DNA from: a virus
Lineage: Duplodnaviria > Heunggongvirae > Uroviricota > Caudoviricetes
Virus record (IMG/VR): IMGVR_UViG_3300032167_000028
DNA: 42,347 nucleotides
Reading direction: 5' to 3' (one strand)
Shown here: positions 1 to 42,347 of the stretch, in pieces
Numbering within the stretch: position 1 is the stretch's first letter
How the letters are laid out: every line of letters begins with the position of its first letter
Program-made: the position numbers and the translations under genes
The notes under the pieces: generated by a model
Database searches by the model: none
What the model was told of the DNA's origin: nothing
What the model saw: the letters and a program-made list of their open reading frames with translations, nothing else

Positions 1-2
1 AA

Positions 3-3000
3 GATATAAAAGATATTGAAATTGCTCTTGAAAAAACATATTCAGGATTACGCTCCAACTTAGAAACTTCGCTAGAAGAGGCAAAAACTGTATTATCTTC
101 CACTGATGAAAATAATGCAATAAAAAAACAAAGTTTAATTGATTCTAATTTTGATATTGCATTGCAATGGGCTTTAGCATAGGGTGCAAGTGAAGATGTT
201 TTAAAAAATCTACCAAAAGAAACTTTAGTTGAAATTTATCTAACTAAACAATATGAAGGTATTGTAGCAGCTTATGATTAGGAAAAGGCATGGTTATTAG
301 AATAGGCTACCTATAATTCTGAGGTTGCTTCTTATGCTCGTGACTTACTAGGTGGAGAAGAGGACCAACGTATTAGAGAATCTTGGGATATTATTAAGAA
401 TACTGGTTTAAACGGTTATAAAGCTACTGATGTTGCAAAAATTACAAAAGATTTAAAATTGCCGTCTGAAGCTTTCATCGCTAATGGTGATGGAACTTGG
501 TAGCTTGATTTAACTAAATTAAATGATATTCCAAAAGATGTTCATAATGCTATTTTAGCTAGTATAGATAATGAGACAGAATCCGCCATTAGAGCCATCA
601 AATCTCTTGGTAGTGAAATGACTGAAGGAGCAAATCCAGGTATTTATGCCGAAGCTTTTTCTCATTATGTTGGAGAATATGGTTATGACGCAGCTGAACT
701 TTATATTCCACAGTTTATTAAAGCTGCGGCAGGTGGATAGACAAATATTCAAGAACATTTAAAAAAGCTTATTGCAGATGAACTTACTGCTAAAGGTGAA
801 ACAGTTTCAGGAATTAACGATCCTAAAGTAATTAAAGTATATAATGAATTAATTGCTGGTTATAATGATGGTATTAATAATAATATAACGCGTTTACTAG
901 AATTATCTCAAAAATCCATTAAAGGAACCTTAACAGAAGCTGAAGAATTAGAACTAAAAGACTTACAACTTGATAATAAGGAATACGCCGAAACACTTAA
1001 AAAAATCATTTCTGATGAAACTTTAAAGATAGCTGAAAAAGCTGCTGCACTAGTTACTGCTGCAGTTTAGGCTTATTTAAATGGTGAGGTTTCTTGGGAC
1101 GAGGCTGAAGCTACGCTTGAAGAAACTTATTTAGGCATGCTAAGCCGCAATCGTAAAAAGCAAACCGGTACTGATGAAAATGCAGAACATGTTTCTTCTG
1201 AGGATCTTGAAGAAATTGCTAACGCTGGTGGTGTCTATAGTGAACAAGCAATATCTGCCCTACTTGCTATGGCTGGTGGAGAAGGTATTACTGTTACAGA
1301 AGAGACTCTTAATGAAGTCATAAAATGGGATGAAGTAAAGAAAGGATGGGTCTTTGCAGCAGGCAAAGGACTTGAAGATCTTTTAGGAGCAGAAATCCCA
1401 GAATATATCAAAAAAGCTGTTGATACCAGTGAAAATGTTAAGGATTTAAATAATAAAGTAAATGCGGAAAATACTGCAAATGCAATTATTGATTCTTTTA
1501 CAAATCTCTATACCAATGCCGAAGAAGCTACTTTAGAGGGTATTAAATCACTATATGACAGTATTTATGGTGAAAATGCTTTTGCTAATTCTGGTGAAAC
1601 TGCTAAATGGCAGGCAGCAATTTAGGCGGCGAAAAATGGTAATGAAGAACTATTACAAAGTCATTTAGAAGATTTAATTAAAGAAGCTCAATCTCAAGGA
1701 AAAATTGTTGATGCTAATGCTTTATCACAAAAAGTTCGTAATTTAGTTTCTTCTGCAATAGATTCGGAATTTAGACAAGCTTCTGATACTATCGCATCTC
1801 TTGGAGCCTCTAAAGCCGCTTCTCGTGGAAATAGTGATCGAGGTATCTATGCAGATGCTTTTTCTGCTTTAATTGAAAAAAATGAATGGGATAGACAAGA
1901 AACTGATAAAAAAATAAGTGGTTTTATTACTGGTGCAGCATCTGGAGATAGTTATAGTAGTTTAGCATTAAAGTAGTATATTGCCGCCAATTTAAGAGCT
2001 ATTGATCCAGAAAATTATAAAAATGTTTATATTGATGATCCAGAAGTAATTCGTCAATATAATTTATTAATGGCTGGTTATAAAGACGGCATCACCAGTA
2101 ATACTCTACGCTATCTTGAACTAGCTCAAAAACAAGCAGAAGGAACTATCACAGAAACGGAAAAACAAGAGATGGCCGATCTTGTTCCCCAAAGTGATCA
2201 GTGGGTAGTTGATTTAGTAAATACTCTAGCACAAGGTGGAACAGATTCATTAAGTAATCTTGCTCTAATTATTTCTAATGCTTTAGCAAATGGAATTGAC
2301 TGGTCTGAGGTTGAAGATGAGGTTCAAAATTAGGCTGAAGGACTTTTCAATACTGAAAAATTAAAGAGTGTTGGTATTAATCCTGGTGATAGCATTACTA
2401 AAGGTAAGCTTTTAAGCTCTATCGTTGATTCCGCGGGTGTATATGGAGAAGAATTATATACTAATTTATATAATTATGCTACTGAAAATGGTTTAAACTT
2501 TAACGAAGAACTTTTTAAACAAGCATTTAACTATAGCTCCATTGCAGGTGGTTTTGTTGCTACAACTTCTGAAGGAATTAGTACATTATTCTCAGGCTGG
2601 GGCTAGGATTTTGTAAAAGCTTTTACATTGGGAAGTAATTCTTTTAACGTTGAAGAAGCTATTCGTTTTGATGATTTAGGTACTTCTGTTACCGAAACTA
2701 TAAGTGGTTTTTATAGCAATATTGCAGAAATTTCTCTTGGAGATTTAGCTAATCTATACGAATCCATTCATGGACAAGATACTTTTGCGCAAAGCGGATT
2801 AGTTGATGATTATTAGGCCGCGATTCGTGAAGCAAAAAGAGGTAATGTTGACCTCCTCACCGATTTTACTAACAATCTAATAAAAGAAGCTAAAGCAAAA
2901 GGAATTGAAGTAGACACTACTGCAATTCAAAATGCCATGTAGGATGCAGCACTTGCTATGATGGCAAGTATTGTTCAAGCTGTTGAAGCTGGTATTGGCG

Positions 3001-6000
3001 GAACAATGACTAATGCTGATTACACTCAACTTTTAAAAGATATCGGTGTTAATTAGTTTGAATCAGATGGTTCCGTTTCTCAGGACTGGGAACGTTGGTA
3101 GAATATGGTCTATTCGACCAACGAAGGATTAAAGTTCACTAAACAAGGCTTGTTGGATATTTATGGAGTAGTTGCTAGTCGTAACGCGATGGCTTCTCAA
3201 GGTATCCTTGAGATGATTGCAGAAGATTATCGTGAATATGATAATTTAAGTTCTACTCTTGCACATATTAAAGAGCTTCGTGATTTAAAAGACAAAGCTG
3301 ATCCAACAAAACGTAAACAGTATGAACAAGAACTTGCAGTTGCAGAAAAAATTGCTCGTATTCGTTCTTAGGATTCAGATAGCTTTAACTTCATGGATCG
3401 TGCAATTCCAGATGAAATTCAGTCTCCTCTTAATGTATGGCAAAATGCAGCAGATGCAGCAAGTGCTTTACAAGATGCTAAGAAAAATGGCTACATGGGA
3501 GCCGAAGATTTCTACCGAATTGTAACTACTGCTAGTGAATATATGACCGCGGCAGGACAAGAATTCTCTGTCGCTGGCATGACTTATGAAGATTTAATTT
3601 CTAAGGCAACAAGCTCTCTTGCTACTGCTAATGGAAATCTTGTAGTCGATTTCTCTAAGTTTGGTGTTGATTTTGCCGGCGGTATTGATGATATGGCTGG
3701 CGGTCTTGAAAAAGGATTAAAAGCTTTAGCTGAAGAATAGATTAAGATGCTAGATGGCTTAATTGCCATGCTAGAAACTCTAAAGACTATTGAAGAGTTA
3801 AAACTTGATCAAGATGGAAACGGTATTGATCTTGGTGAGATTTTTACTATTACAGATGATGGTAGCATTAGTGAATTTACCGACACCTTTACTGAATGGT
3901 GGAAGAGATTACAAACTGCTGTTGGAGAAATCCGCTTTGATAATGGTAAATTTAATCTTGGCGAAGCTTTAGCTAGAGGAATTGTTACTCCAAATCTTTT
4001 ACAAGATTGTAGTAATGAAATATAGCGTTTATTAGCTAGTGAAAATATTGATCCATATACTGTAGATACTCAAATACAAGATATTATTCGTAAATATTTT
4101 GGAGAAGGAGTTACCTTTGGAATTCCTTTTAATACCTAGTTAAGTATTAATAGTGATGGTACATATGCCTTAAATGGTAAAGGTAAATATCCCACTCGCG
4201 AGGCCGCTCTAGAAGCCTATTGTAGAAGTATTAGTCCTGGAGCATGGACATATACTGAAGAAGGAGTTGTTCATACTGTTAAATTTAAGCAGTATGCAGA
4301 AGCAAATACTACTGTTACAATAGATGAATCTAGTGTAGGAACAAGTTATACTCTTGGATCTAAAACTTTTACTGATGAAGCTTCTTTCTTAGCTGCATTA
4401 ACTTCCGGTTCTAATGAAGAGGGTGCAGCGAAAGTTGGAGAAACTGTTACTACGGCCGATGGTGGAAAATATACTGTTAAATATAACGAAGCACTAAAAA
4501 TTAATTATTTAGTTGCCGAGGATGATGCAAGTAAATTTTTAATTAATGGTGAAAGTACAGGATATGCTTCTATCGACGAATATGTTAAAGCATAGCTAGA
4601 AGCTCAGTAGAACGCAGATGGAGAAGGCACCTCTTACGACGTAACCACTACTCTCGGTATTGATGCCTCTTAGGCTGATAAAGAACTTGAACGGGTAAAT
4701 AAAGAGTTAGATGCTTTAGATAAAAAAGCAGTATGGCCAAAAGTATCTATTAATGATAGTACAAAGAGTGGTATTGATGCTATTAATGCAAAACTACTCG
4801 CTCTAACTCGTACTCGTTATGTAGATGTCGTTGTTCGTGAAAAGGCTGAAGAAACTCCAGAAGTTTATGGACCCGTACAACAACAACAACAATCAACTAT
4901 TCCACCCGGTGGTAATTCTGGTCGATGGATTGATCAATTTATGGCTAAGGGTAATGTAGCTCTTGCCAAAGGCACCCTTATGGGAGAACTTGGTCCAGAA
5001 TTATATGTTCAAAATGGTTCTTATCATATTGCCGGTTCCAATGGTCCAGAATTTGTTGATCTGGCAGATGACGCGATTGTTTTCAATCATCTACAAACTA
5101 AACGTATTTTAAACACTGGTCATTCTTTTGGACGCGGAACTCCTGTAACAAACGAGCGTCGTGCGGTTGCTTGGGCAACTGGTAATGTAACCGGTCCCGC
5201 ACTCGCTGGTGGTATTGATAGTGCAATTGAACAACTTAAAACAGCTCGTGAGTTCTGGAAAGGATTACTTAACCAGCTTTCTCTTTCTGAGCTTATGTCT
5301 GGCTCTGGCGGTCACAAAGGTGGCGGTTCTGGTAACAGTATTAAAGCAGTTACTGAAGAACTACAAGAATGGTATAACCTTTCTCGCCAAATTGCTGATA
5401 TTGAGCAAGATATTAACAATCTTCTTGCTGAACGTGAGAATATTGAATGGTCTAATGGTGAAGCTTATTTAAAGAGTTTGCGTGAACAACAAAAGCTTTT
5501 AAATAAGCAAATGGCTACCCAACAAGCACTTCTTGATTATCAAGAACTTCAGCTTCAACGCCAAGCAGATCATATTAATCAAAATCGTATTTGGTCTCAA
5601 TTCTTAACTGTTGGCGAAGATGGATTACTTCAATATATCGAAGGTAATGAAACTAATGGTGGTAAGGGTGCCCTTCAAGTTCTACAAGAACTTAACCAAA
5701 TGTCTGGTGAAGAACAAACTGCTTATTTAAAGCGTATTGGTTATTCTTATACTAATAATGATGGTAAAAAGCTTGAGGGACAAGAACTTGTAGAGCAATT
5801 CTTCCAAGAGTTGCAAGATCAGATTGACCAGTATGATTCTCTTTATGATACCGTTCATGGAACAGAGGAAACTCTTGAAAATCTTCGTACTCAGATTGAA
5901 GATATTAATGAATAGATTAAAGAGAACCAAATGGATCTTGAAGAGGCTGTTTTCGATATTATTGTTGAAGCTTGGGAAAAGCAAATTGAAGAAATGGAAG

Positions 6001-7454
6001 AGCAAGCGGACTTAATTAAGGAAGCCAACGAAGCCTATATTAATGGTTTAAACGAGGCTCTTTCCGCGGAACGTCAGATGTATGATGATAATCAGAAAAT
6101 TGCTGATCGTGAACAACTTCAACGTCAACTTTCTTTACTTCGTCGTAGTGGAGGTTCTGCTTCTGAAATTGCTGATTTAGAAGAGCAATTAAATGATATG
6201 CTAAAGGATGAATACTTTAGCAATCAAGAGCGAATGATTGAGGATATTCAATAGGCAAATGACATTCAAGTACAACAACTTGAAACTCAAATTCGTCTAT
6301 AGGAAGAGGCCCTAGAATATCAAAAAGAGAATGGTGTAATTTGGACTCAAGTTTATGAAGTTCTTTCTAAGTCTCGTAATGAGATTCTTGCTTTTATGCA
6401 AGGTAATTCTACTGAGTTCTTTAGCCAATCCTTATTACAACAAGAGCAAATGCTTACCGATTGGGCGCATAAAATTGGTATTTATAAGGAAGATTAGAAA
6501 TACCAAAATTATGCTAATCATGGACGTGAAACTCTTTGGGACAATGGATAGGCTTGGAATCTTGGAGATATGAGTAAGTATCAGTCTACTTACAATAATC
6601 TCACTGAGGAAGAAAAAAACACAATTCGTGATCAATTTACTTCTGTTTATGCAAATGCTCGTCTTGATGGCAAGAGTCATGAGGAAGCTGCAGCATTGGC
6701 CGCGGCGGAAGTTTCTAAGACTTTGAAGCGTAAAAAAGATGCCGCGGATGCAGAAGATCATACTCCACCAACTACTGATCCAAATCCACAAAATCCTGGC
6801 GGAAATAATGACGATGATGACGATGAGGATGACGGAGGAGGAGGCTCTCAACAATAGCAATAGCAAACTAGCCCTACTCACTGGCGATTTACTTATAACG
6901 GAAAAGTCCGTAAATGCTTTAATCAGAAGTCCAGTGCGGAAAGTGCAATGAAAGAGATGTATGAGGCAGACAAGGCCGCTTTATTACGTACCGCTAGTGA
7001 TCGTCAAGAAATTGATGCAGCTAATGCAACTGCACAAAGACGTTATAATACAGCAAAAAATTCTTTAAAATCTGGTAAACACAGTTCTGGTTATCGTCAT
7101 GGTGGATTAGTTGATTTTACCGGTCCTACAATGGTTCATGGTAGTACCACCAAACCAGAGGGTTTCTTAAATGCTGAATAGACTGCAATTATTAGAGAGG
7201 GTCTAGAACTATCAGGTGAACTAAGTTCGTTATCTAATTTAAGAAACTTGGTAGATGTTTTGAAGAGAAATGTAAAAAATACTGTTGGCGCTGTTAGTGA
7301 AATTAATAATATTAATATTGCTTCTGGAGCTGTTGTTGTATAGGTACAATAGCTTAATGATAAATATGATATTGATGATGTAGCAACAGATATCATGAAT
7401 CGTATGTATGCCATTGGTAATAAATCCACTAATCGTGGAGTAAGTCGGAGGTAA
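3..7454 (+). CDS. Tail tape measure protein, 5' end outside the window (>2,480 aa, about 30 in-frame TAG read as Gln)
   Basis: Ten ORF-track fragments (1137 to 6948) are all in frame 3 and all end in TAG. The frame first meets TAA at 7452-7454. The sequence is largely helical/coiled-coil with TMP-type C-terminal motifs (KGTLMGELGPEL; GYRHGGLVDFTGPTMVHG...PEGFLNAEQT), and it sits directly before a Dit-like gene. Confidence 0.88.
540..3000 (+). repeat. Approximately 400-aa (about 1,200-nt) diverged tandem duplication inside the tape measure gene
   Basis: Paired motifs at a constant offset of about 1,200-1,218 nt: GIYAEAFS/GIYADAFS, AGYNDGINNNITRLLELSQK/AGYKDGITSNTLRYLELAQK, LYDSIYGENAFANSG/LYESIHGQDTFAQSG, LIKEAQSQG/LIKEAKAKG. 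Confidence 0.85.
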
Positions 7455-7460
7455 TTAATT

Positions 7461-9017
7461 ATGGGTATTCAAGTTACTGAATTAACCCAAGGAAAAAATT
7501 GCCACGAAAAGGAGTTCATCGACTTTGAATTCGATGGAAAACATGTAAGTGAGTTTGGCATGGTCGCCGTCGCGGACGGCGACCGCCACTCCTTTGATGC
7601 CGCTCCAACTTTTGAAGATGAAACTTCTTAGGTGAACGGTATAGATGGGCAATATTATTGGGGCACACATTTTGGCTCAAAAAAGATGACTTTTTCTTTG
7701 GCAACAGATGGAATGACTGAAGCACAAGTAAATGCTTTTAAATTACATTTTAAGCCGGGTAAGTATGGTAAATTTATTGAAGATAAACTTTCTAGTCGTT
7801 ATGGATATGCTCGTATTAGTTAGGTAACAACTTTTAATACTGTGCCTTTCCGCGTTGAAAAAAAGATTATGGGACAAACTATTTATATTAATGAATATAA
7901 AGGAGATTGTCGTATTACTTTTGAATTTGATGATCCTCATATGAAAGCTACTATGAATCTAATTGAAGATTTCGCAGAGGATAATGAATTAAAACTTCGT
8001 GCTATGTATACGAACGGAACTCCATATTCAGCAAGCTGGAATAGTAATAATAATTATGTTTGTTTTGTGGGTAGCAATGAAAAAATTCTAACTAAGGGTG
8101 CTGTGTCACCTTTAACCAGCGGCGGTCTGAGTAGCCAAAGTGCTCTTACTTATTATAATCCAGCAACCAGTAAAACTAAAGCTATTATTCAAATGAAATT
8201 CCAACCAACCTTTACTGCTGATGGAGAGACCACCGTATCTTTCCCAATTTATTTTCATGAAATTAGAGATGATATTAATAGCAATACTTTTCCTTATAAT
8301 CGTATATTAACTACAGTTTCAGTTGATAAAGATATTGTACGTACATCTTGTGACTATCCAAAAGAATTTAAATATACTACCCCCAATGTGATTTAGCAAA
8401 TTAATCACGCTATTGAGCTTGCGGCAAGTTTTTACATGAAATCTGCTACCGGCCCTGCGTTGGATTTTGAAGAACTTTTACGCTTAGAAATCGTTGACTC
8501 TAAAGTTATGGCTTGGGCTGCGGCGGTTTTAAGAATTATAAAAACACGAGATGCTTTTTATAATCGTAATACTGGTAATTTTAATTCGGGAACTTTATCT
8601 GTTAATTGCTCGTCAATTGGCGCGGGAACTCAGGGATTAAATTGGTGGCAATATTTTAATGTATATATGTTATATATGTTAGCCAATTGTGCAGATCCAG
8701 AAAAATTCCATCTTGAAGGAGAAGCTGAAGGTACTTGGACTTTCAATCCTTACACAATTACTTTTAATGGAGAAGAGAATCGTACATATATGACTTATTC
8801 TTATAATAGAATTATCAATATATTAGAAAAAATTTCCGTAGCAGAAGAAAATTGTGGAGACATGATTCTTTCAGAATACCTTAACTTAGATGGAGGAGAT
8901 GTACTAAATGATGATGGTACAATTGCTTCTTGTCATCATATGAAGTTTATAAAAGGTGAGGGTACTACCCACACTGCAAATTGGGTATCTTTAGTATATA
9001 CACCAACTTATTTCTAA
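7461..9017 (+). CDS. Distal tail (Dit)-like protein, 518 aa, 3 in-frame TAG
   Basis: ATG 7461 with GGAGG RBS. The N-terminus FIDFEFDGKHVSEFG...VNGIDGQYYWGTHFGSKKMTFSL resembles siphophage Dit proteins. TAG at 7629, 7821 and 8394; TAA stop. Position immediately after the TMP gene. Confidence 0.7.
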
Positions 9018-9035
9018 TAACATGGAGGGATAATT

Positions 9036-12000
9036 TTGAGCGTACGTACTGTATTATCTCAAAAATCTCGCCCATACAAGATTGAAGTCTATGGACTGTA
9101 GGACGACTTTATAGGAACCCTACAGTCCTTTAATGACTCTTTTATTGGGCAAATTGTTTCGCCAGAAATCAAATTTTCTGATGATGGCACACAAACTTTT
9201 ACTTGCTCAATTCCTAAATTTTATATTGATCCTGAAACGAATTTAAAAATTGAGAATCCTCGCTGGACTGATATAAATAATGGAGTATTGGCGGAAAATA
9301 CCAGAGTATTAAAAATATTTCTGGATTATGGAAATGAGATAAAGGTTTATCCCTTTATTGTGGATAAAATAACTGATAAACGAGATTCTCATTTTTCAGT
9401 TTATCGTGAAGTTGAAGCCAGTGGAATGGCCTTCGCGGAATTAGGTAAAACTGGTTATAAATTAGAATTAAATAGCCATACAATTGAATCTGTATAGGAA
9501 GAAGATATTGAGATTCTTCCTTATATAGATTTCTGGTTGGATTATGTTTTTCCTAATGAAAAAGATGAAAACGGAAAAGTTATAAAATGGCTTACTCCTT
9601 GGTGCTATGAGATTAGAATGGACTGGTCTCATTATGCAGTAGAGGGTCGCCTTTCTAATAAAATTTATGAAGATTCTTATGTTACTTCTTGGGGAGTAAG
9701 AGATGCTTTAACTGATGAATACGGTAACATCACTACTGCTGCAGGTCTAGAGGCATAGGGAGTAGAATCTGGTGCGGAAAAAGCTCGTTATATTGATTGT
9801 GCCAATAGTAATAAATACAATATCACTCAAGATATTTCCGAAGCTTTTGAAGTATTTTGTCAATATGAATATAAGTGTGATTCACGCGGCAAGTTTATTC
9901 ATGAATATGTTGACGAAAATGGTAATGTATGGACTGGCCGCAAGGCAGTATTTTACAATCGAGCAATTAAAACTGATAACCCTATTGTAATTGATTATAA
10001 GAAGAACCTTTCTACGATTACTCGTACTTGTGATAGTTCTGAAATTTATACAAAGCTATATGTAACTCCAATTGAGTCTTCAACAATGGAGACTGGTTAT
10101 ATTTCTATTGCAGATACTCCTATTAATCCAACATTGGATGAGTTCATTTTAAATTTTGATTATCTTTATAATATAGGTTCTATTTCTCAATATTAGTTAA
10201 ATTATGTAAAAACTTATGAAGTTGAGATACATAAATTAAATACAGAATTAATTAATTTAGCTCCATAGATTGAAGACTTAACGATTCGTATTAATAATCT
10301 TAAAGCTACAAAAACCAATGCTGAAAATGAAAAAACGTCTGCTGAACAAACCTTGTAGCAATATCAAACTTTACGAGATAGTGAGGTAACTAATACTCCA
10401 ATTAGAAAAAATAAGGATAATCCAATGTCAATTATCTTTGTTGAAGATGGAGATATTAAAAAGGCGGCTTTACGTTAGATAGGTATTGCACCTGCGACAA
10501 TTGTTGGTTATAGTAATTTTTCTTATAGTAAAAGAATTTTTGATTATAATGATATTATTACTGTAAATCAATTGGGGTCTACTACTGCAAATGATACAAG
10601 TTATTATTTAGTATTAGATGAGTTTGGTTATCCAACATATATTTATACCTCTAAAAATAATTCAGATTTTGAAGTAGATAATAGTCCAATTATTTATTTA
10701 GAATTGGAATATAGTCCTAAAAACGCTTATGTTGATATTTGTAATCAACTAGAATAGCGTATTATAGGAAAAGCCGCTACAGTAGAAACTTTAGAAGTTT
10801 CAATCAATGATTTATAGACACAATTAGATGAATTAGAATTAGATCAAAAAGAACTTTTAGATAAGAAAGAAATCTTAAATCAAAAGCTTGAACTTACTCT
10901 TGGTCCTGCACTTCGCGAGGGTTATTGGACTCCTGACAGTTATGAAGATCCTGGCCAAGCCCGAAAAGCTGAGTTAGTTATGGTTCCTACTGCCGCGCAA
11001 ACTGGAGTGGTTTTAACTTTTGATAATACTGCTTTTGAGGGAGAAGAGTTAAATTATTATTATGCTAATATTGATGATGTAGCTAATGATAATAAAACTT
11101 ATTATCCTTATATTGATATTTCTAGTATTTATGAAGATTGGTCAGATAAGAATATTGAAAATTTAACTTTACACTTTTTAAATCCAGAATGTAAATATAC
11201 TGTTGGTAATAATAAAATTGCCGCAGGTAATTATTTTGTAATTTATAATGGTCTTACAAAATATTATTTCAATATTCCGAATGACTTAACAGAAGGAACC
11301 GTTGTTGAAATTCTTATTAATGATAGTTCAAAGCCTTATATTAAAATAGGTAATACAACAATATCTACCAATGAAACAGAATTAGAGGGAGCAACAAATT
11401 TAACCTCTATTTTTGAAGGTATCGGTAATTATTTGGGTGAACGTTTAGTTTATAATAATGCCGGTTTTGTTTTTGGCTTCTTAAAAGAAAATAATATTGT
11501 TACTCCTATTTTACTTCTAAATAATTTAGATATAGAATATTCACGTTATAAGAAAGTCTAGTATTCTTTTAATGGTAATAATCGTGGAGTAATTACTAAC
11601 AATTTACGTATTGACATTCCACCTGCCAATGCAATTTTCTGTTATCCTCGTATTATTATTTATGATTCTAATGTAAATTATGATTCAGATAATTTAAAGA
11701 TAATTCCTTATACAGGAACCTTAACAGAGGAAACATAGAAGTTAGAAAAGTTTTAGGACTATACCATTTTAATAAGAGGCGGCAAGCCACATTTTACATT
11801 AAAGATTACTGAGAACAATAATTTAAATAAAATTTTAAGTTATTCTTATCATATAGAATATCAAATTTCTCGTGCCAATGAAATGCTTTATTTAGATGCT
11901 AAAAATGTTGCACGTGAAAATTCTTATCCAAAATATTCTTATAAACTTAGCGTAGCTAACACTCCTGATAATATTGGTTTTTATGAACTTGGTCAACTTG

Positions 12001-14540
12001 TTTTTATCAACGACTATCTTATGGGCGTTTCCGCCGCGACTGGTTACATTAGTGGAATTACCTATAAATTAAGCAATCCACAAGATGACGAGATTGAAAT
12101 TAAAAACTATAAAACAAAGTTTGAGGATCTTTTTAGTACCATTACTGCTTCCAGCGAAGCAATGAGAAATAATCAAGTTGCTTACAATATTGCAGCGGGA
12201 AGCTTTAATGCTGATGGTACAATTGAAGGTTCGGTTCTACAAAACTCTATTCTTAACAACAATATTGCAATGAATTATTCTAATACTAATGTTGCAATAG
12301 ATGATGTTAATGGTATTATTCTTACCAATCAACAGCCTTATCTAAATGGTGTTTATGGCCAGGTTAAACTGATGGGCGGCGGCATATTCCTATCAAATGC
12401 TATTGATGGATCAGGTGCTCGTATTTGGAACACTGGTATTACTCCTAATGGTATTAATGCCGCGATGATTACTGCTGGTCAATTAGATGTAAATAAGATT
12501 CGTGTCTTTGCTGGCGATAATGTTGCATTTCAATGGAATAGTGAAGGTATTTTTGCTTATAAGCAAAATGAAGAAACTGGTTCTGTTGACTTAAATACCT
12601 ACGTAAGATATTCTGATAGAGGTTTATAGTTTGTAAGTGGAGAGCATACTGCAGTAGATTTGGGTTGGAATGGTTTACTTATTTCTACTCAAGATGGTGC
12701 TACTCAATTAACCGGTGAGTATGGTTTAACAATTTATGATGGAGAACCAGAAAATGATGAAGAAACTGGTCTTCCACTTAATCCAGTTGTGCGTATTGGT
12801 AAGTTTGAAGAAGAAGGTTAGCCTATTGACTATGGTATGCGGCTTTATAAACAAGATCCAGAAACAAATGAATACCATGAAACGCTTATTACTTCTAATA
12901 AAGGATAGCTTTGGTTAAAAGATTACATCATTGTTGGTATTGAAGAAACTGATGATGCTGGTAATATTAATATTGCTGGGACTTCTGGAGTAACTGATGG
13001 CTTAGCAGGTGCCATACTTGATGGTGGAGATGCCAATGAAGATCCAACTGTTGATAATGTAGTGGTTTATGGTGGAGATTTTGCTGGTATTTCTGGCGAA
13101 GTTGAAGCAACAGCTGGTAAGTCCGTAAGATTTTGGGCTGGCGATAGTTTTTCCAACCGTAGAATTGCGCCTTTTCAAGTTTGGTAGGATGGTACATTAA
13201 TTGCTGATCGTGGTATTATTAGAGGTACTATTTATGCAAAAGACGGTGAATTTTCAGGTGCTATCAATGCTGAAAGTGGTAGTATTGGTGGCTGGATAAT
13301 TAATAAGGATACTGACGAAGAAACTTCTATTGAAATTGATTATTTAATGAGTGAAGATGGTAAGACCAAATTATTTGGTAATGGCGATATTCGTATTCAA
13401 GTAGGAGATAATTTTTCAATTACCGAAGATGGAAAAATTACTGCAAAATCTGGACAAATTGGTTCTTTAACTATTAGTGATATTGATGCTTTAGGTGGAG
13501 ATATTACTACAAATTCTGCAATATTATCAGTTGAAGGTTTAACCACGGTAAAACGAGGAGAAGCTGTTGATGCCAATTTTGTTGTTTCTTGTTATCGAGG
13601 AAATATTTTATTTACAGATATAGAATATTTGGATTACGATGTTTTACTATGGTAGTATAATGATGGTTCTGGTTGGAAAGATTTGTATAATACACAAATT
13701 ACTTTAAATCTAAATAGAACTTATGATTATAACGAAGAATTATCATAGTCAACTTATATACGTTGTATTTTTAAAAATGATAATGAAGAAATCATTAGTA
13801 ATGAGTTATTATTAACTGCGATTACTGAAGATGAATCAAATGCCGTAATTTTTTCGATTATTACTCCAAATGGCAATATCTTAAATAGCTCTAATACTGA
13901 AGTTATTTTAATTGCTTCTTTAGTTGAAAATGGTGTTACAATAAATGAAAATATAGAATATATTTGGGAAAAATATGATATTGAAAATAAAGAATATATT
14001 GAATTAAGTAATGAAAAAACCGATTCTTTAAGTGTAACTATAAAAGATATAGATAGTTATGGTTCATATAGATGTAAAGCTATCTATAATGATAATATAT
14101 ATTTAGCATATGGTTCTGTTCAAGATAGTACTGATCCGTTACAGTGTTATCTATATAGTACAATAGGTGATTAGATTTTAAATGGCGAAGGAATAGGGGC
14201 GGTTTATGCTCGTTCTTATCGAGGTAATTTAGAAGTGGGTCCTATAAAAACGACTATTTTTACTACTTCATTAGACGAATCTTTAGAAAGTGCTTATGTT
14301 TATATTCTCGATAATGAAAATAAAACCTATAATCTTTATTTTAATAATGATGGCGTTTGGGAATTAGCAGAGGATGATACGAGTGTAATTTATACTTATT
14401 CTTTTAGAGATAAATACGGAAATGCTACTACTTATAAAGGATAGAATTATTATATCGGACGAGTATTATATATTGATAGCGAACTTATTGAAGGTAAAAT
14501 TATTATAGATGTTACTGCTGAAGAAGCTGTCATAACTTAA
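9036..14540 (+). CDS. Large tail-tip/baseplate hub (Tal-like) protein, 1,834 aa, many in-frame TAG
   Basis: TTG start 6 nt after GGAGGG. Frame 3 stays open with TAG=Gln to TAA 14538-14540. Contains a coiled-coil segment, tail motifs (GINAAMITAGQLDVNKIR; VRFWAG...APFQVWQDG) and a C-terminal Ig-like region. Third gene of the TMP-Dit-Tal order. Confidence 0.72.
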
Positions 14541-14557
14541 TAAGGAGGTTATACATT

Positions 14558-17530
14558 ATGGCCAAAGCTTTTAGTTCTATAACTATTACTGAAGTTAATG
14601 ATGGTCAAAATGGTACAACCTTAGTTTGGAAGGGTTCCTATGCCTCAGTTGCAGATTTAATTGAGGCATAGGGATCTCCAAAAAATGGTTGGGCTTATTA
14701 TGATATAGGATTAAAGGGCTCTTATATCTATCAAGATGGTTCTTGGTTTTTACTTAGTCAAGATGGTTTAGATGGAGATGGAGCAAATTAGATAGTTGAT
14801 ATCCGCTATAGTGATAATTTAAATGATAAACATTTTACAACCAATGATAATGGTGAGGAAGATGGCCTCACTTTAGGAAAATATATTGGTTTTCGACTTG
14901 TTGAAAAAAAGCCTACAACTGAAGAGCTATAGGGAACTTTTGATGATTATTCATGGAGTTCATTAGAAACAACTGTTGATTTTAATTTATCTTTTTATAT
15001 AAAAACTAGTGCGCAAATAATTAATCATCAAGTCGATAAAAATAACGTTTATGCTTGTACACCGGATGAAATAAAAATTGAGTTTTATGCCGAAGCAAAT
15101 GCAGAGCGTATAGTCTTAAATAAAGATTTATATTGTTTTGATATAAATTTTTATTATGAAGATGGTTCAATAGATAATAAATATATTAAAGAAGATTTAA
15201 GTGAAAGTACATTTGAATTATCTTTATCTAATATTAATCAAAAAATTAATTAGATTGATATTATTTTATATGAAAAAAGGGAAAATATTGGTATAAATGA
15301 AGACGGACAAGAACAAGTAAGTATAATCCACAAAATTTAGGCATCTTCAACTATTATTGGTATTTATGAAATGACAAAAGAATTAGCTATTTTTTAGGTG
15401 AATGCTGATTCAATTGTCTAGTCAATTGGTGAAACAAAATTAACGTTTAGCGATAAAGGATTAACCGTTGCTAACGGTGCTTTAACAATTTTAGACAAAA
15501 ATTCTGTACCAGTTTTTTATACTGTTGATGGCGATTTAGTTTTAAAAGGCACTATTTATGCTGAAAATGGTGAATTTGGTGGTTGGGTTATTAAAAAAGA
15601 ATAGTTCTCTTCAAGCAATAACAAAACTATTTTTTATAGTGGAGCCGGTATGAATTATCATGGGTCTTCAGCTAGAATATTAACAGGTTTACGCGAAACT
15701 CAGGCTCTCGTTGAAGACGATGAAGAATTAAATTATTCTTTTATTGTTACTGATAATGGTTATCTTTATTGCGCAGATGCTAATATTACCGGTGATATAC
15801 ATGCTATAAATGGTTCTATTTTAAATTTCTTTAAAATTGGAACAGAAGATAGTTTCCGAGGTATCACAATTTATGGTGGTAATAATGAGAACGATAGCTA
15901 TATAGGTTCAAATAATTTTAGTTCTGGTACATTTGGCTATGGTTGGAATATTAGTGGTGGCGGTACAGCGGAATTTACTGATATTCGTGCAAGAGGAAAA
16001 ATATCAAGTTCAGTTTTTGAATATCAAAAAACAAGTTCTATTGGTGGTAACTTATATATTACTCCTACTATTTATTTCGAACAAGCTTCTAGTCCGATTA
16101 AAACAGAGAATGGAAAATTTGTAGTTACTTTAACTCATTCCTCTTCTGATATTAAAGGTATTAGTGGCCGTGCTTGGAAAGAAAAAGATGAAATTCGTTT
16201 AGAAGGTATTGCTGTTTTAGAGTCTAATAAAAATTAGGTTATATTAAACAATGTTGTAGGTTATATTTAGAAAATTGAAGTTATTAATAATGAAACAAAT
16301 ATTGAAGTTGTTTTTGAAAATGAAAAATCATTAAATGACTATATTTTAATCGAAGGTACTCTTTTAATGTTTTATGGTGCTTGGGATGAAGCTACTTAGA
16401 AAATACAACAAAGTGGTATTTATTTAACAGCTTCTGAAGAAGCTTCTCCTTATATTGATGTTTATGATATTAGTACAGATGGAAAAGTTAAATATAGTCC
16501 TGCGGTACGATTAGGAAATCTTTCTGGAGTTCGCAATGATATTTTTGGTACGGAAACTGGATATTTAGAAGGTTTTGGTTTATATAGTTCTAATGCTTAT
16601 TTAACCGGTGAATTAATTTTACCAAATGCTGGAATTACCAATCAATAGAAGGTTGGTTATGATGGTTTAGAAAATTATACTTCTATAAACGAAGATAGTT
16701 CGAACGCTATAAGAATATGGGCTGGCGCGGAAAAACCTAAATCAGATAGTGAAATAATAGCACCTTTTATTGTTACTTAGGATGGTTCTTTATATGCTAA
16801 AAAAGGAGTCTTTTAGGGCACTGTTATAGCAGAAAACGGTTATTTTAATGGAGTTATATAGGCCGCGGGAATCATTTTAGATAAAAACACAGATTATACC
16901 TCTCCTGAAATAGGAAAAGATCACTTTTTTGTTGGTTATTCTCAAAATCCTGTTTCTTTTGATGATTATGTTTTAAATATAGGTAAAGATGGAATATCTA
17001 TTTGGGAAGGTGCTCTTCGTGCTTTTAGTGATTTTGCAAGTATAAGTACAAATGAAAAATATACCCATAAAATTTATGGTTATGATAATACTTAGAAATA
17101 TACTCCTCTTCCCTATTTTTTCTTAGTAGATGCTGTTCACAATATTACGTCAGAGGGTTTATCACTTGATAATAGAGTAGTAAATTATAAAAATCATATT
17201 TTTTAGTTAGATGAAAAGTATCAATGGTCTTCGGTTCTTTTAGATAATGGTATTTGGTTTTCTAGCGGTACAAATGAAGATTTTATTCTACAAAATAATT
17301 TAGATACATTAGAGAAAAAAGCTTATGAATCTCATGGAAAAATTGGTATTTATGAAAAAGAAAATAAACTTAATATAAGAAGTGAAGAAATAATTCTTGA
17401 AAATGAAGATATATATTTTAATGGTTATTTACACTTAAATAATAATAGTTCTAATGATATTTCAATTAGTATCGGTAATATGCTAATTCAAGAAGTCGAT
17501 AGTACTATTGAAGGAATCAATTTTATATAA
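14558..17530 (+). CDS. Minor tail / tail-spike-like protein, 990 aa, many in-frame TAG
   Basis: ATG 14558 with AAGGAGG RBS. Frame 2 stays open with TAG=Gln to TAA 17528-17530. Beta-rich tail motifs (GTIYAENGEFGGWVI; IRIWAG...APFIVTQDGSLYA). Confidence 0.7.
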
Positions 17531-17543
17531 AGGAGAAAAAAGG

Positions 17544-20500
17544 ATGAGTTATAGTGTTGGCGCGATTTATAGCGCAGATGGAATAGCTTTAAGTGGAAAG
17601 CCTGGTACCAGTTCCAATTATGCCACAGCCTATTATGGTGGTTATGACGGAACTTGGCCTTCTAGTAGTAATTGGTCTGGATATAAAATTAATTCGGTAT
17701 CAGTTGGTTTTGAGATAGAAAATTATATGTCTTCAACAACAGCTTATATTACATTAGAATTAAATGGAAGAACTTTAGTTGATTCATATCCTATTAGCGC
17801 AGGTACTAGAGTTGATGTTACTTAGTCAGGACCCACTTCAGGTTATTTAATATAGGCTTTATTAAATGGCAATTCTATTTCAATTACCGGCGATCGTAAT
17901 ACTTCTACTGGTAGTGGAACTTTTTTACAATTTAAATCAGATATTTCTGTTTCGATTAATTATGAGTTACCTAAAACATATACGGCTTGTTCTGCTCCTA
18001 CATCAGTTACAGCTAGTTCAGAAAATGTAATGCCTGGTGGAACTTTTACTCTTAGTTGGAGTGGTGCATCTGGTGGTACTAATACTTCAATTTCAAAATA
18101 TGATATTTACCGCAGTACTTCAAGTGATAGCGGCTATACCAAGGTTTAGACAGAATCAAGTTCTCCAGCTCCTGTTACAATTCCAGATTCAAATGGAACT
18201 ACTTATTATTATAAAGTCTAGGCTATTTGCTCTGATACAGACTATAATAGTAGTTTGTCAACTAATTATGCCACAGTAAAAGCTACTGCCACTTCTCCAA
18301 CTATTTCTACTTTTACTATTGCTGGTCAATCTTCTAATGTTTATATTGGAGGATCTACTTAGTAGGTAACTATTAAATGGAGTGGAACAGGAGGAACAAA
18401 TAATAGTATTGTAGGGTATATATTAGTAGATGCAACTACTGGAACAGAGTAGTCATTTAGTTCAGCTGAAACATCATATACAACTACAGTTACAGTAACT
18501 GCCGGCCATACTTATTATGGTAAAATTAAAGGTTCTTATAGTAATAGTGATAGTTCTAATCAAATTACTGTAGAAGCTTTAGCCTTAGATACTAATATTA
18601 CGATTACTTCAAATCCTACTACTGGTAAAATTACCTAGCGTAATATTAATTTGTCTTGGAGCACTCCAACAATTACAACAGGAAAAATTTCTGGTAATAT
18701 CACTTATACAATTAGCTATATTAGTGACGCATTAACAGGTGATTTAGTTTCAAAAATTACGACTACTAATACTACAGTAACATTACCAACAACAATACAA
18801 TCTGGTGTAAGCACTATTTTATGGTTGACTATTTCAGCAACTGCAAGAGATGGAGGAAGTAATACTTGGACGGTAACTATTGGAGAATATACATTAACAG
18901 GTTTACCTAATGCACCAACAATTACTAAATTGTATGATACAAAAGGACCAAGTTCTATGTTAAATGGAATTTAGTCTATTGGTTATAAATATATTAAAAT
19001 TCATTTTTCTCCTGCTACGCAAAATAGTGCCAATGGTTCTGGAAGTAATTTTACTTATAAACTTCGTTATTGGAAAAATAATGAACCATATAAAACTGAA
19101 AATCTTTCTGTAAGTGGTACTGCTACTGAAATCGTTTTAGACCGTGATCTTGAAAGTGATTATGATTTATCCTCTAATTCTACAATTAACTTTTAGATAG
19201 AGGCTACAGACGAATATGGCACACCAGCACTTTCAAATAATGTTTCTATAAAACGTTTTTCTTTGCCAACAATTACTTGGAATAATTGTTCTATTACTCA
19301 AATAAATGCTTCAAATTTTTCAGTGCCTATTGGTAATAAAATAACCGGTGCTTTTTCTGGAATCATTCCTGCAGCGAGTGGTTCAACAAAAGTTATTTAT
19401 TCTTTGAAAGTAAGTTATAATAATTTTATTGCAGAACACTTAAATTCAATAAATGGCTCTTTTTCTAATACGAATTCTAATACTTTTACAACTACGGTTA
19501 CTTGTCCAACTTCTTTAGATGTAAGTAATAATTTTTAGACTGCTTTATTCCAGGAAGTATTAAATAATAATAATCCAAAACCATCTGGAACATTAATTTT
19601 AACTTATTATTATGAAGGTTTTTCTACTTATACCGCAACAAGTTTGTACTCTTTCAATTTTAATTTTATACGAACTTTAGGAGCGTTATCTTCTGAAAAC
19701 TATTTAGTCCATTATTCCAATAATCGAACTTATTTTAATCCTTTTGAAACAATAACAATTACTTGTAAGGATTTGATAGATTGGACTGGAGCTTCTGGAG
19801 AAAGAACTTATCCTGGAGCTACTATAACTAAAACAATTAAAAGAAATAATAATAACTTATCAATTAATAGTGATAATCAAATCAATGATAGCTATGATTT
19901 ATATACTGCATCAGAAGTGACTTTAAACTATTATTTAACTTATAATATTGCTTATAATAATAATGAAGTAACACCATTATCATCTACTATTATAATTTCA
20001 GTACCAATTTATAGATGGTATGAAGATAAGCATTCTTTAACTAAAGTAAGTATTAATAATAATAATTTAAAAGGGTCATTATTATTACCTAATTTATTAT
20101 GTAGTCAAAGTGGAGTTAATTTAAAAAATAATACGACCACTTCAACTAAAGAAATTTCTTATAGTTTAATAGATTTAAATTAGAATAAAATTTTATAGGA
20201 TTGGACAGCACTTACGAGTACTGAAATTGATTTATTAACAGTAAACTTCCAAAATATCCAAATAAACTCAACCAATTTATCACTGTAGGCAAAAATTAAA
20301 TATGTTAATACTTCTAACAATACAGAAACAAATTTTTTAATTGTAAACTCTAATACTTTTGTTATTCGTGAAGGTGGAGCAACTTTTGCAATACGCAAAG
20401 GACGCTTAGGAGTAAATGTTGAAAAAGATTTTGGTGTTTTAGACCATGGGGAAACAAATGTTCCAACTATTAAAATTAATTAGTAGAGTAATAGTACTAA

Positions 20501-20879
20501 TGCAATAATAGATATGGATGCCAATGAAGAAGGAATTGGTTTTAATATATTTAGAGTTGGTGCAAATGAAGTTGGCAGTATTAAAAAAACTTCGGATAAT
20601 AAAAATATTGTTATTTCTGGCCATATTAAAAAAATATCTACTTTTATTAATTCTTCTAATTGGAATAATAATATTTATACAATTTATGATGCTGATATAA
20701 CTACAACTTCTTTGTAGGAAATTTTACCATCACCATCTATTACAACAGAAGAATTAAAAACTTTTTAGAAGGCCAATATAATTGGAGGAACTTAGCAAAA
20801 TGGTAGCTGTACATTAATTTGTCATGGTAAAGTTCCTAATATAGATATACCAATTCTTTTAATGATACAAGGAGGTTAA
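17544..20879 (+). CDS. Ser/Thr/Asn-rich tail protein with fibronectin type III-like domains, 1,111 aa (candidate adsorption protein)
   Basis: ATG 17544 after AGGAG. Frame 3 stays open with TAG=Gln to TAA 20877-20879. FN3-like pattern APTSVTAS...FTLSWSG...YDIYRST...TYYYKVQA. The C-terminus CTLICHGKVPNIDIPILL resembles the ends of Bacillota phage tail proteins. Confidence 0.7.
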
Positions 20880-20887
20880 AGGAGTAT

Positions 20888-21970
20888 ATGCCAACAATTG
20901 TAAGAAGTGGTGGCGGCGGAATGGATGTTTCTGCCGCAAATGCAACCAGAAGTTAGGTGTTATCTGGAGCTACTTTTTATAGTAATGCAAGTGATGATAT
21001 ACAAACTGGCACCATGAGTAATCATGGTACCAAACAAATTAATGTAGGAGATACTGGAAGTGCTGGATATTATTCTAGTGTTAGTATTAATGCCAGTTCT
21101 TTAGGAAATGCTACTGCTGGTCATGTTTTAAGTAATGCAACTTTCACGAATACCAGTAAAAAAACATAGTCTGGTTCTATTGTCATTAGAAGTGATCCGA
21201 ATGGAACGGTTAGTGTTGGAGGCACTTATAAAAATACAAATGCTGGTTATTATTCTAGTATTACAGTAACTGGTCCTACCTTATCTGGCAATGCCGAGGC
21301 TTCTCATGTTTTAAGTGGAAAATCTTTTTATTCTAATACTGGAACAATGATTAATGGTTCAATGGCAAATTATGGAGCATTAACTGGTTCTGTTACAGTT
21401 GGAGGAACTTATACAAATACTAATGCGGGTTATTATTCCAGTATTAAAGTAACGGGTCCAACATTATCTGGAAATGCGACAACTTCAGATGTTTTAGTTA
21501 ATAAAACTTTCTATTCTACAAGTGGTACTTAGCAAAAAGGTACAATGACCAATCATGGAGCAGTATCTCAGGCAGCACCTTTTACTGGTGGTGCGGGTTA
21601 TTATACTAGTATTACAGTTACCGCGCCTAGCGTTAGCTTAACAGGTAATGCTTCTTCTATAGATGTAGTATATCCGTATACTTTTTATAATACTTCTACA
21701 ACTCGTAGAACCGGTTCTTTTAACTATTGGTATGATCAAGGATATATTATAACAACAAGTTGGTCTTGTAAAACCCTTTCGTTTACACCTGTATATTATG
21801 GTGCTTCTATTAATGAAAATGAGGATGGAGATAGTACAGCAGGATCAGGTTTTGGCGGTTATCATAAAAAAACTAAATGTTATGTTAAAGGTAATGTAAT
21901 TTATTGGTGTCATGCGGGCACTAGTAAAACCCACTGGGGCTGTGTAGTTGCTATTGGGGCGGTAGATTAA
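20888..21970 (+). CDS. Tail fibre-like protein with internal repeats, 360 aa, 3 in-frame TAG
   Basis: ATG 20888 after GGAG. TAG at 20954, 21167 and 21530; TAA at 21968-21970. Repeated unit GNAxxxxVLxxxTFY...GTMxNxG...AGYYSSI. Last gene before the terminator. Confidence 0.7.
20936..21720 (+). repeat. About 4.5 imperfect repeats of roughly 55-63 aa in the tail fibre gene
   Basis: Recurring (G)NAT/E..(H/D/Q)VL..(T/S)F(Y) and AGYY(S/T)S(I/V) motifs. Copies 3 and 4 are close even at DNA level (gttggagg.acttata.aaatac.aatgc.ggttattattc.agtatta). Confidence 0.85.
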
Positions 21971-21999
21971 AAGAGGGAGCTTAGGCTCCCTCTTTTTTT
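21969..21999. terminator. Bidirectional intrinsic terminator at the convergence of the two arms
   Basis: AAAAGAGGGAGC-TTAG-GCTCCCTCTTTT perfect 12-bp inverted repeat with T-tracts on both strands. Confidence 0.9.
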
Positions 22000-22952
22000 G
22001 TTAGAATTTTTAAAAAGTCCATAAATCCAATATTTGGAATATTTTCTACAAAACCACCTGTTAAATTCCAAGCTTTCTACCAATCTTCTTGAGTAAAATT
22101 AAGCCAATATTTATCTAAAAAGTTCCAATAAATTTCATTTATTATTTTGTTTATATCTGCCAAATATTTCTATGCTTCAACCATAATATACATATGATTA
22201 TAATCAAAATATAATCGTATTACTCGTTCAGGTAAAATTTTTTCAATCTTTTCCTCTTTAACTATATTATTATTAATTAGATATTGTAAAAGTTTAAATT
22301 GTTCTTTATAGTTGTTGACAAAATATTCATAATAAACAGCTTCACGTTTTTGATTGGTAAGACTATTTTCATTATTTTTCCATACATATATTGGATATTT
22401 TAGTTTTGCATGTTTTTGTGTTACTAACTAATAAAAAAGATTGAAAGCATTATCTTCTCCATAATAAGTCTCAGGAAAAAGAATATTATATTTTTTAATT
22501 ATATCAGTTTTATATATTTTCCCAAATAGCCATACATCATAATCATCATTAAATTCAAGCGTTTTATCTTCTTTATAAAAAGGAGCAAAAACAAAATCTT
22601 GTGAATCCATTGTTATTGTGGTGTATAACATCTATATAGCCATTGTAGAATAAAAAATATCATCGGCATCAGCAAATATTATATAAGGAATATTTTGTTT
22701 AATAACATATTTTAAACCAATATTTCTTGCCGCGCCTGGACCACTTTGAGCAACCTTCGTTTTTAAAATTACAATATCTAATTTTGAAAATTCGTCATAT
22801 AAAAAGTTGTATAAAGCATTATTATCATTATCGTTAATAATAACGATTTTACATTTTTCGATATAGGTCTAAGCCTAGATAGTACACATTAAATTAGAGA
22901 TATAATCCTAAGCATTGTATGCTGGGATTATTATAGCAATTTCCTTGCTCAT
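21981..22952 (-). CDS. Glycosyltransferase family 2 (GT-A fold), 323 aa, 7 in-frame TAG
   Basis: ATG 22952 with GGAGGA RBS. Motifs IAIIIPAYNA, (TAG)A(TAG)TY at the conserved QT position, IIND, GPGAARNIGL, IIFADADD (DxD), GKIYK and YGED. TAA stop at 21983-21981. Confidence 0.88.
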
Positions 22953-22969
22953 AATTCCTCCAATAAAAT

Positions 22970-22991
22970 AACCGCACATCTCTATGCGGTT
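22970..22991 (-). terminator. Hairpin, possibly a weak terminator, just upstream of the GT2 RBS
   Basis: AACCGCA-(8 nt)-TGCGGTT followed on the - strand by ATTTTATT and then GGAGGA. Confidence 0.5.
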
Positions 22992-22999
22992 TTATATAA

Positions 23000-23383
23000 T
23001 TACTCATCAATGAAATCTTCAATTAAAATCATTTGAGCAGGAGTAAGATCAATCTTTTCAAGCATGGAAAAATTAATCTTAGAACAATTTAATTCAACCT
23101 TCTCTTCAAGGAAAGCCCGCATTTCAGTGACATAATCTTCAATACCTTCTTTCTTAATAATGTAATTACCCTTTTCATCGGTAGTGAAGGTTCCGTCTTC
23201 ATTCTTGGCACCATAGGTATCGAGCATTTTATGTTGAACCACTTCAATAGATTCATATTCTTTATCAACAAGCTTTAACATTTTCAGAATACTAAATGCC
23301 TCACGAGCTGGCATTGAAGTATTAGCAAGTTTCTAAAGAACTGGCTTAATAGTTAAAAGACTTTCAATAGTTGTCGTAATCAC
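23000..23383 (-). CDS. Hypothetical phage protein, 127 aa (possibly DUF1617-like), 1 in-frame TAG
   Basis: GTG 23383 with GGAG RBS overlaps the upstream TGA (GTGA). One TAG (VLQKLANT) joins the N-terminus to the ORF-track fragment. The family resemblance is by eye only. Confidence 0.65.
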
Positions 23384-24126
23384 AGTATTTCGTCTCCCCA
23401 TTCAAATTGTTTTTTTATAGTAGCAACCTTTGGTACAAATTGCTAAGCAAAGTAATAACCCAAACAAATAGCATCCGCTTCATCCTATGTGGCTTTTATA
23501 TGATACATAAGCCGCACATAATTCTACGCCTATTGTTTAGCATTTTCACGCTCTTCTCCAGAACAAATTCCAAGATATGAACGCCAAGTAGAAGAATAAG
23601 CTAACTTGTTGTCGATTTTCTTTTCATAAAGATAATCTAACAATACACCTTGTAAATTAGCTAGCGTCTAAAACATTTTTACATTCTTCTAATACTGAAT
23701 ATTTTCCACACCTACTGCATCAGGACAAGTTTTTTCTATTACAGAATCAACCCATCTTTTTAATTCATTAATGCGGCCGGTTGAATTAGCAAATTCATTG
23801 GTAGTAAAAGTACCATAATCTACTAATTTTTTATCATCAAAAATTGCGTATCCGGTTGTGCCGGTTGCGGCATCAAGAGCAAGAACTCTCATTCTTGTAT
23901 CTTTACCGCGAGCAGGTAATTTATTTCTTGTTACATTTCCATTAGAAAGTTTTACACACTCTTCGCAAATGTGATGCTTACGCCAATTATCATAAGTATC
24001 ACTAACCTAATGCCCCTTTGGACAAATAAAATTCAAAGGGGTTTTTAAGTTTTTATAAGTAGTAGAGATAAGCTACCATCCAGCCGCCTCTACATCTGAC
24101 TAAACAGTATAAATATTAATTGCCAC
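23380..24126 (-). CDS. ruvC: RuvC-like Holliday junction resolvase with an N-terminal zinc-ribbon domain, 248 aa, 9 in-frame TAG
   Basis: RuvC motifs VLALDAATGTTGYA, VGVE and QDEADAICLG are contiguous only if TAG is read as sense. N-terminal CPKGH...CEEC. GTG start overlaps the dUTPase 3' end; TGA stop at 23382-23380. Confidence 0.82.
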
Positions 24127-24931
24127 TAGAACCGAACCCGCCTTCACCGCGATCGGTGTTTCGTTCTACATTATCAACAACGTGATAACGTGCTTTGTAA
24201 CTCTTTTCAAGTCCCATCTGAACAATTCGATCACCAGCTTTAATTTCAACTGGAATATTACTGAAATTGTCAAACAAAACTTTTAACTCACCACGATAAG
24301 TCTCATCAATCGTACCAGGACTATTGGAAAGACGAAGTGGTGTCTTATGACTCATGCCACTACGAGGACGGAAAGAAATCATCCAACCATGAGGGATTGC
24401 TACTCGTAGACCAGTTGGAACCATGACGCCATAACTACCGGGCTGAATAGTCATATCTTCTACTGCATAAACGTCGGCACCCCAATCAGTATCATGAGCA
24501 TAAGTAGGAAGTTTAGCATTTGGATGACAAAGTTCAACAGCAACATTGAAAATATCACGATTAGTGATCTTATTAATTGCGGTTAAGATGTAAGCTTCAA
24601 TGAGAGACATAAACTCGTCACAGAACTCACACTTATTAGGCTGGTCTTTATACTTTTCCTTAATCTCTTCTATTACACCAGAAAAGAGTTCAACCGTATG
24701 AGATAGTTCCTGAACATATACATCTAATGTAAATCCATTCTTATCTCCTTCAATTAGAAGCTGATCAATTGCTTGTTCTGCTTCAGGGCCTGAATAAGCT
24801 TTAGCGATACTATTGAGTAGCTCTACTTTCATGTCGCCAAAAAGCTCGTCATCCGTATCTTCAAAGATTTTAAGAAGTTCATTCTTAAAACCTTCAATTG
24901 CCTTTAAATTAGTATCAATTACATTATCCAT
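24116..24931 (-). CDS. dut: Trimeric dUTPase with an acidic helical N-terminal extension of about 125 aa
   Basis: Motifs GADVYA, PTGL, RPRSG, SPGTIDETYRGE, GDRIVQ and RGEGGFGSSG. No TAG. Confidence 0.92.
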   Translation of the reverse strand: MDNVIDTNLKAIEGFKNELLKIFEDTDDELFGDMKVELLNSIAKAYSGPEAEQAIDQLLIEGDKNGFTLDVYVQELSHTVELFSGVIEEIKEKYKDQPNKCEFCDEFMSLIEAYILTAINKITNRDIFNVAVELCHPNAKLPTYAHDTDWGADVYAVEDMTIQPGSYGVMVPTGLRVAIPHGWMISFRPRSGMSHKTPLRLSNSPGTIDETYRGELKVLFDNFSNIPVEIKAGDRIVQMGLEKSYKARYHVVDNVERNTDRGEGGFGSSGN

Positions 24932-24933
24932 TA

Positions 24934-25131
24934 TTACACCTCATAGGACATTTCAATAGTAACAACATACCACATATCTACGATCTCGCCCTTAGACTTC
25001 CTAGTCTTAACAGTATATCCGCCTTTGGTTACGGTAAAACCGCCCTTGTTCTTATATTCTTCGATCATAGAAATTGCTTCATTTTCATCAGTAACTTTCC
25101 AGACCTTAGTTTCCCTCATCAGTTCGACCAT
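24934..25131 (-). CDS. Small hypothetical phage protein, 65 aa
   Basis: Packed between neighbours with an overlapping start. TAA stop, no TAG. Confidence 0.75.
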   Translation of the reverse strand: MVELMRETKVWKVTDENEAISMIEEYKNKGGFTVTKGGYTVKTRKSKGEIVDMWYVVTIEMSYEV

Positions 25132-25495
25132 TTTCGTTATTCTCCTTTTTAAATTCTTTTTCTTTTTCTGCTGCTTTTACTTTTAGATTTTCATAAAGTG
25201 CTTTATATAAATCTTGTCTAAACTGTGGATTCTGTTTAGCATAATTTTCAGTTTCTTGGAACATTTGTCCCAAAGCTCTCAAACCACGCTTGCGGCCTTT
25301 TGCATTCATCATTCGACGACGTTCTTTTCGATTAGGGATCCAAACATCATCGGGCCGCTCACCTGGCTTAGCTGGCTCCCATAGATCCTGTGGCTTAGTA
25401 TTTTCATCAATTACTGCTTTTGTATAAGTAATTTCCTTACCATCAATTATAACTGTTAAAGGCTCAGTATTTACTTCTGTATTAATTTCACTCAT
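25106..25495 (-). CDS. Hypothetical protein with an Arg-rich PNRKERRR motif, 129 aa
   Basis: ATG 25495 has a GGAGG RBS and is preferred over the ORF-track start at 25522. TAA stop, no TAG. Confidence 0.75.
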   Translation of the reverse strand: MSEINTEVNTEPLTVIIDGKEITYTKAVIDENTKPQDLWEPAKPGERPDDVWIPNRKERRRMMNAKGRKRGLRALGQMFQETENYAKQNPQFRQDLYKALYENLKVKAAEKEKEFKKENNENGRTDEGN

Positions 25496-25496
25496 A

Positions 25497-25889
25497 TTAA
25501 GCCTCCAGCGACATAAAGTCAATTACAACAGGAACACCAAAACGTTCTGTTAGAAGTTCCTCTAAAATAGTACGGGCATTATCGACACAAAGATTTATGC
25601 GGCGACTCGCAATTTTAAAATCTTCATTGAAGATATCCTTTAGACCTAAATAAGAAACTTCGGTTTCTTTAGCTTCACTTGCGTGCTTCATACCTGCAGA
25701 ACGATAAAAATCATCTTCTGTAGAAAGAATTGTATCTCGTCTAAAAACTGCTTGACGAATTGTTTCAGTTGTTTTACCTTGACCCGCTTCGGCAATAAGA
25801 TATACAACAGGATCTTCACGGTCTCCCTTTGGACAATGAACACAGATTCTTTCTCTTACATCGAGTGGAACAATTTGATTAACTAACAT
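25497..25889 (-). CDS. Small P-loop NTPase-like protein, 130 aa
   Basis: Walker A-like AEAGQGKT and Walker B-like INLCVDN. GGAGG RBS; TAA stop. Confidence 0.65.
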   Translation of the reverse strand: MLVNQIVPLDVRERICVHCPKGDREDPVVYLIAEAGQGKTTETIRQAVFRRDTILSTEDDFYRSAGMKHASEAKETEVSYLGLKDIFNEDFKIASRRINLCVDNARTILEELLTERFGVPVVIDFMSLEA

Positions 25890-25890
25890 A

Positions 25891-26847
25891 TTAACCTCCG
25901 GCCTTTTGATTATATCCTAATTTTTCAGTAGAGAAGAAATTGATATAATACTTTTCACGTTCATTTAGTTGCTCTTTAGAACATTCTTCAATAAGTTCAA
26001 AAGTAAAATTCCAAATTCCTTCATCGCGCATTGCTTGATGAACTCGCTAGTCCGCGATTGTACTTATACCAACTGAACTTTTTATATGGTCAGTTAAACG
26101 TTTTCTTACAGAAGTCGAACGACCAATATATGCTTGTTTTGTTCTATCATTGGTAATTTTATAAATACCGCTACATTCGCGGCTTGGAAGAATATAATCA
26201 AGCATTTCATTAGCTTTCTTTTGGATATATTCCGACCAAATTAATTTATATAAAATATCGGGATTTCGTAACTCTTCTGCTACATGATTAAGTAAATAAT
26301 TAATGTCAGAACGATCAGAAGAAGATATTTGAATATGACGGTTTAAATCTTTTTCTTCATCACTCTATGAGCGTTGTACTGTTTCAATAACAGAAAGATA
26401 TTTACTTCTTTCACTCTCTAGCTTTGCGTCCATTTGAGCAAGTTCATTTTTTACTTCTTCATTTTTTAGACGCATAAGAGTCTGATGTTGAGTATTTAAT
26501 TCTTGAATCTTTTCAGCAAACTCTTCACAAATTTTTGCTTTTTCAATTTCATTACTATCTCGTACTGTTTGCAACGAAGCTGATAAAGCTTTTAATTCCG
26601 CGGTTTTAGCAGAAATATCTGTTTCAAGTCTTGACAACTCTTCTTGCTTATCAAGATTAAGAGTTTGATACATTGATACCGTAGTTAGGGCATCCGCGAG
26701 ATCTCGCTCAACTTCAGTTAAAGTATCCTGTCGATTCCGAATTTTCTGGTTTAAATTTTGTAAAGTTGTTGTTTTATTATACTTTACGCGATAATAAAAT
26801 GTTGCTGCAATAACTATAATACATAAAATTAAAAGTATTATTCCCAT
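25891..26847 (-). CDS. Membrane-anchored coiled-coil protein with a C-terminal GIY-YIG endonuclease domain, 318 aa, 2 in-frame TAG
   Basis: Hydrophobic N-terminus MGIILLILCIIVIAATFYY and a long heptad region, then after TAG (26367-26365) SGIYKITN...AYIGRS...RKRLTDH...LNEREKYYI...GYNQ. TAATG overlap at the start; the TAA stop lies 1 nt before the next ATG. Confidence 0.85.
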
Positions 26848-27044
26848 TACTTTTTCACCTTTACATATAGCCCGCAGGCACAACTTTCACCCTTTCCGAC
26901 ATTTTCTCGAAAATCTTTACAGGGACATTCGTAGTCAGGATTACCACGTTGTTCGCTATGACTGGGGCAGTATCCATCATTATCTCGCAGAGCAGATTGA
27001 ATAAAATTTACAGTATCTTTGTCACTACTGTATTTGTACTTCAT
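26847..27044 (-). CDS. Ferredoxin:thioredoxin reductase catalytic (beta) subunit-like protein, 65 aa, with variant motifs
   Basis: DGYCPS...ECPCKDF...SCACGLY matches the CPC/CPC/CHC layout of FTR-c. ATG 27044 with GGAG RBS. Confidence 0.75.
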   Translation of the reverse strand: MKYKYSSDKDTVNFIQSALRDNDGYCPSHSEQRGNPDYECPCKDFRENVGKGESCACGLYVKVKK

Positions 27045-27079
27045 AAGGACTCTCCTATATTCCTTTATTCTATACATAT

Positions 27080-27108
27080 ATTATACTTTAAAAAAAATAA
27101 AAAGTCAA
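27080..27108 (-). promoter_or_regulatory. SigmaA/sigma70-type promoter for the FTR-to-GT2 gene run
   Basis: TTGACT-17 nt-TATAAT on the - strand. Confidence 0.85.
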
Positions 27109-27112
27109 ATTT

Positions 27113-27144
27113 CAAAAAAAATAAGAGAGCCGAAGCTCTCTTAT
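27113..27144 (-). terminator. Intrinsic terminator after nrdG
   Basis: ATAAGAGAGC-TTCG-GCTCTCTTAT (cUUCGg tetraloop) followed by a T run on the - strand. Confidence 0.88.
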
Positions 27145-27689
27145 ACTCGGAAGTATACTTCCTCTTCAAAATTTTTAAGTGGTAATTCTTTTTCATCACA
27201 AAATCTATCGACTACACGATTAATTTTTTGATTGGTTGAACCACGCATCAAAAGTGTTACATCTCGCTTATCTTCTTCATATCGGCCATCAATAATGTAA
27301 TCAAACATATAAAGGAAATCGGCAAAATCTGGATGCTCTTTAATTAGTTCTTGTAGTTCTTGAGTTGTAAATCCGGTCCAGAGATAAATCTTAATTTCGT
27401 CTTCGTAATTATCTCGAACTGCCCTAGTAAGACTATAAAGAGGCTCGATATTATGAGATAATAGAGGTTCTCCACCCATAATACATAAATTTCTCATAAC
27501 TCCATTTGCTGTTAAAGCTTCAACGATTTTTTGTTCTGTTTCTTTGGTATATTCATAGCCGCCTTTATGATCCCAAGTTTCAGGATTATGACAACCTTTA
27601 CAATGGAAAGGACAACCCTGAGTGAATAATGTCAAACTTAATCCCGGAGCCGCGGCTGTATCATCATAAATAATTCCTGCATATCGCAT
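27141..27689 (-). CDS. nrdG: Anaerobic ribonucleotide reductase activating enzyme (radical SAM)
   Basis: CPFHCKGC (CxxxCxxC), GGEPL, YIIDGRY and RGSTNQ. Directly after nrdD. Confidence 0.95.
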   Translation of the reverse strand: MRYAGIIYDDTAAAPGLSLTLFTQGCPFHCKGCHNPETWDHKGGYEYTKETEQKIVEALTANGVMRNLCIMGGEPLLSHNIEPLYSLTRAVRDNYEDEIKIYLWTGFTTQELQELIKEHPDFADFLYMFDYIIDGRYEEDKRDVTLLMRGSTNQKINRVVDRFCDEKELPLKNFEEEVYFRV

Positions 27690-27693
27690 AATA

Positions 27694-29955
27694 TTATTCC
27701 TCCATATTACCGGTATGCTTTACACGAGCTTCGGTTTCTTTTTGTTTGCCATAATTAAAAGCAGTTTTATAATTACCAGTTAGATATCCTGTCACTCGGC
27801 GAAGCTGCTGAATATTAGTACTGCCGCATTCTGGGCACTGATTATTAAATTCATCGCAATATCCACAGTCAAGACATGTATCATTTGGTACGTTAATTGC
27901 AAGATATGGAATATCCTTATCCATAGCATAAACAACAATCTGTTCAAGTGCTTTTAGGTTATTCTTAATTCCACTTTCGAGTTCTACATAAGTAATACAA
28001 CCTGCAGAACTATATCCTGTAAGCTGACTTTCAAGGTCGATCTTCTCAAGTACTCCAACTTTCTCCCAGACTGGAACATGAATACTATTGGTAAAATATT
28101 CGTGATCAGAAACATTAGGAATAATACCATACTTATCTTGGAATTTCTTCATAGCAGTGTAGCAAAGATTTTCTGCTGGAGTATAGTATACACCAAAATT
28201 AAGCTTATACTCTTCTTTAAACTCAGCACAACGAGTTTTAAATAACTGCTCAATTCGTTTTGCAAGCTCCATACCCTTTGGAGAGGTATGATTACAACCA
28301 ATTAAAATTTCAAGAGTTTCTGCTAAACCGAGCTGACCAATAACAATTGTGCCGTGCTTTAAGGCAGAACGAATTCCTTCTTTTGGAATATAACCAGCCA
28401 TTAAACCATTTTCATACATAAACTTTGCAGATTCTGGACTCTGGCGGCAAATATATTCAAAGCGTTCAATTAGCATATCTTTTGCTTCATGAATTTTAAT
28501 ATCAAGCATTGCAAGGAATACTTCTTCAAGAGATTCTTCGTTTGCGGCATCTACTTTCCAAAGATTCTTTGCTTCCATAGCAACAGAAGGCATAATAATT
28601 GTTACTGGACAAATATTTCCACGTCCATCCTTTTGCTGACCAAGACCATTTACATCCCAACCATTTGCTGTACGACAACCCATTGTAGAGAAGTAAGTGC
28701 GAGGATCATTCTTATCATATCCGGCATTACCTGTCCAATCAATATTAGCATAGTTGGGATATAGGCGTTTTGCAGTAGACTCTAAAGCTAACTGGAATAA
28801 ATCATAATTTGGATCGCCAGGACGTTTGTTAATTCCTTCTCCAACTTGGAAAATACCACATGGGAAAATTGGAGTACGATGATGTTTACCTACACCTTTT
28901 AGGGAACCTAGAAGTAGAGCTTTAATAATCATCCTACCTTCAGGACTAGTACAAGTACCATAATTGATAGAGGTAAAAGGAAGTTGATTTCCACTACGGG
29001 ATTGAAGAGTATTTAAATTATGATACATACCCTCAACAGCTTGCATAGTTTCTTTTTCTACTTGTTTCATAGCATAATCCCAAGCTTCTGGATGTAACTG
29101 ACGGAAAGCTTCATCTTCAAAATGAACAGTTCCATCCATATGGAGATCATACTTTAACCATCTATAAAAACGATCAATTTTATAGGTTGACTTGTTTTCA
29201 CAATATTCCATACCAGTTGCAAGATGCTTGGTAAAACTCTTACGAAGATAAGGAACCATCGTCCAGTCTAGGTGAGTAGCACTTACTCCACCAAATTGCT
29301 GTAGCGACTGAAGTTGGAAAATAACAGCTAGAAGTTGAAAGGCGGTATCAATACTATTAGCGGGACGAATATCTGCTTGACGAGTATTAAATCCTTTTTC
29401 AAGTAAATGATCAAAAGGTACAGATAAACAATTGTGCATACCAACTGCATAAGCACTTAGATCGTGAATGTAAATATAATTGTTTAAATGGTTATACTTT
29501 GATTTCTCAGACATGCAGAAATTTAAAGCATATTCCTTCATCATAAGGTCAGAAGCTTCTCCCACGCGGCCGCCAAAAGAATGCTCGTCTACATTTGCAT
29601 TTTGATTTTCTACATTTGTTGCCGCGAGTTTACTTCCAATTGCTTCAAAAAAATCTGCCTTATATTCACGGGCAACTTCTTTCTTATAGCGATAGCGAAT
29701 ATATGCTCTTGCAACATTAGCATTATAAACCATCAAAACCATTTCGACAATATCTTGAATATGTTCAACTTCAATGTCACCAGTAAATTCTTTGCAACGA
29801 GTAAATATATCTTCTACTGCATCACAAATTTCTTTATAATTCATGGAAGAATTACCTTCTGCTGATACTTCAAAGGCCGCGGCTTCAATAGCATCATATA
29901 TCTTTTCTTTACTAAAAGTTACTTGCGAACCATCACGTTTAATAACAAAATCCAT
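27694..29955 (-). CDS. nrdD: Class III (anaerobic) ribonucleoside-triphosphate reductase with N-terminal ATP cone
   Basis: VIKRDG ATP cone, HNC and MGCR active-site cysteines, CxxC/CxxC zinc site and glycyl-radical motif RRVTGY. Confidence 0.97.
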   Translation of the reverse strand: MDFVIKRDGSQVTFSKEKIYDAIEAAAFEVSAEGNSSMNYKEICDAVEDIFTRCKEFTGDIEVEHIQDIVEMVLMVYNANVARAYIRYRYKKEVAREYKADFFEAIGSKLAATNVENQNANVDEHSFGGRVGEASDLMMKEYALNFCMSEKSKYNHLNNYIYIHDLSAYAVGMHNCLSVPFDHLLEKGFNTRQADIRPANSIDTAFQLLAVIFQLQSLQQFGGVSATHLDWTMVPYLRKSFTKHLATGMEYCENKSTYKIDRFYRWLKYDLHMDGTVHFEDEAFRQLHPEAWDYAMKQVEKETMQAVEGMYHNLNTLQSRSGNQLPFTSINYGTCTSPEGRMIIKALLLGSLKGVGKHHRTPIFPCGIFQVGEGINKRPGDPNYDLFQLALESTAKRLYPNYANIDWTGNAGYDKNDPRTYFSTMGCRTANGWDVNGLGQQKDGRGNICPVTIIMPSVAMEAKNLWKVDAANEESLEEVFLAMLDIKIHEAKDMLIERFEYICRQSPESAKFMYENGLMAGYIPKEGIRSALKHGTIVIGQLGLAETLEILIGCNHTSPKGMELAKRIEQLFKTRCAEFKEEYKLNFGVYYTPAENLCYTAMKKFQDKYGIIPNVSDHEYFTNSIHVPVWEKVGVLEKIDLESQLTGYSSAGCITYVELESGIKNNLKALEQIVVYAMDKDIPYLAINVPNDTCLDCGYCDEFNNQCPECGSTNIQQLRRVTGYLTGNYKTAFNYGKQKETEARVKHTGNMEE

Positions 29956-29956
29956 T

Positions 29957-30184
29957 TCATTTCACCTCTGAACCGCAGTAGAGACAGCGTCCTCCACGAA
30001 CCATTTTTTCAAAATTACTATTTGTATGAGTACACTGTTTACGTAATTCATTAATTTCTTTACGATAGCGAACAATATCAGTATTAAGTTCAAAATTATT
30101 ACTATCACTTAAAATATTGCGAATCTTCTGTTTACGATTTTCAATTGTCTCATAAATTTCTTCGTTAGTCATGGTATTCTCCAA
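29957..30184 (-). CDS. Small hypothetical protein with a C-terminal CxH...CxxC zinc-binding-like motif
   Basis: QCTH...RCLYCG. Tightly coupled to its neighbours; TGA stop. Confidence 0.7.
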   Translation of the reverse strand: MENTMTNEEIYETIENRKQKIRNILSDSNNFELNTDIVRYRKEINELRKQCTHTNSNFEKMVRGGRCLYCGSEVK

Positions 30185-31230
30185 ATCCCCCTTGTCTGTA
30201 TTAAATCGTTTTTTGTTTTATTAAAGAAAGGTTCAAAAGCAGAATTTTTTTCGATCAGTTCCGCCATTCTTTCTTTTAATTTCTTTGTGCCAAAACTTTG
30301 AGCTAAAGTCATATCATAATCCTCAGAATTTATCCACAAGCGTATTGCATTATAAACATCTTCATAAGGATTAGTTGTGTCATAATGATGGTAAATATCT
30401 GATTTAATAGGTATATTACGAGAATAATAGCTGTATGCTAGATTTAAACAATAAAAAATATTTCGTATATAAAAAGTTTCACTATAAACATCATTTCCAT
30501 AGTTCTTTCCAAGATAAATGCAAACATCTGATGTCTTAGTGATTTCTCCTAACAATTTTAATTTATATTTACCAAAATAAGTTTCTAAATGATGAAGAGG
30601 AACAAAATAGTCTAAAAATATTTTATTATTACGACTTACTTTTTCATAATCTTCTCGTAATGTAAAAAACTGTTTTACTGTATGGCATTGAATTGGCCGC
30701 GTCATGTAAATAGCAGAAGGATTTCTTTCTACTATCTCTTCAATGATTTGCCAACAATCTAAGAGACTAAGAAAATCATTATCATAAATATAAAATCTTT
30801 TTCTCTTTGCCGATGGCGGCAAAGGTAATCTTTTTCCTTCTTGGTCATAACATTTATAATAAATAGAATCTAAAAATTGTAAAGCACGAGAAGTGGATAC
30901 AGTTTTATTTACAATTTTTTCTTGAATAATATCATTGTAAATAGTTGTATCTGGAATCATATGTTCTGCAAGTTTTGGAATGGGATTTAAATACAGTCCA
31001 TATAATTCTACATTAGAATATTGAAATATTTCTTTTGGAAGTTTATCAATTATCCAATCACTAAAGAAACATACTCGTTCATAATGTTCAATATTTTCCA
31101 TTGTTTGTAGTAAAACTACATAATCACTTTGTGTGCTTTTTAAATAAGCCGCCATTTTCATGGCTGACAACGAAGGAGGCGGTAAGCCTCTCTTCGCCAT
31201 CAGTAATTCATAATCTATGATACCAATCAT
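30169..31230 (-). CDS. Degenerate radical-SAM-family-like protein lacking CxxxCxxC, 353 aa
   Basis: The N-terminus IGIID...PSLSAMKMAAYLK, plus EHMIPDTTIY and FYIYDNDFL, resembles the IGLID/FPNLALMKISAYHK/HIYPDYSLY radical-SAM family as recalled from memory. No Cys triad is present. ATGA overlap with dnaE. Confidence 0.5.
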   Translation of the reverse strand: MIGIIDYELLMAKRGLPPPSLSAMKMAAYLKSTQSDYVVLLQTMENIEHYERVCFFSDWIIDKLPKEIFQYSNVELYGLYLNPIPKLAEHMIPDTTIYNDIIQEKIVNKTVSTSRALQFLDSIYYKCYDQEGKRLPLPPSAKRKRFYIYDNDFLSLLDCWQIIEEIVERNPSAIYMTRPIQCHTVKQFFTLREDYEKVSRNNKIFLDYFVPLHHLETYFGKYKLKLLGEITKTSDVCIYLGKNYGNDVYSETFYIRNIFYCLNLAYSYYSRNIPIKSDIYHHYDTTNPYEDVYNAIRLWINSEDYDMTLAQSFGTKKLKERMAELIEKNSAFEPFFNKTKNDLIQTRGIWRIP

Positions 31231-34200
31231 TCTTCATCATACCTCTTGTCGGTATATGTAAAATGCTTTCCTTCAACTGAAGTAATTTTCATAATTGGAA
31301 TACGATGCAAACTATTCTTATAAGCTTTTGGAATAAAAGCATCTCCACGACGAATACCTTGTAGATATAATAAGTTGCCGCGGCTAAACCAAGACTTCTC
31401 TCGAACCTTCTTTTTACCATCAAGTTGGATTTCAGAAATCTGTTTATCATATTTAGCAAACTGATTCTTCCAAATCTTAACGGTTACAACTCCTGTTGGA
31501 GTTAAAAGTGTAACAGAATTTTTCAACTTATTTTTATCCAAAACTGTACCACAAATACAGTTAAGTTCAAACAATTGAATAAATTTGCCATCTTTTGTAG
31601 GGATAGTTCTTTCAATTACTGGTTCAGTTGGTAAAGAATTAAAATCTACAATATTGTACGCAATTGGATCAACTTTTTCAAGTTCATGCTCATGATAATA
31701 GAAAGACATAGATTCAATTTCATAATGAGAAATTGTACCTTTGGCATAGTTTTCAAATTGTTCTTGAATTAATGCCTCATTTAATTTACTAAGTAAATCA
31801 TCCATATTTTCTTTAATAAATACAGATAACGGAGCAATCTCTTTTTTATAAATTTTCTCCCAAGTCTTTACTGCAATACTCGTACCATCTAAAAGCAAGT
31901 CTACATCAAAACGATTACAGAAATAAGTTAAAGCTTTTTCTGGGAAGATAATTTTATCATCAACAATGTGCTTTCTCAAAAAACGATTATAAGCATATAG
32001 TTCACAAAATTCAGAAGCTTCTTCGTCCAAAATATGATACTTCATAAGCATTGGAACATTTGCAAGAGTAAGTTTTTCTTTGGTCTGTGCTTTTGTGGCA
32101 AGATAAGTTTCAATTATCTTCATACGATCTGGATACAAATTATCAAAAGCACCACACTTCAAAAGATTCAGCATTTGAGTTCGATTAACCTTAACCTTAT
32201 GCTGAAAATCTTCAATAGATTCATATGGTCTATTTGCGATAATTTGATTTACCAAATCCGCAGAGATACGAGTGATATTTCTTAGGCCGCTAGCAATACT
32301 ATTTTCTTCTACCAGTGGAGTAAAAGTGAAACCACTTTTATTAATATCTGGAGGAGTAATTTTAATACCTGCGGTCTGAAAACGACCAATTGCAGTTGCA
32401 ATTTTACCAAAGTTAATACTCTTTGTTTTCTTCTTTTTCTTCTTTACGTTCTGTTCAGGAATATCTTCATACTCAAATTCTTCCCATTCTTCTGGTTCAT
32501 AAATATCAACAATTTCTTCGGAATCTTCTGGAGCATCTTCAAGTTCGACAACAATACACTCATCATCGCCCTCTTCGGTTTCCTCTTTACCTGCACTATC
32601 TACAATAAGATTTGCGGTATTCCAGAAAATAATTGGATACTTATATGCCAGATTCATCTCTTGTAAAGCAACAAGAGAATAGGCAAGACAGTGACTGCGG
32701 TTGAATGAATAACCACGCTGAACTTTAAGCATTACATCCCAGACATAATGAACTAATTTATCATCACAATTACTATCCTGTGCGTTCTTAAAATAAGTTC
32801 TTTCACATTCATCAAAGATGGCACCAATCTTTTTTGCTAGACCTTTACGACACTTATCAGCAAAAGTTAGATCATTTCCTCCCAGCTTTGGTTCCTGTAC
32901 AAGAGACATTAGACCTTCTTGAGATTCACAAATACCATCAGTAATTGCACTATGGTTACTCAACCAATTGATATTTTCTTCAGATAATCCATATACCCGC
33001 ATCTCACGGACCCAAGCACCCGGATGTTTACGATAACGCGCCCACATTTCAAGCGGCTGTTCCGCACCCTTTTCTGGAGCCATTAGACGAATAACAGAGT
33101 TAAGAACCGCAAGGTCATTAACGTTCTTTGGTTTAGAAAGAGCAATACCCTGAAGACCACTTTGCTGTTCCATCTGGAAAAGACTTACAATTTCATGATC
33201 CCAAATTTTCTTCCACATTTTTGGATCATCTCGTTCGATATTATAAATACCAATAACTTTTTCATAAGTCTCTTTTAAAGTTGCTTCTGGTTTAACATAA
33301 CCATATTCCTGAAGAAGTTCAAGACAAACCTGAATTCTATCCATGCCTTCAACAGAAAGAGCATCATATTTGATAAGACTACATTCTTCAAGGTCATGAA
33401 GCTCGAATGCACTAATAATGGTTCCATCAGGTGCTCGCATTAACGCGGCCGTATTCGTAAAAGGTTCATCGTTAAAAACAATACCACCTGCGTGAATACC
33501 TACACCACAAATTAATCCTTCGATCTTTTGAGCAATTCTCCAAAGATCTGGATGAGTATCCATTTCCTGAACGAAAGTAGAACTTGGTGCAATACCATCT
33601 TTTTCACTTCCATAATACATCTTCTTTAAAGAATAAAGCTGACCACGTTCAGAAGTAATTAAAGATGCAAAATATTGTCCATCTTCTGGTGGCATATTTA
33701 AACCACGAGCCGCGGTAAGAATTGCACTCTTAGACTTTTCAGTTCTAAAAGTTGCAACATTACAAACACGATCTTCGCCATAAACCTTACGAAGATGTTC
33801 AAGTACCTGTCCACGCTTTAAACCAGAAATATCAAAGTCAATATCAAGAACAGAAACACGTTTTGGATTTAGAAAACGCCATGGAAAACACTTTGTCGTT
33901 TCACGTAAACAATTCATCTGAATAATATCCAGACAATATAGAAGTACAAAGCCACCACCAGAACCACGAGCACAACCAACGATTGTACCTGCATTCCAGC
34001 ATTCCTCAATAATTTTTTGAAGATTCAAATAATATGCACTCCACTGTGCATTATTAACTTCACTTGAAATCCATGTCATTTCAAGACACTCTTCCAAAGC
34101 CGCGTATGCTTCGTCGTTCTGAAGATCGGAATGCTTCTTAATACCTGCAATAGTTGCATATACAAGTTCATTATCCGCTACATGAGGAGAATCAATAAAC

Positions 34201-35225
34201 TTCTGTAAAGTTGGCATTTTACTTACATAATAATCTAAGTCGGAGACATTATGCTCATAATTTATCCAAGGCAAACATGGAATACGGAGCGGCCTTTTAA
34301 TTGTATATTCCTGACAAGCTTCTGCAATATTATGAATATTTTCGTAAGCTTTTTGAAGAACTGACTTTTCAAAATATGAAAAATAAGATTCAAGTTCTTC
34401 CGTTCCCATCATATAAGTCGTTTCATAGAAAGATCTAACCTCACGATCACCATCTTGAGAATTAAGATATTTTTCATGAATATAAGCATCTTCCTTCTTT
34501 AGATAGTGACTATCAGTTGTGATGATATAAGGAATACCAAGCTCCGCACTAATCTGCTGAATATAAATATTTACACATTCTTGGTCAAGATTTTTAGAAG
34601 GTTGCATTTCAAGATAGAAGTTACCTTCTCCAAAAATTCCTACCATATATTGGCACCAATTAAGTGCTGTCTCCCAATATTTAGTATCTCCAGTGTCTCT
34701 AAACTTCAATAAAAATTTCGGGAGCTGTCCACCAAGACATGCGGTAGAACCAATAATATGACCCGGATTTTTGCCAATAATATCTTTCAAATCCTGATAA
34801 TAGGTCGGTACTCGACGCATACGACGAGAAACAAATGAACGTTTCCACGCCCTTGTGGAAAGTTCACAAAGTTGATGATAGCCTTCAATATCTTTAGCAA
34901 GGAGTATAAAATGATAATAATCATCGCCCTTATCCTTGTTAAAATTGCTGCCATTCAACTTATTACGAGTAAGATAAATTTCATTACCACGAATGATTTT
35001 AATCTTATCTTTTACTTTAATATTATTTTCTTTGTCAAGAACTTTTTCTCCATAGTTCTCAACCTGAATAAAACTAGAAAGAGTTTCGTGGTCAGTAATG
35101 GCCACGCACTCATGTCCTAGTTCAATTGCATAATCAATCAAGTCAGAGATTTTATTGATACAATCTCGCAGACGATTATTACTATGATCTGTGTGATTGT
35201 GTACGCTTCCAGGATATCTTCTCAT
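31227..35225 (-). CDS. dnaE: DNA polymerase III alpha subunit (DnaE-type, family C) with PHP domain
   Basis: PHP residues HNH, ITDH, GNE, TACLGG and TTDSHY; catalytic DIDFD and KYDAL; HAGG, GYSFNRSH and a C-terminal OB fold. No TAG in 1,332 codons. Confidence 0.96.
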   Translation of the reverse strand: MRRYPGSVHNHTDHSNNRLRDCINKISDLIDYAIELGHECVAITDHETLSSFIQVENYGEKVLDKENNIKVKDKIKIIRGNEIYLTRNKLNGSNFNKDKGDDYYHFILLAKDIEGYHQLCELSTRAWKRSFVSRRMRRVPTYYQDLKDIIGKNPGHIIGSTACLGGQLPKFLLKFRDTGDTKYWETALNWCQYMVGIFGEGNFYLEMQPSKNLDQECVNIYIQQISAELGIPYIITTDSHYLKKEDAYIHEKYLNSQDGDREVRSFYETTYMMGTEELESYFSYFEKSVLQKAYENIHNIAEACQEYTIKRPLRIPCLPWINYEHNVSDLDYYVSKMPTLQKFIDSPHVADNELVYATIAGIKKHSDLQNDEAYAALEECLEMTWISSEVNNAQWSAYYLNLQKIIEECWNAGTIVGCARGSGGGFVLLYCLDIIQMNCLRETTKCFPWRFLNPKRVSVLDIDFDISGLKRGQVLEHLRKVYGEDRVCNVATFRTEKSKSAILTAARGLNMPPEDGQYFASLITSERGQLYSLKKMYYGSEKDGIAPSSTFVQEMDTHPDLWRIAQKIEGLICGVGIHAGGIVFNDEPFTNTAALMRAPDGTIISAFELHDLEECSLIKYDALSVEGMDRIQVCLELLQEYGYVKPEATLKETYEKVIGIYNIERDDPKMWKKIWDHEIVSLFQMEQQSGLQGIALSKPKNVNDLAVLNSVIRLMAPEKGAEQPLEMWARYRKHPGAWVREMRVYGLSEENINWLSNHSAITDGICESQEGLMSLVQEPKLGGNDLTFADKCRKGLAKKIGAIFDECERTYFKNAQDSNCDDKLVHYVWDVMLKVQRGYSFNRSHCLAYSLVALQEMNLAYKYPIIFWNTANLIVDSAGKEETEEGDDECIVVELEDAPEDSEEIVDIYEPEEWEEFEYEDIPEQNVKKKKKKTKSINFGKIATAIGRFQTAGIKITPPDINKSGFTFTPLVEENSIASGLRNITRISADLVNQIIANRPYESIEDFQHKVKVNRTQMLNLLKCGAFDNLYPDRMKIIETYLATKAQTKEKLTLANVPMLMKYHILDEEASEFCELYAYNRFLRKHIVDDKIIFPEKALTYFCNRFDVDLLLDGTSIAVKTWEKIYKKEIAPLSVFIKENMDDLLSKLNEALIQEQFENYAKGTISHYEIESMSFYYHEHELEKVDPIAYNIVDFNSLPTEPVIERTIPTKDGKFIQLFELNCICGTVLDKNKLKNSVTLLTPTGVVTVKIWKNQFAKYDKQISEIQLDGKKKVREKSWFSRGNLLYLQGIRRGDAFIPKAYKNSLHRIPIMKITSVEGKHFTYTDKRYDEE

Positions 35226-35253
35226 TCACTTTACTCCTTCCTTAATTAATTAT

Positions 35254-35282
35254 ATTATAACACAATTTTTATAAATTATCAA
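35254..35282 (-). promoter_or_regulatory. SigmaA-type promoter upstream of dnaE
   Basis: TTGATA-17 nt-TATAAT with an extended TG. The -35 box overlaps the recJ TGA stop. Confidence 0.8.
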
Positions 35283-37012
35283 AATTCATAAGTCGTGTCA
35301 GTCATTTCATAATCATCAATTAAAATTTGTGGTGTAGTGCGGCCAGCCCAAGTATTCTTTTTAATCTTTCCATAAACAGTGATGGTGCCGCGTTCATATG
35401 CTTTACATTCTTGAGCAAAGTCACTATCCTTAAAACGTACATATTCTACACCATTATGAGTGAATTTACAAGAATCTTTATTCTCACCCATTAAGAACCA
35501 TTGTTCGCTACAATAAGGAACATCTTTTACAACAACAACCGGTTCTTCAATATCATTACCCCATAGTTCTGGGTGTTCAGCAATTTGTAATAAAATATCA
35601 CCGAAGTTTTCATTATCATTAAATATATAGTCTACATAATAGACATTGGCTAAACCTTCATCGGAAATATTACTGTTAGCATATTCAAGAAGTTTTTCAA
35701 GATTAGATTCATGAATACTACAGCCGGCTGCATTAGGATGTCCCTGTACATATTCTACAAGTTCACTACCTTCGAGGAAAGCCTTAAAATCTGGAACCTC
35801 TGAGAAAGAATCGTTGCCACGCATTGAACCACGAAGATATCCTTCAGAGTTCTTTGCTACAATTGCACAAGGACGATGATAACGATTTACGAACTGAGTA
35901 CAAATTAAACCTCGAAGTTCTTGTGGAATATTATCTTTATCATTTACCTCAACAATAAGAATCTTATTATCAAGAAGAGCATATTTCTGAATTCTCATAT
36001 CAAGAAGTTCAGTAGATTTTTCCTTAATACGATTCTGTCGATTACGAGCATTGGAAGCACGACGAGCCATTTCTACGCAGGTTTCTTCCATATCTCCCGC
36101 TTTTGCTCCACGTTTATCGGTTTGAATAAGTTCGTGTGGATTAATAAAAGCATTAAACAGTAAACGCTTTTCTTCCATTGTTCCAACGCGTACAATAGCG
36201 TTTAGAAGTGGAACGATATAGAAAGCAACATTGATATAGCCCAGCTCTTTTGTTTCTTTAAACAGGGAATAAGACTGCTGATTAATAAAAGCTTTAAAGC
36301 CATCATTATTAATCTTCTTTAAACCTTCTGTAATATAATATCGAGTTTCTGGATGCTTCATGCTCATACAGTCAGCAACATTTGCAAGAGCACATAAATC
36401 CATATATTTCTCACAATAGCCACTATCACCAAACTTATCGTCCATTACCATAAGAAATTTATAGACTACACCAGCACCACAAAAATATTTATTAGAATAA
36501 TTCTTAGATAACTGATTATTTACTACAACTGCATATGGGCTATATGAATCCGCGTGGTGGTGATCAAGAACAAGAACTTCTTTTCCTACCTCTTGTAGTC
36601 GTCTATGTTCTTCAATATCAAAGCTACTGGCATCAGGAAGAATGATTAAGTCATAATCACTTTCAATTACATCTTCAATAATATCATCAAGACCATGAGC
36701 TTTATGTTCGTGGCATACATATTCAAGTCTTGCTTTTGGATAAAAATCCTTTATATAAAGCCACATCATCGCGGCACTACAAATACCATCTGTGTCAGCA
36801 TCTTGTACAATAAGAATACTACTATCATTTTCAAGATGCTTAAAAAGTAAATCCGCGGCTTCAGAGATATTATCAAGTAGATAAGGGTCTAACTCATATT
36901 CTTTGCTGGGATTTATATATCCTTCAATATTTTCAACTCCTCGTGCTGTAAGAAGTTCGACTAAACAATTCTCTGGAGAATGAGTAAGGTTATACTTTAA
37001 CTTATAGTTCAT
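35279..37012 (-). CDS. recJ: RecJ-like single-stranded DNA exonuclease (DHH/DHHA1)
   Basis: QDADTDG, LPDAS, LDHHH, GAGVVYK, ANVADCM, GSMRG and GHPNAAG. Confidence 0.9.
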   Translation of the reverse strand: MNYKLKYNLTHSPENCLVELLTARGVENIEGYINPSKEYELDPYLLDNISEAADLLFKHLENDSSILIVQDADTDGICSAAMMWLYIKDFYPKARLEYVCHEHKAHGLDDIIEDVIESDYDLIILPDASSFDIEEHRRLQEVGKEVLVLDHHHADSYSPYAVVVNNQLSKNYSNKYFCGAGVVYKFLMVMDDKFGDSGYCEKYMDLCALANVADCMSMKHPETRYYITEGLKKINNDGFKAFINQQSYSLFKETKELGYINVAFYIVPLLNAIVRVGTMEEKRLLFNAFINPHELIQTDKRGAKAGDMEETCVEMARRASNARNRQNRIKEKSTELLDMRIQKYALLDNKILIVEVNDKDNIPQELRGLICTQFVNRYHRPCAIVAKNSEGYLRGSMRGNDSFSEVPDFKAFLEGSELVEYVQGHPNAAGCSIHESNLEKLLEYANSNISDEGLANVYYVDYIFNDNENFGDILLQIAEHPELWGNDIEEPVVVVKDVPYCSEQWFLMGENKDSCKFTHNGVEYVRFKDSDFAQECKAYERGTITVYGKIKKNTWAGRTTPQILIDDYEMTDTTYEF

Positions 37013-38121
37013 TTGATTTTAATCCGCCTCTTCATTAAATACTCTAGTTTTTCTTGTCCTTGATCGCAAGGAGCATCCTTCTTATTTAAGATATTCTGTT
37101 CGTCAAAAATATAATAGAAACTAGCCATCCCGCGATACTTTTCACATTTACTTATTAACTTTTTTCTATAATTCATTCCTTCTTCAGAGAAGCAATGATC
37201 ATATTCCTTGTCATAGGCAAGGATGATTTCATTTACACCTAATTCTTGAATAAGAAGATTAATTTGAAATCGATTTAATTGAGAGCCACATGTTGCAACT
37301 GCCACACTATATGGACCATAGTAAGCAGAATCTTTCAGAACAGATTTTTCTCCCTCATAAATAACAACTCGTTTAGTTCTTTGAATTGCCTTTTTATGCT
37401 CCCAAATACCATACAAATTAAATCCCAGCTGATGATTAAACATTTTTTCGCCAATTTGAGCTGGACGATATTTACCATATACCAAATCTTCTTCATCAAT
37501 TGCACGCGTACGAATACCAATTAATCGTCCGCTAATATCATAATGAGGAATAATAATTCGATTAGTTCCATAAGAGAATCGAATATTGAATAGACTTTGG
37601 ACATCACTGGTGATTCCTTCCATTTCCCATAAAGGATGGCTAAATGGGACGAAATAATCTAGTGCATATTTATTAACCTCCGGTAAGGTAATAATAGATT
37701 GCCGTGGAAGTTCTTTTTCAGTTTCCCAAGAAACAATTTCAACTGGTCGAATATCTTTTTCTTCAACATCAATAAATTGTTTTAAATAATATAAGGCTTC
37801 ATCATAAGAAACTTCTTGATGATTAATTGCCATATATTTTTGATAAAGTACAATAATATTAAAGTTTTCGCTACATTCTGTATAGCAATGAAAACTTTTA
37901 TTTAAATTATAATAATAAAGCTTCATACTTTCTGCTTCGTCAATTGGATTATGACAAATTGTTGGGCAGACAATATAGTCAGTATGAATTTCTAAGTTAT
38001 CTACTCCTAAACTTCTTAGAAATAACACAACTTTATCAATTGTAAAACTACTAATAATAGTTTTTACATCCAATGAATTTTTTACTGCAAGTTCATCATA
38101 GAAACCATCAGTTTTACACAT
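37009..38121 (-). CDS. DnaG-like DNA primase
   Basis: Zn-binding CPTICH...HCYTEC, IIIPHYD..GRLIGIRTR, and TOPRIM EGEKS and ILAYD. Confidence 0.88.
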   Translation of the reverse strand: MCKTDGFYDELAVKNSLDVKTIISSFTIDKVVLFLRSLGVDNLEIHTDYIVCPTICHNPIDEAESMKLYYYNLNKSFHCYTECSENFNIIVLYQKYMAINHQEVSYDEALYYLKQFIDVEEKDIRPVEIVSWETEKELPRQSIITLPEVNKYALDYFVPFSHPLWEMEGITSDVQSLFNIRFSYGTNRIIIPHYDISGRLIGIRTRAIDEEDLVYGKYRPAQIGEKMFNHQLGFNLYGIWEHKKAIQRTKRVVIYEGEKSVLKDSAYYGPYSVAVATCGSQLNRFQINLLIQELGVNEIILAYDKEYDHCFSEEGMNYRKKLISKCEKYRGMASFYYIFDEQNILNKKDAPCDQGQEKLEYLMKRRIKIK

Positions 38122-39728
38122 TAAAATTCATCATCTGCTTTCTCTTCAAAATTTGGATTAGGGCAATCAATTGGAATGGTTTTTAAGAAATCTTTAGTCA
38201 CCCAAACTTCCTCACCTGGAAGTGGAGGAATAAATTCATATTCTTTCATCGGTATAAGATTATATTGTTCATCTGTCATAAAGAGATCAACCTTAAAGCC
38301 TGTACCTAAATTTATTTTAGACCAGATACGGCAACCCTTATAAGTACCATTACGTAACTTATAAATATCTGTAACATGTGTTGGAGAACCATATTCTTTA
38401 ATTAGTTCGTGTATCTGCTCAAGTTCTGTTGGATCAACTTTTGCAATAAGACAACCTACATCACACTTATCTGCAATCGCTTTTGAACCACGAAGATTTC
38501 TCTGATCTCGTTTTTCACCGACTTTTAAACCATCACCATTAACCTGAGTACTAGTCATGACAAACACATTATAATTGGCTGCGATTTCTTTTAACTGATT
38601 AGACAACATACCAAGTGCTACATCTTCTCGAATACCACTTGAACTAAATTGAGAAATCAAAGACGGAGAAGAAAAGATATAGTCATAAAAAACATAGCCA
38701 ACATCATTAAGTAAAACATGCTTTTTGATTACTGTTTGAACATTATTGAGGTTTGGATCTTCAATAGATTCCAAAATAAAGTAATTACTATACTTATCAA
38801 TAATGTCTAAGGCAATTGCAATTCTCTTCTTTTCTGCCGCGGTACAAGCGTTTAATTTAATTACCTGCTCTTCTACTCCTGCTACATAAGCTAGAATAAT
38901 AGTTTGAATTTCCTTTGCTTTCATCTCAGTGGTAATAAAAAGAACTTTCTGAGGTTCTTTATCTCTCACCCACACAAAGCTTTGTTTTGCCTCATCAAAA
39001 TGAATTGGAAATACAATACTGCAAGCATCAAATACTGACCAGCGAGTTTTACCAACGTTTGTACCACCAGAACGAAGATACATCTTTCCTCGAATGGCTC
39101 CGCGAACAACAGAATTATAATACGCACCATTTAATTCTGGACCAATTTCTGGAGCCTGTGCAAGTTCTTCAAGTAGCTCACGAAGTCCTTCATTCGCACG
39201 AATATAACCACTTGTACCATAAGTATGTCGTGAACGAATAGAAGAAAAAGATTTTTCTACATATGCAAGAATATCTTCTTCAGTCGCTTCTTCATATCGT
39301 GTAATACAATCAAATTCCTGTTTACTTCCGGGTGGTGCCTCTTCTACATCATATGGAGAAATATCATAACCATGAAGTTTAAGATCTCGTAGAAGAGAGT
39401 TCTTTTTTAATCTATTATAAAATGCCGTGAAATTTTCAGGCTGTCCTTTATCCAAACACATCATAACAAACTCTCGTCCATTATATCGACGATAAGTTTG
39501 CTGAAATGTTGGATAATCTTGCAGATATGCCTCAATTGTTACTGCGTTGATTTTTACTGTACCACTATCAATCAAATTAGAAAGAGAAAAATAAATAACT
39601 CTCGCAATTTGGTTTTCTTGGCTAAAGTCATCAATAGCAATCGGCATAGGCAAACTGCTTAATACTGAAGGCTCTTTCATAATACTTCCTAGAACCTGGC
39701 AGTATAAATCAGTATTATTAAAAGTCAT
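38121..39728 (-). CDS. Replicative DnaB/SF4-like DNA helicase
   Basis: Walker A GGTNVGKT, FITTEM, VFYDYI, LKEIAA...TSTQVN and LRGSKAIADK. Confidence 0.88.
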   Translation of the reverse strand: MTFNNTDLYCQVLGSIMKEPSVLSSLPMPIAIDDFSQENQIARVIYFSLSNLIDSGTVKINAVTIEAYLQDYPTFQQTYRRYNGREFVMMCLDKGQPENFTAFYNRLKKNSLLRDLKLHGYDISPYDVEEAPPGSKQEFDCITRYEEATEEDILAYVEKSFSSIRSRHTYGTSGYIRANEGLRELLEELAQAPEIGPELNGAYYNSVVRGAIRGKMYLRSGGTNVGKTRWSVFDACSIVFPIHFDEAKQSFVWVRDKEPQKVLFITTEMKAKEIQTIILAYVAGVEEQVIKLNACTAAEKKRIAIALDIIDKYSNYFILESIEDPNLNNVQTVIKKHVLLNDVGYVFYDYIFSSPSLISQFSSSGIREDVALGMLSNQLKEIAANYNVFVMTSTQVNGDGLKVGEKRDQRNLRGSKAIADKCDVGCLIAKVDPTELEQIHELIKEYGSPTHVTDIYKLRNGTYKGCRIWSKINLGTGFKVDLFMTDEQYNLIPMKEYEFIPPLPGEEVWVTKDFLKTIPIDCPNPNFEEKADDEF

Positions 39729-39739
39729 ATGCCTACTCC

Positions 39740-40222
39740 TTATACTTTACTTGGATCAATTTTTAAACGACTTGCTCGTTTACTATTATAGTTTGGCCGC
39801 ACTGTTTTAGTTGGCATTGTTTTCATTTCTGCAATCGCCTTTACAGTTTGTGCCTGTCTTTCTCTTAAAGATTGATAATATTGTTTTGCTTTATCTATAT
39901 AATCGGGTACATAATACAAGGTTGGAGTATAAATTGTAATGCGTTGAATATCATACATATAATGCAGAACCGCGGTGATATTTTTATATGAAAGTCCATG
40001 GTTTTCTTTTAACCGCTTAATCTGTGCAAATAATTTTTCATCCAATTTACTGATACTAAAGATACGGCAAATCTCTTTATATAAAAAATCATGATCTTCT
40101 TTTTCTTTTTCTTTAGATAAAAAAGAAGTGTAACATGTTTGATTACAAAAACAAATATCCTTGCCATTATAAACAATCATTTGTTTTTCATCTACAAGCT
40201 TTTTACACGTTGCACATCTCAT
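39740..40222 (-). CDS. Zinc-finger protein, possibly a helicase loader or initiator
   Basis: CATC...FCNQTC. First gene after the 40246-40274 promoter, directly upstream of the helicase. The function is inferred only. Confidence 0.6.
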   Translation of the reverse strand: MRCATCKKLVDEKQMIVYNGKDICFCNQTCYTSFLSKEKEKEDHDFLYKEICRIFSISKLDEKLFAQIKRLKENHGLSYKNITAVLHYMYDIQRITIYTPTLYYVPDYIDKAKQYYQSLRERQAQTVKAIAEMKTMPTKTVRPNYNSKRASRLKIDPSKV

Positions 40223-40245
40223 ACATATTCCACCTTTCTTATTTA

Positions 40246-40274
40246 ATTATATCATAATTTTTCACAATTGTCAA
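40246..40274 (-). promoter_or_regulatory. Consensus sigmaA-type promoter for the Zn-finger/helicase/primase/recJ genes
   Basis: TTGACA-17 nt-TATAAT with an extended TG. Confidence 0.9.
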
Positions 40275-40300
40275 AAATAAAACCCTATCTTTCGATAGGG
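40273..40300 (-). terminator. Intrinsic terminator after the ATPase gene
   Basis: CCCTATC-GAAA-GATAGGG followed by TTTTATTTTT on the - strand (GNRA loop). Confidence 0.85.
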
Positions 40301-40307
40301 AATATTT

Positions 40308-41300
40308 TTACAGTAGCTTCTTTAAATCTTCAATTACCAACTCAACCATATCCTGCTGTTCAGGAGTAGCCTTGGAAAGCTGCATATCATGACTGAAAAC
40401 ATTTACAACCGCAGTGCGAAGCTTTTCACGTCCATCCTCTGGATAAGTTGCTAGAATCTTATTCCAAAGTGCCTTTGCCTCTGCCATTGTTTCATCAAAG
40501 GGACGCTTTGTTGCAACAAAACCATAATCTACATCAGTAGAGTTAATAATGTTCGTGCCAGTCATATTAGCTTCCTTTTCCATTGCTTCAGCCATTGCAT
40601 CAACAAGCTCCTGATAACCAAGTGGAATTCGTGGAGCAAGATAACGATAACGAGAACCGGCGAAAATGGTAGGAGTACCACGAGTGTAAAGATAACGACT
40701 AGAAGCACCGCTTTTAATGTCGTACTCAACACCAATATAACCAATAACGTCAACCATGCGGTTTACAATTTGATAAGCTGCATTTGGAAGATCTGGAGCA
40801 AGAGCATCTAGCTCATTACCCTCTTCATCAGTATACTCAGTCTTCTTGGTCTTAGAGTGAGCGATAAATACAAGAGCATAACCAAGCTGAGTTAGTTCAC
40901 GGAAAGTTGTTTCAAACTCGTCCTTGAGCATACCCCAACCTTTACCGTAACCAATGTCACCAATTGCCTGCACACCCTCACGATTTAGGATATACTTCTC
41001 ACAAAGAGAATATGCAATTGCAACAGTGTCGATAACTACTGTCTCGTAAGCTTCCTTAACTTCTGGCTTCTTTAGCTGGCGGCAAACCTGCTTAAAATCT
41101 GCCCAAGAAGTAATATCAACTGGACGAACACCAACTAGACCATTATAGCCCTTCTCGAATGCTACAAGAAGTGGCTTTGGCCACATCGCGGACATACTGG
41201 TCTTGCCACTCTTAGCCTGACCATATAGCATAATAAAACGACCGCGTAGATCCTTACAAAGCTGTGTGGGCTGAATATTTAATAGATCAATAACTGCCAT
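40308..41300 (-). CDS. Sak4-like/AAA_24 P-loop ATPase (probable single-strand annealing/recombination protein)
   Basis: Walker A GQAKSGKT, LLVAFEKG, VVIDT, GYGKGW, FIAHS and DVIGY. Adjacent to the SSB gene. Confidence 0.8.
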   Translation of the reverse strand: MAVIDLLNIQPTQLCKDLRGRFIMLYGQAKSGKTSMSAMWPKPLLVAFEKGYNGLVGVRPVDITSWADFKQVCRQLKKPEVKEAYETVVIDTVAIAYSLCEKYILNREGVQAIGDIGYGKGWGMLKDEFETTFRELTQLGYALVFIAHSKTKKTEYTDEEGNELDALAPDLPNAAYQIVNRMVDVIGYIGVEYDIKSGASSRYLYTRGTPTIFAGSRYRYLAPRIPLGYQELVDAMAEAMEKEANMTGTNIINSTDVDYGFVATKRPFDETMAEAKALWNKILATYPEDGREKLRTAVVNVFSHDMQLSKATPEQQDMVELVIEDLKKLL

Positions 41301-41327
41301 TTTCTTTCTCCTTTAAGGTCAATGAAA

Positions 41328-41351
41328 GGGAGAGTGATAATCACTCTTCCC
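41328..41351 (-). terminator. Hairpin at the SSB 3' end (possible weak terminator or mRNA stabiliser)
   Basis: GGGAAGAGTGA-TTA-TCACTCTCCC with one bulge, followed by TTTC. It includes the TGA stop. Confidence 0.5.
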
Positions 41352-42312
41352 AATCATAAGTTGGTGCAGCGGAAGAAGTTGCAGCAGCTGGAGCCGCCTT
41401 ACCGGTCTTTGCCTTTGCACGAGCCTCAATCTTCTTCTGTTCCTTTAGAGTATTACGATCGGCCATCGCAACACGAATATCCTCTGGATTGTAGGAATTC
41501 TCTTCCTCATTTGGGCCATCCTCATGACCAATACCAGGACCAGTGATAATTAGCTCACGCTTCTTACGAGTAGTGGTCTGTGGAATAGACTCACCCCAAG
41601 TGTTCTCAGACTGACGAGTGATGGTTTCAGAAGTGAAACGAATACGACCAACGAAGTGGGCGGTATCATTCTGATTGTAATTACGCTCGATGAAGTCAAT
41701 TGCAGTTGGATTCTCAACAAAGAAATCAAGGCAATCAACCTTGCCACCATACTTAACAAGACCACCACGAATCTTTAGACGACCAGTCTCTTCACCCTCT
41801 GCAGTGACTTCACGATCAAGACCAAAGATGAAAATCTCGGCATCAAAGGTAGCACAGTCACCGGAATTACCGGAAGCCTGACCACGAGCTTCATTTAGGA
41901 AAGAAGCGTTAATATTCCAGCTAGAGATAACAGTCTCTGGATTACGAGAATCGGCAAACATGTTCTCACTTAGAGCACCATTACCACGACGACCATTGAT
42001 GTTTACCTTAGTCGCATTCTCAATGCCATGACGCTCCGCAGTCTTATACTCAGTAGAGTAACCACCTAGAGTATCATAAACTGGATTGTTGGTACCATCC
42101 TTCTTATGACGCATGGCAATGAAGCTTACGGGAATTTCACTAATCTCTTCCTTGCCATTGTAATACTGATTTACACGAATAGTGGCATTAGCACCACGAT
42201 ATGGCTTTGCACCCTTAGCCGTGCTGGTTTTACCATCACGAAGTTCAAAGCCAAGTAGAGAACCGTTAATTACTACGCTGTTCTGGGCTGGGGTATCAAT
42301 TGATCTAAACAT
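41341..42312 (-). CDS. Single-stranded DNA-binding protein, 323 aa (probably two OB folds plus an acidic tail)
   Basis: Two beta-rich halves, an Ala-rich linker and an acidic/aromatic C-terminus (TYDWEE). GGAGG RBS. Next to the Sak4-like ATPase. Confidence 0.72.
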   Translation of the reverse strand: MFRSIDTPAQNSVVINGSLLGFELRDGKTSTAKGAKPYRGANATIRVNQYYNGKEEISEIPVSFIAMRHKKDGTNNPVYDTLGGYSTEYKTAERHGIENATKVNINGRRGNGALSENMFADSRNPETVISSWNINASFLNEARGQASGNSGDCATFDAEIFIFGLDREVTAEGEETGRLKIRGGLVKYGGKVDCLDFFVENPTAIDFIERNYNQNDTAHFVGRIRFTSETITRQSENTWGESIPQTTTRKKRELIITGPGIGHEDGPNEEENSYNPEDIRVAMADRNTLKEQKKIEARAKAKTGKAAPAAATSSAAPTYDWEE

Positions 42313-42347
42313 AATTATTTTCCTCCAAATTGTGTTGTGTATTATTA

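Follow-up and report, generated by a model that had tools for sequence, protein, structure and literature searches.

Evidence that TAG is read as glutamine in tail, nuclease and glycosyltransferase genes of a 174 kb faecal phage

Introduction

The amber codon TAG is known to be recoded to glutamine in gut phages, with a bias towards late and lysis genes (Borges et al., 10.1101/2021.08.26.457843). In crAss-like phages, glutamine at TAG has been proven at the peptide level (Peters et al., PMC9523058). When phage tRNAs(CUA) were screened in a cell-free extract of E. coli, the usual result was a mass shift interpreted by the authors as glutamine, which is nearly isobaric with lysine (PMC12636597). 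In the human-gut phage phAss-1, of the proposed genus Phassvirus, TAG is read as glutamine in the terminase, tape-measure, portal and tail-fibre genes; this phage encodes tRNA-Sup(CTA) and no dedicated synthetase, and members of Phassvirus share 80-86% nucleotide identity (PMC10607447).

Here we analysed a stretch of 42,347 nucleotides of tailed phage DNA (the window). Its source genome is a 174 kb phage from animal faeces with a CheckV completeness of 100%, and the phage terminase has 31-40% identity with its counterparts in Geobacillus virus E3, SPbeta-like Bacillus phages and others. An earlier note on this DNA had proposed that TAG encodes glutamine in ten genes of the window and had held amber-to-glutamine recoding to be known already in gut phages. 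The literature agrees: the recoding is well described, and the window clearly adds an example of it but no new phenomenon. We estimate at about 93% the probability that in this phage TAG is used as glutamine by two nucleases, a glycosyltransferase, the genes of the tail module and, elsewhere in the genome, other late and lysis genes, and that the replication and nucleotide-metabolism genes are readable with the standard code.

Results

Genes of the window and extent of the recoding

The genes of the window are as follows (coordinates, strand, description):

3-7454, +, giant tail protein, C-terminal 2483 codons; the whole ORF has 4022 codons (genome 58733-70801); 31 TAG here and 64 in all; ends at TAA
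7461-9017, +, tail-module gene, 518 aa; 3 TAG; GGAGG ahead of the ATG; ends at TAA
9036-14540, +, tail protein, 1834 aa; 20 TAG; TTG start behind GGAGGG; phrog_3267 tail protein (E 1.7e-17)
14558-17530, +, tail protein, 990 aa; 17 TAG; shares the motif APF..[TAG]DG (TAG 16778) with the preceding gene 9036-14540
17544-20879, +, tail-fibre-like protein, about 1111 aa; open from 17508, likely start ATG 17544 behind AAGGAG; 19 TAG
20888-21970, +, gene of 360 aa; 3 TAG; ends at TAA
21981-22979, -, family-2 glycosyltransferase (GT2), PF00535 (E 1.7e-14); 7 TAG, one of them at codon 37 in a conserved Q-T motif
23000-23401, -, gene of 127/133 aa, phrog_1401; 1 TAG; GTG start at 23383, in a GTGA overlap with the RuvC gene's TGA stop
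23380-24171, -, RuvC-like Holliday-junction resolvase of 263 aa; three of its 10 TAG fall in near-invariant Q columns
24116-24931, -, dUTPase; TAG-free, between recoded genes
25106-25522, -, gene; TAG-free, between recoded genes
25497-25889, -, gene; TAG-free, between recoded genes; start ATG 25889
25891-26847/26883, -, GIY-YIG endonuclease; 318 aa with the start at 26847 that is called in relatives, open from TTG 26883; 2 TAG
27141-42347, -, early-type block; no in-frame TAG, standard code, all stops TAA or TGA
27141-27689, -, NrdG-like activase, within the TAG-free early-type block
27694-29955, -, anaerobic ribonucleotide reductase NrdD, within the TAG-free early-type block

Under table 11 the window from 1 to 26883 splits into pieces no longer than 414 codons. 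Stop-free frames of at least 150 codons covered 32% of this segment under table 11 and 96% when TAG was taken as a sense codon, compared to 39% with TGA and 57% with TAA as the sense codon. In 50 shuffles the longest frame free of TAA and TGA was 217 codons. The ten recoded genes carry 113 in-frame TAGs in 8366 codons, contain no internal TAA or TGA, and terminate at TAA (nine genes) or TGA (one gene). Across the 13 TAG-free early-type genes of the window (5454 codons), TAG was absent in frame and occurred 84 and 71 times in the other two frames. Ribosome-binding sites of the GGAGG type lie ahead of the starts at 7461, 9036, 14558, 17544 and 20888. Judged by these open frames, TAG is shown to be a sense codon in ten genes of the window, the same number that the earlier note had described as hidden from standard-code annotation, and the difference in cover between the two ways of calling genes is the check that it had proposed.

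The recoded block runs past the window, to approximately 85 kb in the genome; from 40 to 85 kb, open-frame cover per 5 kb bin rose from 0.14-0.87 to 0.81-1.0 with TAG as a sense codon. Outside the window, terminase and portal genes contain TAG, as does a lysis-type gene with SpoIID/SH3 domains (5 TAG). The bias towards late genes has exceptions: TAG is missing from four consecutive head-module ORFs, and the two nucleases and the GT2 have many. The stretch 14558-20879 was found with zero differing letters in contigs of four other faecal metagenome runs, so its TAGs are not assembly errors. The phage genome has a low GC content and TAA as its main stop, as in other code-15 gut phages. Three small ORFs have a single TAG 3-5 codons ahead of their TAA or TGA, and in these TAG may be a true stop early in infection; "reassigned" may therefore mean time-dependent suppression. 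No RNA run is listed as containing the stretch.

The coordinates quoted in the earlier note all stood, among them the GTGA overlap at 23380-23383 and the stop/start junction near 25891 (GGAGG, then TAA, T and ATG at 25893-25889). One small correction concerns the ORF 25497-25964, which is not recoded and has its real start at ATG 25889. Most tail proteins had no match in Pfam or PHROGs; the giant protein of 4022 aa, tape-measure-like by position and size, had none in either. A scan of viral contigs with the 990-aa tail protein as the query returned no relative, and the tail-module relatives used below (L072-L076) were obtained through a look-up with the GT2.

Residue encoded by TAG

We compared the codons of this phage and its relatives at sites of conserved context. 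At 29 such sites TAG in a relative stood opposite a sense codon of this phage, and that codon was for glutamine in 19 (11 CAA and 8 CAG); lysine was found at three sites, glutamate and alanine at two each, and serine, proline and leucine at one each. As glutamine makes up 3.0% of the proteins, the binomial probability of 19/29 is approximately 1e-22. In the opposite direction, at 38 sites where this phage has TAG, the relatives have TAG at 34, CAG at three and ACG at one. Within the window, all five substitutions at a local identity of at least 0.94 exchanged TAG with CAG or CAA. The relative L073 has CAG at TAG 12906 and TAG 13185 of the gene 9036-14540, TAG at CAA 12330, and CAG at the GIY-YIG TAG 26047-26049.

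The RuvC-like resolvase gave the same residue. Its TAG codons 161, 168 and 216 stand in columns that are glutamine in 113-118 of 120 homologues. Five of these homologues (47-62% identical) were checked and all were found to have been translated with TAG as glutamine, so their codons were read directly from the DNA; the three columns held TAG, CAA and CAG only, plus one AAG. For the GT2, two database proteins with glutamine at every TAG (P0001, 98% identical, and P0002) were rejected as independent evidence, because their contigs give those proteins only when TAG is translated as glutamine. At codon 37, the conserved QT site to which the earlier note had pointed, CAA stands in a TAG-free paralogue that this genome also encodes, and solved GT2 structures have glutamine in two of three distinct sequences.

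The other internal clues of that note also lay where it had placed them. TAG 13185 and TAG 16778, its QDG sites, are both within APF..[TAG]DG, and TAG 18219 is in YKV[TAG]A. CAG 1611 and TAG 2814 aligned in an internal duplication of the giant protein (..WQAAI.. versus ..Y[TAG]AAI..); self-BLAST at E 1e-5 missed this duplication, which direct reading of both sites confirmed.

Codon usage was also compared between the two groups of genes. The CAG/CAA counts were 92/90 in TAG-free genes and 29/204 in TAG-bearing genes, a 7.2-fold fall in the ratio, compared to 2.6-fold for AAG/AAA and 1.35-fold for GAG/GAA. If TAG is counted as CAG, the TAG-bearing genes come to 142/204 and the fall in CAG/CAA shrinks to 1.47-fold. 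CAG has been largely displaced by TAG in the recoded genes.

The alternative that comes closest is that TAG stands for glutamate or for a mixture of glutamate and glutamine, as could happen in a host without GlnRS where a non-discriminating GluRS charges the tRNA and amidation is incomplete. Glutamate ranks second among the residues paired with TAG, and GT2 codon 116 is almost always glutamate in homologues. Where conservation is poor, TAG aligns with a mixture of residues (E, K, T and A), and the BLOSUM sum over all sites, with no identity filter, is slightly higher for glutamate (20.3) than for glutamine (16.2); this order results from variable sites and the abundance of glutamate, and glutamine leads at a local identity of at least 0.3. 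Against glutamate, the conserved sites have glutamine 19 times and glutamate twice although these proteins contain 2.4 times as much glutamate, the near-invariant columns of RuvC hold Q and not E, and the codon deficit falls on CAG and not on GAG. Glutamine and glutamate also exchange readily in any protein. We consider this alternative improbable. With the relatives' codons, the RuvC columns, codon usage and the acceptor stem of the tRNA described below in agreement, none of them dependent on the clues of the earlier note, the residue at TAG is shown by comparison to be glutamine specifically, which that note had deduced from its internal clues; the alignment of homologues that it had proposed as a check gave glutamine at conserved sites.

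Suppressor tRNA

The earlier note had pointed to the rest of the genome for a tRNA with a CUA anticodon, a release factor or a glutaminyl-tRNA synthetase. One tRNA(CUA) was found, outside the window (genome 165322-165419; 98 nt; 54 bits with the Rfam tRNA model); RF-1, PCRF and Glu/Gln-tRNA-synthetase domains were not found in the genome, which is 100% complete by CheckV. The acceptor stem and discriminator of the tRNA(CUA) are the same as those of the phage tRNA-Gln(UUG) at 13 of 15 positions (10 of 15 for the next-best tRNA), with the acceptor set U1-A72, G2-C71, G3-C70 and G73. The E. coli supE suppressor (glnX/glnV), a tRNA-Gln(CUA), has the identity set U1-A72, G2-C71, G3-C70 and G73.

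Both ARAGORN and Rfam placed an arm of 24-27 nt in the variable region of the tRNA(CUA). This arm forms the hairpin TACGG[CUCUGAC]CCGUA, and the anticodon loop of the phage tRNA-Gln is CUUUGAC. A second hairpin of the Gln-anticodon type was present in at least 19 of 37 long CUA tRNAs of other phage contigs and in none of 67 Ser, Leu or Tyr tRNAs from phage loci. The consensus of the extra-arm loop is N-U-[C/U]UG-[A/G]-N, and this loop lies 8-10 nt from the T stem, the spacing of a normal anticodon arm. In the searchable literature, whose coverage is incomplete, we found no description of a second Gln-type hairpin in a suppressor tRNA.

The build of this tRNA suggested that TAG might be read as serine. 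The sole tRNA(CUA) is of the serine type (type II), its long variable arm and G73 formally mark it as a serine tRNA, and it adjoins a tRNA-Ser(CGA) with a similar anticodon arm. However, serine codons pair with TAG at one of the 29 conserved sites against 19 for glutamine, and the conserved RuvC columns have no serine. The acceptor stem is tRNA-Gln-like (U1-A72) and the three serine tRNAs of the phage have G1-C72, while the extra arm bears the Gln anticodon loop, which was seen in 0 of the 67 Ser, Leu and Tyr tRNAs. Serine was rejected on the aligned residues, the acceptor stem and the extra-arm loop, and we regard it as highly improbable.

That the TAGs are true stops, in decayed or fragmented genes or through an assembly artefact or a non-recoding interruption, is refuted by the frame statistics and has a negligible probability. 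The fragments are what standard table 11 annotation puts out, but 113 TAGs stand against no TAA or TGA in 8366 codons where shuffles stay free of TAA and TGA for at most 217, and the frame is kept across every TAG. Relatives keep TAG at 34 of 38 conserved-context sites, contigs of four further metagenome runs match the phage DNA letter for letter, and the genome has the matching tRNA(CUA).

Discussion

Glutamine at TAG suggests the following course of infection. After infection, the phage tRNA(CUA) would accumulate and be charged with glutamine by host machinery. The charged tRNA would then outcompete the host release factor 1 at UAG, so that TAG-laden genes would be translatable only once the suppressor is present, a gating of late genes as proposed for other recoded phages. 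The glutamine identity of the tRNA(CUA) probably comes from its tRNA-Gln-like acceptor stem together with the variable-region hairpin, whose 7-nt loop copies the Gln anticodon loop.

A more specific idea is that this tRNA is a suppressor with two hairpins. The CUA hairpin in the anticodon position would read UAG, and the second hairpin (the "long variable arm") would show a Gln anticodon loop. Together, this loop and the Gln-type acceptor stem would let the Gln-charging enzyme of the host accept the tRNA in spite of its altered working anticodon. We hold this tentatively, at somewhat short of even odds. If true, it would answer how recoded phages without a synthetase of their own secure glutamine identity, and the spare Gln hairpin, if it is an identity element, would be a natural design principle that separates the decoding of a tRNA from its charging.

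Without TAG as glutamine, approximately 27 kb of the window and 45 kb of the genome would be annotated as debris, with the loss of the 4022-aa tail protein, the tail fibres, two nucleases, the glycosyltransferase and the lysis-type gene elsewhere in the genome. The change from CAG to TAG in recoded genes only is a clean internal signature of code drift. The recoded phages also gain a lineage with an SPbeta/Geobacillus-E3-type terminase, which probably infects Firmicutes.

The phage resembles the code-15 gut phages (crAss-like, Lak and Garnet/Amethyst/Topaz) in that TAG clusters in genes for structure, lysis and some DNA handling, the standard code suffices for early and replication genes, a tRNA(CUA) is encoded and TAG aligns with glutamine. 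It differs from them in its lineage, judged by the terminase, in that no release-factor or synthetase gene was found, and in the Gln-type second hairpin of its suppressor.

The tRNA(CUA) shares the CUA anticodon and the acceptor set with E. coli supE, which inserts glutamine at UAG. However, supE is an ordinary tRNA of 75 nt with a single anticodon change, and the phage tRNA has 98 nt with an added CUG-loop hairpin. Like class II tRNA-Ser and Ser-type suppressors or allo-tRNAs, it has a long extra arm between the anticodon and T arms and G73; it differs from them in the Gln-type acceptor stem, in the conserved loop of the extra arm and in that TAG does not align with serine.

With phAss-1, this phage shares a large siphovirus-type genome from the gut virome, TAG read as glutamine in late genes of the same kinds and a suppressor tRNA, and in neither was a dedicated synthetase found. 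The relationship is a distant one: the two terminases are 34.6% identical over 88% of the length, the genomes measure 174 kb here and 136 kb in phAss-1, and there is one suppressor gene here compared to three. On these sequence comparisons, the phage is a member of a related wider group, outside the proposed genus Phassvirus.

TAG is a sense codon in ten genes of the window

With the standard code (table 11), positions 1-26883 of the window contained only fragments, the longest of 414 codons. When TAG was taken as sense, ten long genes emerged, as the earlier note had claimed.

TAG-bearing genes of the window (window coordinates, strand, description)
3-7454, +, gene, 31 TAG; C-terminal part (2483 codons) of a 4022-codon ORF, which has 64 TAG in total
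7461-9017, +, gene, 3 TAG
9036-14540, +, gene, 20 TAG
14558-17530, +, gene, 17 TAG
17508/17544-20879, +, gene, 19 TAG
20888-21970, +, gene, 3 TAG
21981-22979, -, family-2 glycosyltransferase (GT2), 7 TAG
23000-23401, -, gene, 1 TAG
23380-24171, -, RuvC-like Holliday-junction resolvase, 10 TAG
25891-26847/26883, -, GIY-YIG endonuclease, 2 TAG

The ten genes harbour 113 in-frame TAG in 8366 codons and no internal TAA or TGA; nine end at TAA and one at TGA, in agreement with the ends proposed earlier for the joined genes, and all coordinates quoted then were correct on direct reading. Stop-free frames of at least 150 codons covered 32% of 1-26883 with table 11 vs. 96% with TAG as sense (39% and 57% when TGA or TAA, respectively, was the sense codon), and in 50 shuffles a TAA/TGA-free frame was never longer than 217 codons. 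In the remainder of the window (26884-42347), coverage was 96% whichever code was used. The 5454 codons of its genes and of three more at 24116-25889 include no in-frame TAG, though TAG was frequent in the other two frames of these genes (84 and 71).

Codon usage differed between the two groups of genes within the window. The CAG/CAA ratio dropped 7.2-fold, from 92/90 in the TAG-free genes to 29/204 in the TAG-bearing ones; the drop was smaller for the control pairs AAG/AAA (2.6-fold) and GAG/GAA (1.35-fold). Adding TAG to CAG gave 142/204 in the TAG-bearing genes. This depletion of CAG, restored on counting TAG, indicates that TAG has, for the most part, displaced CAG in these genes.

The window corresponds to positions 23840-66186, read on the reverse strand, of a single 174,462-bp virus record (completeness 100%, CheckV) with 35 tRNA genes. 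Genome-wide, the recoded block extends from approximately 39 to 85 kb, and there are more TAG-bearing genes outside it. One of them, a lysis-type gene with SpoIID and SH3 (genome 162961-164445; L005:762-2243, an own-genome stretch), has 5 TAG and sits some 0.9 kb upstream of the suppressor tRNA. Genome 75570-79121 and 79133-86172 (own-genome stretch L001) contain four consecutive head-module ORFs (149, 348, 183 and 473 aa) devoid of TAG and a portal-terminase block in which 11 of the 13 TAGs fall in the initial 20% of the ORF; some TAGs there may be artefactual, where an ORF was called from too far upstream of its real start. Three small ORFs (genome 88078-88503, 100749-101597 and 128888-129319) carry a single TAG 3-5 codons ahead of TAA/TGA; here TAG may still be a stop early in infection, with a short tail added once the suppressor is active.

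TAG is read as glutamine

The sole tRNA(CUA), which the earlier note had proposed to search for, was found outside the window (genome 165322-165419; L005:3123-3220). It is 98 nt in length, with G73 and a long variable arm, and adjoins tRNA-Ser(CGA). Because it is formally serine-type in build, the identity of the residue needed real testing. Codons were compared with those of 70 loci, drawn from IMG/VR and contigs encoding GT2 homologues (some of these contigs being 93-97% identical to the window across the aligned parts), and sites with a local identity of at least 0.8 were counted once each. At these conserved sites, TAG of the window phage paired with TAG (34 sites), CAG (3) and ACG (1). 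Conversely, at 29 sites the relatives' TAG faced a sense codon of the window phage: CAA at 11 and CAG at 8, the remaining partners being K (3), E (2), A (2), S, P and L (1 each). Glutamine makes up 3.0% of the compared proteins (p ~1e-22). Two mutations separate CAA from TAG; the preference is accordingly one for the amino acid rather than for a mutationally close codon. At a local identity of at least 0.94, 5 of 5 substitutions inside the window were TAG vs. CAG/CAA (26047, 23695, 12330, 12906 and 13185). Glutamate, at 2 of 29 sites vs. 19 for glutamine, is strongly disfavoured. Serine, the reading that the build and neighbour of the tRNA(CUA) would favour, is excluded, having a single site vs. 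those 19.

The alignment at TAG sites proposed in the earlier note thus gave glutamine at conserved sites; at poorly conserved sites the residues were mixed, as is expected of variable positions.

For the RuvC-like gene there are 491 homologues; with 120 of them aligned, the columns of its TAG codons 161, 168 and 216 were Q in 113, 113 and 118 sequences. As the database homologues had already been called with TAG=Q, the codons were read from the DNA of five homologues (47-62% identical); save for one AAG, the three columns held TAG, CAA and CAG alone. The resolvase was recoded (3-10 TAG) in all relatives checked (L193-L197), down to 47% identity, which points to an ancient recoding of this non-structural gene that the lineage has conserved. 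In GT2, TAG at codon 37 is matched by CAA in a TAG-free GT2 paralogue that the phage itself encodes and, in solved GT2 structures, by the Q of the Q-T/Q-D motif, bearing out the earlier placement of a TAG at the conserved QT. The relatives' codons, the RuvC-like columns, the CAG deficit and the GT2 motif all uphold the earlier claim of glutamine specifically; at the level of sequence, TAG is shown to be a sense codon for glutamine in the ten genes.

The suppressor tRNA carries a second, glutamine-type hairpin

Against the Rfam tRNA model the tRNA(CUA) scored 54 bits, its CUA hairpin taking the anticodon position. Its acceptor stem and discriminator (U1-A72, G2-C71, G3-C70, G73) are like those of the phage tRNA-Gln(UUG) at 13 of 15 positions (10 of 15 in the next best of the 35 tRNAs). 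Its 'variable arm' is a 5-bp hairpin, TACGG[CUCUGAC]CCGUA, whose loop, CUCUGAC, compares with CUUUGAC in the anticodon loop of the phage tRNA-Gln. An IMG/VR scan for the anticodon arm of the tRNA(CUA) gave 116 loci, and a hairpin with a glutamine anticodon, CUG or UUG (stem of at least 3 bp, 7-nt loop N-U-[C/U]UG-[A/G]-N), was present in 19 of their 37 distinct long CUA tRNAs, but in none of 67 Ser/Leu/Tyr tRNAs of the phage loci examined. The stems of the extra hairpin covary and the loop is constant, and 8-10 nt separate the loop from the T stem, the normal spacing of an anticodon loop. CUG likewise occupies the extra-arm loop in the long CUA tRNA of a relative whose terminase is 65% identical. 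We infer that the extra hairpin may be a retained or duplicated glutamine anticodon arm that helps to keep glutamine identity. The literature searched, whose coverage was incomplete, gave no description of such a second hairpin in a suppressor tRNA.

Two further kinds of tRNA were observed. A 95-nt tRNA-like gene (genome 138339-138433, outside the window) has good acceptor, D and T arms, lacks a canonical anticodon arm and was reported by ARAGORN with a 2-nt 'anticodon'. Some CUA tRNAs of other phage contigs (L125, L137, L079, L141 and L143) have a long variable arm, G1 and a D arm of Ser/Leu type, and lack the Gln-like loop; they may be genuine amber suppressors that insert Ser or Leu.

RF-1, PCRF and Glu/Gln-tRNA-synthetase domains were not found in the phage genome, while control genomes gave matches, which suggests that the phage depends on enzymes of the host together with its own tRNA. 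TAG-free early genes would be translated by the standard host machinery; the tRNA(CUA) would then be made, probably charged with glutamine by the host, and compete with release factor 1, and genes with 1 to 64 TAGs would become fully translatable afterwards.

Relatives and comparison with known recoded phages

Large terminases 31-40% identical to that of the window phage occur in Geobacillus virus E3, Alicyclobacillus phage KKP_3916, SPbeta-like Bacillus phages and Enterococcus phages; identity to the terminase of gut phage phAss-1 is 34.6%. IMG/VR holds 62 related loci. In some relatives (L046, L054-L057, L059-L061) the terminase match is split and spans 2.4-2.9 kb vs. 1.9 kb in the window phage, which suggests an intein, intron or homing-endonuclease insertion. 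Window 14558-20879 is present in a dozen animal faecal/gut metagenome runs, with zero letter differences in contigs of four additional runs. In four faecal runs, contigs link 17367 straight to 20166 with 14 other letters between; a co-occurring variant seems to lack, or to have replaced, approximately 2.8 kb of the tail-fibre-like gene (17508/17544-20879), perhaps through a swap of a receptor-binding module.

Recoding of the code-15 type (TAG read as glutamine) has been surveyed in phages by Borges et al. (10.1101/2021.08.26.457843), proven at the peptide level in crAss-like phages (PMC9523058) and described in the phAss-1 group (PMC10607447), to which the window phage is distantly related; the earlier note was right to call it known in gut phages. 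When phage tRNAs(CUA) were assayed in E. coli extract, most produced a mass shift interpreted by the authors as glutamine, nearly isobaric with lysine (PMC12636597). In other recoded phages, code-change genes are reported to be linked to lysis cassettes, which the SpoIID/SH3 gene near the tRNA(CUA) recalls. Judged by its genome, the window phage has all the sequence-level defining features of code-15 recoding. The recoding in the window is thus an already known phenomenon, and the spare glutamine hairpin of the suppressor tRNA, outside the window, is the sole element beyond the known picture.

Follow-up and report, generated by a model that had tools for sequence, protein, structure and literature searches.

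The genes of one operon in a 174-kb gut phage, in which the stop codon TAG is decoded as glutamine, differ one by one in whether they need this recoding. Those for a RuvC-type resolvase, a GIY-YIG nuclease and a family-2 glycosyltransferase (GT2) carry in-frame TAG codons, and the dUTPase gene stays free of them in all relatives. We consider it rather probable that the amber load delays RuvC, GT2 and GIY-YIG within the shared operon, through tolerance of TAG in genes that are needed late. The predicted gene-by-gene gating is a real effect of the sequence; from it we infer a delay of the full-length nucleases and the usefulness of that delay. The locus adds a case to a timing strategy already published for phages; the strategy itself is not new.

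Genetic code and suppressor tRNA

The window, i.e. the whole stretch of 42,347 nucleotides that was analysed, was placed in a first set of ten genomes (the window and nine relatives with the same gene order), to which 14 IMG/VR loci were added, giving 23 related loci. In the window and in the orthologues from these loci, long conserved open reading frames are broken by TAG alone and never by TAA or TGA. The residues facing TAG in the orthologue alignment are glutamine (113), lysine (73), glutamate (65) and serine (34), and at conserved alignment columns TAG exchanges exclusively with CAA and CAG. A phage tRNA with the anticodon CUA is located at genome positions 165322-165419. With 98 nt and a long extra arm this tRNA is of unusual length, it has the UGGGGA acceptor stem in common with the phage tRNA-Gln(UUG), and it has a sigma-A-like promoter. 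No release factor or aminoacyl-tRNA synthetase gene was found alongside the tRNA. The minus-strand genes of the window from 42345 down to 27141 contain about 190 glutamine codons and no TAG, and in the ten genomes NrdD, NrdG and a 353-aa protein together have TAG at 0 of 339 glutamine codons. The phage fits the TAG-to-Gln class (genetic code 15), with early genes that are compatible with the standard code.

Organization of the operon

Nine tightly packed genes lie between a terminator followed by a near-consensus sigma-A promoter and a bidirectional terminator. In transcription order they contain 0, 2, 0, 0, 0, 0, 9, 1 and 7 in-frame TAG codons; every one of the TAG counts and coordinates given for these genes in the initial annotation was reproduced. 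The features are as follows.

27121..27144, minus strand: intrinsic terminator, ends the upstream NrdD-NrdG operon; stem pairing kept in relatives by compensatory changes
27080..27108, minus strand: sigma-A type promoter TTGACT-17-TATAAT, 11 of 12 consensus matches
26847..27044, minus strand: FTR-like protein (ferredoxin-thioredoxin reductase beta-like), 65 aa, no TAG; PF02943 at 1.3e-5
25891..26847, minus strand: GIY-YIG nuclease, membrane-anchored, coiled-coil, 318 aa, 2 TAG; PF01541
25497..25889, minus strand: P-loop-like protein, 130 aa, no TAG
25106..25522, minus strand: hypothetical protein, up to 138 aa (start uncertain), no TAG
24934..25131, minus strand: hypothetical protein, 65 aa, no TAG and without any glutamine codon
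24116..24931, minus strand: two-domain dUTPase, 271 aa, no TAG; PF00692 at 1.5e-22
23380..24126, minus strand: RuvC-type resolvase with N-terminal Zn-ribbon-like domain, 248 aa, 9 TAG; PF02075 at 2.7e-8
23000..23401, minus strand: phrog_1401 / DUF1617-like protein, likely 127 aa from GTG 23383, 1 TAG
22970..22991, minus strand: hairpin with a weak T tract, in the 47-nt gap before GT2
21981..22979, minus strand: GT2, family-2 glycosyltransferase, 7 TAG; PF00535 at 3.5e-16
21969..21996, no strand assigned: bidirectional terminator, common to the operon and the convergent late tail-gene arm

Eight relatives conserve the -35 box, the T-rich spacer and the -10 box of this promoter. Of the nine relatives in the first set, all but L008 have the block of terminator, promoter and ribosome binding site directly upstream of the FTR-like gene; in L008 no FTR-like gene is recognisable. 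In the window, the ribosome binding site AGGAGAG precedes the ATG at 27044. A genome-wide scan for sigma-A type promoters, with other promoter types outside its reach, gave 61 near-consensus promoters including the one at 27080-27108, none of them in the late arm, and the genes that follow these promoters are free of TAG. Promoter-like matches inside the operon are no commoner than in shuffled sequence.

The start of the GIY-YIG gene overlaps the FTR stop codon as TAATG, the GTG start of RuvC at 24126 overlaps the dUTPase stop by 11 nt, and the GTG at 23383 of the next gene overlaps the RuvC stop as GTGA. dUTPase and RuvC overlap or directly adjoin each other in all ten genomes. The hairpin at 22970-22991 may represent a partial terminator, or it may mark the joint where a cassette was inserted. 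GT2, which likely starts at ATG 22952 after GGAGGA, is an accessory cassette that is missing in the nearest relatives; among relatives its copy number ranges from zero to three, and every copy contains 2-8 TAG. One metatranscriptome contig of 2 kb from a close relative covers 23116-25114 including the dUTPase/RuvC junction, although such contigs reveal neither start nor strand and DNA carry-over is possible; in addition, there are contig ends some 15 nt away from the predicted start. We infer that the nine genes are co-transcribed from the sigma-A promoter at 27108-27080.

The two amber-containing nucleases

The GTG at 24126 was chosen as the start of RuvC by alignment, as it matches the N-terminus MAINIYTVQ of the relatives. 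The TAG codons are codons 9, 18, 40, 146, 153, 199, 201, 214 and 228. The first of them (24102-24100) and another one that immediately precedes DEADA were confirmed in the translation, as the initial annotation had reported. The product matches PF02075 with 34.3 bits (cut-off 22.2) as well as phrog_159 (6e-17) and phrog_827 (2e-16), and LALDAATG, GVENIQ and DEADAI were picked by eye as candidate motifs for the four catalytic acidic residues (Asp, Glu, Asp, Asp). It is a predicted Holliday junction resolvase.

The GIY-YIG gene, which matches PF01541 with 31.6 bits (cut-off 22.6) and the translation of which holds GIYKI, AYIGRS, RKRL, FELIEE and INFF, has one TAG before the nuclease domain (codon 161, 26367-26365) and one inside it (codon 267, 26049-26047), again as first described. 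A GIY-YIG gene with transmembrane segment and coiled coil occupies the same slot in 20 of the 23 related loci whose stretch covers the slot. A free-standing mobile homing endonuclease was considered for this gene and rejected, as its presence is not patchy and the slot is constant. The gene belongs to the conserved core of the module, unlike the true homing endonuclease genes inside NrdD, PolC and dUTPase.

TAG content of the operon genes in related phages

Within the window alone, the contrast in TAG content is weak: the two nucleases have 11 TAG and 22 CAA/CAG codons as compared to 1 and 19 in the six small neighbours (Fisher p=0.02), which bears out the caution of the initial annotation that several of the genes have few glutamine codons. 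Across the relatives, chance is excluded as the source of the pattern. The dUTPase has TAG at 0 of 93 glutamine codons in the ten genomes and at 0 of 127 in the 14 IMG/VR loci (0 of 220 overall). At each genome's late-gene TAG rate, the probability of a TAG-free dUTPase is about 1e-23 if the 15 recoded loci are taken as independent. RuvC has TAG at 70 of 150 glutamine codons in the ten genomes, with 2-10 TAG in every recoded relative and none in two nearly unrecoded relatives among the IMG/VR loci. For GIY-YIG the ten genomes give 36 of 238, and 20 relatives have 1-15 TAG each; the GT2 genes of the ten-genome set give 17 of 39. No TAG was seen in the FTR-like gene of any relative possessing one or in the 65-aa gene at 24934-25131. 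The 14 IMG/VR loci agree with the picture obtained from the ten genomes. Thus, the comparison of orthologues that had been suggested turned out positive, with TAG in RuvC and GIY-YIG of every recoded relative and none in dUTPase, the FTR-like gene and the 65-aa gene.

TAG is swapped with CAA or CAG at identical alignment columns, and such swaps also separate the window from a relative of 92% identity. The TAG positions turn over while the gene-level pattern persists. As TAG changes places with CAA and CAG at shared columns, the pattern is maintained and not merely inherited.

The remaining small genes are TAG-poor rather than TAG-free. In the ten genomes, TAG accounts for 1 of 36 glutamine codons in the P-loop gene, 3 of 55 in the 138-aa gene and 3 of 51 in the 127-aa gene (with 0 TAG in the 14 further loci for the latter), i.e. 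for 7 of 142 as compared to 0 of 432 in the pooled TAG-free reference genes including dUTPase (p=5e-5). The TAG codons in these three genes suggest that the operon may be expressed with suppression already partly on.

The pooled TAG share of RuvC is 0.39 as compared to 0.30 for the late genes, which is no significant excess over the late structural genes (Wilcoxon p=0.06), and it correlates with the late-gene share of the respective genome (Spearman rho 0.53, p=0.03). The TAG share of GIY-YIG is significantly below that of the late structural genes (p=0.002). A RuvC share at the level of late genes fits what tolerance in a late-needed gene predicts.

Proposed explanation and alternatives

In the explanation that we favour, the nine genes would form one unit behind the conserved host-type sigma-A promoter, in a phage with its own tRNA(CUA) for reading TAG as glutamine. 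Immediately needed genes, i.e. dUTPase, the FTR-like gene and the upstream ribonucleotide reductase and replication genes, would be held free of TAG by purifying selection. RuvC, the accessory GT2 and, less so, the membrane-anchored GIY-YIG nuclease would be needed only once the suppressor has built up and may therefore have reached, by drift, a TAG load like that of late structural genes. Before TAG is decoded, ribosomes on the shared mRNA would halt at codon 9 of ruvC, and in the GIY-YIG gene at codon 161 in the window and at codons 16-52, where the first TAG is found, in most relatives; because of these halts the full-length endonucleases would appear later than their operon neighbours. The delay might be short, since the suppressor tRNA has its own sigma-A-like promoter.

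A strong version of the translational safety switch proposed in the initial annotation would be positive selection for TAG in DNA-cutting enzymes, the early production of which would be toxic. Every recoded relative indeed retains at least two TAG in RuvC and at least one in GIY-YIG, and RuvC has a TAG at codon 9 or 10 in eight of the ten genomes. Most homing endonucleases among the TAG-free early genes also carry TAG, e.g. at 3 of 9 glutamine codons in the gene between gyrB and gyrA of this genome and at 4/10, 5/8, 4/10 and 4/13 in relatives, and phage T4 actively delays endonuclease VII and I-TevI. However, the shares of RuvC and GIY-YIG relative to late structural genes argue against a selected excess, the conserved glutamine at RuvC codon 9 is TAG in five of the ten genomes, which is the average of the gene, and the TAG positions change freely. 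An enrichment specific for nucleases was also not borne out: the GT2 genes cut no DNA yet are equally TAG-rich, and the relatives' LAGLIDADG endonucleases encoded within dUTPase (0/16, 0/19, 0/15) as well as the RecJ-like exonuclease in the replication block (0/15) are free of TAG. The gating pattern thus stands, but a selected switch is not demonstrated, since the RuvC share tracks the late-gene share, and we regard such selection as unlikely. That in-frame ambers in recoded phages are a selected single-gene timer in place of the ribosome binding site hairpin and late promoter of T4, repeatedly recruited for resolvases of unrelated fold and homing endonucleases, is a slightly better but still doubtful proposition. 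On this view, the TAG codons in RuvC could also gate the next gene via translational coupling, as its start overlaps the RuvC stop.

Alternatively, ruvC (with GT2) and GIY-YIG could be transcribed mainly from unrecognised late promoters that lie within the coding sequence upstream of them; their TAG load would then simply be that of any late gene, and the shared sigma-A promoter would play no role for the three of them. In T4, I-TevI and gene 49 are part of early units but are immediately preceded by late promoters. The late arm lacks a sigma-A consensus, so that late promoters here would be of a form invisible to our scan, and the GC content falls from 0.36 to 0.29 at about 24100, toward the composition of the late arm. 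On the other hand, the overlapping starts and stops of dUTPase/RuvC and FTR/GIY-YIG leave no spacer, the internal promoter-like matches occur at the frequency of shuffled sequence, and the metatranscriptome contig bridges the dUTPase/RuvC junction, which is a weak argument. Furthermore, relatives have few TAG and many CAG codons in the gene that follows RuvC, and the late-like state is thus not a block that extends to the operon end. Separate promoters for the nucleases, named at the outset as a possible refutation, accordingly find no intergenic room, with an embedded non-sigma-A promoter as the form left to them; we judge separate late transcription to be distinctly improbable. Least probable is an effect of expression level or codon optimality without timing, in which abundant proteins avoid the costly TAG and favour CAG, and scarce enzymes such as nucleases and glycosyltransferases accumulate TAG and CAA by drift. 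Three head-module genes adjoining the portal gene, though necessarily late, have no TAG and mostly CAG, and the glutamine codons of dUTPase are mostly CAG in the window and in most relatives, so that part of the TAG avoidance of this gene could reflect selection for codon optimality. Yet the dUTPase of L008 has 12 CAA and 2 CAG and still no TAG, and the genes for the 353-aa protein and NrdG are CAA-rich but TAG-free in all genomes. With 64 TAG in the 4022-aa virion protein, suppression late in infection has to be close to complete, which precludes a strong late dosage brake by TAG.

Relation to known systems

Our preferred reading, delay through tolerated ambers, has precedents, and the claim of a resolution beyond all known cases, at the level of single genes, fails. 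Borges et al. (10.1101/2021.08.26.457843) reported preferential recoding of an endonuclease located within an early gene and reasoned on timing in the same way. That system and the phage studied here are alike in having a standard-code host, their own suppressor tRNA, replication genes without the recoded stop and structural and lysis genes full of it. They differ in the recoded codon (TAG to Gln here, TGA to Trp there) and in the gated genes, which here are conserved core operon genes (RuvC and the membrane-anchored GIY-YIG) and there a mobile intron ORF. Here, moreover, the gated starts overlap the stops of TAG-free neighbours, and the tRNA comes without a gene for a release factor or an aminoacyl-tRNA synthetase.

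In T4, genes 49 (endonuclease VII), e, soc and I-TevI are silent on early polycistronic mRNAs and translated late, and the delay is said to serve the temporal ordering of translation from polycistronic mRNAs (PMC3014915, PMC2988022). Both phages thus place a junction resolvase and homing endonucleases on early-made transcripts, presumably so in the phage studied here. The T4 block consists of a ribosome binding site hidden in an RNA hairpin and freed on shorter transcripts from late promoters. Here, the proposed block would act in elongation at an in-frame TAG and be lifted in trans by a tRNA, and a late promoter would not be required. The T4 mechanism was shown experimentally, whereas the delay proposed here is read from sequence.

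Overall, the locus provides an unusually clean natural test bed for a code change as a phage clock: dUTPase and ruvC, with overlapping stop and start deep in a one-promoter unit, stably keep opposite TAG states (0 of 220 as compared to about 40%). For annotation, it cautions that gene calling with the standard code misses nucleases and glycosyltransferases inside otherwise normal operons. If the delay is confirmed, the TAG density of each gene could record when the respective phage protein is needed, and would thus aid the annotation of unknown genes in uncultured recoded phages.

Genome context and decoding of TAG

The window corresponds, in reverse complement, to bases 23840-66186 of an IMG/VR virus record of 174,462 bp, rated complete by CheckV. 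The sequencing runs bearing its DNA are gut or faecal metagenomes from bovine and other animals, and Firmicutes of bovine faeces are the candidate hosts. Its gene map was made with TAG taken as a sense codon. Giant tail and virion genes, with TAG as 21-59% of their Gln codons, occupy the plus strand at 3-21970, and no gene in the window is terminated by TAG. The replication and nucleotide-metabolism block on the minus strand (AAA_24 protein, DnaB-like helicase, RecJ-like exonuclease, Pol III alpha-type polymerase, NrdD and NrdG) is free of TAG throughout.

In codon alignments, the residues of orthologues aligned with TAG are most often Gln (113), followed by Lys (73) and Glu (65), and at conserved columns TAG stands opposite CAA or CAG only. 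The genome contains 35 tRNA genes, one of which encodes a tRNA(CUA) that has the acceptor stem UGGGGA in common with the phage tRNA-Gln(UUG).

Genome 165322-165419 (19322-19419 of L016, a stretch of the phage's own genome), outside the window: suppressor tRNA(CUA), 98 nt, class II-like with a long extra arm

Since the alignments favour Gln and the acceptor stem is Gln-like, TAG is a Gln codon in this phage. Serine was considered because of the long extra arm of tRNA(CUA) and the neighbouring tRNA-Ser(CGA) gene, and was ruled out by the alignments and the acceptor stem. Neither a release-factor gene nor a GlnRS or GluRS gene was found in the genome. The tRNA(CUA) gene lies just 3' of a TAG-containing SpoIID/SH3 lysis gene.

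Architecture and conservation of the predicted operon

The predicted minus-strand operon is delimited by the following elements.

27144-27121, minus strand: intrinsic terminator, 5' of the promoter, opening the unit
27108-27080, minus strand: promoter TTGACT-17-TATAAT
22991-22970: weak hairpin before GT2
21981-22979: GT2, accessory cassette placed last in the operon (also 11947-12903 in L004 and 11911-14756 in L009, two related loci)
21969-21996: bidirectional terminator closing the operon and the convergent late arm

The promoter is followed by the ribosome binding site AGGAGAG. The FTR-like stop and the GIY-YIG start overlap (TAATG at 26847), the RuvC start (GTG 24126) falls within the last codons of the dUTPase gene, and the GTG (23383) of the gene after RuvC overlaps the RuvC TGA. 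The sole real spacer is the 47-nt gap with the hairpin before GT2, whose start is likely ATG 22952, 3' of GGAGGA.

A search with the two-domain dUTPase yielded 3043 homologues, nine of them with DNA context and with dUTPase identities from 92% down to 43%, and 14 further IMG/VR loci were found with a dUTPase alignment. IMG/VR scans with RuvC or dUTPase as single proteins, as well as blastn of the operon region against GenBank phages, found nothing. All nine relatives share the gene order NrdD, NrdG, terminator and promoter, followed by the FTR-like gene (65 aa; unrecognisable in the distant relative L008), a GIY-YIG gene with TM and coiled-coil parts, the P-loop gene, two small genes, dUTPase, RuvC, the 127-aa gene, zero to three GT2 genes and the convergent late genes. 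The block of terminator, promoter and ribosome binding site lies directly 5' of the FTR-like gene in eight of the nine, and the terminator stem shows compensatory changes among relatives. GT2 is missing from the three nearest relatives, present once in L004 and three times in L009, and always TAG-rich (2-8 TAG per copy). In two distant relatives a formate/nitrite-transporter-family gene is placed between NrdG and the operon promoter (L007:7226-7795 and L008:6994-7611). It is an unusual auxiliary neighbour for the anaerobic ribonucleotide reductase, for which formate is the reductant.

TAG load of individual genes

All numbers of the initial annotation were reproduced. Within the window the two nucleases have 11 TAG against 22 CAA/CAG, compared with 1 against 19 in the six small neighbours (Fisher p=0.02). 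The window by itself thus gives modest evidence against chance, and the earlier caveat that several TAG-free genes have few Gln codons was justified. The ten genomes, i.e. the window and its nine relatives, were then pooled.

TAG codons among all Gln codons, ten genomes pooled
NrdD: 0/205
NrdG: 0/43
353-aa protein: 0/91
FTR-like: 0/13
GIY-YIG: 36/238
P-loop: 1/36
138-aa protein: 3/55
65-aa protein: 0/12
dUTPase: 0/93
RuvC: 70/150
127-aa protein: 3/51
GT2: 17/39
Late genes: 274/763

In the 14 further loci, dUTPase and the small genes carry no TAG, while the TAG share ranges from 2/10 to 10/16 in recoded RuvC and from 2/17 to 15/32 in GIY-YIG. RuvC of two nearly unrecoded relatives has 0/10. At each genome's late-gene rate, the probability of a TAG-free dUTPase is about 1e-23 for 15 recoded loci treated as independent. 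In codon alignments, columns with TAG in one genome have CAA or CAG in another, and this holds even for the window and the 92% relative. Because of this alternation the pattern is more than inheritance: positions turn over and the gene-level state is kept.

The single-gene resolution originally proposed is real, since in relatives the 127-aa gene that follows RuvC has little TAG and often much CAG. An early/late boundary merely shifted to ruvC, with a TAG-rich late block from there onward, is rejected on the same gene (3/51 in the ten genomes, none in the 14 loci).

RuvC, GIY-YIG and the question of a nuclease rule

Read from GTG 24126, a start that fits the N-terminus MAINIYTVQ of the relatives, RuvC contains 9 TAG. 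As initially described, the first is codon 9 and another directly precedes DEADA, and the GIY-YIG ambers lie before (codon 161) and inside (codon 267) the nuclease domain. At RuvC codon 9, a conserved Gln position, 5 of the 10 genomes have TAG, a share equal to the average of the gene. RuvC residues 1-80 (window 23890-24126) form an N-terminal domain (about 80 aa) that contains a Zn-ribbon-like motif, CxxGH...CxxC. The domain is kept in all relatives, aligns with parts of HNH and homing-endonuclease PHROGs and probably serves in DNA binding. A PDB sequence search with RuvC returned spurious repeat-protein matches only.

The GIY-YIG gene was also considered as a recent mobile homing endonuclease. 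Its place in the gene order is unchanged in 20 of the 23 related loci, and it is therefore regarded as a conserved core gene. Early termination in the window would leave a membrane-anchored coiled coil of 160 aa. It is unlikely that two products are a designed feature, however, because the first TAG is at codons 16-52 in most relatives.

The initial annotation had proposed that the ambers could be a safety switch on DNA-cutting enzymes, a reading that is only partly right. RuvC and GIY-YIG bear TAG in every recoded genome. A homing-endonuclease-like gene that separates the gyrB-like and gyrA-like genes, both TAG-free, and an HNH gene of the tRNA region have three TAG each, and of the endonucleases inserted in relatives' NrdD or PolC genes most contain TAG as well (4/10, 5/8, 4/10, 4/13 and 2/6). 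However, GT2 genes match RuvC in TAG richness, whereas the RecJ-like exonuclease (0/15), the LAGLIDADG endonucleases within dUTPase of three relatives (0/16, 0/19 and 0/15) and an I-TevI-like gene (0/12) are TAG-free. Furthermore, the TAG share of RuvC tracks that of the late genes of the same genome (Spearman 0.53, p=0.03) and is not significantly higher (Wilcoxon p=0.06), and the GIY-YIG share is significantly lower (p=0.002). Selection for TAG in DNA-cutting enzymes is thus not demonstrated. The pattern is as expected if TAG is simply tolerated where a protein is not needed before suppression; TAG accumulates because CAG decays to TAG in an AT-rich genome and TAG cannot change to TAA.

The homing-endonuclease-like gene of the gyrB/gyrA interval is located as follows.

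Genome 20160-20786 (160-786 of L011, a stretch of the phage's own genome): 208 aa, 3 TAG, HNH/DUF2726 matches

Directly 3' of it, a promoter matching 12 of 12 consensus positions drives the gyrA-like topoisomerase gene. Pfam scans of the genome with HNH and HNH_3 gave sub-threshold matches only. In three related loci dUTPase is split by a 1.4-kb insert with a TAG-free LAGLIDADG gene (L029:8588-9673, L030:8540-9658 and L031:8570-9601), unlike most of the family's other homing endonucleases, which have TAG. This protein may be needed early for dUTPase production, e.g. as a maturase. NrdD and Pol III alpha genes, uninterrupted in the window, contain various inserts in relatives (L005, L006, L007, L008, L019, L023 and L025) encoding GIY-YIG, HNH_3, LAGLIDADG or NUMOD endonucleases.

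Promoters and proposed timing

A genome-wide scan gave 61 promoters with at least 11 of 12 consensus positions. Near-consensus sigma-A promoters are almost all on the non-late strand, with none in the late arm (genome 44-85 kb, about 40 kb), and the real genes directly 3' of them are TAG-free; the few TAG-bearing downstream ORFs are short calls of a crude gene map, mostly in tRNA regions. Both observations support the earlier assignment of this promoter type to the host RNA polymerase and to pre-late expression. Since consensus promoters are absent from the late arm, late genes must use another promoter type; the late-arm intergenic regions inspected gave no usable late-promoter motif. A late promoter may be embedded in the coding sequence of the operon, its form differing from the sigma-A consensus and thus outside the reach of the scan. 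Sigma-A-like matches inside the operon are no commoner than in shuffled sequence. In the metatranscriptome of a close relative, the dUTPase/RuvC junction is bridged by a 2-kb contig, which proves no single transcript, and there are contig ends about 15 nt away from the predicted start, although assembled contigs prove no start, strand or level and gaps in their coverage carry no meaning.

We consider it somewhat probable that one host-type transcript is made and that the TAG load delays RuvC, GT2 and, in part, GIY-YIG until tRNA(CUA) is active. A single such transcript would cover the operon, and purifying selection would keep the genes of immediately needed proteins TAG-free. RuvC, GT2 and partly GIY-YIG protein would be needed late only and would carry the late-gene TAG load, so that their full-length forms could not be completed before tRNA(CUA) is active. 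The delay would stem from accumulation of this tRNA, which is probably made by the host polymerase: its promoter, 64 nt upstream, is sigma-A-like and TG-extended (TTGATT-17-TATAAT) but weaker.

Two sites in the late arm were noted.

Genome 83389-84714 (17389-18714 of L012, a stretch of the phage's own genome, minus strand): 441-aa ORF at the head of the late arm, 4 TAG
Genome 76087-79121 (L012:10087-13121): three head-module genes by the portal gene (348, 183 and 473 aa), no TAG, mostly CAG

The C-terminal part of the 441-aa ORF, which has no Pfam match, matches the PHROGs 'sigma factor' (1.3e-13) and endonuclease VII/HNH. Should it act as a late transcription factor, transcription of the late genes would itself depend on the code switch. 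Portal, terminase and all tail genes contain TAG, and abundant virion proteins seem to avoid it; the 348-aa protein, with phrog_4088, a family of no assigned function, as its sole match, is a candidate capsid protein only.

Relation to known systems

In T4, gene 49 (endonuclease VII), I-TevI, e and soc remain untranslated on early polycistronic mRNAs because their ribosome binding sites are hidden (PMC3014915, PMC2988022). In this best-studied case the resolvase acts late, as is proposed here for RuvC. A bias of recoded-stop use at the level of gene families was described by Borges et al. (10.1101/2021.08.26.457843). The locus is thus a further case of a known recoding strategy, with no new mechanism. 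It adds a direct comparison in which the TAG load of a resolvase matches that of late genes, without significant excess (p=0.06), and an example, conserved and backed by solid statistics, of gated genes that are core members of an operon with overlapping start and stop codons.

Follow-up and report, generated by a model that had tools for sequence, protein, structure and literature searches.

The closest described counterpart in layout to the phage gene analysed here is SNIPE, in which an N-out transmembrane (TM) helix precedes DUF4041, another helix and a nuclease of the GIY-YIG type (Saxton et al., Nature 2026; PMC13190303). In E. coli, SNIPE/PD-lambda-1 is membrane-bound and cleaves phage DNA during its injection, and the protein with its TM helix deleted is toxic (PMC13190303). 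In phages that reassign a stop codon, Borges et al. proposed recoding as a means of translational timing, with an early-region endonuclease being preferentially recoded and so made late (10.1101/2021.08.26.457843).

Here, we analysed a stretch of 42,347 nucleotides (the window) taken from a virus record that is complete at 174,462 bp and has 35 tRNA genes, one of them with the anticodon CTA. Our analyses support the reading that a gene on its minus strand encodes a membrane-anchored GIY-YIG nuclease, which would be full length only under recoded decoding.

Results

The phage and its genetic code

Reading TAG through increased the coverage of the window by open reading frames (ORFs) of at least 100 aa from 58% to 97%, and reading through TGA or TAA brought no comparable gain. 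In the plus-strand block at 1-21970, in-frame TAGs number 3 to 31 per gene. None occur in the minus-strand block at 27141-42312, which encodes a DnaB-like helicase, a primase, a RecJ-like exonuclease, a YorL-type DNA polymerase, NrdD and NrdG; the DNA polymerase is ~35% identical to SPbeta YorL. No release-factor gene was found in the phage genome. Overall, the genome is that of a complete SPbeta-like phage of 174 kb, with TAG recoded and a tRNA(CUA) of its own. Its host probably belongs to the gut Clostridia; relatives of the gene in metagenome-assembled genomes (MAGs) occur only in Firmicutes (Oscillospiraceae, Christensenellaceae, Acutalibacteraceae, Erysipelotrichaceae and Bacilli), and Clostridia hosts were predicted for the related phAss-1 group (PMC10607447).

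The residues standing opposite TAG columns in alignments point to Gln, which is enriched 8-fold in RuvC (33% versus a 4% background) and 3-fold in the nuclease gene (16% versus 5%), where Glu comes next (19% versus 11%, 1.7-fold). The sole tRNA(CUA) is atypical: it measures 98 nt and has a long extra arm. It shares its acceptor stem and G73 with the phage tRNA-Gln(UUG), and its anticodon arm differs by a single G-to-T change from that of the neighbouring tRNA-Ser(CGA). Because this tRNA is a mixture of Gln-like and Ser-like parts, the inserted residue cannot be read from it. Taken from the alignments, the decoding of TAG as Gln is likely, if not proven.

The gene, its frame and its flanking signals

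The gene and the signals read in and around it are as follows:

25891..26847, minus strand: whole gene, 318 codons plus a TAA stop, with TAG read as Gln
26365..26367, minus strand: in-frame TAG at codon 161, where the long helix ends, read from the sequence
26047..26049, minus strand: in-frame TAG at codon 267, in the STIADQ motif and in an invariant Gln column, read from the sequence
26855..26860, minus strand: Shine-Dalgarno-like AGGTGA, 7 nt 5' of the ATG, read from the sequence
27080..27108, minus strand: sigma-70-like promoter match TTGACT-17-TATAAT (11/12 to the consensus), heading the gene's transcription unit
27121..27144, minus strand: terminator-like hairpin and T-run 3' of nrdG, with a 10-bp stem that has 4 GC pairs

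A sequence-only reading of this stretch had described a TAG at 26367-26365 and a second one within the nuclease domain, and all of its coordinates proved correct. It had also opposed a 160-aa product lacking the nuclease under standard decoding to a 318-aa product under recoded decoding, with which our ORF calls agree. Under table 11, the frame ends at the TAG at 26367-26365, so that the product has 160 aa when started at the ATG and 172 aa when started at a TTG upstream of it, and ORFs of 52 and 46 aa follow downstream of TAG161 in the unchanged frame.

The start codon of the gene shares its A with the TAA that ends the upstream gene (TAATG), and this overlap, combined with the AGGTGA, implies translational coupling to that 76-aa FTR-beta-like gene (26847-27077). 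The hairpin at 27144-27121 separates the nrdDG unit from the unit of the nuclease gene. The sigma-70-like match at 27108-27080 is the best on its strand, but the total of such matches in the region is not above that in shuffled sequences. With the hairpin and the promoter match both lying 5' of the 76-aa ORF, the nuclease gene apparently sits in one unit with TAG-free genes.

Protein architecture

Under recoded decoding, the product is divided into four parts:

26791..26844, minus strand: N-terminal TM helix, residues 2-19, predicted N-out/C-in from hydropathy
26368..26790, minus strand: alpha-helical stalk of ~140 residues (20-160), a probable coiled coil by AlphaFold2 and heptads
26182..26361, minus strand: conserved helical mid-module, residues 163-222, from invariant columns and AlphaFold2
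25894..26172, minus strand: GIY-YIG catalytic domain of the I-TevI type, residues 226-318, from Pfam, PHROG and Foldseek

The TM helix that had been noticed at the N terminus is borne out by prediction, with a Kyte-Doolittle 19-residue mean of 2.6 (residues 1-19). A comparable helix is predicted for 103 of the 109 close homologues of full length, and a set of representatives with at most 50% mutual identity shows it in 135 of 139 cases. Lysine and arginine residues flanking the helix number 0.1-0.4 on its N side versus 3.8-4.4 in the following 15 residues, and owing to this positive-inside bias the nuclease domain is predicted to be cytoplasmic. The family as a whole is thus predicted to be almost always membrane-anchored in the N-out/C-in orientation.

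The AlphaFold2 model, which was built from a 45-sequence alignment and has a mean pLDDT of 87, begins with a continuous helix over residues 2-160 (pLDDT 88-96). After a break at 161-162 come helices at 163-169, 176-192 and 197-219 and then, at 227-304, a core of beta-beta-alpha-alpha-beta-alpha order (strands 227-233, 239-244 and 281-286; helices 247-259, 268-276 and 296-304). Of the coiled coil of about 140 aa that the sequence-only reading had described, the long helix stands. Its coiled-coil nature we infer from a long amphipathic helix, given that the enrichment of heptad a/d positions is only moderate; the composition is rich in E, K, Q and L, and coiled-coil Pfam matches are only weak. 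The stalk may dimerise as a coiled coil, and by ordinary helix geometry it would be ~20 nm long. It is the least conserved region of the protein. The mid-module has D181, K201, L202, W204 and E206 as invariant residues; it matches no Pfam family, DUF4041 included.

The C-terminal domain matches Pfam GIY-YIG (PF01541) at residues 226-307 with an E-value of 1.8e-7, above the gathering score, and the same stretch is matched by PHROG homing-endonuclease families with E-values of up to 1.9e-19. It has the features of the GIY-YIG superfamily, namely the GIY (227-229) and YIG (240-242) motifs at the superfamily's spacing of 10-11 residues, the catalytic Arg, Glu and Asn, and a three-stranded sheet flanked by helices. 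Across 45 diverse sequences, Y229, Y240, G242, R250, H254, E298 and N313 are invariant. The description of a complete GIY-YIG domain with TAG267 between its conserved Arg and Glu (R250 and E298) is therefore upheld. Among PDB entries, Foldseek ranks the catalytic domain of I-TevI first (1ln0, E 3.4e-4, TM-score by target 0.56); UvrC follows (E ~0.03), and T4 EndoII 2wsh is one of the weak matches (E ~1). In the AlphaFold DB and BFVD, full-length matches are limited to A0A843GN52, A0A345BPZ2 and A0A8S5RTR9, all others covering the nuclease core alone. The protein terminates ~10 residues past the GIY-YIG core, and no DNA-recognition tail follows, as judged by the lack of NUMOD, IENR or HTH matches.

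The two in-frame TAG codons

DNA was recovered for ~20 relatives, and their TAGs were mapped onto the numbering of the query. The relatives carry 0-12 TAGs per gene at scattered positions, mostly in the stalk, and in other lineages the first TAG falls at codons 21-87. All six genomes at 90-96% nucleotide identity carry TAG161. Beyond this near clade, no relative has a TAG or any other stop at column 161, which is variable (Q, T, E, I or L). The sequence-only reading had suggested that, with an amber at the domain junction, two products could come from one gene, had asked whether homologues keep an amber or a stop at the same junction, and had named TAG positions that are random among homologues as the pattern at odds with such a switch. 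Scattered positions are what we found, and TAG161 is confined to the clade at or above 90% nucleotide identity.

The retention of TAG161 across genomes that are 90-96% identical is the expectation for any single site at that divergence. Moreover, 2 of the 19 Gln-type codons of the gene fall within 5 residues of the stalk/linker junction, so that the chance for one of two TAGs to land there is about one in five. The position of TAG161 at the end of the helix is thus no more than chance would give, and the codon appears to be a recent, clade-specific substitution. A 160-aa fragment may be made before suppression in the near clade, and there is no sign of selection for it.

At codon 267, the situation is one of synonymous exchange. 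The column is Gln in 121 of 121 proteins and lies between the invariant R250 and E298; near relatives, like the standard-code ones, use CAG or CAA at this position, and five separate lineages use TAG, which recurs independently in the loci L006/7, L008, L010 and L023. Since TAG, CAG and CAA interchange in an invariant Gln column, codon 267 behaves as a synonymous Gln codon. Two MAG contigs, L019 (63% identical over the C-terminal part) and L021, have no TAG in the gene and encode the same architecture in an uninterrupted ORF.

In a comparison with a relative at 95%, codons 1-160 have a dN/dS of 0.145 and codons 162-318 one of 0.017, the latter with 34 synonymous and 3 non-synonymous differences. 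The value of 0.017 marks the region past the "stop" as the most strongly selected part of the protein. Together with the uninterrupted standard-code relatives, this value after TAG161 rules out a pseudogene or two separate ORFs.

TAG distribution along the operon

The gene occupies a slot in the order NrdD-NrdG-small ORF-gene-...-dUTPase-RuvC, which is kept in relatives down to ~33% identity. Throughout this range, the nuclease gene carries TAGs, NrdD, NrdG, the FTR-beta-like ORF, a 65-aa ORF and dUTPase carry essentially none, and the RuvC-like gene further down the operon is also TAG-rich. Across the unit of the query, in transcription order, TAG counts are 0, 2, 0, 0, 0, 0, 10, 1 and 7. Fisher tests of TAG versus CAA plus CAG, comparing the nuclease gene with its pooled neighbours locus by locus, gave an enrichment of TAG in the nuclease gene with p from 1e-4 to 0.02 in 11 recoded loci. 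At the query locus the bias is weak (2/19 versus 1/109 in the neighbours, p = 0.057), the query gene being among the least TAG-marked examples of the family. Three loci with no recoding signal (L019, L021 and L001) have 0 TAG in both nucleases.

The presence of TAGs in the nuclease gene and their lack in the co-transcribed replication and nucleotide-metabolism neighbours suggest that translation of the nuclease is probably held until suppression works. The distribution is of the kind for which Borges et al. proposed translational timing, and such gating by TAG would extend to a gene with a single TAG only if suppression is truly delayed.

The family in public records

Full-length homologues are 299-345 aa long. 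Counted as clusters at 50% identity with an E-value of 1e-30 or better, the family comprises at least 857 clusters, and the 150th match is still full length with an E-value of 8e-56. Among deposited and cultured phages, no record covers 80% or more of the protein. The best is phAss-1, which has a full copy of the gene with 8 TAGs, adjoining two suppressor tRNAs and nrdDG; its deposit annotates only the C-terminal 145 aa, as hypothetical. A literature search for phage proteins combining a TM helix, a coiled coil and GIY-YIG found no description of the family and returned only SNIPE-related papers. PADLOC gave generic homing-endonuclease models and weak UzuA and coiled-coil matches, with no assignment to a defence system. 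Standard-code annotation fragments the gene, and a family of at least 857 clusters is thereby largely invisible in public annotation.

Discussion

The gene is a real, conserved one, with a product predicted to be a membrane-tethered phage nuclease, and it lies in a recoded genome of a known kind. In the account that we favour, with a probability of roughly 0.7 for the whole of it, including a target of the exclusion type, the single selected product would be a 318-aa single-pass inner-membrane protein with its N terminus outside and its TAGs serving as ordinary Gln codons. Its cytoplasmic part would consist of the long stalk, the small conserved mid-module and, at the C terminus, a GIY-YIG nuclease of the I-TevI type, which is devoid of a homing-type DNA-recognition tail and would have little sequence specificity. 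The enzyme would be gated in time, being transcribed with early-type genes and completed once suppression is active, and in space, as the anchor would hold it at the membrane. Its target would then be DNA at the inner face of the membrane, most plausibly the incoming DNA of a superinfecting phage, by analogy with SNIPE, and the delay would also keep the nuclease off the phage's own entering genome.

The least secure step of this account is the target. From the layout parallel with SNIPE, we would rank superinfecting DNA first; host DNA comes second, on the strength of the nucleotide-metabolism neighbourhood and the precedent of T4 EndoII, and the phage's own DNA handled with RuvC third. As a rule, genes for superinfection exclusion are early, and a delayed nuclease does not sit well with this. 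Furthermore, as the protein has no homology to SNIPE, it is from the layout that the functional analogy is drawn.

A programmed two-isoform gene, in which the junction amber is selected and both a 160-aa stalk made before the code switch and a 318-aa nuclease made after it are functional, would account for TAG161 lying exactly at the break after the long helix, for its retention in all six genomes of the near clade and for a 160-aa product that is necessarily made before suppression. However, the first TAGs lie at codons 21-87 elsewhere, no junction stop occurs outside that clade, column 161 is variable and the standard-code relatives are free of stops; with a chance of ~0.2 for the placement and the near-clade retention expected in any case, we consider this reading very unlikely. 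Still less credence, close to none, goes to the idea that a mobile homing endonuclease of the usual GIY-YIG kind landed downstream of a small gene for a membrane protein, which would make the fusion apparent or accidental. It is true that the catalytic domain has its nearest matches in I-TevI and the 'homing endonuclease' families of PHROG and PADLOC, and that genuine homing endonucleases interrupt nrdD in some relatives. Nevertheless, the same slot is kept down to ~33% identity and the full architecture both there and in 857 clusters, purifying selection is strong across the linker, and a C-terminal DNA-binding domain is missing. No Rfam intron was found within 7 kb of the gene, and no flanking repeats were found around it. 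Synteny, the conserved architecture and the lack of a DNA-binding domain, intron or flanking repeats thus rule out the homing-endonuclease reading, in line with the original remark that sets the gene apart from the usual phage GIY-YIG genes, which are free-standing or intron-borne homing endonucleases without membrane anchors.

The remaining alternatives keep the tethered nuclease and change its substrate. Degradation of host DNA in the manner of T4 endonuclease II (DenA), for nucleotide salvage or host shut-off, with the tether sparing the phage replication centres, would suit a nuclease without a sequence-recognition domain whose gene is found with nrdD, nrdG and dUTPase in every relative; T4 EndoII is itself a GIY-YIG enzyme and figures among the weak structural matches (2wsh). 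Yet that match (E ~1) lacks significance, the T4 enzyme is a soluble, early protein, a tether of ~20 nm restricts reach into the bulk nucleoid, and no mechanism protecting the phage genome was identified in our analysis, all of which makes host DNA a rather unlikely target. We regard as more doubtful again a late role at the membrane, in which the nuclease and the RuvC-like resolvase would process the DNA of the phage itself, for example by trimming or resolving replication intermediates before packaging. In its favour, both TAG-bearing genes of the early-type operon encode nucleases, RuvC being TAG-rich in the same relatives, and the order of TM helix, stalk and DNA-acting domain resembles that of phi29 p16.7, a protein with a TM, coiled-coil and DNA-binding layout; some Firmicute phages organise replication at the membrane. 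Against it, there is no homology to p16.7, the likeness to structure-specific GIY-YIG enzymes such as SLX1 and UvrC is limited to the shared core (UvrC, E ~0.03), and packaging genes are not adjacent.

Were this role true, phages, like bacteria, would tell self from non-self DNA by subcellular position, the same solution having been reached via an unrelated domain set. A tentative idea, and on our estimate an unlikely one, is that a very large lineage of gut and rumen phages of Firmicutes arrived on its own at a SNIPE-like device made of other parts, namely a TM anchor, a rigid stalk and an I-TevI-type nuclease, and keeps it as a core gene. The code switch would then postpone assembly of the device until the genome of the phage has entered, and DNA arriving later through the membrane would be destroyed, amounting to superinfection exclusion by a code-gated membrane nuclease. 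Independently of its target, the gene offers a clean natural case for testing recoding-timed translation gene by gene in a single operon; recoding as timing is a published hypothesis for which we know of no direct experimental support so far.

Comparison with known systems

The likeness to SNIPE lies in the N-out single TM helix (in the phage protein, a predicted topology), the elongated cytoplasmic middle and the C-terminal nuclease of the GIY-YIG superfamily, and extends to spatial confinement as a possible means of sparing self DNA. Clostridial DUF4041 proteins in which a TM helix at residue 2 is followed by a coiled coil have an outline very similar to that of the phage protein. However, DUF4041 (PF13250) gave no match in the phage protein even at E = 10, and a six-frame scan of the phage genome was likewise negative, whereas this model recovers genuine DUF4041 proteins at 1e-14 to 1e-23. 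When the family profile was aligned by hhalign with 8 genuine DUF4041-T5orf172 proteins from Clostridia genomes, the probability was 2.3% and only the coiled coil was aligned. Homology to SNIPE and DUF4041 is thus ruled out by Pfam, the six-frame scan and the profile-profile comparison. The nucleases differ as well, that of the phage being of the PF01541 I-TevI type rather than T5orf172/MUG113, and so do the genes: SNIPE is a bacterial or prophage defence gene, whereas the phage nuclease is a syntenic core gene of a lytic-module operon, apparently gated by TAG. The phage family is probably a convergent analogue of SNIPE, and not a member of it.

With I-TevI of the T4 td intron (PDB 1ln0 and 1mk0), the protein shares the GIY, YIG, Arg, Glu and Asn motif set. 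In I-TevI, which is intron-borne and mobile, the catalytic domain is N-terminal and is followed by a linker and a C-terminal DNA-binding domain, whereas the phage nuclease domain is C-terminal, preceded by the TM helix and stalk, and encoded at a fixed position. Finally, the genome resembles code-15 gut phages (10.1101/2021.08.26.457843; PMC9523058; PMC10607447) in the concentration of TAGs in late genes, the TAG-free replication block and the phage tRNA(CUA). The precedent described by Borges et al. for a recoded endonuclease is an intron endonuclease in the TGA-recoded Agate phages, whereas here the recoded gene would encode a membrane-tethered nuclease that belongs to the core genes of its phages.

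Genomic context of the nuclease gene

Two neighbours of the GIY-YIG nuclease gene in the window are of note.

Window 26847-27077, minus strand: Cys-rich ORF of 76 aa (or 65 aa), ferredoxin-thioredoxin-reductase beta-like (Pfam E 1.3e-5)
Window 23380-24273, minus strand: RuvC-like resolvase gene with 10 in-frame TAGs

Judging by the TAATG junction between them, the Cys-rich ORF is probably translationally coupled to the nuclease gene, and in many relatives it likewise lies directly 5′ of that gene. The RuvC-like gene is rich in TAG across nearly all recoded relatives. Because its long frame, started at TTG, shares ~158 nt with the 3′ end of the dUTPase gene, and because residues 61-116 of this frame give weak HNH-like matches (PHROG), its start and N-terminal domain are only tentative.

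Recoded and standard-code relatives

Three members of the nuclease family are relevant here, one of them TAG-bearing and two TAG-free.

L018:4581-5561, locus of Phage Phass-1 (OQ749652.1): full-length copy with TM helix, stalk and GIY-YIG domain; 8 TAGs
L019:5593-6579, locus of a relative: member with zero TAGs
L021:5554-6552, locus of a relative: member with zero TAGs

In phAss-1, two tRNA-Sup-CTA genes and nrdD/nrdG lie directly downstream of the nuclease gene. All that OQ749652.1 annotates of this gene are the C-terminal 145 aa and a piece of 46 aa, each as a hypothetical protein. L019 and L021, on contigs from Oscillospiraceae and Bacilli MAG bins, are standard-code relatives; their adjoining RuvC-like genes are likewise devoid of TAG, and the two nuclease genes could provide natural versions ready for expression.

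tRNA genes of the phage genome

Outside the window, two tRNA genes of the phage's own genome deserve attention.

G000:C1:165322-165419: tRNA with anticodon CTA, 98 nt, long extra arm
G000:C1:138339-138433: irregular tRNA, 95 nt (ARAGORN)

The former is the only tRNA with a CTA anticodon in this genome. It shares an identical acceptor stem and G73 with the phage tRNA-Gln(UUG), and its anticodon arm is that of the adjoining tRNA-Ser(CGA), one G-to-T change apart; it thus looks like a chimera, which makes the amino acid charged onto it uncertain. The default ARAGORN run gave the irregular tRNA a two-base 'anticodon', and a run permitting introns read it as tRNA-Leu(TAG) containing an intron of 9 nt.

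Comparison with homing endonucleases

Some relatives carry a divided nrdD, with either an HNH gene or a free-standing GIY-YIG gene (186 aa) between its parts (the contig encoding the homologous protein P0036; relative locus L016:1-3000). The window nrdD is intact. These interrupting genes are genuine homing endonucleases, and they offer a useful contrast to the window's nuclease, which is fixed in place and membrane-anchored.
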